DNA from: an archaeon
GTDB taxonomy: Archaea > Iainarchaeota > Iainarchaeia > Iainarchaeales > JAAZKV01
Direction of reading: 5' to 3'
Length of the DNA: 64,000 nucleotides
Assembly (NCBI GenBank): GCA_041664905.1
Contig: JBAYJX010000002.1
Location: 530 to 64,529 of the forward strand
Under the pieces are notes generated by a model. The model was not told where the DNA came from. It did no database searches and was given only the letters and a program-made list of their open reading frames with translations. Numbering within the stretch: position 1 is the stretch's first letter; each line of letters begins with the position of its first letter. Position numbers and translations under genes: made by a program. Positions 1 through 64,000 of the stretch are shown here, one piece after another.

Positions 1-510
1 TAAATCTTGTACAACAAGTTCAAAGTCTTTTCCATTTAAAGAATTCATGTGTTCTCTAATTATTTCTCTAAGGCCAGTTTTTTGTGCATTTGTTGCTTTT
101 CTGTCAGTAACAACTATTACTGTTGTCATTGCTTCTCCGCCAACAACAGGAATTCTTGCTACAACTGCAACTTTTGAGTTTCTTCTTCTAATTGTTCTTC
201 CCAAAGTTCCTTTGTTTACAACAAATTCGCTTACAACTGTTGAAGCTGTTTGTCCTTGTATATCATTTATTTTAAAAGAAACCATATAATCTCTTTTTGC
301 TCTTTGCCCTGTGACAGTATCAAGAGTAACTTTGAATATTCTCCCCATTATGTTCTTTGGTTTTTCACCAGGAGTTTCACCAAGAGGTCTTTTATCAAAT
401 ATTTTTGATGACAAAACAGCAAACCATTTTTTCTTTTTCCATTTATCAACAGTTTTTCTTGCTGCACTAGCTTTTTGTGCTTTTGATTGTACTTGTTGTT
501 CTGCTGCCAT
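1..510 (-). CDS. rps3ae: 30S ribosomal protein S3Ae (eS1), partial; C-terminus runs off the window
   Basis: My own minus-strand translation from ATG at 510: MAAEQQVQSKAQKASAARKTVDKWKKKKWFAVLSSKIFDKRPLGETPGEKPKNIMGRIFKVTLD... The VDKWKKKKW/GR..EV signature is typical of archaeal S3Ae. It is open to the window edge, so it is absent from the ORF track. Confidence 0.8.
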   Translation of the reverse strand, partial: MAAEQQVQSKAQKASAARKTVDKWKKKKWFAVLSSKIFDKRPLGETPGEKPKNIMGRIFKVTLDTVTGQRAKRDYMVSFKINDIQGQTASTVVSEFVVNKGTLGRTIRRRNSKVAVVARIPVVGGEAMTTVIVVTDRKATNAQKTGLREIIREHMNSLNGKDFELVVQDL

Positions 511-512
511 AT

Positions 513-620
513 TCATTCACCGTTTTGTTTTAACATTTCATCAATTTTTTTTAAACATTCAATTCCTTCGCCCTCAAAAACAATTTTTTTGTTTTCTTCT
601 AGCTTTGCTTTGATCTTCAT
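513..620 (-). CDS. small hypothetical protein (35 aa) between S15 and S3Ae genes
   Basis: My own translation: MKIKAKLEENKKIVFEGEGIECLKKIDEMLKQNGE. GTGAGGA SD-like motif lies just upstream of the ATG at 620. The stop lies 2 nt from the S3Ae ATG. No family recognised. Confidence 0.3.
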   Translation of the reverse strand: MKIKAKLEENKKIVFEGEGIECLKKIDEMLKQNGE

Positions 621-630
621 AATCCTCACA

Positions 631-1047
631 TTATTTTACTAATAATGCTGCTTCTTCAGGAGTATAACGCCACCCAGCAGGTATTTTACTTTTCTTTGCG
701 TAATATTTAGTAAGTCTTCTTATCTTTGAAACTGTAAGCTCGTATCCTCTTTTAGCAGAGTAGTCTTTCTTGTTCTTATTCATGTGATTAAATAGAATTA
801 CACTTCTTCTAATTAGATTCAATAAATCTTCAGGCATTTCTCCCAATAGATTGTTTTCTCTTAACACTTGCTGAATTGATTTTCCTGTTTCCGTAGTAAA
901 ATCTTTTATTGAGTGTTCGTCTCTTAAAATTAAACCAATTTTGCTTGGACTGTGTCCTGCGTTAGTAAGTGAAACAACTTGTTCTTCTAATTCTTCTCGT
1001 GACATTGATGTACTTGTTGCTTTTTTATCAGTTTTTTTCTTAGCCAT
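631..1047 (-). CDS. rps15: 30S ribosomal protein S15 (uS15, archaeal S15P/S13e type)
   Basis: Typical S13e/S15P sequence: GHSPSKIGLILRDEHSI ... PEDLLNLIRRSV ... KDYSAKRGYELTVSKIRRLTKYY. The ATG at 1047 is preferred over the TTG at 1056 and has AGGTTGA upstream. Confidence 0.9.
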   Translation of the reverse strand: MAKKKTDKKATSTSMSREELEEQVVSLTNAGHSPSKIGLILRDEHSIKDFTTETGKSIQQVLRENNLLGEMPEDLLNLIRRSVILFNHMNKNKKDYSAKRGYELTVSKIRRLTKYYAKKSKIPAGWRYTPEEAALLVK

Positions 1048-1184
1048 AAAATTCAACCTTTATTCAATTTAACCTTTCAATCCATCAAACAATCCGGCAT
1101 TGAAAAGAACAATAAAATCAATCTTGTTAAATTATTTACAAAAAAGAATGTTTATAAAGGTTCCTTAAAACTCTAAAAATTAGA

Positions 1185-1823
1185 TTAGTGATACCTTGCC
1201 CGTTTCTCAATCGTTCTCATCCTTTCTATAAATGAACTATCTGGATTATACCCTTTCATCACCTTTTCCCATCCCCCGCTTAATCCCGAGTGTGTTGCAT
1301 TAAAGGTTTTCTTAAAAACAACTAAATCTGTTGCCTTATCTTCAATATTGTCTGAAAAGAATCCTAATCCAAAGTCAATGAAGAATAGCGGCCCTTTTTT
1401 TGTTATTCTTTCAAGCAAATCTTTGTTTTTAGTTTTTTCAACAAAAAGGATGTTTGAGGTGGTTAAATCTCCATGAATTATTCCCCGATCATGGATTTTT
1501 CTTATTTTTTCCCCTACTTCAATACAAAGTAGTGGATTTTTTTCCAAAACCTCTTTTAACTCTACCCCGGCAATGTATTCCATTACAATTTCTGTCAGGT
1601 TTTCATCAACCCTAATTATTTTTGGAACATTAACTACAACCGAAACTTCTCTTAGTAGTTTTGTTTCTCCGCGTGTTCTTTTCTTTCTTATTTGTGCATC
1701 TAGTGTTTTGTTACGATACCCTTTTGGAATTCTTTTTTTCAACAGAACTCTTTCACCATCTATTATTTGTACTGTAAGTTCTGCTTCTGCCCCTTTTTTA
1801 GTAAATTTAATTTGGTTAACCAT
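1185..1823 (-). CDS. bud32: Bud32-type KEOPS protein kinase (Kae1-associated)
   Basis: Small RIO/Bud32-like kinase of 212 aa. Motifs: GAEAEL, VMEYIAG, IIHGDLTTSNILF, FIDFGLG. Confidence 0.8.
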   Translation of the reverse strand: MVNQIKFTKKGAEAELTVQIIDGERVLLKKRIPKGYRNKTLDAQIRKKRTRGETKLLREVSVVVNVPKIIRVDENLTEIVMEYIAGVELKEVLEKNPLLCIEVGEKIRKIHDRGIIHGDLTTSNILFVEKTKNKDLLERITKKGPLFFIDFGLGFFSDNIEDKATDLVVFKKTFNATHSGLSGGWEKVMKGYNPDSSFIERMRTIEKRARYH

Positions 1824-1887
1824 AAGAATTAATTGAAAGCATTTGCTTTAATTTCTTTGTTAAAGATACAAAAAAGAAATTTGAGTT

Positions 1888-2403
1888 TTAAACTAATCCG
1901 CATTTGTCACTAAAGAAAGAATATATTTGGTTTATTTGTTCAGCATAATTTTTAACATCATCAAGTTGGTTTACTCGAAGATTTTTCTTTTCAGAATCAG
2001 ACAATCCGCCTAAAGCAGTAATTGCATTTTCTGCATTGTCCTTGGCAAGAGTTACTGAAGACAAAATGCTCATAACTTCTTTTGAAGAACATTTAATAGA
2101 AGTATAATTTATTTGACTTGATTCACTAAGCGTTTTATTCAAATAATAAAATGCTTGTGCTGAATATATTTCCGCAGTAATTGTCTTAGCTAAGCCAATA
2201 GAAGATTGTGTTTTAAGAGCCGAGAGTTCGCTTATGTAATCATTCATTGTGAATAAATTGCTAGAAAAAGCTTCTTTCACACCATACTTACTTTGAAGTT
2301 TTACAAAGCTCACTAAAGTTTGTGGATCACTTTGAATAGTGCACCCCAAAGTCATGAACAGAAATAAGAGTAATATTGAGATTAAAGCTATTTTTGCTTT
2401 CAT
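1888..2403 (-). CDS. secreted/lipoprotein-like hypothetical protein
   Basis: N-terminal signal MKAKIALISILLLFLFMTLGC with a lipobox-like LGC. No family recognised. Confidence 0.5.
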   Translation of the reverse strand: MKAKIALISILLLFLFMTLGCTIQSDPQTLVSFVKLQSKYGVKEAFSSNLFTMNDYISELSALKTQSSIGLAKTITAEIYSAQAFYYLNKTLSESSQINYTSIKCSSKEVMSILSSVTLAKDNAENAITALGGLSDSEKKNLRVNQLDDVKNYAEQINQIYSFFSDKCGLV

Positions 2404-2498
2404 GTTTATCGCAAGAATATTAGTGTTTTTGTATTATTAAATCCTTTTCTTTGGTGATTTGACTTTCAAAGTAGGAATAAAATTAGTTAAAAAAAGAT

Positions 2499-3623
2499 TC
2501 AAAATTTCCCCAGTATTTTCTCAAATATTCCTTTTCTTTTTTTTGCAGTTTGGGTTTCTTTTTCAAGTTCATCTAGTAGTTCTTTTTGTTTTTTTGACAG
2601 GCTTTTAGGAGTTTCAACTATTACTTTTACGTATTCGTCTCCGTGGCCTTCTTTATTCAGTCTTTGAATTCCTTTTCCTTTCATTTTGAATATTGTCCCT
2701 GTTTGTGTTCCGCTTGGAATCTTTAAATCTGCTTTGCCGTCAAGTGTTGGAACTTCTACAGTTGCACCCAGCGCAGCTTCAGTAAAAGATATTGGTATTT
2801 CTGCGTAAATATCATCGTCGTCACGTTTGAATATTTCGTGGGGCTCTACTAGAATTACTAAGAACAAATCTCCTGCTCCGTGTTTTCCTTCGTGTCCTTT
2901 TTCTTGTACACGTAAATGATTTCCAGTATTTATCCCTGCAGGTATTTTTACACTTAGTTTTGTTCTTTTTGTAATAAATCCTTTTCCATCACACTCGGTA
3001 CATTCTTTTTCAGCTATTTGTCCATGTCCCGCGCATGTGTGACACACCCCTTGGGATTGGAATACTCCAAAAGGAGTTCTTTGTTGTCTTACTTCGTATC
3101 CCTTCCCATGACACGTTGGGCAAGTCTTCATTTCGCCTTCTGCCCCACTGCCTTGGCACTTTGTGCATCTTTCTATTCGGTCATAATTAATTTCTTTTGT
3201 TTCACCAAATGCTGCTTCGTTAAATGAAAGAACTAATTCTATTTTTATGTTTGAACCTAAATCTTTTTTTTGCCCACGCCCTCGTCCTCCGCCAAACATA
3301 TCATTTAAGTCAGAGAATCCACTAAAACCGCTAAACCCAAACTGATTAAATAAATCTTCAAAATCAAAATCAGTTCCTTGTCCAAATCCTTGTTGCTTGT
3401 AACCCGAAAATCCTTTGTATGAGTCACCATAATTATCATAGTTTGTTTTCTTTTCAGGATCAGATAATATAGAATAAGCTTCGTTTATTTCTTTAAATTT
3501 TTTTTCCGCATCTGCTTCTTTTGATACGTCAGGATGAAACTTTTTTGCGAGTTCCTTGTATGCTTTTTTTATTTCTTCAGGAGTTGCTCCTTTTTTTACT
3601 CCAAGCACTCCGTAGTAGTCCAT
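2499..3623 (-). CDS. dnaJ: chaperone DnaJ (Hsp40)
   Basis: J domain (DYYGVLGV...HPD), G/F-rich linker, four CxxCxGxG zinc-finger repeats. ATG at 3623. Confidence 0.95.
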
Positions 3624-3851
3624 GTAGAATCCCACTTATTTTTTGCTAAGCAAAATTTATTAGTTTCTTTTTATAATTCTAACTTGCAAACCAAACTTCG
3701 GTTTGTTTGGTCGGAAGTTTTTTTGTTTGCTTTGGTTTTAATGGAATTTTTTGGTGAGTGGATGGATTTTGTAACTTTTCCGAAATAGTTGTTTCTTCTG
3801 AAAAATTTTCTTCCACCGTTTTACTCACCAACCCATTTTTTACCAAAAATT

Positions 3852-5717
3852 TTATTTTTTCTTTCCTTTATCTTCAAATTCTGCATCAACTACTTTATCA
3901 TCTTTAGGTTCTTCCCCATTATTATTGTTTGCTTCTTGTGCAGAACCTTGTGCTTGATTCATTTTTCCATATACTTCTGAACCAATTGATTGTAGTTCTT
4001 TATTTAACTCTTCCATTTTTGAAGTAATTGCGCTTGAACTCTTATTGTCTTTTGCAAGTTCTTGCTTTAATTCCTCTAATGGAGTTGTTATTTTTTTCTT
4101 TTGATCTTCTGTGAGTTTGTCTTTTAATTCTACAAGCATTTTTTCTGTGCTGTATACAGTTGCATCTGCAGTGTTGAATATTTCTATTTCTTCTTTTACT
4201 TTTTTATCTTCATCTGCGTGGGCTTCTGCATCTTTTCTCATTTTTTCTATGTCAGCGTCACTTAGTTTTTGTGATGCAACAATTTTGATGCTTGTTTCTC
4301 TTCCTGTCCCATTATCTTTTGCTGATACGTGTACTATTCCATTTGCATCAATATCAAATGCTACTTCTATTTGAGGCATTCCTCTTGGTGCTGGCAATAT
4401 TCCAGTTAATTGGAATCTTCCCAAAGATTTATTGTCTTTTGCTAAAGGTCTTTCTCCTTGTAATACATGTATATCAACTGCTGTTTGATTATCAGAAGCG
4501 GTTGAGAACACTTGGGATTTCTTTGTTGGTATAGTAGTATTTCTTTCAATTAATTTAGTGAATACTCCCCCCAACGTTTCTATTCCTAAACTCAGTGGAG
4601 TTACATCTAAGAGTAGTACATCTTTTACTTCTCCTGCTAAAACTCCTCCTTGTACTGCTGCACCCATTGCAACACATTCCATTGGATCTATTCCTCTTTC
4701 AGGTTCTAGCCCAGTAACTTTTTTTACAAAGTCAAATATTACTGGCATTCTTGTTGGTCCACCAACTAATATTACTTTTTCAAGTTCTGCTGCAGTCATT
4801 TTTGCATCAGCCAAAGCTTGTGTTACTGGTTTTTCGCATCTTTTTACTAATGGAGCAATTAACTCTTCTAACTTTGCTCGGTTTAGTTTCATTACTAAGT
4901 GTTTTGGCCCTTCGGGTGTTGCTGTTAAGTATGGTAAATTAATATCTGTTTCAAGTACTGTTGATAATTCAATTTTTGCTTTTTCAGCAGCTTCTCTTAC
5001 TCTTTGTACTGCCATAGAGTCTTTCATTACGTCTACTCCTTGTTCTTTTTTGAATTCACCAACAATGTATTGGACAAGTGTTTCATCCATATCTGTTCCA
5101 CCAAGTTGTGTATCACCTGATGTGGATTTTACTTCAAACACTCCGCCTCCGAGTTCCATTATTGTTACATCTAGTGTTCCTCCACCTAAATCAAACACCA
5201 TTATTTTTGAGTCTTTTCCTTTTTTGTCTAAACCATATGCAAGTGAAGCTGCGGTTGGTTCGTTAATTATTCTTACTACTTCTAGTCCCGCAATTTGTCC
5301 TGCATCTTTTGTTGCTTGTCTTTGGTTATCATCAAAGTATGCTGGTACAGTGATTACTGCTTTTTCTACTTTTTCGCCTAAGAAGGCTTCTGCATCTCTT
5401 TTTATTTTTTGAAGTATGAATGCACTTATTTGTTGTGGAGTATATTCTTTATTATCAATTTTATATTTGTAATCTGTCCCCATTTTTCTTTTTGCTCTTG
5501 TAATTGTTCTATCTGGGTTTGTTACTGCTTGTCTTCTTGCAGGTTCTCCTACAAGTAGTTTTCCATCTTTTGAGAAAGCTACGTAACTTGGGAAAGCTTT
5601 TCCGTAAACTGTGTTTCCTTCTGCTGAAGGAATTATTTTTGGTTTTCCTCCTTCAAGTACTGATGCTGCACTATTACTTGTTCCTAAATCTATTCCAATT
5701 ATTTTACCCATATTCAT
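3852..5717 (-). CDS. dnaK: chaperone DnaK (Hsp70)
   Basis: [30 protein letters not shown] and other canonical Hsp70 motifs. 621 aa. Confidence 0.97.
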
Positions 5718-5788
5718 TCACGCTCCGTTTTTGCTTTACACTCCACATGTAAAAATAATTTCTGTAATTTAATTCTCAACTTTTATTT

Positions 5789-6448
5789 TTATTCTTCCAT
5801 TTTTTGTATTTCATAATCAACTTTTGTTACTTGTTCTTTATCCTCTTCTTTTGCTATTTCTTTTACTGGTTTTATCTCTAAATCATTTACACTTACTTTT
5901 GCCAATCTCAATATTTTTCCATTCAATAAATATCCAGTCATTATTACATTTGCAATTGCTCCATTGCAAAGAGTATGGTTTTTTTCTTGCATTAAACACT
6001 CCATATTTTCATGATCAAACATTTTTCCTTTTTCTGCAACTATTTTTGTCACACCATTCTTTTTCAAAATCCCAAATAACTGTTCGTAAATGTGAACTAA
6101 TTCTTTGTTGTGTTCCATTCCTACTTCAAGTGAATCAAGCACTGGCAAAATATTTTCAATTAATTTTGCATTTGCATATACTTTGAATTCATCATTTTGC
6201 TTATTGTTTCTTTTTTGAAAATTCTCAAATTCTGCTTGTAATCGTTGTAATGTTTCTGTTAGTTCTTTTACTTTTACTTCAGGACTAACTGTTTTTGGAA
6301 CTACATTTTCTTGCTCTACATTTGTTTCTTTTTGACTAGTGTTTTCTTTTTGGTTTGGTGATAATTTGTCCGAAATTTTCTTAAAAATTCCCTCTTTTTG
6401 ATTTGTATTGTTTTCACTATCTTTGTGCAAAGTTTCATTTTCAGGCAT
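5789..6448 (-). CDS. grpE: nucleotide exchange factor GrpE
   Basis: RLQAEFENFQKR coiled-coil plus a C-terminal beta domain. Sits upstream of dnaK-dnaJ. The ATG at 6448 is preceded by GGTGGT. Confidence 0.9.
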   Translation of the reverse strand: MPENETLHKDSENNTNQKEGIFKKISDKLSPNQKENTSQKETNVEQENVVPKTVSPEVKVKELTETLQRLQAEFENFQKRNNKQNDEFKVYANAKLIENILPVLDSLEVGMEHNKELVHIYEQLFGILKKNGVTKIVAEKGKMFDHENMECLMQEKNHTLCNGAIANVIMTGYLLNGKILRLAKVSVNDLEIKPVKEIAKEEDKEQVTKVDYEIQKMEE

Positions 6449-6566
6449 TAAACCACCAAATCGTCTAAACTGTCTAGACAATAACATAAGTTTTTAATCA
6501 AATGGTTTATAAACCCTTCCGTAGATTAAGTAAAGTAGTCAAAATAGAAGGTTTTGGTTGAATTTT

Positions 6567-7193
6567 ATGGCAAAAAACAAGCTAGTTAAGTCCAATTACC
6601 CCGATATTTATAGGCCAGAAGTAAGTTCTAACCTCTATGAACGATTTGGTCCTAAAAAAATTAAGCTAAAATCATCAAAAAAACCATTCTCTTCTAAGCT
6701 TAAAAGAATCCCCCTTCCCCCCGAATACGCTCTCCCAATAATGAAGGGCTCAGTTAAGCATGTTCCAACTAAACGCTCAAGGTTTAAGGTTGTAGTTAGA
6801 AGAGTTGAGCGTCCATTTAATGAGGATTTTGAGCACCAATTAGCTTGGATTTGTTCTTCACTTGGTTTTTTTGAGCCAATTGACAAAGACAAAAATGCCG
6901 CAGCAGTGTTTAAGGAAGTTGTTCTTGCAACTGAAAACGGAGAAGCCCTAACAAGCACTGCAATTGCTGAAAGAATTGGGATGAGTAGAGGCGCTGTGAT
7001 TAACCACTTAAATAATTTACTTCGTTCGGGTTTACTTGAAAAAAATGGCAGATTTTATTCTTCAAGAAGTAAGAGCATGAAGAGAACTATTGAAGAAATA
7101 GAAGAAGACGTTGAAAGAGTTTTTGCTCAATTAAAGAAAACTGCTGAAGATGTCGATAGACAAATTGGTTTTAATGAAAGTGAACAAGATTAA
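6567..7193 (+). CDS. winged-helix DNA-binding protein, candidate regulator divergent from grpE-dnaK-dnaJ
   Basis: HTH-like segment LTSTAIAERIGMSRGAVINHLNNLLRSGLLEK, with a basic N-terminal half. Function is inferred from position only. Confidence 0.55.
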   Translation: MAKNKLVKSNYPDIYRPEVSSNLYERFGPKKIKLKSSKKPFSSKLKRIPLPPEYALPIMKGSVKHVPTKRSRFKVVVRRVERPFNEDFEHQLAWICSSLGFFEPIDKDKNAAAVFKEVVLATENGEALTSTAIAERIGMSRGAVINHLNNLLRSGLLEKNGRFYSSRSKSMKRTIEEIEEDVERVFAQLKKTAEDVDRQIGFNESEQD

Positions 7194-7234
7194 ATAAGAA
7201 AAATAATTAATCTCTAAATTAATTAATTCCTAAT

Positions 7235-10200
7235 TTATTTCTCAGCACAGCGTCCAAATGAACCATCATTTATTTTTTCAACTAAACTATTAAGGTACTC
7301 TTTGTTCCACCATATTTTTAATTCATCAACAGAATTTTGTGAAATACACATTTGTTCATTAGCAATTGAATTAAATACTTCTAAAATAGTTGATGGAGCA
7401 TAACCAGCAAGGTTATTTGTCAACTGTATTCCGCCAGCAGAAGTAATTTCAGGATATGTTTTAAATGAACTTTCAAGTATGTCCCCCTTATTGAAAAAGT
7501 TCAAGCTTGGAGAATAATTTAGCGGCATAAAGAATACTGTTGAAAGTTTCATTGCGCCAGATTTTGTTCCAGTCCAATTAATTTCTCTTATTGATCCGCC
7601 TAAATTAATATCGGAGTAAACATACAATACTTTGTTATCAAAGTCTGTACAACCATCTGCCCCTATAGTTGAATCATTTAGCATCCATTCTTTTGGAACA
7701 GTAGTTCCGATTGGTAGTCCTTCAATCATGTAGGCTAACTTTGTTCTCCCACCTTGCGTGTTTTGTATTGTTGCAAGAACTGGAATTGGTTTTGATGGAT
7801 AAAATCTTAGCGTATTATCTGCTTTTGAATAATTAATTACAAACCCATTATTTAATTCTAAAGGATTTTCAATTAAATTATACCAAATTGTTTTGAATGC
7901 ATTAGTATAAGTCTCGGTTAGTTTTATTGTTGAAGTAAGTGGCACATATTGTCTTTCTGGCACAATAAGACTCACACCATAATTAGCTCTTGCAAAAGTA
8001 CTTCCTTTCTTTCCAACCATTCCATCAAATGGGGTTTCATAAAACGGATTATTGTTTTTAGGTGCTTGCTCAAATTTGAATGTAACACTAATTACTGCAT
8101 TTGGTCCTTCAGGAGTTAGAAGCGCTTGTGCATTTTCATTGTCAAGTGCAAATCCTAATTCAACTCTATATATTCCTGGTTTTGGAAGTTGTCCTGTACT
8201 TTGTGTATTTCCGTTTTCATCTCTGAAAAAGAATTGTATTCTATTATTCCCTGCAAGAGTCTTGTTTTCAATAAATTTGTCAAATCTCATTGAAGTTCCT
8301 GTTGAATTGAAAAATGATGCACCAGTAAATGGAACTGATGAGTAGTATTCATCAAAGTCATCAAGGAATGCTTGTGAATAATTATCTTTCACCATATATG
8401 CATAGAAGCTTGCATATTTTGGAACTTCTTGTCTTTTGTTAGCCAAGAACAAATCATTTATTTTGTTTATTCTCTGGAACAAACTTATCGTAAACTGAGT
8501 TCCGTCACAATACGTTGAAGCATCATTAGTTGTGTCACACTGGTTATATCCTATTCCATTCCAATCCCAATTAAAGAATAGTTTTGGAGCAAACTCTTTT
8601 CCAGTTGTTCCTGGGGTTCCGTCAGTTGCAAAGCAATTTGTTGAGTTTCCATTTAATTTTATTTGGAATGCTTTTGCTTGTTTAATTAAATTTCCGCTAG
8701 CATCTTTTACCCAGTCTTGAACAGTAATTACTGCATACTCTTGTCCAAGCAAATTAATTTTCTTAATATTAAAATCAATATTGCTCCCAGCTATTTCTGG
8801 CAATCCAATATATTCTGCGTACATGTGTTGATTCTTCAAAAATGTTCTTACATATGGAGTTCCTTCAGCGTATCCAGGAATTGTATTTTGTGGAACATAA
8901 TACATTACTCTTCCAGTACTATCATATTCAACTAAAGGATCTTCTGCTGGGCGAATTATCCAATTAATATTTCCATCTTGTGCTGCAGCTAAATTTGCTT
9001 CACAAACTGTATCTCCCAGAACACACCCTCTTATTGCACCAGGAATTGTTTCAGGAGCAACGAGTCCGTTATTATGTAATCCAATTACTTGGAATGCACT
9101 ATTTGCGCCAACACTCGTGTCACCAACTTTTAGCCCTTTACTCTTATTATCCCAAGTGGTAATGTTTGTCCATGCAGGAGTTACTGTTGTAGAGTATCTT
9201 CCAAGATCTTGCACAACCCCTTCAGTTGTTTTCAAATGAACTTCTTTTGTCCAAACAATTCTTCTCTCTGTAAAAGGAACATATCGGTCAAGTGTTTCAA
9301 ATTGAGTTTCAAGTTGGGACGTTTGGTCATCGTAACTTGCACTAAAATCCCACATCCACACAGGTTTGATGATAATTTTAACCAGACACCAAAATTTTCC
9401 ACATTTTTGTTTTTTCTGGTACCCTTGAACATATTGTTGTATGAAATTCTTTGCTTCACTAATTGATGCCCCCCTAGTGTTTTGAGGATTGTGTGGCCCG
9501 CCACTTGCAAGAACCACATACTTTGTTTGTATTGATTCATCTTTTCCATTCCAAAAAGGAGCACCAGCATACCATCTTTGAGGAGTAGTTAAATCAAATC
9601 CATTGTAAACAGTATTATTAGTTGGAACATATTTTTTCATTGAATTTTCTGGATAAGCAGGATCGAATTTTAAACTCTGTGCACTTGCAGCATCCCAATA
9701 ATAATTAATTAAATATCCTCCTGCGGGATAAGGTGCACCTAACGAAGTAATTGGACCATAAACATCAATCAACCCAGGGTTCATTGTTCCATTTAATCCA
9801 GCATATGTTCCAACAGGAAACAAGTTTGAATCAACTTGACTTCCAAGTGAAACAGTTGCAAAATCAATTCTTTTTTGTTTTTTATTAGCTTGTGTTGATA
9901 CTCTTGAAGCAGTATAATCTGAAACAACTGGCATTCTGTACATTGGAATAGTTGGGTTAGTTATGTTCAAATCAGGTTCTGGTTTTTCGATATAATTCCC
10001 ATCATAATATGCTTGTTCACAATAGCTTGTAAACTCGTCTCCAAAATTAAGTTCTTTTGCAACTGATCCGGGAAGTACTGCCCCGCGTGGCCCAGCATTC
10101 CCACTAGCTAAAACATTTAATACATTTGAACTTGCCCCACATTGGACTTGTGATTCTATTGCCGAACCAATTACAGTTGCATTAAAATCAATATTTTCTA

Positions 10201-13200
10201 AGTTACCGGGTTTCTTGAATGTTACTCTTACACTTTCTGTTGCTGCATTAAGTTTTGGATAAAAGTTATCTAGTCTTCCATTAAAGCACTTATTGTTAAT
10301 TACTCCAGCAACTTGTTCTACACTTTTCAAATCGTAAATCGCTTCGTTTAAATCAAAGCAAGAAGTTTTGTCTTTTACTATTACATCAAAGTGTTCAACA
10401 AATTTGTTTGTTCCAACTATTGAAGAAACTCCCACAGGGTACGCTCCAAGCATTCCATTTTTTACAATTACTGTTGTTGCTGGGTCTAATGTTAGTGCTT
10501 GTTCTGCGCCCGCAGCAAGTTCAAATTGCATCATTGGCATTGAAGATAAATCCGTTTCAATATTTACTCTTGCGGTTTCTGCACATTCAGAAGTTACTTT
10601 TACTATTGCTTTTTCAGTAACATCAATTGTAGTGTAAGCATTTGTTGCTGAATCATAGGGTTTATTGTTTAGAGTTACTTTTATACAACTTGGAATTCTT
10701 TTTATTTCATCAGCAATTCCAGGGGTTACAATTATTGATTGTCTTGCTTGTAGTGAACCATTATCATCATCAGCAATAAAAAGAATATTTGTGTCTCTTG
10801 CAATGCTTGTTAAGTTAAGTGTTGTAACACTCATCCCATTTGAATCTGTTGCCCCTTGTTGTAATGGAATTTGTTCCCCAGTAGCGCTTATCACATATGC
10901 TTTCCAAATTGTTTTTGCATTCGAATTATTTGAGTATCTTGTTTTTACAACTACAAATCCATAATTAGCTCCTTCGTAAAGCACATTTGCTTCGCTTTCA
11001 GCAACCACAACAATTTGTAGTTGTTCTTTGTTTTTTACTTTCATTCGCATAGCGTATTGACTTTCAATATTATTTATTGCTCTGGGTGTATCAAGTACTG
11101 CTTCGTAAATACTTCTATTTCCTGCCGAAGGAGTTTTTGTTATAACTAGATACTCTTTGTAATTAGCATCAGAAAGAGGGGCTAAACTTATTTGTCTTGA
11201 CAAAAAATTGTTGTCAGGATTAAAAGCAACGTTTACAAGCGCCCCCGAATCAAGTGAAAGTACTAATGATTTTTCGCCATAATCTTTGTCAGTTGTGTTC
11301 TTTGCAATTGATTTAATTGTATAATTATCTCCAATTTGAAGTATGTTTACTCCATCATCAACTGGGCTGTATGCACCATCATTTCTTTTTATATAATTTG
11401 AAAATAAAAACGGTGGACAATTTGCACCTAAGCAAAATTGTTCGCCTAACTTAAATTCTTTTGAGTAAGTTAAACTTTGATTTGTTCCAAAAAACCCTTC
11501 AAAATTAAGTGTAAGTGTATCGCTTGCGTTAGGTGAAACAACTATTTCTACTAAAACCGGTATTTGTCTTGGACCTGTTTGGTTTCCAAGTAATACATTT
11601 ATTTGTTTAGCATTTGAATCCACTATTGGATTGTATGCTTCTTCTATTGCACTTGCAATATATCTTGAAGAAAGTAATCTTGTTGAACTATCTATTGAGT
11701 ATGCATCGTTCAAGTACATTCCGTTTGTATCATTAGTGTCTTTTTTACCTGAATAAAAATTAACATACGCATTTGCAGTTCCGGAAGTATTAATAATAAA
11801 ATCAAATAATGCATAATATGTTTTCCCGGCTAGTATTCTATTGGATTCTCTTTCATCCCCAGTAATTGGGTTTGAATCATAAATTCTTCTTAGCTTCATT
11901 TGAACTAAATTATTGTTTGAAAGTTCTTCCGGAGCTATTTGAAAAATAGTTTTTTTCTGAGAGGTTTTCTTTACGTCATAAACAAATCCTTCATAAGGGA
12001 AATATTTGTTATAATCTGAAATTATTCTTAAATCAGCTCCAACAAAGTAACTAAGTGTTTTGAACGTTGATGTTCGTATATCTGCTGCTTTTTCAAATAC
12101 TGAAAATCTTTTTTGTAGTTGGGCCTGGGGAACAATTGCATTAGCATCGTTCATGAAACCAAATGTGATATATCCTTGGCTTGTAATTAAAACAAGAGTA
12201 ACTTCTTTGTCAAGTGTGGTTATTTGAATATTATCCAAGAAACCTTCAGTTGCAGAAGTATTTGCTCTAACTGAGTAAGTTCCTGCCGGAAGACCTGAGT
12301 AAATCACAACCCCGTTTTTGTCTGTACTAACTTCTTTGTCAAAATAACCTTTGAATGAACTATTAAACAATTTTGTTGATGCACCAACTACGGGTTTATT
12401 TAAATCGTCAATTATATTTATTTTTAGTTTTGCTCCGCCTTGTAAGAGTTCTACTATTTGAGGACTAGCGCTTCGTCTTAGTTTGTTAAGTAAAACAACT
12501 TTTGTTTGAAATCCTTTAGCTTTTATTGAAGCATAATATGTTGCATTAATATCATTCACTGGTGTTGGACCATATACCCCAAAAATATCTGTTTGTTGAG
12601 TTACAATAAGATTCATATCTGTTCCTTTTGAAATAAATAATTTTACTTCGGCAGCAACTATTGGAGAAGAATTATTTACAACTTTTATGAATACATTATT
12701 TGCAACATTACTATCATTCCCATTCAGAGAAGTTATGCTGTCAAAAAATATTTGTACATCTTTTACTTCACCTGCTTTTATCGAAAAAGACCCATTAACT
12801 ACTACCCCGTTAGCAAATGCACTGTAAGTATAAGTCCCTTCTTCTAGGTCTACACTTGCTTGTGCTTGAGCATTCAAAAGTACTGTTTGATCCCTATCTA
12901 GTTCATCAGTAAGTGTTATTTGTGCATTAGGCAATATTCCTGCAGGACAAGAAGCATAAAAAATTGCTGTTCCTTTAGAAACTTTTTCTTTTAACGTTAT
13001 TGTTTTTGATTCATCTTTTGAAGAAAGTGTAACAGTTTTTTCTTCATACCCTTGAGCAAATCCTCTGAGTTGGATTGATGTGCACCCAGCAGGTAAATCA
13101 AAATTAAATCCAGTGGAACTTGATTGAATTATTGTTTTATTTGGTTTTCCTTCAGCAATACAAATTAGTTCAAGACCGGCACCACTAATTAATTTTCCTT

Positions 13201-13684
13201 TATTATCTACAACTTTTGCAAAAAAGTTTTTTTGAGCACTTGTTATTAGAGGAGATAATGAAAGCGTAACTTTTGTTTCAGTAAAGATTAACTCTTGACT
13301 TAATGGAAAGTACTTTTCTTTTTGTACTGAAACATTTGCTGACTCGCTACAAGCAAAAAAGAATGCTTTTCCAGCTTCATTTGTCTGTAAAGTCAAACTC
13401 TTTTCTTCCCCACTGTCACAAACCTGAGAAAAAGTAACTACTGCCCCACCAATTGGCTGCCCTTGTTTTGTTTGAATAGTTAATTCCACATCAAAAGCAG
13501 AGTTTTGTATAAAAAGCTCAGACCAAAGTGCTACTATTAATAATAATATTATTATTACTAGGAAAAGAGCAAAACTAGGAATATATTCATCAATTTTGTC
13601 AGTAACTTTTAGAATTGGAACAAACTTATCTACTTTTTCGAGTATATCATACCATTTGTCTTCAAGAAAAGAATATAACCCCAA
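7235..13684 (-). CDS. giant (2149 aa) membrane-anchored surface protein
   Basis: Single uninterrupted ORF with an apparent TTG start. N-terminal TM segment FALFLVIIILLLIVALW. Then repeated beta-rich, Ig/carboxypeptidase-regulatory-like segments (e.g. GQPIGGAVVTFSQ, GKLISGAGLELICI, NKPVVGASTKLFNS...GLPAGTYSVRAN), with many N-x-S/T sequons and Cys. Confidence 0.8.
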   Translation of the reverse strand: MGLYSFLEDKWYDILEKVDKFVPILKVTDKIDEYIPSFALFLVIIILLLIVALWSELFIQNSAFDVELTIQTKQGQPIGGAVVTFSQVCDSGEEKSLTLQTNEAGKAFFFACSESANVSVQKEKYFPLSQELIFTETKVTLSLSPLITSAQKNFFAKVVDNKGKLISGAGLELICIAEGKPNKTIIQSSSTGFNFDLPAGCTSIQLRGFAQGYEEKTVTLSSKDESKTITLKEKVSKGTAIFYASCPAGILPNAQITLTDELDRDQTVLLNAQAQASVDLEEGTYTYSAFANGVVVNGSFSIKAGEVKDVQIFFDSITSLNGNDSNVANNVFIKVVNNSSPIVAAEVKLFISKGTDMNLIVTQQTDIFGVYGPTPVNDINATYYASIKAKGFQTKVVLLNKLRRSASPQIVELLQGGAKLKINIIDDLNKPVVGASTKLFNSSFKGYFDKEVSTDKNGVVIYSGLPAGTYSVRANTSATEGFLDNIQITTLDKEVTLVLITSQGYITFGFMNDANAIVPQAQLQKRFSVFEKAADIRTSTFKTLSYFVGADLRIISDYNKYFPYEGFVYDVKKTSQKKTIFQIAPEELSNNNLVQMKLRRIYDSNPITGDERESNRILAGKTYYALFDFIINTSGTANAYVNFYSGKKDTNDTNGMYLNDAYSIDSSTRLLSSRYIASAIEEAYNPIVDSNAKQINVLLGNQTGPRQIPVLVEIVVSPNASDTLTLNFEGFFGTNQSLTYSKEFKLGEQFCLGANCPPFLFSNYIKRNDGAYSPVDDGVNILQIGDNYTIKSIAKNTTDKDYGEKSLVLSLDSGALVNVAFNPDNNFLSRQISLAPLSDANYKEYLVITKTPSAGNRSIYEAVLDTPRAINNIESQYAMRMKVKNKEQLQIVVVAESEANVLYEGANYGFVVVKTRYSNNSNAKTIWKAYVISATGEQIPLQQGATDSNGMSVTTLNLTSIARDTNILFIADDDNGSLQARQSIIVTPGIADEIKRIPSCIKVTLNNKPYDSATNAYTTIDVTEKAIVKVTSECAETARVNIETDLSSMPMMQFELAAGAEQALTLDPATTVIVKNGMLGAYPVGVSSIVGTNKFVEHFDVIVKDKTSCFDLNEAIYDLKSVEQVAGVINNKCFNGRLDNFYPKLNAATESVRVTFKKPGNLENIDFNATVIGSAIESQVQCGASSNVLNVLASGNAGPRGAVLPGSVAKELNFGDEFTSYCEQAYYDGNYIEKPEPDLNITNPTIPMYRMPVVSDYTASRVSTQANKKQKRIDFATVSLGSQVDSNLFPVGTYAGLNGTMNPGLIDVYGPITSLGAPYPAGGYLINYYWDAASAQSLKFDPAYPENSMKKYVPTNNTVYNGFDLTTPQRWYAGAPFWNGKDESIQTKYVVLASGGPHNPQNTRGASISEAKNFIQQYVQGYQKKQKCGKFWCLVKIIIKPVWMWDFSASYDDQTSQLETQFETLDRYVPFTERRIVWTKEVHLKTTEGVVQDLGRYSTTVTPAWTNITTWDNKSKGLKVGDTSVGANSAFQVIGLHNNGLVAPETIPGAIRGCVLGDTVCEANLAAAQDGNINWIIRPAEDPLVEYDSTGRVMYYVPQNTIPGYAEGTPYVRTFLKNQHMYAEYIGLPEIAGSNIDFNIKKINLLGQEYAVITVQDWVKDASGNLIKQAKAFQIKLNGNSTNCFATDGTPGTTGKEFAPKLFFNWDWNGIGYNQCDTTNDASTYCDGTQFTISLFQRINKINDLFLANKRQEVPKYASFYAYMVKDNYSQAFLDDFDEYYSSVPFTGASFFNSTGTSMRFDKFIENKTLAGNNRIQFFFRDENGNTQSTGQLPKPGIYRVELGFALDNENAQALLTPEGPNAVISVTFKFEQAPKNNNPFYETPFDGMVGKKGSTFARANYGVSLIVPERQYVPLTSTIKLTETYTNAFKTIWYNLIENPLELNNGFVINYSKADNTLRFYPSKPIPVLATIQNTQGGRTKLAYMIEGLPIGTTVPKEWMLNDSTIGADGCTDFDNKVLYVYSDINLGGSIREINWTGTKSGAMKLSTVFFMPLNYSPSLNFFNKGDILESSFKTYPEITSAGGIQLTNNLAGYAPSTILEVFNSIANEQMCISQNSVDELKIWWNKEYLNSLVEKINDGSFGRCAEK

Positions 13685-13754
13685 GTTGACTCACTATACA
13701 AAATAGCCCTTTTTTGTTAATAAATCTTGCCTTTGTCTAAAACAGTTCAAATAT

Positions 13755-14360
13755 TTAATAAGAAGTAAAATTTATTTCAGATTTACTCATTTTTTTATAA
13801 AAATCGTGATCATTTTCAAGAACTTTCCAAGAAGTAAACATCCAATCAAACCCTGTCCAAATAGTAAACCATGCAGCAGGCTCAGCTAATAAAAATAATA
13901 TTCCTTTTAATAACTGGAATAAATCTTGTGGAACCCCCTCTAGCGGTCTAAAAAATATCACTGCAATAACTGATAAGGCAACTCCACCAAAAACTAGCAT
14001 CCCGCCATTTTTTTTTCTTAAAAATATTTCTTTTTCAAGTTGCTCATAGTGTTTTTTGAAATGATCTCTAAGTCTTTTTTTTATTATAATTTCAAGATCA
14101 GGTTTTTTAATCTCAAGAGGAGTTAAAAATGTCAAGTCTATTACCCCATTTTTCTTTTCTACACTAGCACGTTTTATTTCAGATAAAAAGTCATCAGATA
14201 GTGCTCTTTTGTCAAATGTTCTTGGATCAAAATCAGAGAAAATATCATCATACGAACGAATAACTACAGAGATCTCCGATAATTGTAAAGATTTTTGTCT
14301 TGCTGCCCACTCGTCTGCTTCTCGAGCAATTTTTTTAATCGCATCTCCACTTTCAGACAT
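13755..14360 (-). CDS. hypothetical membrane protein (2 predicted TM) upstream of the giant gene
   Basis: Hydrophobic segments MLVFGGVALSVIAVIFF and GILFLLAEPAAWFTIWTGF. No family recognised. Confidence 0.5.
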   Translation of the reverse strand: MSESGDAIKKIAREADEWAARQKSLQLSEISVVIRSYDDIFSDFDPRTFDKRALSDDFLSEIKRASVEKKNGVIDLTFLTPLEIKKPDLEIIIKKRLRDHFKKHYEQLEKEIFLRKKNGGMLVFGGVALSVIAVIFFRPLEGVPQDLFQLLKGILFLLAEPAAWFTIWTGFDWMFTSWKVLENDHDFYKKMSKSEINFTSY

Positions 14361-14438
14361 ATGACAATATAGAGTCTTTTGGATTTTTAATCTTGTGGGT
14401 AAGAAAAGAACCGAATAAAGTCAAATAATTAAGAAGTA

Positions 14439-15068
14439 CTAAGCCGCTTCACTTTGATTTTTCCTTCTTTTTTCTTCTTTAAGTAACGCAAGATCTTCCG
14501 CTTTGATATAAGCTCCGCGGTAATAAACATACCCTGCTTTTCTATCCGCAAAAAATCTCAAACGAACTCCTTTTTTCTTTAGTTTTCGTAGAGTCCGATA
14601 AAAATCTTGTTTTTGTTCTTTGCTTGTTGGTGCAAAGTGGTTAACTGAATTATCTTTATCTAAACCCTTTGTATTAGTTAATGGTATTCGTTTCCCTTTT
14701 CTCCAATAATAAGTATATCCAGTTACTTCAGCACTTTTTCTTATTGAAGCCCCTTCTTTTCCACCCCCACCCCATCTAACTTGTGAAACTAAATCTAATT
14801 TGCTGGGTAATATGTCGGGAAATTCAGATTTTTTGTAGTTATGTGTATGAATAAGCGATCTGTTTTTTGTGGGGTATTGATATGTTGAACATGCATCTTT
14901 AGCTTCATGTGCATTAGCTGAAGCCCTAACTAATCCCCAACGAGGGATATGAATCCAAGCCCTTTCTGTTACTGTTGGGCTTGCTTCAATAGTTTGAGTT
15001 GGACTTGTTCGCAAAGTTCGCACTCGTTTTTTGTATTGTCTGCGCATAATAGACGAACGCCTCAACAA
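14439..15068 (-). CDS. arginine-rich hypothetical protein
   Basis: 209-aa ORF; an ATG alternative lies at 15047. N-terminus MRRQYKKRVRTLRTS. About 23 Arg by hand count. No family recognised. Confidence 0.5.
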   Translation of the reverse strand: MLRRSSIMRRQYKKRVRTLRTSPTQTIEASPTVTERAWIHIPRWGLVRASANAHEAKDACSTYQYPTKNRSLIHTHNYKKSEFPDILPSKLDLVSQVRWGGGGKEGASIRKSAEVTGYTYYWRKGKRIPLTNTKGLDKDNSVNHFAPTSKEQKQDFYRTLRKLKKKGVRLRFFADRKAGYVYYRGAYIKAEDLALLKEEKRRKNQSEAA

Positions 15069-15215
15069 AATAAAAGCTTTGCCTAAAAAAAAGAAAAATT
15101 AATGTACAACCCATTGCAAAATGCCCTAATAAATGGGGGTTTTAAATTATTCACTTTATAACTTCTGTGCTATTAAAGCAAAATAATTTTATTGTATAAG
15201 TGGATGGTGTTTTAG

Positions 15216-15377
15216 ATGAAAAAATTGTGTGCAAGATGTGGAGTTATTTTTGAAGCAAAAACTAATGATGAAAAGTTTTGTTCACCAAAATGTGCTGCAA
15301 TATTTCAAGAGTCCTCTTTAGGTTATATTAAAAAAAGAAATGATACTGAACGAAAAGTTTATGCTCCTGAAATGTAA
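15216..15377 (+). CDS. small zinc-ribbon protein (53 aa)
   Basis: My own translation: MKKLCARCGVIFEAKTNDEKFCSPKCAAIFQESSLGYIKKRNDTERKVYAPEM, with a CxxC...CxxxC pattern. Below the ORF-track size cut-off. Confidence 0.4.
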   Translation: MKKLCARCGVIFEAKTNDEKFCSPKCAAIFQESSLGYIKKRNDTERKVYAPEM

Positions 15378-15390
15378 TTAAATCTAAATC

Positions 15391-16347
15391 CTAGTTATCG
15401 GAAAAGTACTCTAGTAAGTGCTTTTCCATTTCTTCTATTGTTTTTGATAAACCAAATTTGTTTCGAAGTACTGCTGCGCCTTCAAATCCTTTTGCGAGTG
15501 AAATAAAATAAGGTCTTGCGTCATTTGGTTTGAGTGAAAACTCTTTTACTAATTCCAAAAATCTTTTTGCTTCGAGCAAAATTTCTTTTTTTGTTCGAAG
15601 AGGAATACTTTTTCCTAAAAGTAAAGCGTTTGCTTGTTTAAAGAAAAATGCATCACCCATTGTTGCTCGCCCAATCATTTCAAAATCACACTTTGTTTCT
15701 TTTTTCATTCGCAAAACATCTTCTGGACTTCTAATGTCTCCATTCCCAATTAGTGGAACACTAACTTTTTCTCTTAGAAGAGCAATTTTTGTCCAATCAG
15801 CATTTCCAGAGTATCCTTGTGTTCCCATTCTTGGGTGAAGAGTGATTGCATCAACGTTAGCTTTCTCTACTTCGTTAGCAACTTCCAAAAAAGTTTGTTT
15901 ATCAAGTCCAAGTCGCATTTTTATCGTAATTGGTTTATTTGTAGCGCTTTTCATTGCAGAAATAATTTCTCCAACATTAATTGGATTATTCATTATGGAA
16001 GATCCATATTTTCCCTTTATTGCTTTTGGGACAGAACATCCAGAATTAAGATCATATCCAACAAAGTTTTCTGGAAATTTTTTTTCAACTATTTCGATCG
16101 CTTTTTTAAAATCGCTTGGGTTTGAACCAAAGAGTTGTAAAAAAACGGGTTTTTCACTATCGCTTACCGCAAGCATTCCTACAGTTCTTTTGCTTTTCAT
16201 TAAAATGGCTTTTGAGGAAATTAGTTCGGTGTAAACAAGGGCGGCACCATTTTCTTTTGCAAGTGTTCTAAATGCAACATTTGTGTAATCTGCCATTGGG
16301 GCGAGAAATAATTCTCCCGCAAGTTTCAATGAACCTATTTTTTTCAT
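15391..16347 (-). CDS. dus: tRNA-dihydrouridine synthase (Dus family)
   Basis: LAPMADYTNVAFR, TIM-barrel FMN pattern (ITIKMRLG, ITLHPR, GNGDI). 318 aa. Confidence 0.85.
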   Translation of the reverse strand: MKKIGSLKLAGELFLAPMADYTNVAFRTLAKENGAALVYTELISSKAILMKSKRTVGMLAVSDSEKPVFLQLFGSNPSDFKKAIEIVEKKFPENFVGYDLNSGCSVPKAIKGKYGSSIMNNPINVGEIISAMKSATNKPITIKMRLGLDKQTFLEVANEVEKANVDAITLHPRMGTQGYSGNADWTKIALLREKVSVPLIGNGDIRSPEDVLRMKKETKCDFEMIGRATMGDAFFFKQANALLLGKSIPLRTKKEILLEAKRFLELVKEFSLKPNDARPYFISLAKGFEGAAVLRNKFGLSKTIEEMEKHLLEYFSDN

Positions 16348-16419
16348 AATTAACTCTTAATTAGTTGACTTAATAAAACAAAGTGATTTGACAAAGGATT
16401 AGCTGGCGGACACAAAGAA

Positions 16420-18471
16420 TTATTTTATTGTTATTACTGCATCTACTGCAAAGCAGCCGTTCTCGGTTACGAATACAGGATTAAATTCTATTTCTTTTAT
16501 TTGAGGGTAAGTCAAAACTATGTTTGATACAGCTTTTAGCATTTTTTTGAGTGAATCAATGTCATACTTTTTCTTTGTCCGGTAACCTTGCAAAACTTTT
16601 GTTCCTTTTACTTCTGAAAGCATTTCCTCAATATCTGAATCATTAATAGGGGCAATTTTTTGGGAGAAGTCCTGCATTATTTCAACAAATATTCCCCCCA
16701 GTCCATAAGTAACTGCTTTTCCAAATTCAGTATCAATTGCGGAAACAAGAACTTCTTGTCCGCTTAGCATTTCCTGTAAAGCAAATCTGGGTTGGATTTG
16801 CATGCTTTTCATTTTTTCAGACATTAGCTGAATTTGTCCCTCAAGTTCTTCTTTGTTTTGAATATTTGCTTTAACTAAGCCCACATCTGTTTTGTGTGCT
16901 AAACCGCTGGCAGTTTTTAACGCAACCGGATAATTTAGGTGTGCAAAATCAACTTCTTCTTTTTTTGAAAAGAAAATTGTTTTTGGAGTAGCTATTCCAA
17001 ATTCTTTAAGTAAAATAAAGGATTCTTCCATAGATAGTTGTTTTTTTCCAAAAAGCATTTTTAGTATGGCTTTATTCGGTTTTACTTTTTGTTCAAATGA
17101 TTTTTTTAGCTTCTTTCTATTTGTGTATTCGGCAAGTCTTGACAGTGCTTTTATTCCTCTTTCAGGAGTTTCAAACTCTACTACTCCGTGTTCTTTTAAG
17201 TATCTGCGTGGATGTGAAACTGCAGTTCCGCCCAAAAACGAAGCCATAATTGGTTTCTTTTTGTTTAATGCAGCAATAATGTCAGCAACTCTTTCAGGAT
17301 TTGTCATACTCTGGGGAGTAAGTAGAGTATAAACAATATCTATTGCTGGATCATCTTGTATTGTTTTTAGTGCAGTTCGGTAATCAATGGGTTTTGCATC
17401 CCCAATTAAATCAAGTGGGTTTGATGCGTGCGGATTTATTTCTTTTACCGCAGCTAGTGTTTTTGGACTAAAATTAGGTAGAACAAAATTGTGTGCAGCG
17501 GCAGAATCCGCAGCAATTACCCCCGGTCCGCCAGCATTTGTAACTACCCCTAGTCTAAAAGAATTTATTTTTTTCATTTTTGATAAAAGTTTTGCCATAT
17601 CAAAAAATCCTTCAATTGAGTTTACTCTCAAAATGTTTGCTTTTTTGCATGCAACTGAAAATATTTTATCATCAACACTCATCGCGCCTGTGTGCGAAGA
17701 AGCAGCTTTTTGTCCTTCAACTGATCTGCCAGATTTTATTAGAATTACTGGTTTTTTCTTTGCAAGTTTTGCGGCTTCTTTTAAAAATAGCTCTGCATTT
17801 TTCACTGATTCCATGTAAACAAAAACGGATTTTGTTGCAGGATCTTTTTCTAAATATGAAAAATAACTAGCTTCGCTTAAGAAAGATTTGTTTCCAGTTG
17901 AAATAAATTTTGAGAAACCTACTTTTTCTTGTCTTGCCCAATCAAGAATTGCTGTGCATAATGCTCCCGATTGTGAAACTACTGCTATGTGTCCATATTG
18001 TGGGAAAGTTGCTGAAAAAGAACCATTAAACCCATTTTCAGTGTTTATTACTCCCAAAGTGTTTGGCCCAACTACTGCCATTTTATGTTCTTCAATTATT
18101 TGTCGCATTTCATCTTCGAGTTTTTTCCCTTCTTCTCCAATTTCTGAAAACCCGGCAGTTATAATTATTGCAGCTTTAATATTTTTTTGAGCACATTCTT
18201 TTAGGACGGCAGGAACAAATTGTGCAGGAACACAAATTATTACCGAATCAACAGGTTTAGTTACTTTTAGAATTGATGGGTAAGCAACAATCCCTTGAAT
18301 TTCTTTTTCATTGAGATTTATTGGAACTATTTCTCCTGCAAAATCAGCTTCAATTAAATTTTTTACTATTGCATAACCCACTTTTCCAGGAGTGTTTGAT
18401 GCCCCAATAATAGCAACTCGTTTTGAGTTAAACAATTTTTCTAAATTAATAGGAACTATATTGCTAGGCAT
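16420..18471 (-). CDS. acd: ADP-forming acetyl-CoA synthetase (fused alpha/beta, ACD)
   Basis: Three parts in 683 aa: N-terminal CoA-binding domain (VAIIGASNTPGKVGY), a succinyl-CoA-synthetase-like flavodoxin domain and a C-terminal ATP-grasp. Confidence 0.9.
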   Translation of the reverse strand: MPSNIVPINLEKLFNSKRVAIIGASNTPGKVGYAIVKNLIEADFAGEIVPINLNEKEIQGIVAYPSILKVTKPVDSVIICVPAQFVPAVLKECAQKNIKAAIIITAGFSEIGEEGKKLEDEMRQIIEEHKMAVVGPNTLGVINTENGFNGSFSATFPQYGHIAVVSQSGALCTAILDWARQEKVGFSKFISTGNKSFLSEASYFSYLEKDPATKSVFVYMESVKNAELFLKEAAKLAKKKPVILIKSGRSVEGQKAASSHTGAMSVDDKIFSVACKKANILRVNSIEGFFDMAKLLSKMKKINSFRLGVVTNAGGPGVIAADSAAAHNFVLPNFSPKTLAAVKEINPHASNPLDLIGDAKPIDYRTALKTIQDDPAIDIVYTLLTPQSMTNPERVADIIAALNKKKPIMASFLGGTAVSHPRRYLKEHGVVEFETPERGIKALSRLAEYTNRKKLKKSFEQKVKPNKAILKMLFGKKQLSMEESFILLKEFGIATPKTIFFSKKEEVDFAHLNYPVALKTASGLAHKTDVGLVKANIQNKEELEGQIQLMSEKMKSMQIQPRFALQEMLSGQEVLVSAIDTEFGKAVTYGLGGIFVEIMQDFSQKIAPINDSDIEEMLSEVKGTKVLQGYRTKKKYDIDSLKKMLKAVSNIVLTYPQIKEIEFNPVFVTENGCFAVDAVITIK

Positions 18472-18582
18472 GCAACAATAATATAATAAGGGTATTAAAA
18501 AGTTTTGGACATGCAGAATTGTTAAACATTTAATTTTTGGAACAAGATTTAATCTTGTCCAAAAAAATCAGTTTTAATTTAG

Positions 18583-18735
18583 TTATTCTTCTTCAACAAA
18601 TTTTTTTATTGCATCATAGTTGTCCACTATAAGCTTTGCTTTACCTTTCCCAAATTGAAATGGAAATGTGTCTGTTTCATTTCGCTTTAGTATTATCATT
18701 TTGTTTCCTTTGAACTCTCCGTATTCAACAACCAT
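18583..18735 (-). CDS. small hypothetical protein (50 aa)
   Basis: My own translation: MVVEYGEFKGNKMIILKRNETDTFPFQFGKGKAKLIVDNYDAIKKFVEEE. A short hairpin plus T-run (about 18540-18570) follows on the coding strand. Confidence 0.4.
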   Translation of the reverse strand: MVVEYGEFKGNKMIILKRNETDTFPFQFGKGKAKLIVDNYDAIKKFVEEE

Positions 18736-18810
18736 TTTTCATCACCTATGATTAATCTGCCCTTGGAAATACTTAAAAAACTACTTAAATGTTTGCTTGG
18801 AAAGTTCTTT

Positions 18811-19680
18811 ATGGAAGTAAGCGAAAAACAAAAAACAACCATTACTGTGCCAGTGCCACAACCCAATTTAGTTGCCCCAACTATTTTAGAGCCAGCTAAA
18901 GAAAAAATTGCTTTAATTTATTCTATTGAAGACCCTGCAGGGATGCTTATAGCTGAAAAAATTAAGGAAATAGGTAAACCTGATTGGATAGAGTTTTATG
19001 AGATAACTAAAGATATTGTCTTTGCTAATTTAACCAAAGTTAAAGAGAGTAAAGTTGTTTTTCTTTCGCGTCACCAAAGTGCAGTTGGAACTAAGTCCCT
19101 CACTGTGCACATGATTGGAAATTTTGGGGAAGCAAAGTTTGGTGGAAAAGCACGAACGTTATCAGGCACTCTCCCAAAAATTGGGGCAAATTATTTACGA
19201 ACACTAAATGAAAAAAATACTTCTTCAGGTTTAAATAAACAAGGTTTTGTTGTTACAATGGAAGTTACTCACCACGGCCCTTTTTCAAACAAAGGTTGTG
19301 TATTTATTGAAATTGGTAGTTCTCCGGCGGATTGGAAAAATCCACTAGCAGCAAAGATAATTGCAGAAACCATAATTAGCGAAACTTTCAAGATTAATTC
19401 TGATAAAGTTGTAATTGGTTTAGGGGGAGGACATTATGCCCCAGATTTTACAAAACTCCTTCTTCGCCAAAAATTTTCTTTCGGACACATTTGCCCAAAA
19501 CACCAGCTTGAGAATCTCAACAAAGAACTCTTGCTAAATATGATTGAAAAAAGTGGCGCAACACAAATAATTCTTGACTGGAAAGGGCTTAAAGAAAACA
19601 AAGAAAGGATTATGTTTCTCTGCGAAAAATCAAGAATGCCAATAGAAAGAGTGCAAACTTTGTTAAAATCTGATGCTTAA
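18811..19680 (+). CDS. dtdA: D-aminoacyl-tRNA deacylase, archaeal DTD2 type
   Basis: FLSRHQS, LTVHMIGN and MEVTHHGP motifs. The ATG at 18811 is preferred, because the track start at 18748 leaves only 12 nt to the divergent gene. Confidence 0.8.
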   Translation: MEVSEKQKTTITVPVPQPNLVAPTILEPAKEKIALIYSIEDPAGMLIAEKIKEIGKPDWIEFYEITKDIVFANLTKVKESKVVFLSRHQSAVGTKSLTVHMIGNFGEAKFGGKARTLSGTLPKIGANYLRTLNEKNTSSGLNKQGFVVTMEVTHHGPFSNKGCVFIEIGSSPADWKNPLAAKIIAETIISETFKINSDKVVIGLGGGHYAPDFTKLLLRQKFSFGHICPKHQLENLNKELLLNMIEKSGATQIILDWKGLKENKERIMFLCEKSRMPIERVQTLLKSDA

Positions 19681-19708
19681 AATTAAAACTAATAACACTC
19701 AAATCACA

Positions 19709-20257
19709 TTATTTTTTCGAAAGATAATATTCTTTAAATTTTTCAAGCGCTCGCTTTCTGTGGCTTATTGAGTTTTTTTCTTCTTTTGACATTTCGGCAA
19801 AAGATTGGTTTTTTCCTTCAGGCATAAAAAGTGGATCCCAACCAAATTCACTTTCTGATTTAGGCGCCACTATTTTTCCTTTAACTATTCCTTCAAAGAA
19901 AAGAATTTCTTTTCCATTATAATACCCAACCATTGTTTTTGCAAAACAATTTGAATTATTGAGTTTTTGGGTTATTTGATAAATCCCTTCTCTTCCAACT
20001 GAATTCAAAAACCATTTTATTAGTGGGCCAGGAAAACCATTTAAAGCATCAAGATAAAGAGAGGTATCTTCTACAAGTAGTTCTCCTTTGTGGTGCTTCT
20101 GAGCCTCAAGTAGTTTATGTTTTATTACTTCCATCGGGTCCGTGCTTTGTATTTCATCAAGATCAATGTTTAGTTGTTCAACCTTAATTTCTGGAAAAAG
20201 AATTTGGTTAAACTCTTCAAGTTTGTGCTTGTTTCCAGTAATAAAATATAAAACCAT
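19709..20257 (-). CDS. non-canonical purine NTP pyrophosphatase (HAM1/RdgB ITPase)
   Basis: FITGNKHKLEEF, EDTSL, GFPGP, FGWDPLF, SHR motifs. Confidence 0.9.
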   Translation of the reverse strand: MVLYFITGNKHKLEEFNQILFPEIKVEQLNIDLDEIQSTDPMEVIKHKLLEAQKHHKGELLVEDTSLYLDALNGFPGPLIKWFLNSVGREGIYQITQKLNNSNCFAKTMVGYYNGKEILFFEGIVKGKIVAPKSESEFGWDPLFMPEGKNQSFAEMSKEEKNSISHRKRALEKFKEYYLSKK

Positions 20258-20258
20258 T

Positions 20259-20963
20259 TTAATTCACCACATTAAATTTAGTTACAAACTCCTGAATAGA
20301 TTCATTTGTTATATCTTCTGGTTTAATTAAAACATTTTTGAATATTTCTTTTTCTAGGTTTTTTGCAAACTTTACAAATTTCTCTGAATGTGCAATTGCT
20401 ACTTCACTTTTGTTTAAATTGTAGCGTTTATAAAAATCACCTAGTCTTTCTTGCATACTTGTTACCCCATATGGCGCCACCCTTAAATCTGAATAAGCAA
20501 ATATGGCTAAACCCAAATCATTATTCCAAAAGCTCTTGTTTAATTTTTGAATTTCTTTGTTTTCTAAAAGAAAAATTACTCGTTTGTTTGCACCAATTTC
20601 TTTTGCAATTAAATTATTTGCAATAGTATCATTTTGACCATACTTCGTAAAAAACTCTTTTTGTTTTTCAATGAAAAACTCAAGTCTATTGCGATCTAAT
20701 GCTTCAAGTAAATTATTTTTAGAAGAATTAGTAAAATCCATTTTTACAATATTTCCTAAATCATGTATTAAACAAGTGGCAATAACATTTTCAGCATCAA
20801 TTGATTTATTGCACCCGTATTTGTTGCATTCCTGTTTGTTGTATGCATTACAGATTTGATCAGCTACTCCGGCGGTAAAAATCATGTGTCTTCTTAAGTT
20901 TAGTGGAATAAAGTAATCTTCATAAATTTTGTTAATTGATTTAATTATTTCTTTGCTTTCCAT
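20259..20963 (-). CDS. HD-domain protein
   Basis: H...HD pattern (RRHMIFTAGVADQ ... CLIHDLGNIVK). Confidence 0.6.
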   Translation of the reverse strand: MESKEIIKSINKIYEDYFIPLNLRRHMIFTAGVADQICNAYNKQECNKYGCNKSIDAENVIATCLIHDLGNIVKMDFTNSSKNNLLEALDRNRLEFFIEKQKEFFTKYGQNDTIANNLIAKEIGANKRVIFLLENKEIQKLNKSFWNNDLGLAIFAYSDLRVAPYGVTSMQERLGDFYKRYNLNKSEVAIAHSEKFVKFAKNLEKEIFKNVLIKPEDITNESIQEFVTKFNVVN

Positions 20964-20986
20964 AAACCAATTTAGCCACGTAGCAA

Positions 20987-21565
20987 TTAAATAGATTTGG
21001 AATTATTTTTTTTGTTTTGAATTATCAAAATAGAAACTACTCCAATTAATAGCAACAGGATAGAAATTGGATTTGAATCAGGTATTGAAACAAATGGATC
21101 TTTTTTGTCAACGCTAAAAAATCTTTCAACAGTGCAACCCCCAAAAAAAGATACTGTTGCATAATAACTTCCTTTAGGAGGACTAGGGACTATCCAATCC
21201 TTAATTATAGATATATTTTTGGTTTTTGTACAAAGCGGACTTAATTGGTGTCCACTCAAATTGTCTTTAGGATAAACCAAATTTCCAGATAAATCATAAA
21301 TGTTCATATCTAATTGTAACTCTGATTTACACAAGTAAGATACTGCAAGACCTTCACTCGAAGAATAGGAATCGACTGAAAAACTAGATATGTTGCAATC
21401 CTCTTGTTCGCACCCAAATCTAAGGCACCAAGCAGCACGAAGTTGAGCCATTAGTGCAGGATCATCAGAGGGCGAAGACACACTATCAAGGGCAAATGTT
21501 GCTGACAAAGCCGATAAAATCAATAGAACAGTAATTAGTTTTATTGTCAAAAAATTTTTTACCAT
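20987..21565 (-). CDS. secreted Cys-containing protein with C-terminal TM anchor and basic tail
   Basis: Signal peptide MVKNFLTIKLITVLLILSALSATFA. C-terminus PDSNPISILLLLIGVVSILIIQNKKNN resembles a sorting-signal architecture. Confidence 0.5.
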   Translation of the reverse strand: MVKNFLTIKLITVLLILSALSATFALDSVSSPSDDPALMAQLRAAWCLRFGCEQEDCNISSFSVDSYSSSEGLAVSYLCKSELQLDMNIYDLSGNLVYPKDNLSGHQLSPLCTKTKNISIIKDWIVPSPPKGSYYATVSFFGGCTVERFFSVDKKDPFVSIPDSNPISILLLLIGVVSILIIQNKKNNSKSI

Positions 21566-21591
21566 AATAATCACACAAATATAAAACAATA

Positions 21592-23790
21592 TTAATTACA
21601 TGCTCTTACATCATTTTGCCAATTAACCCAAAACCCCATAGTTGAGTTTGGCGAAGTAACATTATTGTAACTACCAGATTTACCATCTAGTGTTGGAACC
21701 CAAGTTGAGAGAGAACTTCGTTTTCCTAATGTAAACCAATTTGAAATTTTTATCCCAGGAATAAGATTAAATCCGTTATAAAGAGTTAAATTTATTTTAC
21801 TTGCAACACCATATTTGTTAAGGGGTATATCACAATACCCTTCAGAATAAATCCAGTATGCTTTATTATTATTTAAAAACGCATTGGAAAAATAAGGGTC
21901 AATCCCAACATATTTTCCTGTTTGATTATCAAGATCCGCAATATATGTAAAATTTTTGCACATTTGTAAATCAGATGCTTTTACGCTAGTTAATGTAGGA
22001 AAACTAACTAAATTCCAGCCGGGCTTAATGTGGGTTACTGGGTCAGAAATAATTGTGTCTGCTAAAAGAGTTCCAACTGTACCCGAACAAGAGTAAGGTG
22101 CATTGGGATCAGTTAAGTCCGGGCAAGGAGTGCTTGTATTCGCAAGGTAATTAGAACAAATTGTTTGATCAAACAAGTTTTGGATTATGCCTAAATCAAC
22201 AGTGTCAACATCAAGATCTTTATCAATATCCCCTATACTTGCATAGTTTGAATTTGCACAAGAAGTATTTAAACTCCCGGCAACAATTTCTCTTAACAAA
22301 TTACAAGAATTATATCTAGCACCATCAGAAAAAGTAATATTAATTTTTCTCACAGCCCCATTAAAATCTAGATACAAATAATCTCTTTGATTATTTCGGC
22401 AACTAGCAATTACTTCTTGGCCAACAGTTGTTTTTCTCCACAGCCCATTAGTAATATTTACTGCAGATTTAGTAATATTAGGACTCAGAATAGCATACAC
22501 ATCAGTAGGAATAGTAATATTCAAAACGTTTATACTTTCTCCTCGTAAATATCCCCCACTTGGAAGAGAAATATTTCCAAATCCACCAGATACACAAATT
22601 GCGCCCTCACCACCATAAAAATTATTTTGTAACTCGTAAACTACTTTTTTTATTGTTCCTGTTGGACACGTTACCTTTGCTAACCCTTCTGGATTTGGAG
22701 TTGAGGTAGAGGCATGAAAACTAATATCTCCCGCACAATATGCACCCCCAGTAATAATATTTTCCGCATCCCACATTCCAGCCATTCCACTCATACAAAC
22801 TCCAGTTGCAACAATATCTGAATTTCCTCCAGAAACACAAATTGCTCCTTCCCCACCATAAAAACTATTTGTTACTTTGGAAACAATTAATTTTGTTGTC
22901 CCGGCAGGACAAGATACAGTTGGACTAGCCCCTGGAATCGGATCAAATGATTGATGAAAAGTTGTATCTCCAATACAACTAGCCCCCCCAGTTAAAGCAA
23001 TTTGATTATCCCACAAATTCACTGCCCCACTCATACAAACTCCGCTTGCAACAATTGCAGAACCAGAAGGCTGAACACAAATTGCGCCTTCCCCACCATA
23101 AAAACTATTACTTATCTTAAACATAGACATCTTTGTTGTTCCGCTAGGACAAGAAACTAGTGTAGTAGCGCTTGGGAGAGGATTAAATGAAGTGTGAAAA
23201 GTAGTATCCCCCAAACAAAATGTCCCACCGTTTGAAAAATTTTCATGCCCCCACAAATTTACTACTCCACTCATACAACCTCCACTCGCAACAATACTTG
23301 GCGAAGACGCTGTTCTAGTTCCAGAGGCACCAAAATAAATAAAGACATTAACATTTGAATCAACATTAGAAATTGGGTTAGTGTATCCTGCCCCATCATA
23401 AAAATATAATTTTGTTGAATCCCAATCTATTGTTGGGTCAAATAATCTTCCTGAAACCACTCTAAACTGATCTATTGATTTTACAAAGGGAATAACAGAA
23501 GAATTAACTGGAACAAAATATCGGGCAAGATTAGTTTCATCAACATTTGATAAACCAAAAATTCTGTTATTTGGATCAGTGGTTAAATATTTTTTAGGAA
23601 AATCAAAGAATGCGTTGGTCCCTAAGCAAGAAGGACAAACTGGCGCTCCAACAACACCAGTACTTACCGCAGGTGTCTGGGAAAACACGGGTTCAGTAAT
23701 ATCAACGCTAGAATAGCCAGTGCACAAATCAGCGAGTACTAGGCTTGAAAAAAATAGCAAAAATAAGCTGATAAGAATTTTATTTGCCAT
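21592..23790 (-). CDS. secreted cysteine-rich protein with three ~80-aa internal repeats and a dockerin/EF-hand-like motif
   Basis: Signal MANKILISLFLLFFSSLVLA. Three repeats share the pattern ASG.CMSG..N.W....GG..C.GD..FH.S......V.CP.GT.K......N.FYGGEGAICV. The motif GDIDKDLDVDTVDLGIIQNLF is also present. Confidence 0.6.
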   Translation of the reverse strand: MANKILISLFLLFFSSLVLADLCTGYSSVDITEPVFSQTPAVSTGVVGAPVCPSCLGTNAFFDFPKKYLTTDPNNRIFGLSNVDETNLARYFVPVNSSVIPFVKSIDQFRVVSGRLFDPTIDWDSTKLYFYDGAGYTNPISNVDSNVNVFIYFGASGTRTASSPSIVASGGCMSGVVNLWGHENFSNGGTFCLGDTTFHTSFNPLPSATTLVSCPSGTTKMSMFKISNSFYGGEGAICVQPSGSAIVASGVCMSGAVNLWDNQIALTGGASCIGDTTFHQSFDPIPGASPTVSCPAGTTKLIVSKVTNSFYGGEGAICVSGGNSDIVATGVCMSGMAGMWDAENIITGGAYCAGDISFHASTSTPNPEGLAKVTCPTGTIKKVVYELQNNFYGGEGAICVSGGFGNISLPSGGYLRGESINVLNITIPTDVYAILSPNITKSAVNITNGLWRKTTVGQEVIASCRNNQRDYLYLDFNGAVRKINITFSDGARYNSCNLLREIVAGSLNTSCANSNYASIGDIDKDLDVDTVDLGIIQNLFDQTICSNYLANTSTPCPDLTDPNAPYSCSGTVGTLLADTIISDPVTHIKPGWNLVSFPTLTSVKASDLQMCKNFTYIADLDNQTGKYVGIDPYFSNAFLNNNKAYWIYSEGYCDIPLNKYGVASKINLTLYNGFNLIPGIKISNWFTLGKRSSLSTWVPTLDGKSGSYNNVTSPNSTMGFWVNWQNDVRACN
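22585..23298 (-). repeat. in-frame tandem coding repeat, ~240 bp x 3
   Basis: The DNA-level repeat acacaaattgc.cc.tc.ccaccataaaaa recurs near 22590, 22838 and 23078. These correspond to protein residues ~176-413. Confidence 0.8.
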
Positions 23791-23853
23791 GACAATTATT
23801 ACTGTGTTTAGATATAATAACATAACTCTACGAGTTGGGATAAGAAAATTTTT

Positions 23854-25869
23854 CTAAAATAGAGTATCAAAAGCTTTCTTTCCTTCTATTCCTTCCATGT
23901 AACTCATTCGGGCATCAACGTATTCCTGAATCTTTTTTACTAAATCAGGAGTTAGGTGTTTGAATCTCCCTTGCATCATTAAATAATCTTCAACAGGTTT
24001 TTTTTCAGTTGGTTTAAAATTAAATTTCAAAACTCCATCTTCTATTTCATATAGAGGAAATACATTTGTGTCCATTGCTTTTTGAGCAATTTCTAAAGTG
24101 ATTGAAGAATCTATTTTCCAACCAGGAATACAAGGAACCATTACGTGTAAGAGCGAGGGACCATTTACTTGGAGTGCTTTTTGTACTTTCATTTTCAAAT
24201 CAAATAAATTTGCTACGCTTGCGCTTGCAACATATTTTATTCCGTGCGCTGCTGCAATAAATGGAAGAGGTTTTTTTGGTAATTGTTTTCCAGGAATTAC
24301 TTTTCCTGCAGGAGTAGTTGTTGTATTTGCATAAGGGAAAGTTGCTCCGCTTCTTTGGATTCCTGTGTTGTGTACAACTAATCCATTTGCTACAAAGTTG
24401 TGTTCTCCTTCGACTCGCAAATCAAGTGTTGGTTCAAGTCCTTTTTTAATTATAGAAGTTATTTTTTTGGTTTCAAAATGATCGTTTCCAAACAAATAAT
24501 TCCTTTGCTTAGCTTGATTTGCATACTTTAATAAAGCGCCTCTTTTTCCACTAAAGCACACATATCCATAAGTTGAATCAGCTAATAATTCACGTTCAAC
24601 AACCAAAGTTCCTTTTTCTTTTGTTTGTTGATGAATTTTTCCCACTCGCACGTCCATTGTCTGGAGTAATAATCTTAGTGTTCGTAAGAGTTCATAGCTT
24701 GCTGAAACATACCTGTTGCTTTTTCCAGTTTTGTATCCATCTGAAAGCATTAGTCCTTCAACAAAAGCTTGTTTTTCTTCTAAAGATAGAGTAAATACCC
24801 AACCGGGGATAATCTTGTTTTTAGCTCCTTTCCCAAAACCTAAAGAATCAATAAATCGGGCTATATTTATTGAATTTAAGTGTAGTTCATCTTTGTTTTC
24901 GCTTAAGCAGTGTTTCCATAAAAGACTTTCAATTAAACTCTTGGCATCTTCTCTTCCTTTTTTTCCTTCGGGAAGAGAGAATCCAGTTTCAGCTTTTTCT
25001 GTTCTTGTCCATCCGTCACCAACATATAGCCCTAAGAATTTCATTAGGGTTGTTGAAGATTTTTCAGGCAAATGAACTTCATTAATTTTGTTCACTTTGT
25101 AATCTCCTTTATGGGACTCTTCAATTGAATTGAAAACAAATGGCTCGCCGGATAGTCCTTTCTTTAATGAAACTACTTCGTCACCAACCTCTAATTGTTC
25201 AACCATTTTCCAGACGAATTGATTTTGTCCAGATTTACCGTTTCTTTGTAATACAAGGAATGGATGGTTTCCAGTAGCTTTTATTGTGTTAGAGGCAGTA
25301 TTTATTTCAAATACTCTTTTTACCCCATTATCAAATACTCCCGTACAGGGTTTTAGAGTAAGCTCGTGAGTTTTTTGATCAAATGCATAAACCAAGTCAC
25401 CAATTTTTATTTCAGTGATTTTTTTCAACCCGTCTTTTGTCATTATTAGTGAATCCAGCGATAGGCAATTCATGTAAGCTTCGTTATCTGTTACAATGTA
25501 AAGCACTTTTTGTCCTCTTTCTAGTGCTCCACTTAGTGCTCCAAACCCAATATCAAACATTGCTCCATCTCCGCCAATTGCAACTACATTTGTTGTAATG
25601 TTTTTTTTCATATTTAGTGCAGCTCTTACTCCGCTTGCTACTGCAGCAGTATTCTCGAAAGCACAGTGTACCCAAGGTACTTCCCAAGAGGTTTCTGGAT
25701 ATGGAGTTGAAACTACTTCCATGCAACCAGTTGCTTCTACAACTATTGTATCTGCCCCACAGGCTTTCATAATATGTCTTAGTGCTAGTGCTTCTCCGCA
25801 CCCGCCGCAAGCTCTGTGTCCGCTTGCAAAATATTCTTTTTCATCAATTCCAAGTATTGCCATAAACAT
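23854..25869 (-). CDS. porB: pyruvate:ferredoxin oxidoreductase beta subunit (TPP-binding), interrupted by an intein
   Basis: The exteins reconstruct the conserved GDGAMFDIG...YIVTDNEAYMN|TGIQRSG sequence. The 672-aa precursor compares with ~305 aa after removing 367 aa. Confidence 0.9.
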   Translation of the reverse strand: MFMAILGIDEKEYFASGHRACGGCGEALALRHIMKACGADTIVVEATGCMEVVSTPYPETSWEVPWVHCAFENTAAVASGVRAALNMKKNITTNVVAIGGDGAMFDIGFGALSGALERGQKVLYIVTDNEAYMNCLSLDSLIMTKDGLKKITEIKIGDLVYAFDQKTHELTLKPCTGVFDNGVKRVFEINTASNTIKATGNHPFLVLQRNGKSGQNQFVWKMVEQLEVGDEVVSLKKGLSGEPFVFNSIEESHKGDYKVNKINEVHLPEKSSTTLMKFLGLYVGDGWTRTEKAETGFSLPEGKKGREDAKSLIESLLWKHCLSENKDELHLNSINIARFIDSLGFGKGAKNKIIPGWVFTLSLEEKQAFVEGLMLSDGYKTGKSNRYVSASYELLRTLRLLLQTMDVRVGKIHQQTKEKGTLVVERELLADSTYGYVCFSGKRGALLKYANQAKQRNYLFGNDHFETKKITSIIKKGLEPTLDLRVEGEHNFVANGLVVHNTGIQRSGATFPYANTTTTPAGKVIPGKQLPKKPLPFIAAAHGIKYVASASVANLFDLKMKVQKALQVNGPSLLHVMVPCIPGWKIDSSITLEIAQKAMDTNVFPLYEIEDGVLKFNFKPTEKKPVEDYLMMQGRFKHLTPDLVKKIQEYVDARMSYMEGIEGKKAFDTLF
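24367..25467 (-). mobile_element. intein (367 aa) with LAGLIDADG homing-endonuclease domain, inserted in porB
   Basis: Begins CLSLDSLIMTKDG (Cys1) and has block B TGNHPFLV. LAGLIDADG motifs: LGLYVGDGW and FVEGLMLSDGY. Ends HNFVANGLVVHN followed by Thr(+1). Coordinates were checked codon by codon. Confidence 0.9.
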
Positions 25870-26300
25870 CAATTCCTCTCAAAATATTTTTTCATTAAAT
25901 TAACATTATTTTTTACTAATTTAATTGTTTCTGGTTTCATCATATTTTTTTGTGCATGAAGCATTATTGGTCTTACTGATTCTATCTTTTTTCCAAACTT
26001 TTCCATCCAAGCTAGTCTAGGAAACATCCACAAATGAAATCCGCCTTCAGTATCTTCGTTTTGGAATAAATATACTTCATTTAACCCGAGGGCTTCTTTC
26101 ATCCCTTTTCTTGTTTTGTATATTAATTCAATAAACTCTTTGCGCTCGGAATCATTAAATTCTAGTATTGACTTGGCTTTTCTTTTTGCGCCAGCAATCA
26201 TAAATCCAGGGATTGGAACTTCCCAATCTTGGCCAACAACAAAACTCTTTGATTCAAAAACAATTTGATCTTCAAACGGGTAATTGTCTTTAATTTCCAT
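25869..26300 (-). CDS. HIT-like superfamily protein with a divergent triad (GGFHLWMFPR), located between porA and porB
   Basis: 143 aa with a HIT-fold-like pattern. Its stop overlaps the porB start region (TGATGTTTATG). Confidence 0.55.
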   Translation of the reverse strand: MEIKDNYPFEDQIVFESKSFVVGQDWEVPIPGFMIAGAKRKAKSILEFNDSERKEFIELIYKTRKGMKEALGLNEVYLFQNEDTEGGFHLWMFPRLAWMEKFGKKIESVRPIMLHAQKNMMKPETIKLVKNNVNLMKKYFERN

Positions 26301-26306
26301 CCATCA

Positions 26307-27461
26307 TCACTTCAACCAATATCCTTCTTTTCCTTTTATTATTGTTTCAAATGCCGCAGCAATTCTTTTTCTATCAATATCTCTTCCACCTAATCCAGCA
26401 ATAAATCCTGTTACTTTTGTTTTCGAAGTTTTGAGCGCTGCTTTTGTATCTGTTGCAAGTGGTCCTTCGTAACCTATAGAAATATGTCTGTCAATTACTC
26501 CAAGAGATTTTATTTTTTTACAAGCTTTAATTATTTCTTCAACCGGGAAAGGTCGTACACATTTTAATCTAATTATTCCTACTTTTTTTCCTTTTTTTCG
26601 CATTTCTTCTACTACTGCTCGAGCTGAACCAGTTGATACTGCACCAACTGTCATTATTGCATACTCAGCATCTTTCATCTCAATTAATTCAGCAAGTCCA
26701 TCTCCATAACTTCTACCAAATTCTTTTGCAAATTCTGCGCTCACTTTTGGAATTATTTCTAGTGCTTTAAGCATTGCGTTTTGGTATTGTTCTTTAAATT
26801 CAAAGTAAGTGTTGGGTTGAGCAAAAGCGCCTATAGAGATAGGTTTAGATGTGTCCAAGAAATTAAGTGGTTTATATTCTGGTAAAAACCCATCTACTTT
26901 TTCAGCATCTTCAATTTGTATTGGTTCATACACGTGACTTAATGCAAACCCATCAATGCAAACCATTACTGGCATCAAAACATTTTCATTTTCAGCTATC
27001 TTGTAAGCCATTATTGTTGTGTCAAATGCTTCTTGGGCAGATTCACAATATAATTGTATCCAACCTTGGTCGCGTTCACTCATTGTATCGGAGTGATCGT
27101 TCCATATATTTAGTGGACCAGATAAAGCTCGATTTGCTACTGCCATTACTGCAGGGAAACGTGAAGCAGAAATTATTGGAATTATTTCATGCATTAGTGC
27201 TAGTCCTTGTGAAGCTGTTGCAGTAAAAGAACGTACCCCTGTCGCATATGCTCCATAAAGTGCCGAAGCAGCAGAGTGTTCACTCTCAACAAGAATTAAT
27301 TCTGCATCCATTTCTCCATTTGCAACAAATTCACTTAATCTTTCAGGAATTAAAGTACTCGGAGTAATTGGATACATTGGCAAAACTTTTGGTTTACAAA
27401 GTTTTACTGCATGCGCAACTGCATCTGCTCCTGATATAACAACTTTTTTTGGCATAAACAT
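26307..27461 (-). CDS. porA: pyruvate:ferredoxin oxidoreductase alpha subunit
   Basis: GADAVAHAVKLC...YPITPST...ESEHSA..A..GA...G.R..TATASQGL are typical PorA/KorA motifs. Confidence 0.9.
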   Translation of the reverse strand: MFMPKKVVISGADAVAHAVKLCKPKVLPMYPITPSTLIPERLSEFVANGEMDAELILVESEHSAASALYGAYATGVRSFTATASQGLALMHEIIPIISASRFPAVMAVANRALSGPLNIWNDHSDTMSERDQGWIQLYCESAQEAFDTTIMAYKIAENENVLMPVMVCIDGFALSHVYEPIQIEDAEKVDGFLPEYKPLNFLDTSKPISIGAFAQPNTYFEFKEQYQNAMLKALEIIPKVSAEFAKEFGRSYGDGLAELIEMKDAEYAIMTVGAVSTGSARAVVEEMRKKGKKVGIIRLKCVRPFPVEEIIKACKKIKSLGVIDRHISIGYEGPLATDTKAALKTSKTKVTGFIAGLGGRDIDRKRIAAAFETIIKGKEGYWLK

Positions 27462-27492
27462 CAATCCACAAATACTTCTTTCTTCACTAAAT

Positions 27493-27810
27493 TTATTTCT
27501 CCTCTATTTTATAACTAATCGCTTTTACGGGACAAATTTTTGCACAAATCAAACAACCCTTGCAATAATCATAATTAACCAAGTATCTTCCTTCTTTATC
27601 TCGATATATTGCCGCATCAGGACAACTCATCCAGCACTTTGAACACTTAATGCATTTTGCTTGATCAATTTCTGGTTTGAATGTTCTCCATTCCCCAGTC
27701 TTATATGCTTTTGTTGAGCCAGGATTTGTTATAATTGCTCCGCAAGTAATCTCAACTTTTCCGTCCGCGGAAAAAACTTTTTTATTTTCTTTTTTTGTTT
27801 CTTTTGCCAT
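27493..27810 (-). CDS. porD: pyruvate:ferredoxin oxidoreductase delta subunit (2x[4Fe-4S] ferredoxin)
   Basis: CIKCSKCWMSCP and CKGCLICAKICP cluster motifs. 105 aa. Confidence 0.9.
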   Translation of the reverse strand: MAKETKKENKKVFSADGKVEITCGAIITNPGSTKAYKTGEWRTFKPEIDQAKCIKCSKCWMSCPDAAIYRDKEGRYLVNYDYCKGCLICAKICPVKAISYKIEEK

Positions 27811-27920
27811 AAAATCACTATTTTATTTACTTCAAATTTCTATTGAAATTCTCAGTGCCATAAAATCACTATTTTATTTACTTCAAATTTCTATTGAAAT
27901 TCTTAGTATCATAAAAATCA
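27806..27920. repeat. 51-bp tandem duplication (2 full copies plus a 13-nt partial copy) of the porD leader and start codon
   Basis: Copy 1 at 27806-27856 and copy 2 at 27857-27907 differ at one base (c/t). A partial third copy lies at 27908-27920. Copy 1 contains the real porD ATG. Confidence 0.9.
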
Positions 27921-27926
27921 ACTAAA

Positions 27927-28361
27927 TTATCTTCTAGCTCTTCGCATTTTTGCGGCTCTTGATCTCCCACCACTTGCAATAATTCCTGCGCCCACTAGTC
28001 CGCCAGCCACACCTACCCCGCCAGCAATCATCCCAAATTTTTGCATTGGAGTAAACCTTTTTTTGTTTTTTATTTCTTCAGCATTTTTCTGTTGGCTCGA
28101 TTCATTATTTTTGTGAGATTTAAATAAATTTAATGGGTTTAATTTAAGATTAGGATTAACTGGACTATAGGGATGCATTGGACTTGCAGGAGACAGGGGA
28201 AAAACTCGCGAAGATGCAGGACGTGTTGAAGTCAACTTAGTTGTTTTCGCTTGCACACTACTTGGCCCCATAGCTAATGTTGTTGCAAATATTCCGGCAG
28301 CAACTGCTTTTCCAACTCTCCCAAACCGACTTGGTTTCAAATTATTCCTTTTTACAACCAT
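27927..28361 (-). CDS. small membrane/secreted protein inserted between porG and porD
   Basis: N-terminal signal-like KPSRFGRVGKAVAAGIFATTLAMGPSSVQA. C-terminal glycine-zipper TM GMIAGGVGVAGGLVGAGIIASGG and an RSRAAKMRRARR tail. Confidence 0.5.
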   Translation of the reverse strand: MVVKRNNLKPSRFGRVGKAVAAGIFATTLAMGPSSVQAKTTKLTSTRPASSRVFPLSPASPMHPYSPVNPNLKLNPLNLFKSHKNNESSQQKNAEEIKNKKRFTPMQKFGMIAGGVGVAGGLVGAGIIASGGRSRAAKMRRARR

Positions 28362-28376
28362 AATTATCAAATCATT

Positions 28377-28916
28377 TTATTTTTCTTTTAATGCATTTTC
28401 ATAAACTTCTTTTATTGCATTAATATTCTTTTCAACCATTGGCCCTTTGCTTCCCATTTGTTGTTGTATTGCTTCTTCTAAACCTTTAATACTTACTTCC
28501 CCTGTTAGTGCACTAAATGCACCTAAAGCAGCAATATTCACAAATGGTTTGCCAATTACTTTTAGAGATACTGCTGTAATATCAACGCATTTTATTTTTG
28601 CTTTTGTTTTAAGTCCAAGTTCACTTGGTTTTTTGTTCGAGTTAACTATTATTAGTTTGCTTACTTCTTCATTAAAACTTTTTAACAGAGTTGGATCAAG
28701 TATTATTGCATAATCTGCTTCGTAAACTAATTCTCTTAGAGTAATTTGTTTATCATCTATTCTACAATAACTCTTTACCGGAGCACCCATTCTTTCTACT
28801 CCAAAATTTGGAAAAGCTTGAGAATATTTTCCATCTTTAAATGCAGCTACTGCTAAGACTTGAGCACTAGTAACAGCCCCCTGCCCCCCTCTTCCTAAAA
28901 AAATTATTTGTTTCAA
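28377..28916 (-). CDS. porG: pyruvate:ferredoxin oxidoreductase gamma subunit
   Basis: GRGGQGAVTSAQVLA... is a typical PorG N-terminus. 179 aa. Confidence 0.9.
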   Translation of the reverse strand: MKQIIFLGRGGQGAVTSAQVLAVAAFKDGKYSQAFPNFGVERMGAPVKSYCRIDDKQITLRELVYEADYAIILDPTLLKSFNEEVSKLIIVNSNKKPSELGLKTKAKIKCVDITAVSLKVIGKPFVNIAALGAFSALTGEVSIKGLEEAIQQQMGSKGPMVEKNINAIKEVYENALKEK

Positions 28917-28976
28917 ATCAACTCACCTAATGTTTAAATCTTCAAGACTATTTTGTTAATTCTAGAGTTTAAAAAA

Positions 28977-29000
28977 CTGCCCCTTTGTACAATTGACGAA
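28977..29000. promoter_or_regulatory. perfect inverted repeat GTACAATT-N8-AATTGTAC upstream of porG
   Basis: Arms at 28977-28984 and 28993-29000, read directly. Lies between the stop of the upstream ORF (29021) and an A/T-rich TATA-like tract at 28958-28969. Operator or terminator hairpin is ambiguous. Confidence 0.35.
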
Positions 29001-29020
29001 GAAATTGTACTCGCCCAAAA

Positions 29021-29680
29021 TTAAATTTGTGCTCCTTCAAGCTCTTTTGGTAGAGCAATTATTTTTTCAAAACGTTTAGTCACATCAACTTCTTTTCCAC
29101 GAAAAATAAGCCTTATTCTTACAGCGCCCTTAGGAAAGGTAAAAGTAAACCCAATTCTTTCTAGATGTTTAATTGGCTTGCCTTGCAAGAACTCTTCCGA
29201 GCTTTTGCCAGTTAGTCTTTCAATTACCGCTTGCATATTTTCTTGATGGGTAATATTTTCAAGCACTAATTTTCTTGGAGCACTCTTTCTTTTAACTAGC
29301 CTATATGCCAGGCTTAATCTTTTTTTAATTATTTTATCGGCAGCAATTGCTGGCGGCAATACAATGTCTACAGGAACTTTACCATCAAGCCATGCACGAG
29401 TGGCAATTTCTTTACTACCATAACTTCTCACAATTTCTTCCCAATCAATTCTTTTTAGTGCAGAAGTTGTAAGTTCTGCTTTTTGTCTTGGGTTATATTT
29501 TATCCCCACAGTCTTTGCTGTTTGTGTAGCATATCTTCCAGTGTTTTGGGTTCTCTTAGCTGTTCCAAAATAAAGTTTTGTGTTTGGAACAAGCCCTCTC
29601 CCAAAACCAAATGCACGATTTATTCCCCTTCTTGTTAAACCAGTTTTTGTAGTGTCTTTGCGGTCAGCGTGTCTTCTCAA
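29021..29680 (-). CDS. arginine-rich hypothetical protein downstream of IPK
   Basis: 219 aa with an apparent TTG start. N-terminus MRRHADRKDTTKTGLTRRGINR. 23 Arg by hand count. No family recognised. Confidence 0.5.
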   Translation of the reverse strand: MRRHADRKDTTKTGLTRRGINRAFGFGRGLVPNTKLYFGTAKRTQNTGRYATQTAKTVGIKYNPRQKAELTTSALKRIDWEEIVRSYGSKEIATRAWLDGKVPVDIVLPPAIAADKIIKKRLSLAYRLVKRKSAPRKLVLENITHQENMQAVIERLTGKSSEEFLQGKPIKHLERIGFTFTFPKGAVRIRLIFRGKEVDVTKRFEKIIALPKELEGAQI

Positions 29681-29707
29681 ATTAGCCTAATCAAGTTGCC
29701 ACCACAT

Positions 29708-30508
29708 TTACAATTTTATCTTTGTATCCTTAATATTCTCGCCAAGTATAGCTTTTTTTAAATTCCCTTTAGTAAAGAGATTAAATATTTCTGCAGGGGC
29801 TCCATTTAATTGTTCTGCGAGTTGTTCTAGTTTTCCTTTCATTCCGCCTGTTACATCAACTGATTTTGACTCACCCACTTTTTCCAATATTTTTGGAACG
29901 TTTGCTCGGGTAATTTCTTCAATTAGTTCTGCTTTAGAATCAACTTTTGGGTCCGCGGTGTAAATTCCATCCACATCTGTTCCCATTAAAACTTTTTTTG
30001 GTTTAAAGTGTTTTGCAAGTTGTGCAATTACTTTGTCTCCGCTCATTACGCTCCAAACAAGTTCTTTGTCTTTAACCATTATCCCAGTACTAATAGGAAT
30101 TAATCCTTCCTTTAGTGCTTTTTCGTATGGAGCAAAGTCAAATTTAGTTATTTTTTTGTTTGTTTGTTCACACACTTCATAACCAGGAATAAGTTTTGTC
30201 TTAAGTCCTTCTTGCTCAAGGGCTTTTGCCACGCTCTCCCCAACAAAGTTACAATCCTTGTTTGTTTTTTCTACCCCTTTCTTTTGTTCTTCAGTAGTTA
30301 TCCCATTATTCAAATTGTACATTTTTACATTTGTATGACCAAATGGACCTACTCCACAAACAAGAGCCACTTTTGCTGGCTTTTTTTTAAGTGCGCTCGC
30401 AAGTTCTTTTGCGGATTGTTTTAGTATGTCTTCATTCATTTCAAACTTGTTATCCGCTTTTTGGGTTATTGAAGAACCACCAAATTTTATTACACACAAG
30501 TCATTCAC
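29708..30508 (-). CDS. ipk: isopentenyl phosphate kinase (amino-acid-kinase fold)
   Basis: VIKFGGSSIT, GVGPFGH, DVDGIYTADP, TGGMKGK motifs. GTG start with AGGTG upstream. Confidence 0.85.
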   Translation of the reverse strand: MNDLCVIKFGGSSITQKADNKFEMNEDILKQSAKELASALKKKPAKVALVCGVGPFGHTNVKMYNLNNGITTEEQKKGVEKTNKDCNFVGESVAKALEQEGLKTKLIPGYEVCEQTNKKITKFDFAPYEKALKEGLIPISTGIMVKDKELVWSVMSGDKVIAQLAKHFKPKKVLMGTDVDGIYTADPKVDSKAELIEEITRANVPKILEKVGESKSVDVTGGMKGKLEQLAEQLNGAPAEIFNLFTKGNLKKAILGENIKDTKIKL

Positions 30509-30538
30509 ACAAGCACCTAAAGAAAATTAAAAAAGAAA

Positions 30539-30931
30539 TTATTCAAGTTGAACAATTCCTTTCTCTCCATCAACTTTTACTTTTTGTCCAGTTTTAATTT
30601 GAGCAATATCTATTTTGTCTACGCAAGGAATTTCTGAAATTATTGCTCCAACTGCAACAATTGTTTCGCATTCTTTGTTTACCAAAGCTAATGGTGCAGT
30701 TCCTTGTTTTTTCATCCTGTATAATGCATAGCTTCCCACAGTTGAACCTTTTCCTTGTGGAAAAACTAGTATTTTTCCGCTAACACTTTTTCCTTCTAGT
30801 TCGTGTCCTTTTTCTGTAACTATTCCGTTTGCAGGATCAACTCCGCCAAAGAAACTTACTCCTTGTGTTGTGACAAGTGCTTCTCCGCTTGCAACCCCTG
30901 CACAAATTTTTCTTCCTTTTAGTTCAATCAT
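30539..30931 (-). CDS. aconitase-X swivel-domain subunit (DUF126): putative phosphomevalonate dehydratase small subunit
   Basis: GEALVT...SFFGGVDP..G........G.S..GKILVFP.GKGSTVGS pattern. ATGA overlap with the upstream large subunit. Confidence 0.8.
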   Translation of the reverse strand: MIELKGRKICAGVASGEALVTTQGVSFFGGVDPANGIVTEKGHELEGKSVSGKILVFPQGKGSTVGSYALYRMKKQGTAPLALVNKECETIVAVGAIISEIPCVDKIDIAQIKTGQKVKVDGEKGIVQLE

Positions 30932-32166
30932 TGTTTCACATCCTTCGAAGCTTCAGTCTGAGAAGGCTTCGCAAAATCTGAAGGATTTTGCTGAGCCTTG
31001 CATGCTTCTTCAACTAACTTTTCTATTGGCAAAATTTTTGTTTTGGATTGATTCTTGGAATATGCATAGTAGCATCCTTTTGCTGAGTCGGTTGCAAGAC
31101 ACTTGAATCTTCCTTTTATTGGTGCAACAACACAACATGTATCTGCAGCAAACTTTGCTCCAGCATCTTCAATTATTTTTGAGTAACCTGCATTATCAGC
31201 TATTTTCTTTGTTGGTCTAGCCGTAGTTATCCAAAATTCTTTTGTTACTTTTTTGCCTTTTAATAAATCTGCTAGTTTTGCAATTTCGTGTATGCTTGCG
31301 TGTGGACAACCAACACTTACAAAATCTACTTCGCAGTCCATTGTCATATCAGCTATTGCTTTGTCTAATTCTATTTGTGTTACACTAACTTCTTCAGTAG
31401 GCACAGGAGTTTTGTTTGGAGTTATTCCTTCTATGTGAAATATTGCAGCTCCGCCGTATGTTGCAATGCTTGCTGAAAATGATTTTAGTTCTTCAACACT
31501 TGCTTGGGTTATTCCAGTAATATAAGCTGGTTTTGATTTTATTTTGTCCCCAATTACTTTTCCTAATGCACCAAATTTGTCTGTTCCTTTTACTTGGGCT
31601 TCCACTTTTACTTTTATTTGTGCATTTCTATTTTGATCTAGTTGCATTCCATAAAGAGGAGTTTTCCCTGTTAGTGCTGCGGCTAGTGCACTTGGTCCAC
31701 CTTCTCTATTAGTTCTTGCACCTAAAACTGAATTAGCGTACGCAACAGCTGAACTTTCACTCCATGCAATGTGTTGATTAAAGTGTGGAGTATTTCCAAC
31801 TAAGTAAGGAGTACAAGTGCAGGTTGTAATTATTCCCATTTTTGCGAATGCCTCTATTACTTTTCTTTGTTTTATTGCAAAATCTTCTGGTATCCCTAAA
31901 ACTTTGTAATTTTCTAAATCCATTCCCGCAGGGTTTAGGGTAGTGAGAACTTTTACTTTTCCATCTTTTGCCAAGTCATCTAAAAAATCAAGACCAGCGT
32001 CTCCGAGGTTATCATAACTTACGCCCGCAATTTGTACACTTGTTACATCAACAAGTTTTTCTGCGCCGTAGATTTCTCCAAGCGCAACAAGTATCCCCAT
32101 TGATTTTTTTACGGCCTTACCTTGTTTTCCATCAAGCATTTCTTGTTCTTCTTTGTTTAGTTTCAT
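30928..32166 (-). CDS. aconitase-X catalytic subunit (DUF521): putative phosphomevalonate dehydratase large subunit
   Basis: The LNKEEQEMLDGKQG...SVQIAGVSY...CTCTPY...GCPH pattern is typical of AcnX large subunits. Sits in a mevalonate context. Confidence 0.85.
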   Translation of the reverse strand: MKLNKEEQEMLDGKQGKAVKKSMGILVALGEIYGAEKLVDVTSVQIAGVSYDNLGDAGLDFLDDLAKDGKVKVLTTLNPAGMDLENYKVLGIPEDFAIKQRKVIEAFAKMGIITTCTCTPYLVGNTPHFNQHIAWSESSAVAYANSVLGARTNREGGPSALAAALTGKTPLYGMQLDQNRNAQIKVKVEAQVKGTDKFGALGKVIGDKIKSKPAYITGITQASVEELKSFSASIATYGGAAIFHIEGITPNKTPVPTEEVSVTQIELDKAIADMTMDCEVDFVSVGCPHASIHEIAKLADLLKGKKVTKEFWITTARPTKKIADNAGYSKIIEDAGAKFAADTCCVVAPIKGRFKCLATDSAKGCYYAYSKNQSKTKILPIEKLVEEACKAQQNPSDFAKPSQTEASKDVKQ

Positions 32167-32178
32167 CAAATCACATCC

Positions 32179-33090
32179 TTATGCTGTTTTCTTAACTAAT
32201 TGTCTAAATTTAACTGCAAGCTTACCGTCCAAATAATCTAGGGCTTCGCGTTGAAATTCACGATCGGTTTTATTCAAGGGCGAATAAGCTCGAATTGTTT
32301 CTGCTAAATCTCTTGGTTTTGATTTTAATCCTTCTGCAAATAATGTTGTTACTAAATTCACAATTCCTGGTTCACCACTTTGTAATCCTGATACTAATTT
32401 GTGCTGCCACTCAACTTGATACCTAACAAATGGATGTAAGTGAGAAGGAATTTTTGAGAGATCTGAAAAAGCTGCAAGTCTCTTTGAAGATTCACCCAGG
32501 GTAACATCAACAGCTAATTTTTGTAATTGGTCTTTTTTTGTAATATCTATTTTTTCTTTTGCAATTCTTTCTTTTATATCAGCTCTTTCGCCCATAAACA
32601 TTGCTCTTCTAAATCCAATATAAGCCCCGTTTGCTTCAAAAAATTTATCTGCAAATACAACCCCGTCTCGTACAACATTTTTTCCGATTTCGTTAAGTGC
32701 TGGAAAAGAGCCGTGTTTTGCCATTGCTTCCACTATTGCTTTGGAAGCACTTTTCTTGTACCTGCTTTCAAATAATGGTTGCATGTATTTAGCGCTTCTT
32801 GTTTCATGGGACTCTTCTTTTTTTTGCCCTAAGGATTGCACCGCATCTCGGAATCTATCATGAGTCATTCCAGCTATTCGAGCTTGGGCTCTTTTTTTTC
32901 TTCCCCCACCCATTGCTTTAACATATTCTGCAGCATAGAGGGATACTCTTTGAACATGACCTAAATTATGAGCGCTGGTTAGTTCCCCTTTTTGGCCCAT
33001 TTTTCTAAAAGCTGCTCGCATGTATCTCCCAGCAACTTTCTCTCGTTGAGTCCAACTTGAAAACTTTGCACGTCTTGATTTTATTTGCAT
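32179..33090 (-). CDS. arginine-rich HD-domain phosphohydrolase-like protein
   Basis: H...HD...D pattern (HNLGHVQRVSLYAAEY ... GMTHDRFRD). The ATG at 33090 is preceded by GGTGGA. Confidence 0.55.
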   Translation of the reverse strand: MQIKSRRAKFSSWTQREKVAGRYMRAAFRKMGQKGELTSAHNLGHVQRVSLYAAEYVKAMGGGRKKRAQARIAGMTHDRFRDAVQSLGQKKEESHETRSAKYMQPLFESRYKKSASKAIVEAMAKHGSFPALNEIGKNVVRDGVVFADKFFEANGAYIGFRRAMFMGERADIKERIAKEKIDITKKDQLQKLAVDVTLGESSKRLAAFSDLSKIPSHLHPFVRYQVEWQHKLVSGLQSGEPGIVNLVTTLFAEGLKSKPRDLAETIRAYSPLNKTDREFQREALDYLDGKLAVKFRQLVKKTA

Positions 33091-33186
33091 AATTTCATCC
33101 ACCAAAATGCTTTCACAAGTTACCCGCCAAAATCTAAATTAATTAACTGTGCTTCTTTTTTCGGGTTACAATAAATAACTATAACA

Positions 33187-34284
33187 TCATCTCTTTTTTA
33201 TTATTACTCCTTTGTCTCTTTTAGCACTAAACTCTAACAAATCCCCTTCTTTAATACTCACAGTCGCATTATGCACTCCAACAATACAAGGAATTTTGTA
33301 TTCTCGTGATAAAATTGCTACATGACTGCCTGCACCACCCTCTTCAGAAACAATCCCTTTAGACTTCATGACATAAATCATTTCTTCAGGCATTAATCGA
33401 GTTACAACAACTATTGAGCCTACCGGAACTCGTGTTAAATCCTTTTTTGATTTTACAATAAATGCCTTGCCTTCAATAGTTCCAACTGATGCAGTTACTC
33501 CAGTAAGCACAGACGGAGGATTTGTTTTCTCAAACGGATCCATTTGTTTTGCAAATTGTTTTTCTGCACTCACGCCACATAATATTTCCCTTCTGCCTTT
33601 AGTGTATAAATATACCCCAAACTTTTTTCTTTGCAGGGTAGTAGATACTAGGGATTGTTTAATACTGGTTTTTGACTCAAATATTTTTAATAGTTCAGCA
33701 GGAGTTAAATAATACAACACAGATTCTGGCACTAAAAGCCTTTTGCTCAATTCCAAAAATAGTTTTTTAAGAATTATTTTTTCACACCGTATATAAGGCA
33801 TATCAGAACGTATTCTCTCAATTTGTCCTTCAAGCGCCAGTCTTACTTGTTTATCTTTAATGCTGGATAGGGCATCGGCAAAATAATATCCAAAAGAATA
33901 ATAATCCCAAAATTTTAATGATAGTTCATAAAATGCTCTATAATTAACCGCAAGCACGGCTATAGAACAATCACCAAGATTTGTTCCATTAATTTTTTCT
34001 GCTAGCAAAATAAGCTCAGCACTATTATTTTCTATTGTATCGAGAATTGATCTTACCTTAGCCGTATTGTCCACGGCCAATTCTTTTAGATAACTATCTA
34101 ACCTAACTAAATCTTTTGAGTTTCGGTAAGAAGTTGTTTTGCTATGCTCACACACTACAAGGAGATCCCTAAAAACAAACCCAATGCTATTTTGCCAAGT
34201 AGTAGTGTAAGCATTTGCAAAAAAATAAACAGATGTAAAAGTATGGTCTCTAACAAACCCTTTTACCCAGTTAATTCTTTCCAA
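33187..34284 (-). CDS. protein with a C-terminal PEP-utilizer mobile (phosphohistidine swivel) domain and an unrecognised N-terminal domain
   Basis: The C-terminus GKAFIV...GSIVVVTRLMPEEM...KGIVSEEGGAGSHVAILSREYKIPCIVG matches the swivel-domain His motif. Apparent TTG start with GGGTG upstream. Confidence 0.65.
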   Translation of the reverse strand: MERINWVKGFVRDHTFTSVYFFANAYTTTWQNSIGFVFRDLLVVCEHSKTTSYRNSKDLVRLDSYLKELAVDNTAKVRSILDTIENNSAELILLAEKINGTNLGDCSIAVLAVNYRAFYELSLKFWDYYSFGYYFADALSSIKDKQVRLALEGQIERIRSDMPYIRCEKIILKKLFLELSKRLLVPESVLYYLTPAELLKIFESKTSIKQSLVSTTLQRKKFGVYLYTKGRREILCGVSAEKQFAKQMDPFEKTNPPSVLTGVTASVGTIEGKAFIVKSKKDLTRVPVGSIVVVTRLMPEEMIYVMKSKGIVSEEGGAGSHVAILSREYKIPCIVGVHNATVSIKEGDLLEFSAKRDKGVIIKKR

Positions 34285-34311
34285 CTTGACACCCTACACA
34301 AAAATTGACTT

Positions 34312-35586
34312 TCACAAATATTTCTTTATGTCATATTTTGGAAATTCTGTTCGAGTCATTTTGGCAACTTTGTCTAGTCTCATTGTTAAATCAAATCCTG
34401 CTTTTGCTGTTTCGCGAGTAATTTGATCGGCACTTGCGTCAAGTGAAGAGCCTTTTTGCTTTTCAAAGATATATAAGTTTTTATTTGCCTGAAATCTTGT
34501 TGCCATTGCCCACTCTACTTCTAGTGGATCGTAAATGTTTATGTCTTTGTCAACAATAAAGAAGTGTTTGCCTGATGTGTGCCCTTTCATTGCGGCATCA
34601 ATTGCTGTTTTTCCATCTTCTTCTTTTTGTTTATGTATTTTTACTAAAACGTGAAACCATGAGCTTCCGCCTGGGTTAACACTTACATCTAGTACATCAA
34701 CGCCTGCTTTTTTTACTTCATCAAATACTGTTGGTTCTCTTGGCATACCCATTAGTATTTTGTGTTCAAATCCTCCAGGAAGTAATGCGTGCCATATTGC
34801 GTTTGGTCTTGCGTACATTTTTTCAACTGTGAACACTGGTTCTTGTCTTATGATATCTGATGTTCCGGTTAAATCAACAAATGGCCCTTCTGTGTGTTTT
34901 TCGTTTAGTGATAAAGTTCCTTCCATCACAAACTCTGCGTCAGCTGGAAGTATTGCATCAAATAATTTTGCTTTCATTACTTTTATTGGTTTTATAGAGT
35001 TAGCTATCTCAAGTTCGTTTACTCCTAAAGCTGGAGCCATTGCTGCTGCAACTAGTGTTTCCGCTCCGCATCCAATACAATAAGCAGCTTTCATTTCGCC
35101 ATTATTTTTCTTTAATAGTTCCATTGTATTTCTTTCAAGTATTCTAAACGCAAATTTGTTTTTTCCAATTACCATTCCTCTGTGAAAACAAACATTTTGC
35201 CCAACAGTTGCATCTTTTACAATTACTATTCCGCTTGATACGTACGCTCCACCATCTTTTTCTGTGTGTGTTAGTATCGGTAACTTTTCTAAATCAAGTT
35301 CAATTTCAACATGATCAGTTTTTGACACAATTTCAGGAATTGTTCTATTGTTTAGTGCTTTTGTCATCACGGGAACTAAGTCAGTTACTTGGCAACCCAA
35401 GTATTTTGCAACTTTGTCTTTTGATGCAAATACATTTGCAGCAACTTTGTAGTTTGATTCTTTTATTTTTTCAAAACTAATGCTCTTGTCGCCTGCAGAG
35501 TAAATTATTCCGCTTGCTTCAAGATTTTTTGAAACCGGTTTACTTATTATATAATCTGTTGTTGCTACGAATTCTCTAAAACTCAT
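34312..35586 (-). CDS. UbiD-family prFMN-dependent decarboxylase: putative anhydromevalonate phosphate decarboxylase
   Basis: UbiD-like length and architecture (425 aa). Adjacent to ubiX, mvk and AcnX genes. Function is inferred from context. Confidence 0.8.
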   Translation of the reverse strand: MSFREFVATTDYIISKPVSKNLEASGIIYSAGDKSISFEKIKESNYKVAANVFASKDKVAKYLGCQVTDLVPVMTKALNNRTIPEIVSKTDHVEIELDLEKLPILTHTEKDGGAYVSSGIVIVKDATVGQNVCFHRGMVIGKNKFAFRILERNTMELLKKNNGEMKAAYCIGCGAETLVAAAMAPALGVNELEIANSIKPIKVMKAKLFDAILPADAEFVMEGTLSLNEKHTEGPFVDLTGTSDIIRQEPVFTVEKMYARPNAIWHALLPGGFEHKILMGMPREPTVFDEVKKAGVDVLDVSVNPGGSSWFHVLVKIHKQKEEDGKTAIDAAMKGHTSGKHFFIVDKDINIYDPLEVEWAMATRFQANKNLYIFEKQKGSSLDASADQITRETAKAGFDLTMRLDKVAKMTRTEFPKYDIKKYL

Positions 35587-35606
35587 CAAACCACCCTTAA
35601 AAATAA

Positions 35607-36092
35607 TTATTTAGCTCGCTTGGATTGACCTTCAATATCAATTTCAAGTAAATCCTCTACTGTTTTATTCTTCAATACAAATTGCTCTCGTTGGTATTTA
35701 GACATTTTTGGTCCATGTTCACCCCACCGTAAGAGCTGTGAATAAAGTAATGGATTTTTTCTAAAAGAATGAAGTTTTAATTCAGACACTAACATTTTTG
35801 CTAATTTAGGTCTACCTGAAACTTCCGAAATTATACTTAGATTAATTGCATGGCTTTTACGATTAGCATCTCTAGCTATGCCTTTACCCAAATATAATCC
35901 AACTGCCGCCCCGAGAACAGGATGTTCTTTATGTAGTGTTCCCAATACAGTTGCTACCATAGGAGTATCTTTTTCAACACCTTTCAAAAGAGCCGTTACC
36001 ATGTTTCGTTTTCTTACAGTTTTCACATACTTTTTGGGAGTAACCAGTCCTTCCGCTTGCCTTACCCGATTGTTTCTTAGTCCGATTCGCAT
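35607..36092 (-). CDS. arginine/lysine-rich hypothetical protein between ubiX and the UbiD-like gene
   Basis: The ATG at 36092 (MRIGLRNNRVRQAEG...) is preceded by GGTGAT, which removes the apparent overlap with ubiX. No family recognised. Confidence 0.5.
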   Translation of the reverse strand: MRIGLRNNRVRQAEGLVTPKKYVKTVRKRNMVTALLKGVEKDTPMVATVLGTLHKEHPVLGAAVGLYLGKGIARDANRKSHAINLSIISEVSGRPKLAKMLVSELKLHSFRKNPLLYSQLLRWGEHGPKMSKYQREQFVLKNKTVEDLLEIDIEGQSKRAK

Positions 36093-36114
36093 CCAAATCA
36101 CCCATAAAAAGCAA

Positions 36115-36672
36115 CTATTTTGCTTTCCACCTATTAAATTTAGTATTCCCAACTTCTAATAAATCCATTGCCTTCCCCACAATAAAATCTTCTAAATCGC
36201 TAATCTTTTTTGGTTTGTGATAAAATGCTGGACTTAGTGGAAATATTATTGCTCCGTGTATTGATAATTTTAATAAATTTTCAAGCGCTGGCCCACTTAT
36301 AGGGGTTTCTCTAAATCCAATAATTAGAGGCTTTTTCATTTTGAGCATATTGTCAGCACATCTTGCAATTAGAGTTGCTGTGTGTGCGTGAACTATTTCT
36401 GAAGTTGTTTTAACTGAGGCCGGAATAATTATCATCCCATCGACTAAAAATGAACTTGAAGAAATGCTTGCGTCAAGTGCTGAGTTTGAATATGTTTTTG
36501 TTGCAAGTTTCTTTATTTTTGAAATATCAATATCAAGTTCTTCTTTTGCAACTTCTTTTGCCCAATCACTTAATATCAAATGGGTTTCTACTTCCTTAGA
36601 TTTGAGTTCTTTTAGTAAAGCAACTGCGTAATTTGCGCCAGATGCTCCTGTGATTGCAACAATTATTTTCAT
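36115..36672 (-). CDS. ubiX: flavin prenyltransferase UbiX
   Basis: KIIVAITGASGANYAVALLKEL, MIIIPASVKT... in 185 aa. Confidence 0.9.
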   Translation of the reverse strand: MKIIVAITGASGANYAVALLKELKSKEVETHLILSDWAKEVAKEELDIDISKIKKLATKTYSNSALDASISSSSFLVDGMIIIPASVKTTSEIVHAHTATLIARCADNMLKMKKPLIIGFRETPISGPALENLLKLSIHGAIIFPLSPAFYHKPKKISDLEDFIVGKAMDLLEVGNTKFNRWKAK

Positions 36673-36687
36673 CCATTCACCAAAAAA

Positions 36688-37620
36688 TTATTGGACTTTT
36701 AGTTTTGTTGCACCGTACCCTTTTCCAAGTAGGGATGCAACTATTTTGTCTTGTTGTTTATCCCCTTCGCATAAAATCAAAATATTTCCTGCGTGTCCAG
36801 CAAGTTTTGCCCCAAATGCTCCTTCAAAAGTTGCTATTCGAATTATTTGATCAACTTCAGGGAAAGTTATTCCTAAGTCTGAAAGAATAGCTTGGTTTTG
36901 GGCCATTAGTCTTCCTATTTCTTGGTTTCCACCATATTTTAGTTCATCTTTTAATTTTGTAACTATTTTTTTTAAGTCACTTGCTGCAGAACTTATTTCT
37001 TTTGGTTTTGCAGTTTTCTTTTCATCAAACTTCTTTCGTAAATCAGAAGGAGTTACTTTTGAATTTGCTTTTGCAACTACAAAAAATAATGGTTTTGCAG
37101 CACGCAGTGATTTTGGTTTTGATTCAGCACTGGTTTCTTCAATTATCACCATTGAATCTAGCGTTGATACTGCTGCGTGAACCTTTAGTTCAGTGCACCC
37201 AACTTCTTTTAACGCAAGTGCTGCAGAATTATACACTCTATCACTTTTCCAATTTTCAATTGATAATTGATCTACCGCTTTTTCGATTGCAACGCAAAGA
37301 ACTGATTCATATCCTTGGGTTTCTTTTGTCATTGTTCCGTTTATTGTTAATTTGTATCCTTTTTTTGGCATATCAATTTCTTTGCCAAACAGAGAATCAA
37401 TAAACTTTGATTCTAACTTATCTTTTCCAGTAAGTTTTAGGAATTTTTCTTTTGTTATTTGATTATCAATTTCTACATCTTCTAATTCTTTTTTTTTCTC
37501 AACCTTTGCTTCAATAAATAATGTTGAAGGAAATGCTACTGTTTGTGCCCCTATTTCTCCTAGGTATTCCCCAAAAAATATTTCTGCCGCAAAGGCTTTT
37601 CCACTCATTTTTTCAGCCAT
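36688..37620 (-). CDS. degenerate GHMP-kinase-like paralog of mevalonate kinase
   Basis: The ends resemble the neighbouring MVK. AAEIFFGEYLGEIG matches KTILFGEHFVVYG, and GAKLAGHAGNILILCEG...GKGYGATKLKV matches GAKLTGTGRGGLVIALTPG...AKGYTVTKTQ. The Gly/Ser-rich motif II is missing. Confidence 0.5.
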   Translation of the reverse strand: MAEKMSGKAFAAEIFFGEYLGEIGAQTVAFPSTLFIEAKVEKKKELEDVEIDNQITKEKFLKLTGKDKLESKFIDSLFGKEIDMPKKGYKLTINGTMTKETQGYESVLCVAIEKAVDQLSIENWKSDRVYNSAALALKEVGCTELKVHAAVSTLDSMVIIEETSAESKPKSLRAAKPLFFVVAKANSKVTPSDLRKKFDEKKTAKPKEISSAASDLKKIVTKLKDELKYGGNQEIGRLMAQNQAILSDLGITFPEVDQIIRIATFEGAFGAKLAGHAGNILILCEGDKQQDKIVASLLGKGYGATKLKVQ

Positions 37621-37624
37621 AAAC

Positions 37625-38557
37625 TTAACCTATTTGTGTTTTTGTTACCGTATAACCTTTTGCACTAATTGCTTTTGCAACACTCTCTTGCAATTCTTTT
37701 CCAGGAGTAAGTGCTATTACTAGTCCCCCTCTTCCTGTTCCAGTTAATTTGGCTCCAACTGCACCAGCACTTTTTGCTACAGACACCATTTCATCTAACT
37801 CTTTACAAGAAACAGTTATTTCTTGGAGTAACTTGTGGTTTTTATCCATCAACTCTCCAAGTTTTTTCAAATCATATTTTTTTATTGCACTTACTGCTTC
37901 TTCTTCAATACTCCCATATTCTGCAAATATTTTTTTCATCTTTTCTGGATTATCTTCTTTTATTTTTTTTACATCCCCAACAACTTCTTTTGTCAGAGCT
38001 GTTTTTCCTGAATTCCCTAGAACTATTTCAATTGGCTTTTTTATTTTCAAAACTTCAATTTTGTTTTCTCCGCCAGTTAAGTTTTTCTTAAACAATAAAA
38101 ATCCACCATAAGTTGCTACTGTATTATCTATTCCGCTTGGTGTTCCCGACCCAGCAGTTTCTCCTTCAAATGCAGCTTTGTTTATCTGGGAATCGTTCCA
38201 ATTCATTTTGTATTCATCATTAATTGCTCTTGCAAGTGCTACTGCACAGGCAGCTGATGCTCCTACTCCGCTTGCTGCGTATAAATCCCCTCCAAGAGTA
38301 ATTTGTAACTTGTCTTTTACCTGCATGTATTCTAATACACGAGTAATTAGTGGAGTGTATTCTCCTTTCTTCTCTTCTTTGTATCCTGGTGTTGCTGGCC
38401 GATTATCAATTAACTCATACCCATTACTACCTACAATTTTTTTTACTTGGGCAGTTGTTACTTGCCCTAATGCACAAGGAACCCCTTCAAGTCCATAAAC
38501 TACAAAGTGTTCTCCGAAAAGAATTGTTTTTCCATACCCTTTTCCAGTACCAGTCAT
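37625..38557 (-). CDS. mvk: mevalonate kinase
   Basis: GKTILFGEHFVVYG, ASGVGASAACAVALA and KLTGTGRGG GHMP motifs. The ATG at 38557 is preceded by GGTGA. Confidence 0.9.
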   Translation of the reverse strand: MTGTGKGYGKTILFGEHFVVYGLEGVPCALGQVTTAQVKKIVGSNGYELIDNRPATPGYKEEKKGEYTPLITRVLEYMQVKDKLQITLGGDLYAASGVGASAACAVALARAINDEYKMNWNDSQINKAAFEGETAGSGTPSGIDNTVATYGGFLLFKKNLTGGENKIEVLKIKKPIEIVLGNSGKTALTKEVVGDVKKIKEDNPEKMKKIFAEYGSIEEEAVSAIKKYDLKKLGELMDKNHKLLQEITVSCKELDEMVSVAKSAGAVGAKLTGTGRGGLVIALTPGKELQESVAKAISAKGYTVTKTQIG

Positions 38558-38610
38558 ACTCTTCACCAACAGAATTAGATTTAATAAGACTTTTAAATTG
38601 ATTAATTAAG

Positions 38611-40032
38611 CTATTTCTTTCTCATTACTAATAACCAGTTTAAGTTTCCTGTGTTTAATTCACCTGGCTTTGCTATTGGGTACTCAGGATTTGTTGTGCT
38701 TAATCCAAGTCTTGTTGCTTCTCTTTGCATTGCGCTACCCAGTCGGTATGCTCTGTTTCGGTATCCAAATGGTTTTTGAAGTCCAGGTCTTCCAATTTTT
38801 GTTGCACCTGTTTTTTTATCAACCCATTGTTCAGTTTGTCTTGCGTGTTCCATCCAATCCCGATTCTTTTCCGCCCACGCAGTAAAATCAAATCTTGTTG
38901 AAGCATTAATATCGGCAATCATTCTGTTGACTACTTGTGGAGGATATCCATATGAACGCATCCAAAAATTCAAAAAAGATATGTATGCATCATAATGAGT
39001 TATTTTTTTACCGTCTTCTGCTACCCCAACTATTGCTTTTTTTAACGCTGGAACGTTTACGCTTGGTGATCTTACTTCCGCACTTCCCCAGTCCCAATTA
39101 ACAAACATTCCGCCTGATTTAAGCAAGCGCTTTACACTTCGTAAGTAGGGTTTCAAATCTGTGGCAAAGTTTATTGTTGCAGCCCCCGCAGTCACGGCAT
39201 CAACTTTGCCAATTAGTTTAACAAATTCTTTTGAATATGTTCTTTCTCCTTTTTCGTGGAGTGGTTTTGGCATAACCCCTAGTGATACTGCCGCATTATA
39301 AAAATTTACTGGTAAAACTTTAATATTTTCTCTAAGCACCCCCAAATCCTCTAATTCATGAACAGCATATTTTTTTACAATTTCTCCTGCAACATCAACT
39401 AAAACAACCTTAAGCAACGCTCTCTGTTTGGGTTTCATTGCAGCAACAACTTCTTTTACTGTGCCCCCTGCAAAAGTACCAATATCTAAAATAGTTCTTG
39501 GTTTAACTTCATCTCCAAACATTTTTGCAATTCTTTCTCCAGCAATTTGATTCATTCTATTTGGATTTCCTTTTCCTGCTGCCGCAATTCTATCAATATA
39601 TTCTTTATCCGCAGTTACCCAAAATTTTGATGCTTTTATTCCGCGTTCTCGTGTTGCAGCTCTAAGTTGTTTTTCAAGTCTTGAGTTTAATTCAGGGTGC
39701 TGTCTAATTAGTGCTTGGATTTGTGGAACTCTATTAATTTCCTGTGCAAGTCTAGGAAGGGGAACAAAGTTATGAACTGTTTCTTTTGGAACTTTTGCAT
39801 AATCGTGCCCGATTTGATCAAGAGGATAAGGTTTTTCGCGAGCAGGATAAAATAATTGTTGTATACCTGGATTTGCTTGTCGAGCTATTTGTGAATCAAT
39901 ATCTTGCGCACTTTTTCCAAGCATATAAAGTGCTAATTCTCTTTTGTTAATTGGTTTTCTTGCACCAAATTGAGAAACTATTGCTCGGCGAAACTTTTTC
40001 CTAGCAACTTTAGCACTATGTGATAAACGCAT
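38611..40032 (-). CDS. arginine-rich class-I SAM-methyltransferase-like protein
   Basis: Motif I-like ILDIGTFAGGT, post-I VVLVDVAG, and LLKSGGMFVNWDWG. Basic N-terminus MRLSHSAKVARKKFRRAIV. First gene after a 279-nt gap that contains a TATA-like tract. Confidence 0.55.
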   Translation of the reverse strand: MRLSHSAKVARKKFRRAIVSQFGARKPINKRELALYMLGKSAQDIDSQIARQANPGIQQLFYPAREKPYPLDQIGHDYAKVPKETVHNFVPLPRLAQEINRVPQIQALIRQHPELNSRLEKQLRAATRERGIKASKFWVTADKEYIDRIAAAGKGNPNRMNQIAGERIAKMFGDEVKPRTILDIGTFAGGTVKEVVAAMKPKQRALLKVVLVDVAGEIVKKYAVHELEDLGVLRENIKVLPVNFYNAAVSLGVMPKPLHEKGERTYSKEFVKLIGKVDAVTAGAATINFATDLKPYLRSVKRLLKSGGMFVNWDWGSAEVRSPSVNVPALKKAIVGVAEDGKKITHYDAYISFLNFWMRSYGYPPQVVNRMIADINASTRFDFTAWAEKNRDWMEHARQTEQWVDKKTGATKIGRPGLQKPFGYRNRAYRLGSAMQREATRLGLSTTNPEYPIAKPGELNTGNLNWLLVMRKK

Positions 40033-40144
40033 GTAAATATTATTTCTCCAAAGTTTATATTTGTGAGGGTTAATGTTTTTCTTAAAAAAATCATCTTTGA
40101 ACTAACCCCTTCTTAAAGCTTGTCCAATTTTTCTTGAAGAGTGA

Positions 40145-40294
40145 TTGCCTTTGCCTAAATGTGGTGTTTGTGGTTGTGAAAACTGTCTTGTCTTCTATAA
40201 TCGTGCTGTTAGTGAGTATTATACTGGCGTTAAAGAAAAAATTACTATTTGTAGTTATTGTAAATCTACTGAAATAAAAAAAGAAGTTGTTTAG
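40145..40294 (+). CDS. possible small zinc-ribbon ORF (49 codons, TTG start)
   Basis: My own translation: (M)PLPKCGVCGCENCLVFYNRAVSEYYTGVKEKITICSYCKSTEIKKEVV, with two CxxC pairs. Opposite strand to all neighbours, and the start is weak. Confidence 0.25.
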   Translation: MPLPKCGVCGCENCLVFYNRAVSEYYTGVKEKITICSYCKSTEIKKEVV

Positions 40295-40311
40295 TTCCAA
40301 AAAATTTTGTT

Positions 40312-40710
40312 TTAAAACTTTGGAATAAATTTTGTTCCGTAGTGTATTACTCCTTTTTTTCCGCTTGTGTAGAATTTTCTAAATACTGCTTCTACTTCGG
40401 TTCCTACTTTTAGGTCTTCGTATTTGCAGTCCATTACTTGGGAGGTTATTCGTGCTCCTTCTTCTAAATCAATTATTGCTACGCAGTATGGTGCTTTTGT
40501 TTCGAATACTTCTGGTCCAGCGTGTATTTTTGTGTAAGTAACTATTTTTCCTTTGCCGGAAAATTCTACTTCAGAGAAATCCAAGTTCCCACAAGTACAC
40601 AAACCTTTTTTCTCAAAGTAAGTTGCTCCGCACTTTGTACATTTGTATCCATTTAGCCTGTAACGGTCTTTGTAGTTTCTCCATCTTATTATTGGGCTGT
40701 CTCGAAACAT
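40312..40710 (-). CDS. DUF35 Zn-ribbon/OB-fold protein (scaffold of the thiolase/HMG-CoA synthase complex)
   Basis: CTKCGATYFEKKGLCTCGN zinc ribbon followed by an OB fold. The ATG at 40710 is preceded by GGTGA. Confidence 0.85.
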   Translation of the reverse strand: MFRDSPIIRWRNYKDRYRLNGYKCTKCGATYFEKKGLCTCGNLDFSEVEFSGKGKIVTYTKIHAGPEVFETKAPYCVAIIDLEEGARITSQVMDCKYEDLKVGTEVEAVFRKFYTSGKKGVIHYGTKFIPKF

Positions 40711-40748
40711 TTTCTTCACCAAATTTTATTTTTAAACTCATTTTAATC

Positions 40749-40958
40749 TTATTGTATTCTTCTTTTGTATTCACTTCTTTTTACTAATGGTTCTTCCATT
40801 GCTTTGTCTTCTCTCCATTTTTTTGCAATTTTCCATCTTTGACCATTTTCGTCTTCTCGAACAGGAGCTTCTACTCTTCTTGCTTCTATTCTGTGCGGAA
40901 CTTGTGTGTCCCATTTTTCTTCTTTTTTTCCAAATAATCTTTCTAATAATCCAGCCAT
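40749..40958 (-). CDS. small highly charged protein (69 aa) between thiolase and DUF35
   Basis: MAGLLERLFGKKEEKWDTQVPHRIEARRVEAPVREDENGQRWK... The ATG is preceded by AGGTGA. No family recognised. Confidence 0.5.
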   Translation of the reverse strand: MAGLLERLFGKKEEKWDTQVPHRIEARRVEAPVREDENGQRWKIAKKWREDKAMEEPLVKRSEYKRRIQ

Positions 40959-40979
40959 GTTTTCACCTTTTAATTAAAA

Positions 40980-42134
40980 TCATTTCATTTTTCTAAATAC
41001 GTGTACGCATGCTGTTGCTCCTGAACCGCCTACGTTGTAAGTTACTCCTACTTCTGCTCCTTTTACTTGTCTTTTTCCGCCTTCGCCGCGTAGTTGCATT
41101 GTTGCTTCTACTGCTTGTTTTACTCCTGTTGCTGCTACGGGGTGTCCGCATGCTTTTAATCCGCCTGATGTATTAACAGGGTGTTTGCCATCAAAGTATG
41201 TTTGTTTTGAAGTGTATAATTCAGCAGCCATTCCTTGTTTTGCTAAGCCAAGTGCTTCTACCGCGTATATTTCTGCGATTGAAAAACAATCGTGTACTTC
41301 TGCAAAGTTTACTTGTTTTGGAGTTATTCCTGCTTGAGTAAATGCGCGTTCTCTTGCAGTAAATCCTGCGTCAAGTCTAAGTAGTGATTTTCTTCGTGCT
41401 AGTGAAAGTGAGTCTGTTGCTAGTCCCGAACCAGTAATGTAAACTTCGCTTCCAAGTTTTTTAGCAGTTTTTTCGCTTGCAAGTATTATTGATGCAGCTC
41501 CGTCTGTTATTGGAGAACAATCAAATAGAGTTAGTGGGTCTGCAACCATTGTTGAATTCAAAACTGTGTCAACTGTTATTTCGCTTTGGAATTGTGCGTA
41601 TGGGTTTCTTGCTCCGTGGAAGTGGTTTTTTACTGATACTTCTGCTAGTACTTCTCGAGTTAAACCATATTCTTTCATGTAAGAATTTGCTAGTAATGCA
41701 TATAATCCTGGAAAAGTTAATCCGTTGAATCCTTCTAGTTCTTCGTCTCCTGCTCCCATTAGTGCGGTTGTTACTTGTTCGGTTGAAACATCTGTCATTT
41801 TTTCTACTCCGCTCACCATTACAATATCTGCACTACCGCTTTCAATTGCATGTACTCCTTGTCTTAGTGCAAGTGAACCGCTTGCGCATGCTCCTTCTAC
41901 TCTTACTGAGGGTTTGTCAATATTTAGATTTTCTGCAGCCATTGCTCCAATATGTAATTGTCCTGAGAGTGAATCTCCGCACATGTTTCCTGTGTATAAT
42001 GCATCTATTTGTTTTGGCTCTAGTTTTGCATCATTTAGTGCACGTAGTTGTGCGTCAAGTAAAAGCTCTCGCAAGCCCTGTTCCCAAATTTCCCCGAACT
42101 TGGTTATTCCTATTCCTAGTACTCCAACTTTCAT
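40980..42134 (-). CDS. acetyl-CoA acetyltransferase (archaeal thiolase)
   Basis: VRVEGACASGSLAL (active-site Cys), GGLKACGHPVAATG, NVGGSG motifs. Confidence 0.9.
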   Translation of the reverse strand: MKVGVLGIGITKFGEIWEQGLRELLLDAQLRALNDAKLEPKQIDALYTGNMCGDSLSGQLHIGAMAAENLNIDKPSVRVEGACASGSLALRQGVHAIESGSADIVMVSGVEKMTDVSTEQVTTALMGAGDEELEGFNGLTFPGLYALLANSYMKEYGLTREVLAEVSVKNHFHGARNPYAQFQSEITVDTVLNSTMVADPLTLFDCSPITDGAASIILASEKTAKKLGSEVYITGSGLATDSLSLARRKSLLRLDAGFTARERAFTQAGITPKQVNFAEVHDCFSIAEIYAVEALGLAKQGMAAELYTSKQTYFDGKHPVNTSGGLKACGHPVAATGVKQAVEATMQLRGEGGKRQVKGAEVGVTYNVGGSGATACVHVFRKMK

Positions 42135-42139
42135 AAATC

Positions 42140-42862
42140 TCACTTTAATCCAAACCAACCTTTAACATTTGCTTTTGTTTTTCCAATTACTTCAATTGTT
42201 TGTGCCCCACTAGGCGTATCAAATGTTATTATTTCTTTTCCTGCAGCATTTTTAGAAATTGTTGCATTTGTAATCTCTTTTCTGTCTATTTCCATTTGAC
42301 CTTTTGTAGCAGGATTATATAATTCCATTTTTGTTCCAACAAATCGCACTCCTGTTTTTACTCCGTTGTGTTTTGATTCAGTAAATGTTCCACCCATTAA
42401 AGCGATTAAGTTTTTTACAAGCATTCTGTTTGGTCCGGAAACATTTGTAAAAAATACTCTTCCTTTTGCATCAACATAAACAAATTTTTTTTGCAAATCT
42501 ACAACACTTTTCAATAACGCAGAGTCTCTTGCCATTTCTGCTGAAAGAGTGTAGAGTATCATGTTAGCTGCACCGTTGGCTTTTACTCTTTGCGCTTCAG
42601 TTTCTTTCACTACTCTTAATAATAAAGCTGAACTTGCAAAATCTGCCAGTGCTACTGTGCTTTGAGCAAGGTATGTTCCTTTCTCGGATTTTTCTCCTTT
42701 CTGTAATCCTCTTACCACATCTACTGCGTTAAAAAAAGTAGTATTTATTGAACTTTCTCCCCCATTCCAAAATGCACTCCTCACTTTTTTTCTTGCCTCA
42801 ACCGCTTTTGGAACAACTTGCGCTGCCGTACGGCCCCTCAAACTAAATAATCTGTGTGGCAT
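42140..42862 (-). CDS. hypothetical protein inserted between HMG-CoA synthase and thiolase
   Basis: MPHRLFSLRGRTAAQVVPKAVEARKKVRSAF... in 240 aa. Starts 10 nt after the HMGCS stop and ends 5 nt before the thiolase ATG. No family recognised. Confidence 0.5.
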   Translation of the reverse strand: MPHRLFSLRGRTAAQVVPKAVEARKKVRSAFWNGGESSINTTFFNAVDVVRGLQKGEKSEKGTYLAQSTVALADFASSALLLRVVKETEAQRVKANGAANMILYTLSAEMARDSALLKSVVDLQKKFVYVDAKGRVFFTNVSGPNRMLVKNLIALMGGTFTESKHNGVKTGVRFVGTKMELYNPATKGQMEIDRKEITNATISKNAAGKEIITFDTPSGAQTIEVIGKTKANVKGWFGLK

Positions 42863-42872
42863 AATTTTCACT

Positions 42873-43910
42873 TTAGTGTATCTCTTCCATGTGTTTCAAA
42901 TATTGAGCATATGTTAAGTATTCTTTTCGTGCAATATAATCTGAAACTTTTCTTGCTTTGTTTTGTGCTTTTAGTATTTTGTCTGTTACTGTGTAAATGA
43001 ATGAATCGCTTCCTGATCCGCTTCCGTAGGAAGTCATTAATATTTTATCATCTGGTTTTGCTATATCAAGTACGCTTGCAAGACCCAGCATTGATGAACC
43101 TGAGTAAGTGTTTCCTATTTTTGTTACAACTAAACCTGGTTCGATTTGTTCTTTTGTTACTCCAAATATTTTTGCAACACGTAAAGGAAATTTTCCATTT
43201 GGCATGTGGAACACCACATATTTAAAATCTGTAATTTTTGAATTTGTTTTTTCCAAAATATTTTTTGTTGCACTTACTACATGCTTGAAGTATGCTGGTT
43301 CGCCTGTAAATCTTCCTGCGTGTGCTGGGTACGGTTCAAGTGCTCTTCTCCAAAAATCTGGTGTATCAGTTGTAAATGATAATGTATGATCAATTGTTGC
43401 TATTGCTTCTTTGTTTTGACCAATAATATATGCTGCTCCGCCTGCTGCTGCACTATATTCAAGTGCGTTTCCAGGTTCTGCTTGTGAAGTATCTGCCCCA
43501 ATACTTATTCCATATTTAACCATTTTTGAGTCAACTAATCCTGCGTTTATTTGTATTGTAGCTGAACCAGCTTTGCATGCAAACTCTGTGTCTACAGCCA
43601 TGTAATTATTTCCCATATCAAGCGCTTCAGCCACTATTGATGAACTTGGTTTTACTGCGTAGGGGTGGGATTCTGATCCAATGTAAATTGAACCAATTTC
43701 TTTTCTATTGATTTGTGCTCGTGCTAGTGCATCTCGTGCTGCGTGAACGGAAATTGTAATTGTGTCTTCATCTTTTCCGGGAACTGATTTTTCGGTTAAG
43801 CCTAAGCCAGCTTTTACTGCTGCAGCATCTGCATTTTGTACAAGAGCTATTTCCTCAGCACGTATTCTGTACTTTGGTATATATGCTCCCCATCCAACTA
43901 TTCCAGCCAT
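42873..43910 (-). CDS. hydroxymethylglutaryl-CoA synthase (archaeal type)
   Basis: GIVGWGAYIPKYRI, EFACKAGS (catalytic Cys), NTYSGSS motifs. ATG at 43910. Confidence 0.9.
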   Translation of the reverse strand: MAGIVGWGAYIPKYRIRAEEIALVQNADAAAVKAGLGLTEKSVPGKDEDTITISVHAARDALARAQINRKEIGSIYIGSESHPYAVKPSSSIVAEALDMGNNYMAVDTEFACKAGSATIQINAGLVDSKMVKYGISIGADTSQAEPGNALEYSAAAGGAAYIIGQNKEAIATIDHTLSFTTDTPDFWRRALEPYPAHAGRFTGEPAYFKHVVSATKNILEKTNSKITDFKYVVFHMPNGKFPLRVAKIFGVTKEQIEPGLVVTKIGNTYSGSSMLGLASVLDIAKPDDKILMTSYGSGSGSDSFIYTVTDKILKAQNKARKVSDYIARKEYLTYAQYLKHMEEIH

Positions 43911-44001
43911 AATCTCTACCACATTTAATTCAATTCTTAAATAAAAACTAAGCTGTTTGAGTTTATTTCTCAACCAGGTTAAACATTCTCTTTATCTGCA
44001 C

Positions 44002-44070
44002 GGTATAAAAACCTTTCCAATATGACGAAGCAAAGTTCGGCAATTGACGTGAACAGGGGGGTTTCTCCGC
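44002..44070. promoter_or_regulatory. conserved upstream element, copy 1 (TATA plus ACGAAG-N16-GACG), upstream of the HMGCS operon
   Basis: ggtataaaaacctttccaatatgacgaagcaaagttcggcaattgacg aligns at ~40 of 47 positions with 48691-48737. Confidence 0.5.
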
Positions 44071-44107
44071 AAACCAACAATAAACAACAAAAAATTTTTT
44101 TGTTTAG

Positions 44108-44155
44108 ATTCACAAAGGTAATTATTTAAACTGAGTTAAAGAGTATTTTGTGAAT
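44108..44155. promoter_or_regulatory. inverted repeat ATTCACAAA-N30-TTTGTGAAT bracketing the putative promoter of the ZIP transporter
   Basis: Arms at 44108-44116 and 44147-44155, read directly. TATA-like ttatttaaa lies at 44122-44130 and the ATG at 44164. Confidence 0.35.
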
Positions 44156-44163
44156 GTGTTATC

Positions 44164-44901
44164 ATGCTTTTTGAACTTTTTGGAATTTTAATAATTTTTG
44201 CTTTAATTTCTTTTGTAGGGGTTTTTACGCTTAGTTTGAATCAAAAGAGACTCGAGTTTTGGCTTGGAGGAATGGTTGCTTTTGCAGTAGGAGCACTATT
44301 AGGGGATGTGTTTATTCATTTGCTTCCAGAGTTAGGTACTGCAGGACTTTCAATAGAAATTTCTCTAACAGTTCTTGTGGGAATGGTTGTTTTTTTTATT
44401 TTAGAAAAATATGTTCACTGGCATCACTGTCATCACACAAATCATTCGCATGAATACCAATCTTTTAGTTACATGATTTTGATTGGTAATGCGCTTCATA
44501 ATTTTACGGATGGGGTAATTTTAGCTGGAGCTTTTCTTGCGAGTCCCATAATTGGTTTTTCTACAGCAATTGCAATTTTTATGCACGAAATCCCACAAGA
44601 AATTGGAGATTTTGGAGTTTTATTAAAAGGAGGATTTTCAAAAAGCAAAGCTCTTTTCTACAACTTTATTGTTTCACTAACAGCTTTTATTGGAGCAATT
44701 CTTACTCTTCTTTTTACTAATACTGTAAACGGAGCAACTCCTTTTTTTGTTGCTTTTGCAGTAGGCGGATTTTTGTACATTGCAGGAACTGATTTGCTCC
44801 CACAATTACAAAAAGATTCTTCAACAAAACAAGTTTTTATGCAACTATTTTTTATTTTATTTGGAATAGGAATAATGGCTGCGCTGCTTTTTGTTAAATA
44901 A
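44164..44901 (+). CDS. zupT: ZIP-family divalent metal (zinc) transporter
   Basis: HHCHHTNHSH loop, HNFTDG, HEIPQEIGDFGVL motifs. Multiple TM segments. Confidence 0.85.
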   Translation: MLFELFGILIIFALISFVGVFTLSLNQKRLEFWLGGMVAFAVGALLGDVFIHLLPELGTAGLSIEISLTVLVGMVVFFILEKYVHWHHCHHTNHSHEYQSFSYMILIGNALHNFTDGVILAGAFLASPIIGFSTAIAIFMHEIPQEIGDFGVLLKGGFSKSKALFYNFIVSLTAFIGAILTLLFTNTVNGATPFFVAFAVGGFLYIAGTDLLPQLQKDSSTKQVFMQLFFILFGIGIMAALLFVK

Positions 44902-44963
44902 ACTCAACTGTTGCCAGCAAGTGTAAGCAGTAGATTTATAATTTTCCAAGCCCTATTTAGTGT

Positions 44964-45914
44964 ATGCCTGCATTACAACTTAAGTCCCCTCGCGCAATGA
45001 GTCGGAGACTTAACACAATTAAATTTTTTCAAACGCATGGAGCTAAGATAGATAAATTTGGAACTGCAGCAGGAATTACTGCGGCAGTTACGGGCGCTGC
45101 AACTTCAAGAAGCATTCCGCTAGTTTTAGGTGCAGGAACATTACTTATTGGTGCAGCGTATAGAAAAAAAATTGCGCCAAATCTTTCACAATACCTTTCA
45201 ACAAATATTTCTAAATTAATTGGAAATAAAGAATTTTCTCACCAAGTTAGCCAAACCGTTTCTAACCCCGAACTAAAATCCTTGGTTCGCTGTGCTGGCC
45301 AAGTACAAACAGCTGAAGAAAAAGGGGCTTTTGAAAGATTCACTCGAGGCAAACAAATTTTAAGTGACACAAAAATATTAAGAGGAATTTTTGCAAGAGA
45401 AATTAGAGAAAATTATCGGTCAAAATCCAAAGATTTGCTTAATGAGGCCAGAAAACTTTCTTTATCATTTAGAAGCAACTCGATTAATTATGAAAAATTA
45501 ACTTCTGTTGCAAAAAACATTGCATTAAAGAATCAAAAAAATCTTGGTAAAGAGAATTGGATGCGTGACACTATGGTTGGCTCTTTTCAATCAGCACTTG
45601 GTTTTGGTTTACTGGGGGCGATGGATAGAGCTAGAATTGTTGACCGCAGGACACGAGAAGAAATTATTAAAACACTTACCCCAAAAATAAACGAAGCTGT
45701 TCAAACACTTGGACGAGTTAATTCTTTTTGGGAAAAAAGAGTACAGGAAGAATTAGTGGAAAATATTAGAGCTTTGGGACAAGAAGCAATCCCAAACCTT
45801 AGACATGTACTTGACGCTATTGATCCAACTCTTGTTGTTGAAATGAGTAACCACATTTATACAGCTGCGGGAACCGAAAGTAGTATGCTTGTATTAAATT
45901 CTGTGCAAAAATAA
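44964..45914 (+). CDS. hypothetical membrane-associated protein with a basic N-terminus
   Basis: MPALQLKSPRAMSRRLNTIKFF..., with hydrophobic GITAAVTGAA / LVLGAGTLLIGAAY segments. No family recognised. Confidence 0.45.
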   Translation: MPALQLKSPRAMSRRLNTIKFFQTHGAKIDKFGTAAGITAAVTGAATSRSIPLVLGAGTLLIGAAYRKKIAPNLSQYLSTNISKLIGNKEFSHQVSQTVSNPELKSLVRCAGQVQTAEEKGAFERFTRGKQILSDTKILRGIFAREIRENYRSKSKDLLNEARKLSLSFRSNSINYEKLTSVAKNIALKNQKNLGKENWMRDTMVGSFQSALGFGLLGAMDRARIVDRRTREEIIKTLTPKINEAVQTLGRVNSFWEKRVQEELVENIRALGQEAIPNLRHVLDAIDPTLVVEMSNHIYTAAGTESSMLVLNSVQK

Positions 45915-45934
45915 AAAGCAAAATAAATACTAAT

Positions 45935-47215
45935 TTACTTTGCCCTCAGCTCTTTTATTATTTCTTCTGCTTTTGCTTGATTGATTTGTTTTGCTTCAAT
46001 CATTTTTTGTGAAACTAAATCAATTTCTTCTTCGTGTGCACCCGCTTGTGCGGCTAAGGATTTTGCGTGTAACTTCATGTGTCCTGCTTGTATCCCTGTT
46101 GTTGCTAGTGCTCTTAGTGCTGCAAAGTTTTGTGCTAAGCCTACGCTTGCCCCAACCCGGGCAAGTTCACTAGATGTTTTTACTCCAAGTATTTTTAGTG
46201 AGAGTTGTGCCATTGGGTTTGATTTCATTGTCCCGCCGATTGTTGCGAGAACCATTGGTAATTCTATTTCTCCAACTAAATCCCCATTAGTATCTTTGTA
46301 ATATTTTGTTAAAGAACTGTATGGGTGATTGTATGCTGCAAATGAGTGTGCTCCTGCTTCTACTCCGCGAAAATCGTTTCCTGTTGCAATTGTTAGCGCA
46401 TCTATCCCATTCATTATTCCTTTGTTGTGAGTTGAGGTTCTAAATTGAGTTGCTACTGCATACTCATACGCATCAAGTATTCTCTCAATTATTTCTTCAC
46501 CTAACATTTTTCCATCTGCATTTTCTTCTAGAGTTTTTTTAGTCCAAATTGTTTTTGCTCGGGCTTTTCGGTTAATTGCTAAGTTTGAAATTATTCTTAA
46601 TCGCACTTCCCCACCAGATATTTCTTCTATCATTGGAGAAATTTTTTCAGTCATTGTGTTTATTGCATTTGCCCCCATTGCATCTCGTACATCAACGAGT
46701 AATTGGATTGAAATCATTTCTCCGCGAGAAGTTTTTAGTACCTCTCCTTTTATTTCGCGTGGTCCACCACCAAATTTTACAAGTATGGGATCAATTTTTG
46801 TAATACTCTCAAGTATTTCTTTTTTCTTTGACAATATTTTGATTAGTGAATCAGTTGCATTCTTGCATTTTACTATTTGAATTAACCCAATCATTATTGG
46901 TTCGTCTGAACTTGTAGTAAATCCGCTTGATAATTTTGCAGCGTTTGATGCTGCAGCAACTACACTGGGTTCTTCAAGTGCGAAAGGAATAATATATTCT
47001 TTTCCATCAATCACAAAGTTTGTTGCAATTCCATAAGGCAGGGGCATTGTTCCAATTACATTTTCTATCATTCTATCTGCAACACTAAACGGAAGAGGCC
47101 CTTCTTTTGCGAGGAGAGTTTTTTCTGCGTCAGTTAGGTTAAATTCTTTTGCAACTATTTCTTGTCTTTCCGAAATTGTTTTTTTGTAAAATCCTTTGAA
47201 TGCTTCTTTGTTCAT
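45935..47215 (-). CDS. hmgA: HMG-CoA reductase, class II-like
   Basis: ENVIGTMPLPYG, ALEEPSVVAAASNAAK (class II-type EEPSV rather than class I TTEGC) and DAMGAN motifs. Confidence 0.9.
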   Translation of the reverse strand: MNKEAFKGFYKKTISERQEIVAKEFNLTDAEKTLLAKEGPLPFSVADRMIENVIGTMPLPYGIATNFVIDGKEYIIPFALEEPSVVAAASNAAKLSSGFTTSSDEPIMIGLIQIVKCKNATDSLIKILSKKKEILESITKIDPILVKFGGGPREIKGEVLKTSRGEMISIQLLVDVRDAMGANAINTMTEKISPMIEEISGGEVRLRIISNLAINRKARAKTIWTKKTLEENADGKMLGEEIIERILDAYEYAVATQFRTSTHNKGIMNGIDALTIATGNDFRGVEAGAHSFAAYNHPYSSLTKYYKDTNGDLVGEIELPMVLATIGGTMKSNPMAQLSLKILGVKTSSELARVGASVGLAQNFAALRALATTGIQAGHMKLHAKSLAAQAGAHEEEIDLVSQKMIEAKQINQAKAEEIIKELRAK

Positions 47216-47260
47216 CGTATCCCCTCGTTTTTTTGCTTAATCAAATAAATTGGCTTTACT

Positions 47261-48607
47261 TTAAATATCCTTGTTAGAGGAATCAATTTTTGGAACTACT
47301 TTTTCAATGTTGTCAACGTGCTTTATTCCCATTGCTTCGTTTGCTGTTTTTGAGTCCAAATACTTTATTATGGCAACAGCGGTTTTTCTCCCAGCATCAA
47401 TTGCGTGTATTACTGTTTTTGGTCCGTGTACACAATCCCCTGCAGCGAATACATTTGGGATTGTTGTTTGGAAACTTTTGCTTACTTCAATACACCCATT
47501 TTTTCCTGTTCTTATTGGGGTCTTTAGGGAATCATCGTCATGTTCTTGCCCTATTGCACAAATTACTTTTGTGCATTCAATTTTTCCGTTTATGTGGTTT
47601 GAATATACAACCGCTTCTACTTTGTCTGTGCCCAGTATTTCTTTTACTCGGGCTTGGAAAATAAATTTTACCCCTTCTTCTTTTGCTTCTTCATAGTCTT
47701 TTGGTGAAACACTTTTTGTTGCTTCATTTTCTGCAGCAACAGTTACACAAGTTACATCTCCGCCTAATCGAATTGCACTTCTTGCTGCATCAATCCCCAC
47801 ATATCCTGCTCCAACTACTACTACTTTTTCATTTGAAACAATCATTGGAATATTTGATTGGTTCATATTAATTAAAAATTTCATTGCTGACATTACTCCT
47901 TTAAGTGACGAACCCGGAACATCAATTAGTCTTGGTTTCCCTACCCCAGTTCCAATAAATACAGCATCATATCTTTTTGAAATTACATCTAGTCCTTCTT
48001 CATCAATTTTTGCATTTGGTTCAAAATCAACTCCTAAATTGTGTAGTCCTGTTAACTCTCGTGAAACAACTTCTTTAGGTAAGCGAAATTCTGGAACACC
48101 GTATTTTATTACTCCCCCAAATGCATTTGTCCCTTCAAGTATTGTTACATGCATTCCAATCATAGATAAATATGCAGCTACTGCTAATCCGCTTGGGCCT
48201 GAACCAATTACTGCAATATTTTTTCCGACTAAGTTACGTTTTTCTGGAAAAGGAGAACTGTCCCCAATAAATCTTTCTATTCCTCCAACACAGACTGGGC
48301 CGGCAGGAGTTTTTGATAAGATACAAAATCCTTCGCATTGTTTTTCGTGTTGACAAATTCTTCCGCATATGCTTGGGAAAAAGTTTCTTTCTCTTATAAT
48401 TGAAACTGCGCTAACAATATTTCCTTCTTTGAATGCTTTAATAAAACCAGGAATGTTTACTCCTGCAGGACATCCTTTTACACAATTAGGAACTGGGCAT
48501 TGAAGACAGCGTGCCGCTTCATTCACAGCTTGTTCAGCAGTGAACCCTGTTTCCACTTCTTTGAAAGTAGTTTTTCTTTCTTCAAGAGGGAGTAATGGAA
48601 CTTTCAT
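47261..48607 (-). CDS. GltD/SudA/NfnB-family NAD(P)H-dependent FAD/Fe-S oxidoreductase
   Basis: N-terminal Cys clusters (CLQCPVPNCVKGCP, CGRICQHEKQCEGFC) and two Rossmann GxGxxG motifs (VIGSGPSG, VVGAGYVG). ATG at 48607 after GGTG. Confidence 0.8.
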   Translation of the reverse strand: MKVPLLPLEERKTTFKEVETGFTAEQAVNEAARCLQCPVPNCVKGCPAGVNIPGFIKAFKEGNIVSAVSIIRERNFFPSICGRICQHEKQCEGFCILSKTPAGPVCVGGIERFIGDSSPFPEKRNLVGKNIAVIGSGPSGLAVAAYLSMIGMHVTILEGTNAFGGVIKYGVPEFRLPKEVVSRELTGLHNLGVDFEPNAKIDEEGLDVISKRYDAVFIGTGVGKPRLIDVPGSSLKGVMSAMKFLINMNQSNIPMIVSNEKVVVVGAGYVGIDAARSAIRLGGDVTCVTVAAENEATKSVSPKDYEEAKEEGVKFIFQARVKEILGTDKVEAVVYSNHINGKIECTKVICAIGQEHDDDSLKTPIRTGKNGCIEVSKSFQTTIPNVFAAGDCVHGPKTVIHAIDAGRKTAVAIIKYLDSKTANEAMGIKHVDNIEKVVPKIDSSNKDI

Positions 48608-48690
48608 CTTTAACACCAAAATATCTAAGTTACTTGTATACTTAGGCCAAAAATTGCCTCACCAGAATAGAAGTATTACTTGGAAGTAGT

Positions 48691-48765
48691 GTTATAAAAA
48701 CCTTTCCAAAAAACGAAGTTAAGTTCGGCAATAGACGAAGTTAGAGGGGCTTAGAGGGGTTTTTT
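48691..48765. promoter_or_regulatory. conserved upstream element, copy 2, upstream of the GltD-like/HMGR operon
   Basis: gttataaaaacctttccaaaaaacgaagttaagttcggcaatagacg, followed by the direct repeat ttagagggg x2 and a T-run. Confidence 0.5.
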
Positions 48766-48804
48766 ACTAAAAAGCAACGTAATTAATTAGATTAAAACAA
48801 AATT

Positions 48805-49851
48805 TTATTGTTTTAACCAGTCTTTTAATTTTCCTAATAAAATTGGTTTTTCTAAGTGAAGTTCACTTAGGTCTTTGCATCCGGTTAAGAAGGAAGCAAT
48901 TTCCATTTCCTTTTTAAAATTAGATAAATATTCTACTATTCCACTAGCACCATCTTTTTGTTGTGCCTTAAGTACTGGCATTGCATTACCAACCATGTCC
49001 GCGCCTAACACAATTGCTTTTACTCCTTCAAGCCCGTTACGTATTCCACCTGTTGCAATTACTTTTTTTGTAGTAGAGTGTAATGCGTTTTTTGTTTCAA
49101 TTAAAGTTACTGCTGTGGGTAAACCAAATTCTCTAAAAACTAATCCAAATCCATTTTTGTGTCTTAGTGAATCAACTGCTGTCCAACTTGTTCCGCCAGC
49201 CCCTTGTACATCAATTGCTTTTATTTTTGTTTCTTTTAGGGCCATTGCAACACCGTAAGATATTCCGTGTCCAACTTCTTTAACATAAACAGGAACTTTT
49301 ATTTTATCACTAAACTCAGTAACTTTTGCAACGAGTCCTGAAAAATCTGCATCCCCTTCTGGTTGAACTGCTTCTTGGGCTGCATTTAAGTGAATCGCAA
49401 GAGCATCAGCTTCTATTGCAAGTAATGCTTCATTTATTTGTTCAGGAGTGAATTCTTTTAACTGAGCAGCACCAATGTTTCCTGCTAAAAAAATATCCGG
49501 AGCAACATCTCTTACAAAGTAAGTGTCCATTAAAGAGGGTTGTTGTATCATCGCACGCATACTGCCTAACCCCATTCCTACTCCCAACTCTTGACATGCT
49601 CGAGCAATATCAAGATTAATTTTTTTTGATACTTGCGCTCCGCCAGTTATTGCAGAAGCAATAAATGGAAAAGAAAACTTTTTACCTAAAAAATCAGTAC
49701 CTAAATTAACTTCGTTTAAATTTAATTCAGGCAAAGATTTGTAATTTAGTTCAACGCATTCAAGAAGAGTTGTTTTATCATTAAATGAAACGTTTTTTGT
49801 TGAACACAATTTTATGTGATCGGCTTTTCTTTTTTCTATTGTTGAAACCAT
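48805..49851 (-). CDS. fni: isopentenyl-diphosphate delta-isomerase, type 2 (FMN-dependent)
   Basis: KRKADHI, GLGSMRA, VKEVGHG, QGAGGTSW motifs. 348 aa. Confidence 0.9.
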   Translation of the reverse strand: MVSTIEKRKADHIKLCSTKNVSFNDKTTLLECVELNYKSLPELNLNEVNLGTDFLGKKFSFPFIASAITGGAQVSKKINLDIARACQELGVGMGLGSMRAMIQQPSLMDTYFVRDVAPDIFLAGNIGAAQLKEFTPEQINEALLAIEADALAIHLNAAQEAVQPEGDADFSGLVAKVTEFSDKIKVPVYVKEVGHGISYGVAMALKETKIKAIDVQGAGGTSWTAVDSLRHKNGFGLVFREFGLPTAVTLIETKNALHSTTKKVIATGGIRNGLEGVKAIVLGADMVGNAMPVLKAQQKDGASGIVEYLSNFKKEMEIASFLTGCKDLSELHLEKPILLGKLKDWLKQ

Positions 49852-49933
49852 GAAACATACTTATTCATCGGTGGTTAAAAACCTATTCTAGAAAAGAACC
49901 AACTTTTTATATAAGAAAAACTCCAAATATATT

Positions 49934-50644
49934 ATGTCTTTTGGTAAAGCTAGTGAATTTGCGATGCGCATTCAAAGTAAAGCAAGAGGGATTAGATTAA
50001 GTAAAAAAAGAACTGTTTTTCCAAGTAGTTCAGGAGACTCGGTTGCTATAAGCAAAAGAGGGGTTGTAAAATTTTTTGCTGAAGGAAATGTTGTTTACCC
50101 CAGGCCTGCCGGTAGAAAATCTGGTCCGCCTATAACAAATCATGAAGCGATAAAATACTATTCTTCTTTAATGCACGAAAAATTTTGGGAACCACACACA
50201 GCTTACACAGGAGCAAAAAAAATAGAATATTTTTCGGTGAGGCCAGTTAAACTAATTAAAGAATCAGCAAGGTATCATGTTGTTGAGAGAGTTGCTGGCC
50301 CAAATCTACAAGACCTCTTAAGTTATGTTCAAGCAAAAACTACCCCCAAATTAAGTGATGTTGCTAATTTAACAGAAAATGCTAAATTGGGTCAACAAGC
50401 AAGAAGAGATTCTCTTGCAAGATTTATAAAATCTCACAAAAATGAATTAAGGGCTTGGAAAAGCAGTGTTGGTTTGTTTCATAACGAATTTTCTAGTCAG
50501 CTCCACTGGATAACTAGTAATTCTTATTCAGGAATAACTGACATGTATCAAAGTCACTTAAAAGAAAGCGATTTTATTGTAGAGGGATTTGAAAAAAGAG
50601 AAGGCAAAGTTATAATCAAATTAGTTATGGCTGATTTTAAATAA
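49934..50644 (+). CDS. arginine-rich hypothetical protein, possibly a degenerate kinase-like fold
   Basis: MRIQSKARGIRLSKKR N-terminal region. HVVERVAGPNLQDLL resembles the hinge IVMEYIAGVELKEVL of the Bud32 gene in this window. No clear catalytic loop. Confidence 0.45.
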   Translation: MSFGKASEFAMRIQSKARGIRLSKKRTVFPSSSGDSVAISKRGVVKFFAEGNVVYPRPAGRKSGPPITNHEAIKYYSSLMHEKFWEPHTAYTGAKKIEYFSVRPVKLIKESARYHVVERVAGPNLQDLLSYVQAKTTPKLSDVANLTENAKLGQQARRDSLARFIKSHKNELRAWKSSVGLFHNEFSSQLHWITSNSYSGITDMYQSHLKESDFIVEGFEKREGKVIIKLVMADFK

Positions 50645-50670
50645 AAAAAATAAAAATAAACTAACTAGAT

Positions 50671-51756
50671 TCAAATTTTTCTATTTACTAAATGTTCAGC
50701 AAATTTCTTCAAAAGTGTTTTAGCATTACTCTCTTGAAGTACTTTGTCAACTTTACTCCAAGCCCCCAAAACAAGTTCTTCAGCTTTTTTCTTTGAGTAT
50801 TCAATCCCATCGTATTTATTTATTATGTCAAGCGCTTCTTGAATTATTTTTTCATCCAGCGTATGTGAATCAAGTATCTCAATTAACCTAGCAGTGTCTT
50901 TTTTAGTTGCTTTCTCTAGTGTTCGAATAATTATTAAAGTTCTTTTTCCTTCGTGTATATCTCCACCAATACTTCCTTTTTTTTCTTTAAAATTGGTTTC
51001 TGTTAACTCTAAAATATCATCTTGTATTTGAAACCCCACTCCAACTATTTGACCAAAGTCCCCTAATGCAGTATATTGTTCTTTTGTTGCGCCCCCTACA
51101 ATTGCCCCTAACTGGCAAGCAAACTTTGTCAGCACCCCAGTTTTACACAAACACATATTCAAGTATTGTTTTTCGTTTGGAGTGTACCCTCCGTGGTGCC
51201 ACTCAATGTCCCATGCTTGCCCGCTTGATACGCGAATCATTTCCATAATAAATAAATCGTAAATTGCAATTCTTTTTTCTTCACTTAAATTAAACTCATT
51301 ATTTTTGATTTTTATTAGCGGCCAAAAGTACATCGTTGTTCCAGTGTTAACTGCTGTATCAACTCCAAATATTTTGTGAGTGCAGGGTTTTCCTCTTCTT
51401 GCAACTGAATCATCTTCGACATCATCGTTCATCAAAGTTCCGTTGTGGATTAATTCAACCATTGGAGCAAGTTTTGCCCCTTCTTCCCAACTTCCGCCAA
51501 CCGCTTCGCTAACAATGCAAGTCATTACTGGCCGAAATCTTTTTCCGCCCCGGTCTAAGAGATCCCAAATTGGTTCGTTTACTCCTTTTGTATAAGCAGG
51601 CAAATCAAGCTCAAAAACAGTTTTTCCTAAAGCGCTTTCAATCCATTCTTTTGTTGCTTTTCGAGGAATATATTTTTCAATTTCTTTTTCTATTTGTGGA
51701 ACTTGTGATTTTAAAAATTCCTTAATATCCATTTCAGCTTCTTTTTTTGAAATCAT
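50671..51756 (-). CDS. geranylgeranyl diphosphate synthase (trans-polyprenyl synthase)
   Basis: First and second Asp-rich motifs LMNDDVEDD and FQIQDDILE. ATG at 51756 after GGTTGA. Confidence 0.85.
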   Translation of the reverse strand: MISKKEAEMDIKEFLKSQVPQIEKEIEKYIPRKATKEWIESALGKTVFELDLPAYTKGVNEPIWDLLDRGGKRFRPVMTCIVSEAVGGSWEEGAKLAPMVELIHNGTLMNDDVEDDSVARRGKPCTHKIFGVDTAVNTGTTMYFWPLIKIKNNEFNLSEEKRIAIYDLFIMEMIRVSSGQAWDIEWHHGGYTPNEKQYLNMCLCKTGVLTKFACQLGAIVGGATKEQYTALGDFGQIVGVGFQIQDDILELTETNFKEKKGSIGGDIHEGKRTLIIIRTLEKATKKDTARLIEILDSHTLDEKIIQEALDIINKYDGIEYSKKKAEELVLGAWSKVDKVLQESNAKTLLKKFAEHLVNRKI

Positions 51757-51857
51757 TTTAATCAACCAAAATTAACTATAATCTATTTCCAAGCTTTAAA
51801 AAACATATCCCTAACTCAACCATTGCAAAGTATTTAATATCAAAATTTGTAAATTAA

Positions 51858-53303
51858 TTATTCAATAGAAAGTTGACTTTCAAACTTTTCTTCGAGTAAA
51901 TCCAAAAATTCTTTTAATGATTCCACAGGAACCTTGGCCCCAGCAGCAATTTTGTGCCCTCCACCTTGAACCCCATTAATCACAGTTCCGATTTCTTTTA
52001 GGGCTGCACCAATATTTAGTCCTCTTCTAACAAGTGCAGAGGTCCCGCGACCTGAAACTTTTACTGTGCCATCATTGTTTCGTGCAAGCGCAATAATTGG
52101 TTTAGTTTCTTGTATTATTGAGCCATACAACATTCCCGCAATTATCCCTACAATTGATTCATCAATTGCTTCCCCCGCATCTACAAAGTAAAAAGTTTTT
52201 CTTTCCTCAATTCCGTTTTGGTGAATAAACTGTATCCCTCTTCTTAAGTTATCTCGGTGTTGTTCCATTAGAATCATTGCTTCAGAGTAAGCATCTTTTC
52301 TATCCCCAATACACACAAGGAGCGCAACATCCGAGCGCTTATTTCTCCCACACGCATTTAAGAGAGTGGCAAATTCTTTTCCGTCACTTAGGGGCGAAAG
52401 CGGATTTTCTTTTGTAAAAATATATACTTCTCCCACAAGTTCTTTTACTTTCCATTCAGGAACATTATTTTCAATTAAAAGCATTATAAGCGCTGAAGTT
52501 AATTCTCTTTTTTGTTCGCTAGAGAGATCAGTATAGCAAGTCCATTTTTCTGTAAAAGGGTCTTTTAGAGGTAAATTTAATTGTTGTAAAAATGCTTTAC
52601 AATTATCTTCATTTGCGGTTAAACCGGGCAAGACTGGGCTTGAAGAAAAAAGTAAAAAAGAAACTAAGGGTCGCGAGATTCTCCCATAAAGTCGCAAATC
52701 TTTTTTTACTTCAATTAATTTGTGCTCAACTCCAATTTCCAAAATCTTTCGATTCATTCCAAAGAGTTCTAAATTTTGATTAAAGTCCTGCATGTCCCCT
52801 AGTGCTCCAACTACTCCAAGAACACTTAAATCAAAATTATTTTTATTTAATGCTATTGCAAAAAAAAATGTGGTTCCTGCCCCGCTAAGTTCTGTTCCCC
52901 CATTAATCCCAAAAAGTAATGGATTAACTTGCCATTTAACATTAAGTGGTTTTCCTTCAACTAAAACTGGTTGGTGGTGATCAAGAACAAAAAAATCTTC
53001 GCCAAATTCTTCTTTGAGATAATCTAGTTGTCCGGAACCAAAATCCACAAATAAATAATTTTTTCCTAAAGCGCGTATCTCACTTAAATTTTCTTTGTAC
53101 AATTGTTTTAGACAAATATTTGTCACGCGCTTTCCTTCTCGTTCTAGCGCTTTTACCGCAATTGCTCCTGCTGCGCACCCGTCAGCATCATGGTGAAACA
53201 CCACTACAAAGTCATCTCGCTTTTTTATTTCAATTGCCATTTCACTAAGCGCATCAAAAAAGCCTTTTTCATTTCGCTCAGACAAAACTTCAGAATACTG
53301 CAT
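51858..53303 (-). CDS. DHH/DHHA1 phosphoesterase, archaeal RecJ/Cdc45-like
   Basis: VVFHHDADGCAAGAI (DHH) and GGGHKIAAGA (DHHA1) motifs. 481 aa. Confidence 0.8.
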   Translation of the reverse strand: MQYSEVLSERNEKGFFDALSEMAIEIKKRDDFVVVFHHDADGCAAGAIAVKALEREGKRVTNICLKQLYKENLSEIRALGKNYLFVDFGSGQLDYLKEEFGEDFFVLDHHQPVLVEGKPLNVKWQVNPLLFGINGGTELSGAGTTFFFAIALNKNNFDLSVLGVVGALGDMQDFNQNLELFGMNRKILEIGVEHKLIEVKKDLRLYGRISRPLVSFLLFSSSPVLPGLTANEDNCKAFLQQLNLPLKDPFTEKWTCYTDLSSEQKRELTSALIMLLIENNVPEWKVKELVGEVYIFTKENPLSPLSDGKEFATLLNACGRNKRSDVALLVCIGDRKDAYSEAMILMEQHRDNLRRGIQFIHQNGIEERKTFYFVDAGEAIDESIVGIIAGMLYGSIIQETKPIIALARNNDGTVKVSGRGTSALVRRGLNIGAALKEIGTVINGVQGGGHKIAAGAKVPVESLKEFLDLLEEKFESQLSIE

Positions 53304-53343
53304 GAAATAATTCTACTAAAGAGGGGTTTTAAATTTTGGTGAA

Positions 53344-54063
53344 GTGAATTGCCGCCTTAAAACTCAATTATTTATTAAAAACAAAATAAGATATATTAGA
53401 AAGAACATTAACACCAATATGTTAAAGGGACAATTTTATGTAAAATCATTTGAAGAGGATTTTGTGCTTAAATCTGTGATTGATGGAAAAAAAGCACCAT
53501 CCCAATCAATAAAAGAAATAATAGAAAGTAAAGTTATAATTCCAAACACATTTAGCTTTGGAAAAAATAAGCGACTCGCCTGCTCAATATTAAACAAAAA
53601 TTACTTGAAAACATATCGCTCACAAGGATTAATTTTTCAAACACAAAACAACCCAACAGAAATTTTTCCGTTTGATCTAGCTATTTTGACAAAAAATAAC
53701 AACATTATTGTAAGATATTATAAAATAAAAAATTTGCTAGCAGATTATTATGGAAATAACTTGATTACAGGGCACGAAAGATTTTCATTTAAAACAATTG
53801 AAGAACTGTTAAGCGTTTTTCCATCTCCAAAAAAAGTATGGGAAACGGTAAACACATTCAGAATAAATGCATGTGTTACTCAGTTGCCTAAAACAAAATA
53901 CAAGCTTGTTGAGTATAATGAAGCCATATTTGATAAGCCTGTCCAAATAAGTCCGACTGGCATTTTTGGATATACCTTAGAAGTGCGCAAATTAGCAAAA
54001 GAGTTCCATTTACCTTATTATAAAAATGCAAAAGAATTTTGGATAAAGAAAGGCCTTAATTAG
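53344..54063 (+). CDS. hypothetical protein
   Basis: ORF-track frame; the ATG at 53419 (MLKGQFYV...) is more likely than the GTG at 53344. No family recognised. Confidence 0.4.
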   Translation: MNCRLKTQLFIKNKIRYIRKNINTNMLKGQFYVKSFEEDFVLKSVIDGKKAPSQSIKEIIESKVIIPNTFSFGKNKRLACSILNKNYLKTYRSQGLIFQTQNNPTEIFPFDLAILTKNNNIIVRYYKIKNLLADYYGNNLITGHERFSFKTIEELLSVFPSPKKVWETVNTFRINACVTQLPKTKYKLVEYNEAIFDKPVQISPTGIFGYTLEVRKLAKEFHLPYYKNAKEFWIKKGLN

Positions 54064-54088
54064 AAAAATACCTGCAAACAAATCTATT

Positions 54089-55480
54089 TTGCCAAGGTTA
54101 TCGACCCATTTTCAACGAATACATTATAAACATTTAATAGCTAATTTAGACATGGTTTTGGGTTTAATCGCACGAATAATTCAAATCGTCCAAGGGTTTT
54201 TCAAAAAGGACACTTTAATACTAAAAACTAGGATTGAGGATGTGCCTTTATTGATTGAAAAGAACTTTGGATTAAAATCTGCGGAACTTGATGAGTTTAG
54301 TGCAAAAAAAATTGCTCAAATCAAATACTTGCACAGTAAGAGTGTTGGGCTCTTAGAAGATATTTCAAAAAAAGATTTACAAGAAAAACCCAATGAACGA
54401 TTTAACAAAGCTGCAAATACTTCTAAATCACAACTTGAAAATCAACTAAAGCGACTACTCGAAAAACTTAATCCAAAAGATCGCGGAAAAACAGTGGTTG
54501 ACTCAAGAGCTTACTCTGGAGAGAGTTATGCTTTACTCATTAACGAAATTAACGGGTTTAGAAAAAATATTGTTTATACTAGCATTTACTTGAAAGATGA
54601 AATGAAAGAACTTGGAGAAACCCTTCAAGAAATGCTTAATACTTTTGCTGAACTTAACCAGTTTTTTTCAAAGTCCAATGATTTTTTTGAATTTGAAAAA
54701 GTAAAAACAAGTGTTGGCGAGATAATTAAAAAGAAAAAAGAAGTTGAGAATATAGAAAACAAACAAAAAGAATTTTTAGAAAGTTTGGCTCAAAAAGAGA
54801 ACAAAATTCAAGAACAAAAAGATAAAATCTTGCAAAAAAAAGTTGGAAAAGAAATGATTGAGGTAAAAAAACTTGAAGAAGAAATGACTCACCTAATGAG
54901 CGAAAAACAGGATTTGAAAACTGAGATTTCAGGATTATTGATTAATATTGATAGACCAATGCAGAGATTTAAACAACTAGTTGATTCTGGGAGATGGAAG
55001 ATTCCTCTTGAAGAAAAAGAAATGCTTGAACAATTTATGGTTAACCCAATTCTTGCATTAAAAAAAGATCCAAAAGCAGAAATATTCAAAAAAGTTCTTT
55101 TAGAAATATGTAAAGCCATTGAAGAGAATGAAGTTGAATTGAAAGACAAAGAACGAGAAAAAAGACTTAATTCATTGCAAGAACTAATTAACTTTGATTT
55201 TTTTGGAAAAGTATTTTGGAAAATGAATGAGTTGCAAAAAAAGCAAAATGATTTGAACAAAGAACTTGAATCTAGCCCTGCTAAAAAAGAAGTTGAGAAA
55301 GAAGAGACAAAATTAAAAGAACTTGAGAGCGAACTTGCTAACTTAAAGGCCAAATCTGATGAAAATCAAAACTACTCTTTAGCAGTAAAAAAAGAACTTG
55401 CCAAAAGTGTTAATCAAGTAAAAGATTTTGCACAAGAGTCTCTTAAGAAAACACTTATTTTTGAAGAAGAAGCTTACTAG
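54089..55480 (+). CDS. long coiled-coil protein
   Basis: K/E/L-rich heptad-like sequence through most of its 463 aa. The ATG at 54152 is a possible true start. Confidence 0.5.
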   Translation: MPRLSTHFQRIHYKHLIANLDMVLGLIARIIQIVQGFFKKDTLILKTRIEDVPLLIEKNFGLKSAELDEFSAKKIAQIKYLHSKSVGLLEDISKKDLQEKPNERFNKAANTSKSQLENQLKRLLEKLNPKDRGKTVVDSRAYSGESYALLINEINGFRKNIVYTSIYLKDEMKELGETLQEMLNTFAELNQFFSKSNDFFEFEKVKTSVGEIIKKKKEVENIENKQKEFLESLAQKENKIQEQKDKILQKKVGKEMIEVKKLEEEMTHLMSEKQDLKTEISGLLINIDRPMQRFKQLVDSGRWKIPLEEKEMLEQFMVNPILALKKDPKAEIFKKVLLEICKAIEENEVELKDKEREKRLNSLQELINFDFFGKVFWKMNELQKKQNDLNKELESSPAKKEVEKEETKLKELESELANLKAKSDENQNYSLAVKKELAKSVNQVKDFAQESLKKTLIFEEEAY

Positions 55481-55584
55481 CACAAATAGTTTTAGCAAAT
55501 TAAAAGAATTGGCTTAAATATTAGAACCCCCTTATAAGAAACGCACTCAAAAATACTTTTTTGGGTTTAAATGGGGGAGATTAA

Positions 55585-56586
55585 ATGTTTAGTGAATGGA
55601 AAAAAATAGCTACTTTTAGAAAACCACTAACTGAAGTTGTTAACGAAGCAACTCTCGGGAATGGATTAAAGGATTTAGTTATCGCAACTTTTTTAGTAAT
55701 GTTAATTATAGCAATAACCGCAACAATAAACTCTACTTTTATGCCATTAACAGTAATACAATCTTTGGCCAAAGATTTTAATCTGACAATATTTTGGGCA
55801 CTTATTGTAGTTGGTCCAATTATAGCAATAATTGGAACACTAATTGGTGGAGGAGTACTTCACATAATTGCTAAAATTCTTGGCGGAAAAGCAAGTTATG
55901 GAAAATTTGTTGGAGTCTTTTCTAAAGTTGGTGCTGCAATTGAAGGATTTTATCAACTAATAATACAAATAATTTTGTTAGTAGTAACAATAGTTATTGC
56001 AGTGGCAATGCCAAACTCAGCCGGAACTAGTATACTTACTTTAGTTCAGCTTGTGTTAATTTTAGTAAGCCTTTTAGTAGGATTAATTGGACTTTACTTA
56101 AGCATCAAAGCAACTTCAATTGTTCACGAGTTGAGTATGCTAAAATCAGCAGTAGTTGTGCTAATAATTCCAATAATTCTATTAGTGATAATGGTTGTTG
56201 GATTATTATTTGTTGGACTAAGTATGCAAGTAATGAATACTGGCAACGGAATTCCAGAGTCCACAGCAAAAACTGCTTGGAAATCAGCTGAACCTTGGGG
56301 GATAGTTGATTGGGCAAATTCAAATGGAACCTTAACTGTAATATTAAGAAACAATTCTAATGAGCCACTTGATTTTGTTGGAATGACAATTGGAACACAA
56401 AATGACTATATTGGTCGAGAGGGAATATCGCCTGGAGGAACTATAACAAAAACTTTCAATAGTACCTGCACATCTGGAACTAAGTATTCCTATCCAAGAA
56501 ATGAAATAAGTATTATCTATAATGGAAGCTTAATTGCTGGAAAAACGCAAAATGCAGCCGCAGATATAGTCGGAACTTGTCAGTAA
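55585..56586 (+). CDS. multi-pass membrane protein (Yip1-like) with a C-terminal extracellular beta domain
   Basis: About 5 hydrophobic segments followed by WGIVDWANSNGTLTVILRNNSNEPLDF... The family call is tentative. Confidence 0.5.
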   Translation: MFSEWKKIATFRKPLTEVVNEATLGNGLKDLVIATFLVMLIIAITATINSTFMPLTVIQSLAKDFNLTIFWALIVVGPIIAIIGTLIGGGVLHIIAKILGGKASYGKFVGVFSKVGAAIEGFYQLIIQIILLVVTIVIAVAMPNSAGTSILTLVQLVLILVSLLVGLIGLYLSIKATSIVHELSMLKSAVVVLIIPIILLVIMVVGLLFVGLSMQVMNTGNGIPESTAKTAWKSAEPWGIVDWANSNGTLTVILRNNSNEPLDFVGMTIGTQNDYIGREGISPGGTITKTFNSTCTSGTKYSYPRNEISIIYNGSLIAGKTQNAAADIVGTCQ

Positions 56587-56598
56587 ATATAATGCACT

Positions 56599-56634
56599 GC
56601 TGGGCAGAAAGTCTGCTCAGCAATTTCTTTTTTT
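56599..56634 (+). terminator. stem-loop plus T-run downstream of the membrane-protein gene
   Basis: gctgggcag-aaagt-ctgctcagc forms a 9 bp stem with one G-U pair. It is followed by aatttcttttttt. Confidence 0.45.
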
Positions 56635-56735
56635 AATCAAAACCTACTTCCCCTTTTCGCCTTAAAACCACTTTTTCGCACCCTCTAGCAAAAGCCATTT
56701 TATAAGACTTTTTGACTAGGTTTGTTATAGATAGG

Positions 56736-57320
56736 ATGTCTCTTGAAAATGAGGTTAAGCTTTGCAAGTACTTGCTTGAAAAGTATGCTGATATTATTAA
56801 TGAACGCGAAAAGCGTACTATTGGTGAAATTAAAGCACTTGTTGATGGGAGTGATCTTACTGTTCAGTCTTTTGTAGAGGATTTTAAGAGTCCTGATTAT
56901 TCTTTTAGTGAGGACTATGAAGGCGCACTAAAACAGGTTTTTGATTTTGCAAAACTAGAAATTGTTTTTGCTGATGTGGATTTGAATATTAATTACTGGC
57001 TTACTCCAAGAGAACTCTTGGAAGTAAAAGTTGCTGATGATGAAGATTTAGCGGTTTTTATGTGTGCTTCAATGAAGGCTCTAGGAGACAATACTGCGGA
57101 AGTTATTATTGCGGAGCTTGAGAACCTAAAAACACATGCTTTTGTGTTAACTGAAATTGGCAAAGATACTTTACTGCTTGACCCTGCCCAAAACCATCTT
57201 TTCGAAGAATACAAGGGAAACAAAGTTGAATTAATAAAAAAATATTCTTTTCAAAAACACAAAATAAAGAGGTTTCTTTACAGATTTAACTCTGACAAAT
57301 ATGAACAATTCTTGGAATAG
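56736..57320 (+). CDS. hypothetical protein, possibly a transglutaminase-like Cys-His-Asp fold
   Basis: Spacing of VFMCASMKALG ... KTHAFVL ... LLLDP is reminiscent of the transglutaminase-like core. Tentative. Confidence 0.4.
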   Translation: MSLENEVKLCKYLLEKYADIINEREKRTIGEIKALVDGSDLTVQSFVEDFKSPDYSFSEDYEGALKQVFDFAKLEIVFADVDLNINYWLTPRELLEVKVADDEDLAVFMCASMKALGDNTAEVIIAELENLKTHAFVLTEIGKDTLLLDPAQNHLFEEYKGNKVELIKKYSFQKHKIKRFLYRFNSDKYEQFLE

Positions 57321-57407
57321 AGCACTAACAATAACCTCTAGCCTCTTCAAGGAGGCTTTTTAAATTATGCTAACAAAGATTTCCTTAAAGTATTACTTGG
57401 TGAAAAC

Positions 57408-57578
57408 ATGAGCGTAAAAAATAATTCAAACAAGTGTATGTATTGTGGAGCATGCGTTGGGGTTTGCCCGGTTAGCGCAATAGTACTCAAGGATACAAGA
57501 ATTTTTATTGATGAAAAGAAATGTATTTCCTGCGGAGCCTGTGTAAAGATATGTCCTGTTGGGGCGATGAAATTATAA
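57408..57578 (+). CDS. small 2x[4Fe-4S] ferredoxin (56 aa)
   Basis: My own translation, codon-checked: MSVKNNSNKCMYCGACVGVCPVSAIVLKDTRIFIDEKKCISCGACVKICPVGAMKL. Ends 19 nt before the GGR ATG. Below the track cut-off. Confidence 0.8.
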   Translation: MSVKNNSNKCMYCGACVGVCPVSAIVLKDTRIFIDEKKCISCGACVKICPVGAMKL

Positions 57579-57597
57579 TTATAAATGGTGAAATTAA

Positions 57598-58839
57598 ATG
57601 GCTGAAAAAATAATTTATGATGCAATTATTGTTGGGGCTGGTCCAAGCGGACTTGCTGCAGGAATAGAACTTGCTAGTGGAAAAGCCAATGTGCTAATAC
57701 TTGATAGAAAACAAGAAATTGGTTGTCCTAAAAGATGTGCTGAAGGGTTAAGCAATCGATGGTTTGAGATAATGAAATTAAAACCTACTCCAGAGTGGGC
57801 TGTACAAGAAATTAAAGGTGCGGTATTATATGGACCTAATGGAAAGCAAGTAAAAATGAAGGACAAAAAAATATTAGGGTATGTTCTTGAAAGAAAAATG
57901 TTTGAAAAAAATCTTGCTATACAAGCAGTAAAACTTGGAGCAAAAATACTTCTAAAACACCAAGTAGTAGAAGCAAAAAGAGAAAATGGGGTTGTTAGAT
58001 TAAAAGTTGAAGTTAATGATGAAATTAAAGAATTTAGTACAAAGCTTGTTCTTGCTTGTGATGGAATTGATTCTCTTGTTGCAAGAATGCTTGGACTTAA
58101 TACAAAAAATAATCTTAATGATACTGATTCAGGCTACCAGTATGAAATGACTGGAATTAGTGGGTATGATGAGAATTGTTTACACCTTTTCTTTGGAACA
58201 GAAGTTGCTCCAAGAGGATATGTTTGGATTTTTCCAAAAAGAGATAACACCGCAAATGTAGGGATTGGAATTGGAGCATATGTTTCTGCCCAGACAAAAA
58301 TCACTGCTAAAGAATACCTTGATAGATGGATTGCTTCCCAACCTGGACTTAAGGATGGTTCAATAATTGAGGTTAATGCTGGCGGAATTCCTGTTGGGGG
58401 ATTTTTAGAAAAAATGACTGCTGATAACTTGCTTGTTGCTGGGGACGCAGGACACATGGTTGACCCAATACATGGCGGAGGAATAGGAATTGCAATGGAG
58501 GGAGGAAGATTATCCGCTGAAGTTGCACTAAAAGCAATTAAAGCAAACAAATTTACTGATGATTTCCTTTCAACTTATACTGGCGATTGGTTTAAACTTA
58601 GAGGAAACGAACTTAAGCGAAGACTAAAATCTAGACATTTACTTGAACAATTAACTGACGATGATTTCAATTATCTAGCTGAGTCACTTACAATGGATGA
58701 GGCACTAAAAATTGGAAACGGGACAATGAATAAAGCTGAACTTGCAATTCTTTTCACAAAAAAGCTTGTTCAAAGACCTGGCTTAGTAAAGATAATGATG
58801 AAATATTTGCAAGAAGGAAAATCATCAAGTCAAATTTAA
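57598..58839 (+). CDS. geranylgeranyl reductase family flavoprotein (digeranylgeranylglycerophospholipid reductase-like)
   Basis: YDAIIVGAGPSGLAAG FAD motif, PKRCAEGL, GDAGHMVDPIHGGGI motifs. 413 aa. Confidence 0.9.
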   Translation: MAEKIIYDAIIVGAGPSGLAAGIELASGKANVLILDRKQEIGCPKRCAEGLSNRWFEIMKLKPTPEWAVQEIKGAVLYGPNGKQVKMKDKKILGYVLERKMFEKNLAIQAVKLGAKILLKHQVVEAKRENGVVRLKVEVNDEIKEFSTKLVLACDGIDSLVARMLGLNTKNNLNDTDSGYQYEMTGISGYDENCLHLFFGTEVAPRGYVWIFPKRDNTANVGIGIGAYVSAQTKITAKEYLDRWIASQPGLKDGSIIEVNAGGIPVGGFLEKMTADNLLVAGDAGHMVDPIHGGGIGIAMEGGRLSAEVALKAIKANKFTDDFLSTYTGDWFKLRGNELKRRLKSRHLLEQLTDDDFNYLAESLTMDEALKIGNGTMNKAELAILFTKKLVQRPGLVKIMMKYLQEGKSSSQI

Positions 58840-58904
58840 CCCAAAAAAAATCCTTTCTTTAACAGTACAATTCTTTTTTATTCTCTGACTAATAATACTA
58901 TTTC

Positions 58905-60011
58905 ATGGATATACAACTTAGTAACCTTGCTTTACTGCACTTAGTGGAAGAACTAAAGTTCTTTGAAAACGGATTTGTTAATAATGTTCAAACGCTCGAA
59001 AACGGATGGTTGAAGTTTAAAATCCACACAAAAGAACTTGGAGACAAACAATTAGTGGTTACCCCTAACGCTCTTTTTGTTTCAAATTACTCTCTTTCGG
59101 CAAAACAAAACCCAGGAGGATTTTCTGCACTCTTAAAAAAACATCTTAACAATCAAAGAATTGTTTCACTAAGTCAGCACTTAGCTGACAGAATAATTGT
59201 CATGACTTTTCCAAAAGCAGTTTTGATTCTAGAACTATTTGCAAAAGGAAACATTGTTCTTTGTGATAATGAAATGAAAATAATTAAAGCAATGCGAAGA
59301 GAAGAGTGGAAAGATAGAAAGCTTGAACAAAATGCAGAATACAAATTCCCTAGTTCAAGAGGAATAAACCCTGCAGAGGCCACCCTTAAAGATTTTACAA
59401 CCCAACTGAGTCAAAACAGCAAAACTTTTTTTGGGGCATGCGTTGATATTTACAACACATCCCCATTAATTTTGGAATTTGCTTTTGATGAACTAAAACT
59501 TGATAAAAAGAAAGATGCACAAAAAGCCACTCCCCAAGAGGTAAAGAGTTTGTTTGAAAAAATGAAGAGTATTTACTCTTCAAAAGAGAGCAAAGTATTC
59601 CTTAACCAAAATGTGATTTATAGCACTGAGATTGGCAAAGAAAAAGAGAGAGAATTTGAATCCATTACAGCCGCACTAAACATTTTACTCTTAAGTGAAG
59701 GAGATAAGAAAGAGATTAAAATAAAAGAAATTTCCCCAGTAGAAAACCCTAAAACACAAAAAGCCCAAAAAGATACACAAAATATGCTTAACAAAATTAA
59801 AGGGTTTGAAATATCGGCAAGCGAAAATCAAAAAAAAGGCGAAGAAATATTTACACACTACCAGCAAATAGATGAAGTACTAAAGGTTATTCAAAAAGGT
59901 AAACAAAAAGGATTAGAAGAAAAGGAAATTTTAGAAAAAATTAATTCAATTAAACCCATAATCAAAGAACTTGATTTTAAGAAAAAAAGATTAGTCTTAA
60001 TTCTAAATTAA
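58905..60011 (+). CDS. NFACT-N domain protein (Rqc2/FbpA-like), short form lacking the NFACT-R region
   Basis: N-terminal pattern LVEELKFFENGFVNNVQ...LKFKIH...GGFSALLKKHLNNQRIVSLSQHLADRIIVMTF. Only 368 aa. Confidence 0.6.
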   Translation: MDIQLSNLALLHLVEELKFFENGFVNNVQTLENGWLKFKIHTKELGDKQLVVTPNALFVSNYSLSAKQNPGGFSALLKKHLNNQRIVSLSQHLADRIIVMTFPKAVLILELFAKGNIVLCDNEMKIIKAMRREEWKDRKLEQNAEYKFPSSRGINPAEATLKDFTTQLSQNSKTFFGACVDIYNTSPLILEFAFDELKLDKKKDAQKATPQEVKSLFEKMKSIYSSKESKVFLNQNVIYSTEIGKEKEREFESITAALNILLLSEGDKKEIKIKEISPVENPKTQKAQKDTQNMLNKIKGFEISASENQKKGEEIFTHYQQIDEVLKVIQKGKQKGLEEKEILEKINSIKPIIKELDFKKKRLVLILN

Positions 60012-60170
60012 TGAAGAAACTAATTTCTAAAGCATTCTTAAGCAAAAAAAGAATTGCCTTTATTAAGAAAGGCTGAAAATAATAACGGGTTTAGGCAAGA
60101 AGCATTGGAATTATCCTTTAGCATCTTGCGTAGCTTTCACTACACAAGCGCTCGGACGTTTAAGTAAAAT

Positions 60171-60446
60171 TTATTCCTTTCGATTCATGTCTTCTAGGAT
60201 TTCTCTTTCATCAACAATGAACACATCGCTCACTGCTGTTACAGACGCATATGGAACTTCTATTAACTTGTCCACTTTTCCTAGTTTTGACAACAATCTT
60301 GAGGTTCGATCTACTTCGACTACCAAGTACTCTATGTCTCCACCAACTTCAGAAACTACTATGTCGACTAATTTGCCAACTTCGTCTCCTCTGTTAGTTA
60401 TTACTCTCTTTGACGCTAATTGTCTTGCAATTGTGTATTTATACAT
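60171..60446 (-). CDS. PRC-barrel domain protein
   Basis: ASKRVITNRGDEVGKLVDIVVSEVGGDIEYLVVE pattern. 91 aa. Confidence 0.7.
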   Translation of the reverse strand: MYKYTIARQLASKRVITNRGDEVGKLVDIVVSEVGGDIEYLVVEVDRTSRLLSKLGKVDKLIEVPYASVTAVSDVFIVDEREILEDMNRKE

Positions 60447-60721
60447 TTTTTAACACCTTAAAAAAACTTTAACAGATAGAAAGTCTAACTTCTTTATAAA
60501 GGTTTCTCCTAACAAAATCAAACCAAAAAGTGATTATGTATATCAACCAATTTTTTGGACACGAGAGAAGTTAGTCCAAGAAATTGAAAGAAGCCCCAAA
60601 CCACGCTTATGTATAGTTGGTATTTTACTCAGACAAATTGACAATTAAACAACTTTACTAAAAAAAATCGGTTTTATTTTTTAATGCGAAGTTTTTTATT
60701 TAAGAAAAACCTATTTTTAAT

Positions 60722-61066
60722 ATGTCCCTAAAAAGTCCAGATGACGAATACGATGAACTAGTACCAGAAGGAAATAATTTTCTAGACAAACTAGTAAAAA
60801 AATATAAGTTCCATTTTGTTCTTTTAATTGTTGGAATATTACTCGGAATATTTATTCAATTTTACTTTATTGCCCCTTTTCTTGTCGGAATCCAAACCGC
60901 TTCAAGTTCAGATTGTATAACTATAAAAGCCGGATTACTAAAAGAAAATGATTGTCTTAGAACACTCTTACCAAATGTTAAAGCATCAGAAGAATGTGCT
61001 GCTCGCGCATTTATTGAAAAACAAAACTCAACTCCAAAAGATTATAATGAAGAACCAACAAACTAA
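60722..61066 (+). CDS. small single-pass membrane protein
   Basis: TM segment FHFVLLIVGILLGIFIQFYFIAPFLVGI. No family recognised. Confidence 0.4.
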   Translation: MSLKSPDDEYDELVPEGNNFLDKLVKKYKFHFVLLIVGILLGIFIQFYFIAPFLVGIQTASSSDCITIKAGLLKENDCLRTLLPNVKASEECAARAFIEKQNSTPKDYNEEPTN

Positions 61067-61138
61067 ACGACCCAATCTACTAAGTCAATTAACGAAATCC
61101 CACCAAGGCTTTTAAATAAAAACCTCAAAAGCCCTCTT

Positions 61139-64000
61139 ATGCAGCCTAAAACACAAAACACGCGCAAAAAAAGAAACCTTAATTTTAACCAAATTCAGAA
61201 TAAACCCATGTTATTTTTTATAGCATCTCTAATTCTCGCATCCCTTATTTTATTTGGGTGTGATGAACAGATGACGACTGCTGAAAAAAACATTTGTTTT
61301 TCAATGAGCAGTCGAAGTTATGCTTATGTTCCAACTTGTGTTACAGTAAACAGTTGTTTTGAAAAAGTTAATCCCCTATTTAATCAAAGTTTAGGTTATT
61401 CACAAGACAGCACAATTTATGAAATAAAAAACCATGTTGCCAGAAGTTGGTACTTTTACAATCTCACACTCGCCGAAATGAAAAAAGTTTCAAACTATTG
61501 CACTAGTGGTAATTATGTTGCACTCGCAGGAGGAATAAACCAAGCAAAATTTTATTTAGACACCTCTTTTCTTGAGCTTGATGAGGGAGTAAAAAAAAGC
61601 TTTTCAGTAATCTCGGCAGAAGAAAATTATCTTTCTAATCAAAAAGTTGATTTAATTAAAGAAGAAGCAATATATGATTCTGAAGTAGAATTACAACAAA
61701 TAATTTCTGAGCTTAACAGCGGTCCCACAAACTCAGACAGTTATGTTTCTTATTATTTAAATAAAATAGAAGCTTTCAACAAATCAACTCTCGCCAAAAC
61801 AAGCGTTGTTCTTGCAGAAAAGACTCCTTTTTGGATAGAAAATTATGAAAACTTTCAAGGGACTATCCTTAAGCAACTAGGAGTAGCAAACCAAGCACAC
61901 TTTGTTTTTTTAAATGAAGCTTTAAGAAAAGGGATTGATTATGCTGAAATGAAATTTTACACCAAACAAAGCCTAACTGCACTCCAAAATCTGCCTGTTT
62001 TTGAATTTATGTCGCTTTATTCAAATTTAGGAGGAAACAGCAATTCTTCAATTAAAAGGTTTGCTGATTTAATTAACCGAACCGGAAAAAATTTACAAAA
62101 CACAAGCAAAACTATTGAAGAGGTTTGGGACAAAATAGAAATTGAAAGAAAAAATTGTGAATCTCTTCTTGAAAAATCAAAAGAATTTGAAAAATATTCT
62201 TCTTTAGTGAATGAACTTTCTTCGACAAGCGTAACTACCGAAAATTCCCCTCAAGTTGCTTTTCAAAAAACCACTCAAGAATATATTTTGATTAAAGACA
62301 AAAAAAATAAAGGAAACTTAACAATTGGAGAAGAATTATCCTCAATAAAAGCAATTCTTAACAACAGTTTGGTAATAAAAAAACAGTTAGAGTGGATAAA
62401 TGAAAAATTAATTTCCGAGCTAAGTAATGCTTGTGATAATAAAGCTAAGGAAATAAAAAAAGAGGCTCTTTCTTCAGAAAAAGACTCAATAAAACTCCTT
62501 ATTGAAGAAACTCTATTTTATGCTTCAAAAACTCTTTCTACAACAAATGAAGAAAAACTAAATTATTGTTATAATTTAGTTGAAAAATCTAAAACCCTTA
62601 ATGAAGCATTTAGCAATTATTCTTTGCTTGAATCAAAGAAAAAAGATTTAGCAAAGGATTGCATAAACTATTTAGAAAGTGTGCTTCCAAAAACTGATTT
62701 GAGTGAATTAACTCTTCTTTTTAGTAATCTAAAAAACCAAAGCGTTAATAGCAACAATTTATTAGAATTTGAAGAAGATTGCCAAAGCATAAAAGAACAA
62801 GTAGAAAATGAGCTTAACTCTGACAAAGATATTTTGCAAATCACACAAGAAACAGAGGAACTCAAAAAAACCCTGCTAATTTTAAAAGAAATCAATAACT
62901 ACTCGCCCTCACCCGCTCTTGAAAAGGAAATAAGTTTATTTGAAGAAAAAATAGAGAATTATAATAATTACTTTGCTAACGGAAAGGTTAACCTAAGTGA
63001 AGTCTTGCCAATAAAGAAAATTCTTTTAGATTCAATAAGTGATAATCTAAAAATATTTTCGAGTACACTCCAAGACAAAATTATCCAATATGCAAAAGAA
63101 AATTACTCAATTATTTTATTTAATTTAAAAGTTCCTCAAACAAACGAAGATATTAACACAAACGCTAAACTGACCATACCAAATCCGTTTCAATCAATAA
63201 ATACAACTTTTTATCTCGATTTACCTTTTTCTATTGCGCTTCTCAATTCAAAAGATTCATGCATAACTCAAATAATTCAAGTTGATAAAAACACAACTCG
63301 CTTCTTGCTTAATTGTTTGCCTTTTGGAAACACAACTTCAGATTTTATAATTAGCCAAAAGATTACTCAAAAAGAACTTGATGAATTTTTGTATGTGTCA
63401 AATAAAACTAGCTTGTTAAAAAGAGAAATACAATTAAATTCAACTGGCGAATTTACAAAGCTTTTAATTAAAACAACTCCTCCTTTTGCCCCCTCTAAAT
63501 GCACTGCAATAATAAATGAAACTGAAAAAGTGTGTTACTTGGATGAAGCAGGAAAAGCTAATTTTTTGGCAGAAAATGTTTCAGAAAAGATCCAAATAAC
63601 AGTTTTTTTCTATATTGAAGGCCTAATTTCAATAGATCTGCAAGAATCAACTCAAAACTCGGCAGAACAAAATTCAATAGAATACAAGCTAACAGCAAAG
63701 AATAATTCAAACTCACAAGTTAGTGCTGAAATTTCCTTACCAGTTCCAATAAACTCGTCTATTGAAAGTATTTTTTTAGTTGACGAAGAATTTAACGAGT
63801 CAAAAATTAACTTAAGTGGGTTTAATATTATAATAAAAAATAAAAAGTTTGAAGCAAAACAAGAAAGATACTTTACCTTAACCATTAAAGTAAACTCTTT
63901 GCACGAGTATTATTTTCAAACATTACTTGAACAAAAAGATTTACTCACGCTTCTTGGAAACACAGAACTTGCAAGAAAAACTCAAGAAGTAATAAACCTT
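61139..64000 (+). CDS. large (>950 aa) secreted/lipoprotein-like surface protein, partial (runs off the window)
   Basis: My own translation shows the frame open from ATG 61139 (or ATG 61208) to the window end. Signal plus lipobox-like MLFFIASLILASLILFGC. Rich in N-x-S/T sequons and coiled-coil-like segments. Absent from the ORF track because there is no stop in the window. Confidence 0.6.
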   Translation, partial: MQPKTQNTRKKRNLNFNQIQNKPMLFFIASLILASLILFGCDEQMTTAEKNICFSMSSRSYAYVPTCVTVNSCFEKVNPLFNQSLGYSQDSTIYEIKNHVARSWYFYNLTLAEMKKVSNYCTSGNYVALAGGINQAKFYLDTSFLELDEGVKKSFSVISAEENYLSNQKVDLIKEEAIYDSEVELQQIISELNSGPTNSDSYVSYYLNKIEAFNKSTLAKTSVVLAEKTPFWIENYENFQGTILKQLGVANQAHFVFLNEALRKGIDYAEMKFYTKQSLTALQNLPVFEFMSLYSNLGGNSNSSIKRFADLINRTGKNLQNTSKTIEEVWDKIEIERKNCESLLEKSKEFEKYSSLVNELSSTSVTTENSPQVAFQKTTQEYILIKDKKNKGNLTIGEELSSIKAILNNSLVIKKQLEWINEKLISELSNACDNKAKEIKKEALSSEKDSIKLLIEETLFYASKTLSTTNEEKLNYCYNLVEKSKTLNEAFSNYSLLESKKKDLAKDCINYLESVLPKTDLSELTLLFSNLKNQSVNSNNLLEFEEDCQSIKEQVENELNSDKDILQITQETEELKKTLLILKEINNYSPSPALEKEISLFEEKIENYNNYFANGKVNLSEVLPIKKILLDSISDNLKIFSSTLQDKIIQYAKENYSIILFNLKVPQTNEDINTNAKLTIPNPFQSINTTFYLDLPFSIALLNSKDSCITQIIQVDKNTTRFLLNCLPFGNTTSDFIISQKITQKELDEFLYVSNKTSLLKREIQLNSTGEFTKLLIKTTPPFAPSKCTAIINETEKVCYLDEAGKANFLAENVSEKIQITVFFYIEGLISIDLQESTQNSAEQNSIEYKLTAKNNSNSQVSAEISLPVPINSSIESIFLVDEEFNESKINLSGFNIIIKNKKFEAKQERYFTLTIKVNSLHEYYFQTLLEQKDLLTLLGNTELARKTQEVINL

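Follow-up and report, generated by a model that had tools for sequence, protein, structure and literature searches.

The porB gene in the window (the whole 64,000-nucleotide stretch of Iainarchaeota DNA analysed here) encodes the β subunit of pyruvate:ferredoxin oxidoreductase (PFOR) and very probably carries a canonical class-1 intein with an intact LAGLIDADG homing endonuclease, which, judged from sequence and a predicted structure, would sit in the thiamine diphosphate (TPP)/substrate loop of PorB and be mobile between lineages. The porB reading frame is open over 2019 nt, and the 672-residue ORF and the 367-residue insert of the original prediction are found exactly as proposed. The features of the locus are as follows.

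23854..25872, minus strand: porB precursor ORF, 672 aa from the first TTG, comprising N-extein, intein and C-extein; NF008819 is the best profile match
25468..25872, minus strand: N-extein, residues 1–135, ending ...DNEAYMN, aligned to 9bt4_C, 6cin and 1b0p
25468..25572, minus strand: TPP-binding motif segment GDGAMFDIG...TDNEAYMN, residues 101–135, the last residue being Asn135
24367..25467, minus strand: intein, 367 aa, precursor residues 136–502, placed by profile matches, alignments and an AF2 model
25153..25467, minus strand: predicted N-terminal lobe of the HINT domain, intein residues 1–105, with block A (Cys1, CLSLDSLIMTKDG) and block B; β strands, pLDDT ∼90
25345..25347, minus strand: intein Cys41 (precursor C176), invariant, not a canonical intein block residue
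25258..25278, minus strand: block B, ATGNHPF, with T200/H203 (intein T65/H68)
24493..25065, minus strand: LAGLIDADG homing-endonuclease domain, intein residues ∼135–325, Pfam LAGLIDADG_3
25009..25038, minus strand: LAGLIDADG motif 1, FLGLYVGDGW, with Asp286
24733..24765, minus strand: LAGLIDADG motif 2, FVEGLMLSDGY, with Asp378
24367..24480, minus strand: predicted C-terminal lobe of the HINT domain, intein residues 330–367, with block F (LDLRVEGEHNFVANG) and block G (LVVHN)
23854..24366, minus strand: C-extein, residues 503–672 and the stop codon, beginning with Thr+1 (TGIQRSG...)
25869..26300: orf143, between porA and porB
26307..27464, minus strand: porA, PorA_Arch 501 bits
27493..27810, minus strand: porD, 2×[4Fe-4S] protein
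Between porG and porD: orf147
28377..28916, minus strand: porG, PRK08534, 198 bits

The true porB start is likely an ATG at codon 2 or 4, giving 669–671 aa, and a candidate ATG start shares 1 nt with the upstream TGA. A single por operon with one porB was found within the 64 kb window. Neither orf143 nor orf147 has a Pfam or NCBIfam match or a homologue among 83 related loci. With GC contents of 34.7% for the intein, 37.6% for the exteins and 34.2% for the whole window, the composition of the insert is not anomalous.

Three conserved cysteines (C22, C25 and C50) and the complete TPP/Mg motif lie on the N-extein, and the fourth cysteine, C581 (24130..24132), on the C-extein. All four are invariant and align with cysteines of 6cin and 1b0p; by comparison with Desulfovibrio africanus PFOR we take them to be the ligands of the proximal [4Fe-4S] cluster. 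The TPP/Mg motif runs from G101-D-G103 through 26 residues to N130, which fits the GDG-X(24–27)-N pattern. Against the PorB model NF008819 the precursor scored 362.7 bits and the spliced form 388.4 bits, the cut-off being 405. PorB nevertheless ranks above VorB and the oxalate oxidoreductase β subunit among the profile matches, and because even spliced PorB falls below the cut-off, the assignment of pyruvate specificity is based on this best-hit rank together with the operon context. The intein as the cause of the low score was rejected, since the spliced form fails as well; lineage divergence is the main cause of the shortfall.

By sequence and predicted fold, the insert belongs to the canonical class-1 inteins and carries a two-motif LAGLIDADG homing endonuclease. 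It begins with CLSLDSL at Cys136 and ends with LVVHN followed by Thr+1 (H501, N502, T503), and the further signatures first reported for it (TGNHPF and two LAGLIDADG motifs) are all present. Four curated models exceed their cut-offs, namely Pfam Intein_splicing (52.6 bits against 35.8, E 5.8e-14), Pfam LAGLIDADG_3 (26.7 against 22.5), TIGR01445 intein_Nterm (29 against 24.5) and TIGR01443 intein_Cterm (27.1 against 15.6), and the matches are therefore above chance. In intein numbering, C1, T65/H68, D349/H356, H366-N367 and T+1 (precursor Cys136, T200/H203, D484, H491, H501, N502 and Thr503) are invariant in 121/121 homologues. The endonuclease aspartates are retained almost as strictly (D286 in 118/121 and D378 in 120/121 sequences). 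Furthermore, Cys41 is invariant in all 121 proteins and in 73/73 genome loci, and is also present in mini-inteins.

The AF2 model of the intein (pLDDT 85.2, pTM 0.85) is consistent with this assignment. Each LAGLIDADG motif lies at the end of a predicted helix with a strand behind it, and the α-β-β-α-β-β-α core expected of a two-motif monomeric LAGLIDADG protein is modelled twice, with helices (H) and strands (E) at H139–151/E152–155/E160–163/H170–182/E188–190/E195–197 in the first half and H229–243/E244–247/E250–255/H258–269/E273–275/E279–283 in the second. Foldseek matched the model to intein/Hint structures with probability 1.00, supporting a predicted HINT fold. The best PDB matches were full-length endonuclease inteins, led by 7qsu (TM 0.74, E 3e-20) and followed by 7qst, 2cw7, 1vde and 1dq3; the homing endonuclease I-DmoI was also matched (4unb, TMt 0.59). 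Identification as a BIL domain or another non-splicing Hint domain was rejected on account of Thr+1, the LAGLIDADG domain and the location in an invariant active-site loop; such domains have no obligatory +1 nucleophile and no nested endonuclease, and occur in variable or secreted proteins instead of at conserved sites of enzymes. The PT-HINT and Hint Pfam matches of the insert were also weaker than that of Intein_splicing.

Removal of the insert in silico restores the conserved host sequence, as had been predicted. The match to NF008819 covers model positions 7–134 on the N-terminal side of the insert and picks up again at 134 on the C-terminal side. The excised product reads DNEAYMN|TGIQRS, the same as in the solved PFOR β subunit 9bt4_C, to which spliced PorB aligns without gaps across the junction (E 1e-85), the junction DNEAYMNTGIQRS being identical. 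The insert starts at residue 136, five residues after the motif residue N130, at the distance originally given. In an ungapped alignment to 7plm/1b0p (GDG Asp at 963), Asn135 at position −1 corresponds to Asn996 of D. africanus PFOR, such that the insertion point falls between the equivalents of Asn996 and Thr997, which bears out the proposal of a catalytic-site position. Asn996 lines the pyruvate pocket of the D. africanus enzyme (PMC5020499). As judged from these alignments, the intein interrupts the TPP and substrate pocket loop of PorB. Methionine at position −2 occurs at 118/121 occupied sites and at 82/111 empty sites, and a further intein site, immediately behind GDG, is represented by P0129 and P0136.

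The recurrence of the insertion site in PorB, which the original prediction had left to be checked, was examined in a protein set of at least 120 clusters with an intein at this site (from NCBI, JGI, ENA and Logan) and in 80 inspected GTDB genomes, the GTDB loci totalling ∼305. The site is identical in 121/121 proteins and in 79/80 inspected GTDB loci, and in all, hundreds of uncultured archaea and bacteria have the intein at this position. Among the hosts are DPANN, Heimdall- and Bathyarchaeia, Omnitrophota, Planctomycetia, Cloacimonadota and Parcubacteria; on the archaeal side the range covers DPANN, Asgard and Bathyarchaeia, and on the bacterial side at least six phyla. The cross-domain claim is based on the gene context of two bacterial loci (L048 with DnaX, RecR and PerR; L015 with ComEC and Dxr) and not on MAG labels alone. 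Moreover, one single-cell genome (L048) and one complete genome (L069, CP045477) carry the intein. Within PorB-site alleles, intein identity is 55–84%. A literature search found no paper describing a PFOR or PorB intein, and the word “pyruvate” does not occur in the body of the Novikova 2016 census; in this respect the suggested novelty stands. It does not extend to uniqueness, which is refuted by the condition set with the original prediction, the insertion being this widespread. Pfam domains are precomputed for these proteins, and some JGI product names already read [quoted passage not shown]. The PorB intein is thus a typical representative of a recognised class and not an isolated case, and is undescribed in the literature.

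All stages of the homing cycle are found at the PorB site. The exteins closest to that of the window (P0271–P0274, 81–85% identical) are without an intein and share the synteny UbiD-AcnX-IPK-porGDA-porB-Ham1. The empty-site DNA matches the reconstructed site of the window at 51/60 nt, the empty site of L081 reading ATAGTAACTGATAATGAAGCTTATATGAAT|ACAGGAATACAGAGAAGTGGAGCAACCTTT and that of L083 being an AYEN variant. Where present, the endonuclease domain has dN/dS of 0.04–0.18 and is under purifying selection, and the exteins of intein-bearing alleles show 0.05–0.19. In P0125 the endonuclease motifs have decayed, and P0072, P0136 and P0148 are mini-inteins that represent three independent endonuclease deletions. 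On a joint extein tree, at least 15 gain or loss events are needed among 87 alleles of one Iainarchaeota-like clade.

The closest structural matches to the AF2 model are the archaeal VMA inteins TliVMA and PhoVMA (7qsu, 7qss and 7qst; TM 0.74 and 0.63, E 3e-20 to 1e-16), in which a LAGLIDADG endonuclease is likewise nested within a HINT horseshoe and which interrupt a cofactor-binding loop of an energy-metabolism enzyme. They differ in host and site and are only 17–19% identical in sequence, Thr+1 and the invariant Cys41 being features of the PorB intein. PI-SceI, PI-PfuI and PI-PkoII (1vde, 1dq3 and 2cw7) resemble the PorB intein in having a two-motif monomeric endonuclease within a class-1 intein and in their homing biology (Foldseek E 1e-12 to 1e-15, with a weak sequence match to PI-PkoII). 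However, they are 13–15% identical, larger (425–537 aa) and equipped with extra DNA-recognition regions, and they interrupt VMA1, RNR and DNA polymerase, none of which is a 2-oxoacid oxidoreductase. In sequence, the nearest relatives outside PorB are metagenomic inteins of SufB (P0124, P0133 and P0141) and of T4-type phage portal protein gp20 (P0132 and P0138), with ∼30–34% identity over 367 aa (E 1e-39 to 1e-68); these occupy other hosts and other sites, and their identity is far below that within the PorB allele. Among solved sequences, the DnaB mini-inteins (Npu 4o1r and Ssp 1mi8) come closest in the splicing lobes (E 6.5e-10 and 2.6e-8). They follow the same logic of blocks A, B, F and G but lack an endonuclease domain and reside in a replication protein. 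The three PorB mini-inteins are their architectural analogues, which arose independently by deletion.

We infer the steps of splicing from the conserved residues, and in the same way read from sequence how DNA would be cut and how the intein may have passed from one lineage to another. The 672-aa precursor would be made and its HINT domain would then fold. Cys136 would attack the carbonyl of Asn135 (N-S acyl shift), the hydroxyl of Thr503 would receive the N-extein, cyclisation of Asn502 assisted by His501 would release the intein, and an O-N shift would leave an ordinary Asn-Thr peptide bond. Mature PorB would then have ∼302–305 aa and an intact DNEAYMNTGIQRS loop. The intein splits the putative [4Fe-4S] ligands, leaving three cysteines on the N-extein and one on the C-extein; TPP/Mg binding, a full ligand set and assembly with PorA, PorD and PorG would thus be possible only after splicing. 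The excised 42-kDa intein is most likely a site-specific endonuclease, which would cut intein-free porB alleles at ...GAYAAYGARGCNTAYATGAAY|ACNGGNATHCARCGN..., recombinational repair then copying the intein into the cut allele. Purifying selection on the endonuclease domain and the presence/absence polymorphism, with its 15 or more changes of state, lend indirect support to such cleavage.

The wide range of the intein could also reflect vertical inheritance from an ancient PorB ancestor with many losses, an explanation that we regard as decidedly improbable. It would account for an insertion site that is the same everywhere, for related hosts carrying closely related inteins and for the positive correlation between intein and extein identities (r = 0.53). 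Rate-calibrated amino-acid distances are at odds with it. In close pairs the intein diverges faster than the extein, at a ratio of about 1.5–1.67, yet in distant pairs the intein distance levels off at ∼0.39–0.40 while that of the extein reaches 0.65–0.72, and some pairs labelled archaeal and bacterial share 80% identity in the intein against 46% in the extein. As intein divergence reaches a plateau while extein divergence keeps rising, horizontal spread across domains is indicated, although the plateau could partly be a product of saturated variable positions in a domain under strong constraint, and not of a young common ancestor. The amino-acid distances replaced a synonymous-site comparison of intein with extein, aimed at recent intein transfer, in which 13/15 pairs pointed one way and 4/14 the other; most pairs are saturated there, and choosing pairs for low dS in one partition biases the other. 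The repeated changes of state within a single Iainarchaeota-like clade also speak against an age-and-loss history, and vertical descent within lineages surely occurs too, the question being one of degree. The exteins themselves cluster weakly by MAG taxon label, which the nearest extein neighbour shares in 41%; they are not cleanly grouped by label, so that transfer of whole porB genes may have a part in the spread. When IMG/VR was scanned with the intein alignment, no PorB-type copy was found, the relatives there being ≤31% identical over the full length.

That the intein has instead been domesticated as a conditional splicing switch, through which, for example, redox state, oxygen, metal or a cofactor would gate PFOR maturation and which would be kept for its regulatory benefit and not through selfish homing alone, appears unlikely. 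Several observations would suit such a role: the interrupted segment is the active-site loop of an oxygen-sensitive enzyme, the non-canonical Cys41 is retained even in mini-inteins, these mini-inteins persist without an endonuclease, and the nearest non-PorB relatives include SufB inteins, the Mycobacterium tuberculosis SufB intein having been reported as stress-sensitive. The closest relatives, however, do well without an intein, and purifying selection on the endonuclease with its near-invariant aspartates is what marks an active selfish element; a classical Cys1–Cys+1 disulfide trap is impossible because the +1 residue is threonine. We consider it quite unlikely that a conserved gate on PFOR maturation, for example through Cys41 pairing with Cys1 or binding a metal, operates in strict anaerobes of two domains. 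If it did, oxygen-labile, radical-forming PFOR would not be assembled under oxidising or cofactor-poor conditions, and the second intein site after GDG would add a further layer. It is very improbable that the insertion is dead and non-splicing, leaving porB a pseudogene and the organism without functional PorB. Gene callers do cut porB at Met(−2), as in the window's own gene (P0007, 539 aa), one homologue (P0027) is named “LAGLIDADG family homing endonuclease”, and the match to the PorB profile does not reach the curated cut-off. Against this stand the unbroken frame, the invariance of all splicing residues, the low dN/dS of the exteins in intein-bearing alleles and the translational coupling of porB in an otherwise intact porGDAB operon, and the spliced extein is itself below the cut-off, as expected from lineage divergence. 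An assembly or binning artefact, by which the intein of another gene was chimerically joined into porB, is scarcely credible. Its one argument is the metagenomic origin of the sequences, whereas the same architecture recurs in the independent protein clusters of four databases and in the single-cell and complete genomes, with both junctions precise and in frame.

A mobile class-1 intein in the PorB active-site loop, the favoured reading, would add PFOR, a central catabolic and anabolic redox enzyme, to a list of intein hosts that consists mostly of replication, repair and nucleotide-metabolism proteins. A single site offers an unusually complete natural series, from empty alleles through intact and decayed endonucleases to mini-inteins, and is good material for the study of cross-domain homing in anaerobic communities. 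Intein-bearing porB genes are often cut at Met(−2) or bear the name “hypothetical protein” or else “LAGLIDADG family homing endonuclease” (P0007, P0027, P0043 and P0063), and PFOR can consequently be scored wrongly as absent in reconstructions of small-genome symbionts. In the organism studied here, pyruvate-derived acetyl-CoA leads to ATP through an ADP-forming acetyl-CoA synthetase (16426..18471 in the window) and to isoprenoid lipids through the adjacent mevalonate genes, which are real, as originally described. As far as the 64 kb window shows, it is reasonable to infer that the supply of acetyl-CoA depends on PorB splicing.

The original prediction of a 367-aa LAGLIDADG intein inside PorB was confirmed exactly in its coordinates and in every quoted motif, namely CLSLDSL (Cys136), ATGNHPF (block B), FLGLYVGDGW, FVEGLMLSDGY and a terminal LVVHN followed by Thr503. 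The features of the porB region are as follows.

23854..25872, minus strand: porB precursor ORF, uninterrupted, 672 aa counted from the first TTG
24367..25467, minus strand: intein, precursor residues 136–502, 367 aa
25345..25347, minus strand: Cys41 of the intein, a cysteine beyond the canonical intein blocks
25470..25472, minus strand: Met134, extein residue −2
25869..26300, minus strand: orf143, 143 aa, between porA and porB, its TGA sharing one base with the porB ATG
27927..28370, minus strand: orf147, 147 aa, between porG and porD, Gly/Ala-rich with a basic tail

Within the intein, the Pfam Intein_splicing profile scored 52.6 bits (cut-off 35.8), and LAGLIDADG_3, TIGR01445 and TIGR01443 were each above their curated cut-offs, so that the motif matches are judged to go beyond chance resemblance. 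The AlphaFold2 model of the intein, with an alignment of 11 sequences as input, was confident (pLDDT 85.2, pTM 0.85) and predicted β-rich HINT (splicing domain) lobes (intein residues 1–101 and 331–366) flanking an α/β core, in which both LAGLIDADG motifs close a helix and are followed by a strand. When the model was compared with the PDB using Foldseek, the top match was TliVMA (7qsu; TM 0.74, E 3e-20), then PhoVMA, PI-PkoII, PI-SceI and PI-PfuI, with mini-inteins and I-DmoI lower; in architecture the PorB intein comes nearest to archaeal VMA inteins, PI-PkoII, PI-SceI and PI-PfuI. Sequence identity to all of these structures is 13–19%. Among solved structures, DnaB mini-inteins are the nearest in sequence (E 1e-8 to 1e-10), and beyond PorB the closest sequences are inteins of SufB and T4-portal proteins, uncharacterised and about 30–34% identical, the PorB intein's own family being without a characterised member. 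The element passed all sequence- and fold-level tests for class-1 inteins and LAGLIDADG homing endonucleases, and is, by sequence and model alike, a class-1 intein of canonical type in which a two-motif LAGLIDADG endonuclease is nested: a fresh allele of a familiar intein class and no novel class. BIL (bacterial intein-like) and other non-splicing Hint domains were also considered and rejected, since the element does not pass the tests for them. The GC content of the insert (34.7%) equals that of the window (34.2%) and hence, judged by base composition only, the insert is no recent foreign arrival.

Excision of the intein in silico restores PorB, as had been proposed. The spliced 304-aa extein (the PorB parts flanking the intein) aligned without gaps to 9bt4_C, the beta chain in the structure of a four-subunit pyruvate:ferredoxin oxidoreductase (PFOR) (E 1e-85), and the thirteen junction-spanning residues DNEAYMNTGIQRS are identical between the two. 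The NF008819 PorB model covers its positions 7–134 before the insert and picks up at 134 beyond it. PorB is the top-scoring family for the window's protein; even the spliced form scores 388 against the NCBI equivalog cut-off of 405 bits, so that pyruvate specificity is likely, not proven. GDG-X26-N and three invariant cysteines lie in the N-extein and a fourth cysteine in the C-extein; in PFOR these four ligate the proximal [4Fe-4S] cluster. D. africanus PFOR (7plm/1b0p) could likewise be aligned without gaps, the GDG aspartate corresponding to Asp963 and the intein −1 residue to Asn996, and the intein therefore maps, by alignment, between Asn996 and Thr997. Asn996 is one of the residues lining the pyruvate pocket, and it rotates on substrate binding (PMC5020499). 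With a 42 kDa intein in this active-site loop, the precursor should be incapable of forming the TPP site.

Methionine occupies position −2 in 118/121 intein-occupied versus 82/111 intein-free alleles (raw counts, kinship ignored), the position being A, Q, E or S in the other intein-free alleles, with Glu in the closest of them (protein P0271, locus L083). This bias could reflect a target preference of the endonuclease or a splicing constraint. A second PorB insertion site, directly 3′ of the Mg/TPP GDG motif (GGDGA/CYSNDT...NGN/SYDIG, slashes marking the junctions), was observed in two metagenomic proteins outside the window, P0136 (798 aa) and P0129 (633 aa), where it is occupied by another LAGLIDADG intein of full length; in P0136 the window's site is filled as well, by a 153-aa mini-intein.

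Judged by the conserved residues, splicing would take the standard class-1 route. An N-S acyl shift at Asn135-Cys136 would be followed by trans-esterification onto the Thr503 hydroxyl, Asn502 would cyclise with the help of His501, and an O-N shift would produce the native Asn-Thr bond. Mature PorB would take up TPP/Mg and its Fe-S cluster and join PorA, PorD and PorG; the freed intein would cleave intein-free porB at the conserved DNEAYMN/TGIQR coding sequence, and repair would copy the intein in.

The insertion site recurs in PorB, and the intein is not the rarity that had been supposed: among GTDB species representatives, relatives are encoded at 305 loci, with the same site used in archaea and bacteria. 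The best 80 of these 305 loci show 55–84% identity across all 367 residues, and 79/80 have the same junctions. A full-precursor protein search gave 592 matches, the top 120 being all PorB (about 655–700 aa, 55–81% identity) with TPP_enzyme_C and Intein_splicing domains; several bear the JGI product name ‘pyruvate/2-oxoacid:ferredoxin oxidoreductase beta subunit/intein/homing endonuclease’. The insert position (YMN/CL...VVHN/TG.QRS) and the splicing residues were invariant in 121/121 sequences aligned with MAFFT, and the two catalytic aspartates were retained in 118/121 and 120/121. Cys41 is likewise invariant (121/121 proteins, 73/73 genome loci) and is kept in mini-inteins too.

Host groups were read from record titles. 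Archaeal hosts comprise Iainarchaeota/Diapherotrites, Woese-, Nano- and Aenigmatarchaeota, a complete Ca. Forterrea genome, Heimdallarchaeota and Bathyarchaeia, the window's nearest relatives among them being archaeon WB02no2_33_12, ADurb.Bin336 and Ca. ainarchaeum; bacterial hosts comprise Omnitrophota, Planctomycetia, Cloacimonadota, Aerophobetes, Parcubacteria, Dependentiae, Clostridia and Chloroflexi. As MAG labels can be wrong, the gene context of bacterial hosts was inspected. An Omnitrophota single-cell contig has porAB adjoined by DnaX, RecR and PerR, ComEC and Dxr are encoded on a Cloacimonadota contig, and the bacterial hosts are real. At the Cloacimonadota locus L015 (3713–5686, minus strand) the gene immediately downstream of porB encodes ComEC/Rec2, a competence protein for DNA uptake, an adjacency that is probably coincidental, though of note for intein spread.

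The most similar exteins (P0271–P0274; 81–85% identical, about 302 aa, Diapherotrites/ainarchaeum) are intein-free, and their loci share the window's block UbiD-AcnX-IPK-porG-porD-porA-porB-Ham1; the empty site of one related locus, L081, is identical to the window's reconstructed site at 51/60 nt. When 43 intein-plus and 44 intein-minus alleles were placed on a neighbour-joining tree of their exteins, the intein states came out interleaved, with at least 15 changes by parsimony, and the window's PorB was nested among three intein-free alleles. Close pairs (extein distance below 0.1) show intein divergence 1.67x that of the extein; where exteins are >40% diverged, intein distance reaches a plateau of 0.39–0.40 with extein distance up to 0.65–0.72, and in some archaeal-bacterial pairs the inteins are 80% and the exteins 46% identical. 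Against these state changes, the plateau and such pairs, purely vertical inheritance is very unlikely. The simplest reading is that the PorB inteins have a common ancestor younger than that of their host genes, and would therefore have spread horizontally between porB genes, across lineages and domains. The synonymous-site version of the comparison is saturated, and the plateau can come partly from saturated variable sites. Transfer of whole porB genes may contribute, since exteins follow MAG labels poorly. Viral contigs scanned for the intein gave no close copy.

Other stages of a homing cycle were observed in the population and, with the empty sites, point to an element that is mobile or was so until lately. 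NG86 dN/dS of the endonuclease (0.04–0.18) resembles that of the HINT lobes (0.03–0.13) and exteins (0.05–0.19), so that on this measure the endonuclease is being maintained by selection. P0125 has decayed endonuclease motifs (LGIFIASGQ, LIKGMTNTNG), the same-lineage relative P0072 a clean deletion of intein residues about 119–308, and P0136 and P0148 independent endonuclease deletions with differing boundaries. Regulatory or conditional splicing would suit an intein at the active site of an oxygen-sensitive enzyme and the invariance of the non-canonical Cys41, but is unlikely, given that intein-free relatives are healthy and the endonuclease is maintained, for which selfish persistence suffices. 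That the gene is a dead pseudogene is highly improbable, with its frame intact, catalytic residues invariant and exteins under purifying selection, and an assembly artefact is next to inconceivable, since independent assemblies show the same architecture, as do one single-cell and one closed genome.

The window holds one porB copy and one intein, and the operon order is porG, orf147, porD, porA, orf143, porB. The true start of porB is likely an ATG at codon 2 or 4: the candidate overlaps the TGA of the preceding ORF by one base with a GAGAGG Shine-Dalgarno-like motif upstream, and close homologues of the precursor are 669 aa long. orf143 has no Pfam or NCBIfam match and no homologue among 83 related por loci, its position in related genomes being taken by different small ORFs or none; orf147 has no family match and no homologue in related loci. 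Further neighbours are as follows.

16426..18471, minus strand: ADP-forming acetyl-CoA synthetase, 77% identical to the L081 copy downstream of porB
21592..23823, minus strand: 743-aa ORF just downstream of porB
29708..35589, minus strand: archaeal-type mevalonate pathway genes
29708..30508, minus strand: isopentenyl phosphate kinase
30539..30931, minus strand: AcnX small subunit
30928..32169, minus strand: AcnX large subunit
34312..35589, minus strand: UbiD-family decarboxylase

Synteny of the mevalonate cluster and por operon is kept in related Iainarchaeota-like genomes. The 743-aa product, with a hydrophobic N-terminus, 24 cysteines and three ∼80-aa repeats ending FYGGEGAICV (aa 241, 321 and 402), is probably secreted or at the surface; it has no Pfam match and is missing at the syntenic position in L081 and L083. 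Together with PFOR, the ADP-forming acetyl-CoA synthetase would yield acetate and ATP from pyruvate.

No description of an intein in PFOR or PorB was found in openly accessible full texts, nor in the body of the 2016 intein census by Novikova. The PorB intein is thus present in public sequence databases, and partly auto-annotated, yet appears undescribed in the literature. The splicing and homing mechanism itself would not surprise a specialist; the value lies in a central anaerobic redox enzyme as host, the cross-domain spread, the complete homing-cycle series, the second insertion site past the GDG motif and a practical annotation problem. Gene callers frequently place the start of an intein-bearing porB at Met(−2), losing the whole N-extein (24367..25473, minus strand; P0007, the window's own gene call, and P0027, P0121 and P0135), and the window's stored call is 539 aa. 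One of the proteins so started is named ‘LAGLIDADG family homing endonuclease’ by NCBI, and others ‘hypothetical protein’. Because of such calls and names, PorB may be under-counted in metabolic reconstructions.

Follow-up and report, generated by a model that had tools for sequence, protein, structure and literature searches.

Basic, cysteine-poor ORFs in the slots of a mevalonate and pyruvate oxidoreductase gene array of a DPANN archaeon

Introduction

In a 64,000-nucleotide stretch of archaeal DNA (the window), arginine-rich open reading frames (ORFs) sit one by one between conserved genes of pyruvate oxidation and the mevalonate (MVA) pathway. An earlier note on this DNA had listed ten of them as unrecognisable and proposed that they encode accessory or nucleic-acid-binding partners of the pathway enzymes, or share an N-terminal targeting or assembly tag. 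We asked what these ORFs, here called c1 to c10, are and why they are found where they are. All ten were present at the coordinates given in Table 1. In the reading that we favor with moderate confidence, they are genes, set into the slots of an MVA/pyruvate oxidoreductase (POR) array, for lineage-specific, polycationic accessory proteins free of Cys, among them a methyltransferase/phosphatase set that would tailor an isoprenoid phosphate.

The ORFs occupy slots of a conserved gene array

The array runs through PorB (with an intein), PorA, PorD, PorG, IPK, the small and large subunits of AcnX, UbiD and UbiX, and then through a second GHMP kinase, mevalonate kinase (MVK), DUF35, thiolase, HMGCS, HMGR, a GltD-like oxidoreductase, IDI2 and GGPPS. 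In the related locus L001, the mevalonate genes form a compact operon (HMGR-HMGCS-thiolase-DUF35-231-aa ORF-c5 homologue-MVK-UbiX-UbiD-AcnX-IPK-IDI2), and the c5 homologue is the sole candidate homologue in it. The candidates are best read as occupying slots of an ancestrally compact, co-directional array.

Table 1. Features of the window
Feature	Coordinates	Strand	Description	Basis
c10	14439..15068	-	209 aa, 11% Arg, net +28; orphan outside cluster	Translation
MVA/POR array	23854..51765	-	Backbone of co-directional array	70-87% identity orthologues of Pfam-annotated genes in L002 and L004; Pfam scans
c1	27927..28361	-	144 aa; between PorG and PorD	Translation, hydropathy
c2	29021..29680	-	219 aa; predicted divergent histidine phosphatase superfamily (branch 1); directly after IPK	Profile, PF00300
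c3	32179..33090	-	About 303 aa, net +24; predicted HD-domain-like phosphohydrolase	Pfam HD, invariant residues
PEP-utilizers swivel protein	33187..34284	-	365 aa; C-terminal PEP-utilizers (phospho-His swivel) domain; adjoins c3	PF00391, E = 3e-19
c4	35607..36092	-	161 aa, basic; UbiX/UbiD slot	Homologue in L004, identical in L020
c5	38611..40032	-	473 aa, net +35; predicted class-I SAM-methyltransferase fold	AF2, Foldseek, homologues
c6	40749..40958	-	69 aa, highly charged, 14.5% Arg, net +5; thiolase/DUF35 slot	Slot homologues
c7	42140..42862	-	240 aa, 5.3% Arg, net +18; HMGCS/thiolase slot; near-orphan	Identical in L020
Box, copy 1	44008..44064	-	Conserved box + TATA-like element upstream of HMGCS	Repeat search
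c8	44964..45914	+	316 aa, basic; downstream of ZIP transporter	Translation
Box, copy 2	48696..48752	-	Conserved box + TATA-like element upstream of GltD-like-HMGR unit	Repeat search
c9	49934..50644	+	236 aa, basic orphan; between IDI2 and GGPPS	Translation

For five candidates (c2 to c6), homologues occupy the corresponding positions of related DPANN contigs: c2 comes after IPK, c3 falls within the MVA cluster, c4 between UbiX and UbiD, c5 at or near MVK and c6 between thiolase and DUF35. Linkage to the MVA/POR genes is thus kept in the close clade, where homologues are not scattered, but it is not universal, as more remote c2-family proteins are encoded in unrelated gene contexts. Relatives also fill these slots with other ORFs that are just as basic but not homologous, and the interior ORFs of L014, L016, L017, L001 and L004 are mostly 7 to 15% Arg and 0% Cys, with net charges of +15 to +36. 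Other enzyme folds are found in relatives (a GNAT in L016 and a HAD in L002).

The ORFs are native, fast-evolving genes

The earlier judgment that these are real genes was borne out. In addition to the positional homologues of five of them, codon use and Arg codon choice match those of the neighbors (GC3 of about 0.21 in both), and in an independent, near-identical assembly (L020; GCA_041662845.1) c4 to c8 are called at 161, 473, 69, 240, and 316 aa, with exactly the ATG starts of the earlier note. Homologues preserve ORF length and slot, divergence is greater at codon position 3 than at the first two positions in 9 of the 10 candidate/homologue comparisons, and the conserved families c2 to c6 show purifying patterns. 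The candidates are 30 to 68% identical to their homologues where neighboring genes are 69 to 87% identical. We, therefore, conclude that all ten are genuine protein-coding genes, native to a DPANN archaeon, which evolve fast and whose products are confined to a narrow lineage; the host was assigned to DPANN because the 31 homologues of c5 (32 proteins with the query) carry the source names Diapherotrites, Micrarchaeota or "archaeon."

The Shine-Dalgarno motifs and tight gaps reported earlier apply to part of the set. A GGTG(A)-type motif precedes 3 of the 10 (c3, c4, and c6), as it does several neighbors, with GGGTGA and AGGTGA lying 10 nt upstream of c4 and c6, respectively. Gaps of 5 to 30 nt flank c4, c6, and c7, as well as one side of c1, c2, and c3, but the gap upstream of c5 measures 279 nt. 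Since c8 and c9 are on the opposite strand, neither shares a transcript with the cluster. Between roughly 7 and 53 kb, a single strand carries almost every gene, and adjacency is therefore weak functional evidence here.

Composition departs from that of neighboring enzymes

The hand counts in the earlier note were correct (23 Arg in the 219 aa of c2, 23 in the 209 aa of c10 and 4 in the 314 aa of MVK). Pooled, the candidates contain 8.2% Arg and 0.1% Cys, compared to 2.9% and 1.3% in 27 neighboring enzymes, while Lys (about 10%) and GC3 are the same in both groups. Most candidates have net charges of +17 to +35. One of them, c6, is Arg-rich yet reaches only net +5, and Arg content is milder in c7 (5.3%) and c9 (6.4%).

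The Arg excess is largely what the base composition of the coding strand predicts. In a null model built on that composition, observed and expected values per 100 residues were +9.9 and +9.1 for net charge, 8.7 and 8.3 for Arg, 10.0 and 10.1 for Lys, 3.5 and 3.2 for Asp, and 5.3 and 6.1 for Glu. The charged-residue composition almost equals the neutral expectation of a purine-rich coding strand, and part of the signal, therefore, needs no functional explanation. Under the same model, 53 Cys residues are expected and 2 occur, which marks strong avoidance, and Ala, Gly, Ile, Asn, and Tyr occur at the frequencies of folded proteins rather than random ones.

Basic ORFs are also found inside the clusters more than chance would place them there: of the genes in nine loci that do not belong to the pathways, polycationic ORFs free of Cys accounted for 22 of 44 within MVA/POR clusters and for 12 of 74 elsewhere (odds ratio 5.2; p = 1.4e-4, an optimistic value, since a homologous family can contribute more than once). 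Conservation of basic positions is no lower than that of other residue classes, with the K/R class kept at 74% of positions in the candidates (60% overall identity) compared to 71% in housekeeping genes (69% identity).

Three candidates are predicted enzymes

Single-sequence Pfam and NCBIfam searches with the ten ORFs gave nothing significant, in keeping with the description of the set as unrecognisable, but profiles and structure prediction resolved c5, c3, and c2. The AF2 model of c5 (pLDDT 87, pTM 0.88) has the fold of a SAM-dependent methyltransferase, and the motifs ILDIGTFAGGT and VLVDV are conserved in its family, all 28 of 28 members of which have a net charge of +22 or more. The best Foldseek matches were CurJ C-MT, Coq5, CouO, GPP methyltransferase and UbiG (probability 1.0), with low TM-scores (0.25 to 0.6); these closest structural relatives may reflect the Rossmann core alone. 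The gene adjoins MVK in most contexts examined and lies within 1 to 2 genes of it in all others.

For c3, which sits between the PEP-utilizers swivel protein and AcnX, the match to Pfam HD (E = 3e-4) scored 21.4 bits against a cut-off of 22, and the homologue in L010 matched at E = 2.6e-9. Residues H46, H50, H82-D83 and D153 are invariant, in line with a predicted HD-type phosphohydrolase. Homologues lie in the MVA clusters of L012 (64% identity), L017 (56%), L014 (37%), and L010 (26%). Both c5 and c3 are conserved MVA-cluster members lineage-wide, whichever lower-MVA route the genome uses. The adjoining swivel protein is itself mildly basic (5.5% Arg, net +14), and its homologues flank a c2-family member in L018.

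Close homologues of c2 (51 to 60% identity) always follow IPK. Across the wider family, R3, H4, and R43 never vary and H145 hardly does, PF00300 matches 34 of 50 members, and the profile retrieved PGM-type phosphatases from the PDB (E = 1e-8), assigning c2 to the histidine phosphatase superfamily. An in-frame TAG upstream of its start breaks the expected first β-strand. The superfamily branch to which c2 belongs has a median net charge of +26, and 87% of its 82 representatives are at +10 or more.

Small and orphan proteins

The c1 protein combines a signal-like N-terminus, a Pro/Ser-rich middle and a C-terminal hydrophobic helix with an RRARR tail, and residues 114 to 132 form its one clear hydrophobic segment (KD19 1.91); it looks like a small signal/tail-anchored membrane protein. 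No homologue was found in any fetched locus, and Pfam, PHROG, and PADLOC gave no match. The c4 homologue in the same slot of L004 is about 40% identical, with no Pfam or NCBIfam family match for c4, and homologues of c6 (68 aa, 44 to 49% identity) occupy its slot in L004 and L010/L011. A word-indexed search with c7 returned only c7 itself, and a weak match (31% over 75 aa) was seen to an ORF upstream of thiolase in L004. The N-terminal region of c8 is Gly/Ala-rich and moderately hydrophobic; near-identical cluster members were its only relatives, with no Pfam or NCBIfam family match. Neither c9, which had no family match, nor c10 had a homologue in any fetched locus or viral contig, and c1, c8, c9, and c10 have none beyond near-identical strains.

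A proposed role, weighed against alternatives

In the favored reading, the methyltransferase and the phosphatases (HD and His-phosphatase here, HAD in relatives) would tailor a phosphorylated isoprenoid or mevalonate-pathway intermediate, possibly at an anionic membrane surface, while c4, c6, and c7 could be fast-changing proteins that partner the enzymes of the adjacent genes. Positive charge would first have been tolerated and then maintained as a polyanionic partner serves these proteins as substrate or docking site; maintenance is suggested by the basic character of the whole c5 family and most of the c2 branch and by the retention of K/R positions. The link of the set to an isoprenoid substrate, membrane or neighboring enzyme is one that we infer.

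A strongly basic character is usual in methyltransferases, phosphatases, and GNATs that modify RNA, which counts against an isoprenoid role. It is possible, if unlikely, that the proteins bind or modify nucleic acids, mainly RNA, in functions outside isoprenoid synthesis, and owe their position to a streamlined genome that packs unrelated genes co-directionally behind few promoters. Net charges of +20 to +36 and a lack of Cys are common traits of RNA-binding proteins (within the window, S15 and Bud32 reach 6 to 7% Arg), the methyltransferase, HD, His-phosphatase, GNAT, and HAD folds all include modifiers of RNA ends or bases, and c5 weakly matched a PHROG tRNA-methyltransferase (E = 0.003); the one-strand packing and the unlinked distant c2 relatives fit as well. 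Against this, c5 stays near MVK and a c3-like HD protein in the MVA cluster despite a rearranged or replaced lower pathway, the structures that match c5 best are those of small-molecule C-methyltransferases and not of RNA methyltransferases, and Pfam and NCBIfam detected no known RNA-binding domain.

We consider it improbable that c7, c9, c10, c1, and c8, together with the non-homologous slot ORFs of relatives, are young or turning-over genes of little or no specific function whose composition mirrors the strand. The near-neutral charge composition agrees with such an origin, as do the lack of homologues beyond near-identical strains, the unrelated ORFs in the same slots of different lineages, the low identities, and the climb of Arg content with genome GC (33 to 49%) in relatives with basic interior ORFs. 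The Cys deficit and the folded-protein residue frequencies speak against it, as do lengths of 209 to 316 aa, which are long for random reading frames at 35% genome GC, and the purifying patterns in c2 to c6.

A shared Arg-rich N-terminal tag that would send the proteins to one and the same compartment, complex or export route is quite improbable. The dense basic N-terminal stretch itself is real: residues 2 to 26 hold 5 to 9 K+R and 0 to 2 acidic residues in 9 of 10 candidates, whereas the remaining window proteins average 3.6 K+R (0.8 Arg), and most members of the c5 and c2 families retain a basic N-terminus. The excess is modest once each protein's own composition is considered (4 to 5.6 K+R expected; combined p of about 0.003 by a hand-computed Fisher combination of per-protein p values). 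All-vs-all BLASTP and hhalign found no similarity among the candidates or among slot-sharing ORFs of distant relatives, and no N-terminal motif shared by the ten was found; by these comparisons they are a heterogeneous set, neither one family nor bearers of a common tag. Moreover, the basic N-terminus of c5, the sole candidate modeled with confidence, is predicted to be a well-packed helix of the fold (pLDDT 83 to 96) and not free, that of c2 includes the putative catalytic RH motif, and that of c1 would be a signal-peptide n-region. No shell, encapsulin or dedicated secretion genes were seen among the window ORFs translated and read; the Pfam scan covered 20 window ORFs.

We give almost no credence to cargo of mobile elements, viruses or defense islands, or to annotation artifacts: although mobile or selfish genes sit in some relatives' slots (in L002 a PemK toxin pair and a DDE transposase, in L017 TnpB, and in L016 sensor kinases between HMGR and HMGCS), PHROG and PADLOC searches gave nothing significant save a generic methyltransferase match, the three candidates queried against viral contigs (c7, c9, and c10) had no relatives there, no flanking repeats or alternative long ORFs on the opposite strand were found, GC3 and Arg codon choice are native, and the gene calls in L020 agree.

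A conserved box in the array

A box with a TATA-like element occurs twice in the array (Table 1). Its core has two exact matches in the window against 0.08 expected, and the two copies are probably a shared promoter/operator.

A familiar mevalonate cluster interleaved with basic ORFs

The ten basic ORFs that had been flagged among the mevalonate (MVA) pathway and pyruvate oxidoreductase (POR) genes (c1 to c10, with c10 outside the cluster) were all found as described. The window has a GC content of 34%, and from about 7 to 53 kb nearly every gene lies on the minus strand. The conserved backbone, whose members were identified from Pfam scans and from 70 to 87% identity to Pfam-annotated orthologues in related contigs, begins with the POR genes PorB (with an intein), PorA, PorD, and PorG, followed by IPK and the small and large AcnX subunits. 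UbiD, UbiX, a second GHMP kinase, and mevalonate kinase (MVK) make up its middle, then come DUF35, thiolase, and HMGCS, and it ends with HMGR, a GltD-like oxidoreductase, IDI2, and GGPPS; a ZIP transporter is placed on the opposite strand between HMGCS and HMGR.

Like other archaeal MVA clusters, with their thiolase-HMGCS-DUF35 operon and their AcnX/UbiD/UbiX/IPK lower route, the window contains the full backbone in one direction, and thiolase, HMGCS, and DUF35, the scaffold for the thiolase/HMGCS complex, are neighbours. In contrast to those clusters, the window and related DPANN contigs join the MVA genes to POR, IDI2, and GGPPS and interleave them with polycationic, Cys-free ORFs, among them a conserved protein of methyltransferase fold and phosphatases of the HD, HAD, or His type. 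Neither of two papers dealing with the distribution and synteny of archaeal MVA genes (PMC6107057, PMC11052028) mentions interleaved polycationic ORFs or a methyltransferase-fold gene in an MVA/POR cluster, and a literature search on Arg-rich or basic DPANN proteins and on methyltransferase or HD proteins in MVA clusters found nothing relevant. The window is a variant of a familiar cluster type, with very divergent new members of known superfamilies, and not a categorically new system.

Several features of the backbone and its surroundings were observed along the way. PorB, the TPP-binding POR subunit, is intein-bearing, with 672 aa versus 304 aa in the related locus L016, and the orthologues of L002 and one other relative gave Intein_splicing/LAGLIDADG matches as well. 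A 51-nt tandem duplication, 98% identical, that covers the PorD start codon and 5' region explains why c1 and PorD are so unusually far apart. The second GHMP kinase, a divergent paralogue between MVK and UbiX, matched MVK at 23% identity across 192 aligned residues and scored in Pfam for the GHMP C-terminal domain only; it is conserved in L012 (57%) and L004 (35%), and the pathway looks complete already without it. Finally, a 2149-aa protein and two more Cys-containing, Arg-poor proteins look secreted or surface-exposed, with a composition opposite to that of the basic class.

Positions of the ten ORFs and of further features in the window and in loci from related contigs
Sequence	Feature	Position	Strand
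Window	c1	27927-28361	minus
Window	c2	29021-29680	minus
Window	c3	32179-33090	minus
Window	c4	35607-36092	minus
Window	c5	38611-40032	minus
Window	c6	40749-40958	minus
Window	c7	42140-42862	minus
Window	c8	44964-45914	plus
Window	c9	49934-50644	plus
Window	c10	14439-15068	minus
Window	Three proteins that look secreted or surface-exposed	7235-13684 and 20987-23823	
Window	PorB	23854-25872	
Window	Tandem duplication at PorD start	27805-27906	
Window	In-frame TAG region upstream of c2	29681-29707	minus
Window	PEP-utilizers protein	33187-34284	
Window	Second GHMP kinase	36688-37620	
Window	Gap upstream of c5	40033-40311	
Window	Conserved box, two copies	44008-44064 and 48696-48752	minus
L002	DDE transposase and PemK toxin-antitoxin pair	683-1864 and 10700-11309	
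L016	Sensor kinase/response regulator block	1561-7049	
L017	TnpB	2608-3822	
L018	Two PEP-utilizers proteins	6899-7933 and 8689-11754	

Conservation of the ORFs and of their slots

The earlier note had described the ORFs as intercalated into an otherwise compact array, and this was borne out by the related locus L001 (48 to 67% protein identity), where overlapping or abutting genes follow the order HMGR-HMGCS-thiolase-DUF35-(231-aa ORF)-(c5 homologue)-MVK-UbiX-UbiD-AcnX-IPK-IDI2 and where c5 was the only candidate with a homologue. In closer relatives, with housekeeping proteins about 70 to 87% identical, several candidates occupied unchanged positions: c2 immediately followed IPK in L002, L003, and L004 (55 to 57% identity), c4 was in the UbiX/UbiD slot of L004 (about 40%), and c6 was in the thiolase/DUF35 slot of L004 and L010/L011 (44 to 49%). 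In every context examined, c5 adjoined MVK or lay within one to two genes of it, and homologues of c3 were found within the MVA clusters of L012 (64%), L017 (56%), L014 (37%), and L010 (26%). Linkage to MVA genes, for which a synteny check had been proposed, thus held for c5 and c3 across divergent genomes but for c2, c4, and c6 in the close clade only; distant relatives of the c2 family were found in unrelated gene contexts. For c7, we obtained a weak partial match in L004 only, and a word-indexed search returned c7 itself only. Near-identical copies were the only relatives of c8, no homologue of c1, c9, or c10 was present in any of the loci compared, and a metagenome scan with UbiD added no more than two loci, both close and short.

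A second, independent assembly (L020, GCA_041662845.1), from a strain that is essentially the same, contained c4 to c8 with identical gene calls. Since this assembly is about 100% identical, codon-position mismatch and residue-class conservation were scored against more distant relatives instead of dN/dS. In all comparisons but one, differences were more frequent at codon position 3 than at positions 1 and 2, and the candidates evolved two to four times faster than their neighbours. The short gaps claimed in the earlier note were confirmed for c4, c6, c7, and one side of c1 to c3; c8 and c9 lie on the opposite strand and so are not co-transcribed with the cluster. Shine-Dalgarno-like GGTG(A) motifs did precede c3, c4, and c6, as well as PorG, IPK, UbiX, and UbiD, at a distance of about 10 to 13 nt.

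The methyltransferase and an HD, HAD, or His phosphatase accompanied the MVA genes under either lower route, that is, the AcnX/UbiD route (window, L001, L002, and L004) and the MVD/PMK-type route (L010, L012, L014, L016, and L017). Among the relatives, L002 has a polycationic HAD hydrolase in its cluster, L014 a His_Phos_1 protein, and L016 a weak GNAT. In relatives at 33 to 49% GC, the MVA/POR clusters enclosed non-pathway ORFs that mostly had 7 to 15% Arg, 0% Cys, and a net charge of +15 to +36. By a strict definition, 22 of 44 interior versus 12 of 74 exterior non-pathway ORFs in nine loci were polycationic (odds ratio 5.2, p = 1.4e-4, with homologous families counted more than once). The analysis shows the ORFs to be native accessory genes that are conserved, evolve fast, and belong to several unrelated folds.

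It was also noted that the corresponding slots of relatives hold a DDE transposase and a PemK toxin-antitoxin pair (L002), a block of three sensor kinase/response regulator genes that separates HMGR from HMGCS (L016), and TnpB (L017). The cluster slots therefore tolerate insertions.

Composition and charge

Hand counts in the earlier note (23 Arg in 219 aa for c2, 23 Arg in 209 aa for c10, and 4 Arg in 314 aa for MVK) were exact, and the contrast with neighbouring genes was reproduced: pooled candidates had 8.2% Arg and 0.1% Cys versus 2.9% and 1.3% in 27 neighbouring enzymes, with Lys at 10.0% and 10.1%, respectively. The net charge was +17 to +35 in most candidates; c6 is Arg-rich yet has a net charge of +5, and c7 and c9 are less basic. 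GC3 was about 0.21 in candidates and neighbours alike, and Arg codon choice was equal.

We compared these values to a null model of random codons drawn from coding-strand base frequencies (A 0.39, G 0.21, C 0.15, T 0.25). The model predicted 8.7% Arg, 10.0% Lys, 3.5% Asp, and 5.3% Glu, with a net charge of +9.9 per 100 residues, and the candidates had 8.3, 10.1, 3.2, and 6.1%, respectively, with +9.1 per 100 residues, while the housekeeping enzymes had 2.7% Arg and +0.9. The match in these four residues indicates that the Arg excess is the outcome when charge is not driven back to neutrality, and part of the striking compositional signal has an ordinary explanation. Real departures from the null were seen for Cys (2 observed versus 53 expected) and for Ala, Gly, Ile, Asn, and Tyr, which were at folded-protein levels. 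Furthermore, Lys or Arg was kept as Lys or Arg at 74% of sites in the candidates, which were 60% identical, versus 71% in housekeeping proteins, which were 69% identical and in which Lys and Arg are the least conserved residue class. The positive charge of the candidates is not mere drift, and all 28 full-length c5 homologues had a net charge of +22 or more. For genome scans, this means that very basic, Arg-rich proteins in an AT-rich, purine-loaded genome come close to what base composition by itself predicts for charged residues; the informative signals are near-total Cys absence, conserved basic positions, and conserved slots, not Arg content.

The ORFs are not one family, and a shared N-terminal tag is not supported

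Paralogy and a common N-terminal tag had both been considered for the ORFs. All-versus-all BLASTP against a small database found homology only within the c5, c3, and c2 families and no match between candidates at an E value of 0.05 or better, and hhalign probabilities did not exceed 3% for selected pairs of candidates or for selected pairs of ORFs that occupy a common slot in distant relatives. The reported basic N-terminal stretch exists, with 5 to 9 Lys and Arg in residues 2 to 26 versus 4 to 5.6 expected from each protein's own composition, but the excess is small (combined p of about 0.003, hand-computed) and no motif is shared. In c5, the stretch is a well-packed helix of the AlphaFold2 (AF2) model; in c2 it holds the catalytic RH; and in c1, the sole candidate resembling a classical signal peptide, it corresponds to the n-region. 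Given the small excess and these different natures, a shared tag is not supported. Targeting peptides of bacterial microcompartments (BMC) and encapsulins and Tat/Sec signals are likewise short basic or amphipathic N-termini on unrelated proteins; the candidates differ from them in having no shared motif, and the c5 stretch belongs to the fold. No shell genes were seen among the window ORFs translated and read. Paralogy, a shared tag, and spurious ORFs were rejected or down-weighted.

Divergent enzyme families among the ORFs

When the ten ORFs were scanned as single sequences against Pfam, NCBIfam, PHROG, and PADLOC, no significant match was obtained, in line with the description of the ORFs as unrecognisable. 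Deeper profiles, homologues, and structure prediction overturned this for c2, c3, and c5.

The protein c5 was assigned to the class-I SAM-methyltransferase fold. Its AF2 model from a 26-sequence alignment (pLDDT 87, pTM 0.88) gave 241 Foldseek matches in the PDB with E values up to 1e-3; the 50 listed were, without exception, SAM methyltransferases or methyltransferase-fold proteins, led by the small-molecule C-methyltransferases CurJ, Coq5, CouO, NovO, GPP 2-C-methyltransferase, and UbiG (top matches with probability 1.0, TM-scores of 0.25 to 0.6, and 9 to 18% identity). Several enzymes of this group act on prenylated or prenyl-diphosphate substrates. Motif I (ILDIGTFAGGT), in which one extra residue is inserted compared with DxGxGxG, and motif II (VLVDV), which is acidic, were invariant at D183, G185, G189, and D213. 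Scores against Pfam methyltransferase models were below threshold (E = 0.017 to 0.25), and the sequence-profile match in the PDB, to DisA, was weak (E = 0.007). From its modelled structure, c5 is a member of this fold, and its motif I and the acidic residue at the end of strand 2 are those expected for SAM binding. It shares the Rossmann-type core, Gly-rich motif I, and acidic motif II with the small-molecule C-methyltransferases, but adds about 170 N-terminal and 130 C-terminal residues and a net charge of +35. A search of 5.8 billion proteins recovered 31 homologues (32 proteins with the query). Their sources name them, where they do, as 'Candidatus Diapherotrites archaeon', 'Candidatus Micrarchaeota archaeon', or 'archaeon', and on this basis we regard the window as DNA of a DPANN archaeon of that neighbourhood.

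Six close homologues of c2 share the motif LRRH(A/S)(D/E)RKD. The window protein alone had no Pfam match, and hhalign of its alignment against one His_Phos_1 protein, done before the deeper profile, was negative. A profile search of 1.84 billion representatives recovered 91 relatives; in a 50-sequence alignment, R3, H4, and R43 were invariant and H145 was at least 90% conserved, and 34 of the 50 matched Pfam His_Phos_1 (PF00300; best E = 1e-13). Against the PDB, the family profile matched PGM-type phosphatases (E = 1e-8), and a poor AF2 model from six sequences (pLDDT 68) had histidine phosphatases as weak top Foldseek matches (E = 0.04 to 0.6). c2 shares the RH...R...H catalytic quartet with branch 1 of the histidine phosphatases (PGM-like, SixA, PhoE, and CobC), but its own branch is very divergent, strongly polycationic (median net charge +26), and Cys-free, with 74% of 82 representatives lacking any Cys. 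A further difference is a TAG at the expected first beta-strand: the upstream sequence reads ATG TGG TGG CAA CTT GAT TAG GCT AAT TTG, with the in-frame TAG three codons before the TTG start, and relatives have an unbroken MPRKIIVNLRRH-type N-terminus that forms the first strand of the phosphatase fold. This TAG, at window positions 29687 to 29689, could reflect a nonsense mutation, read-through, or a mistake in the assembly.

In c3, H46, H50, H82-D83, and D153 were invariant among four homologues, and the Pfam HD model (PF01966) gave a borderline 21.4 bits against a cut-off of 22, with 37.8 bits for the L010 homologue; the match to PDB 2pq7 was weak (E = 0.05). c3 keeps the H...HD...D residues of HD metal-dependent phosphohydrolases, but is a polycationic protein of about 300 aa that has a long extension at its C-terminus and is tied to MVA clusters, and no characterised relative was found. 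Adjoining c3 is a 365-aa protein in which only a C-terminal PEP-utilizers (phospho-His swivel) domain was recognised, and two PEP-utilizers proteins lie on either side of a member of the basic His-phosphatase family in L018, a distant locus. Their gene order hints at a phospho-His protein/SixA-like phosphatase pair; the pairing was not seen in L021.

Possible roles of the ORFs

We give roughly even chances to an accessory role of these proteins in isoprenoid metabolism. In this view, a phosphorylated intermediate would be tailored by the methyltransferase/phosphatase set close to the anionic membrane, the small slot proteins would act as partners of the adjacent enzymes, and the maintained positive charge would reflect a polyanionic partner. 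The main rival, plausible but less likely, is that the ORFs encode RNA-binding or RNA-modifying proteins whose position is due to genome packing only; RNA-modifying enzymes are typically as basic as the candidates, and the unrelated contexts of the distant c2 relatives also speak for it. The orphans c1 and c7 to c10 could also be young, fast-turnover ORFs. A mobile, viral, or defence origin, horizontal transfer, or an artefact is unlikely, with native composition, no significant phage or defence family match, no cassette-like or flanking repeats around the ORFs, and no hits for c7, c9, and c10 in the viral contigs scanned.

DPANN archaea have tiny genomes, and the source of their membrane lipids is debated. 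This lineage keeps a full mevalonate pathway, always with the uncharacterised methyltransferase-fold protein and usually with at least one HD, HAD, or His phosphatase, which points to an unstudied isoprenoid step or branch, and under the isoprenoid reading these genes are concrete candidates for biochemistry. A far-reaching version, to which we attach little credence, is that polycationic Cys-free proteins are a functional DPANN class: the small slot proteins (c4, c6, c7, and the non-homologous ORFs that take their place in relatives) would assemble with adjacent enzymes and, with the basic methyltransferase and phosphatases, tether an MVA/POR metabolon electrostatically to anionic membrane or RNA, and the set would form a new tailoring branch. 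If that branch exists, it would be an undescribed route to a methylated or dephosphorylated isoprenoid.

Promoter-like elements

Rfam and tRNA scans were empty. The window contains exactly two copies, versus 0.08 expected, of a conserved box whose core, ATTGCCGAACTTnnCTTCGT, is followed by GGAAAGGTTTTTATA; one copy precedes HMGCS and the other the GltD-like-HMGR unit. The box had no match in Rfam and, from its placement, looks like a putative promoter or operator common to two mevalonate transcription units. In the 279-nt gap upstream of c5, the sole ORF, 69 aa long and Phe/Asn/Thr-rich, looks non-coding, and a AAATATAAA element, a candidate internal promoter, lies about 25 nt ahead of the c5 ATG.
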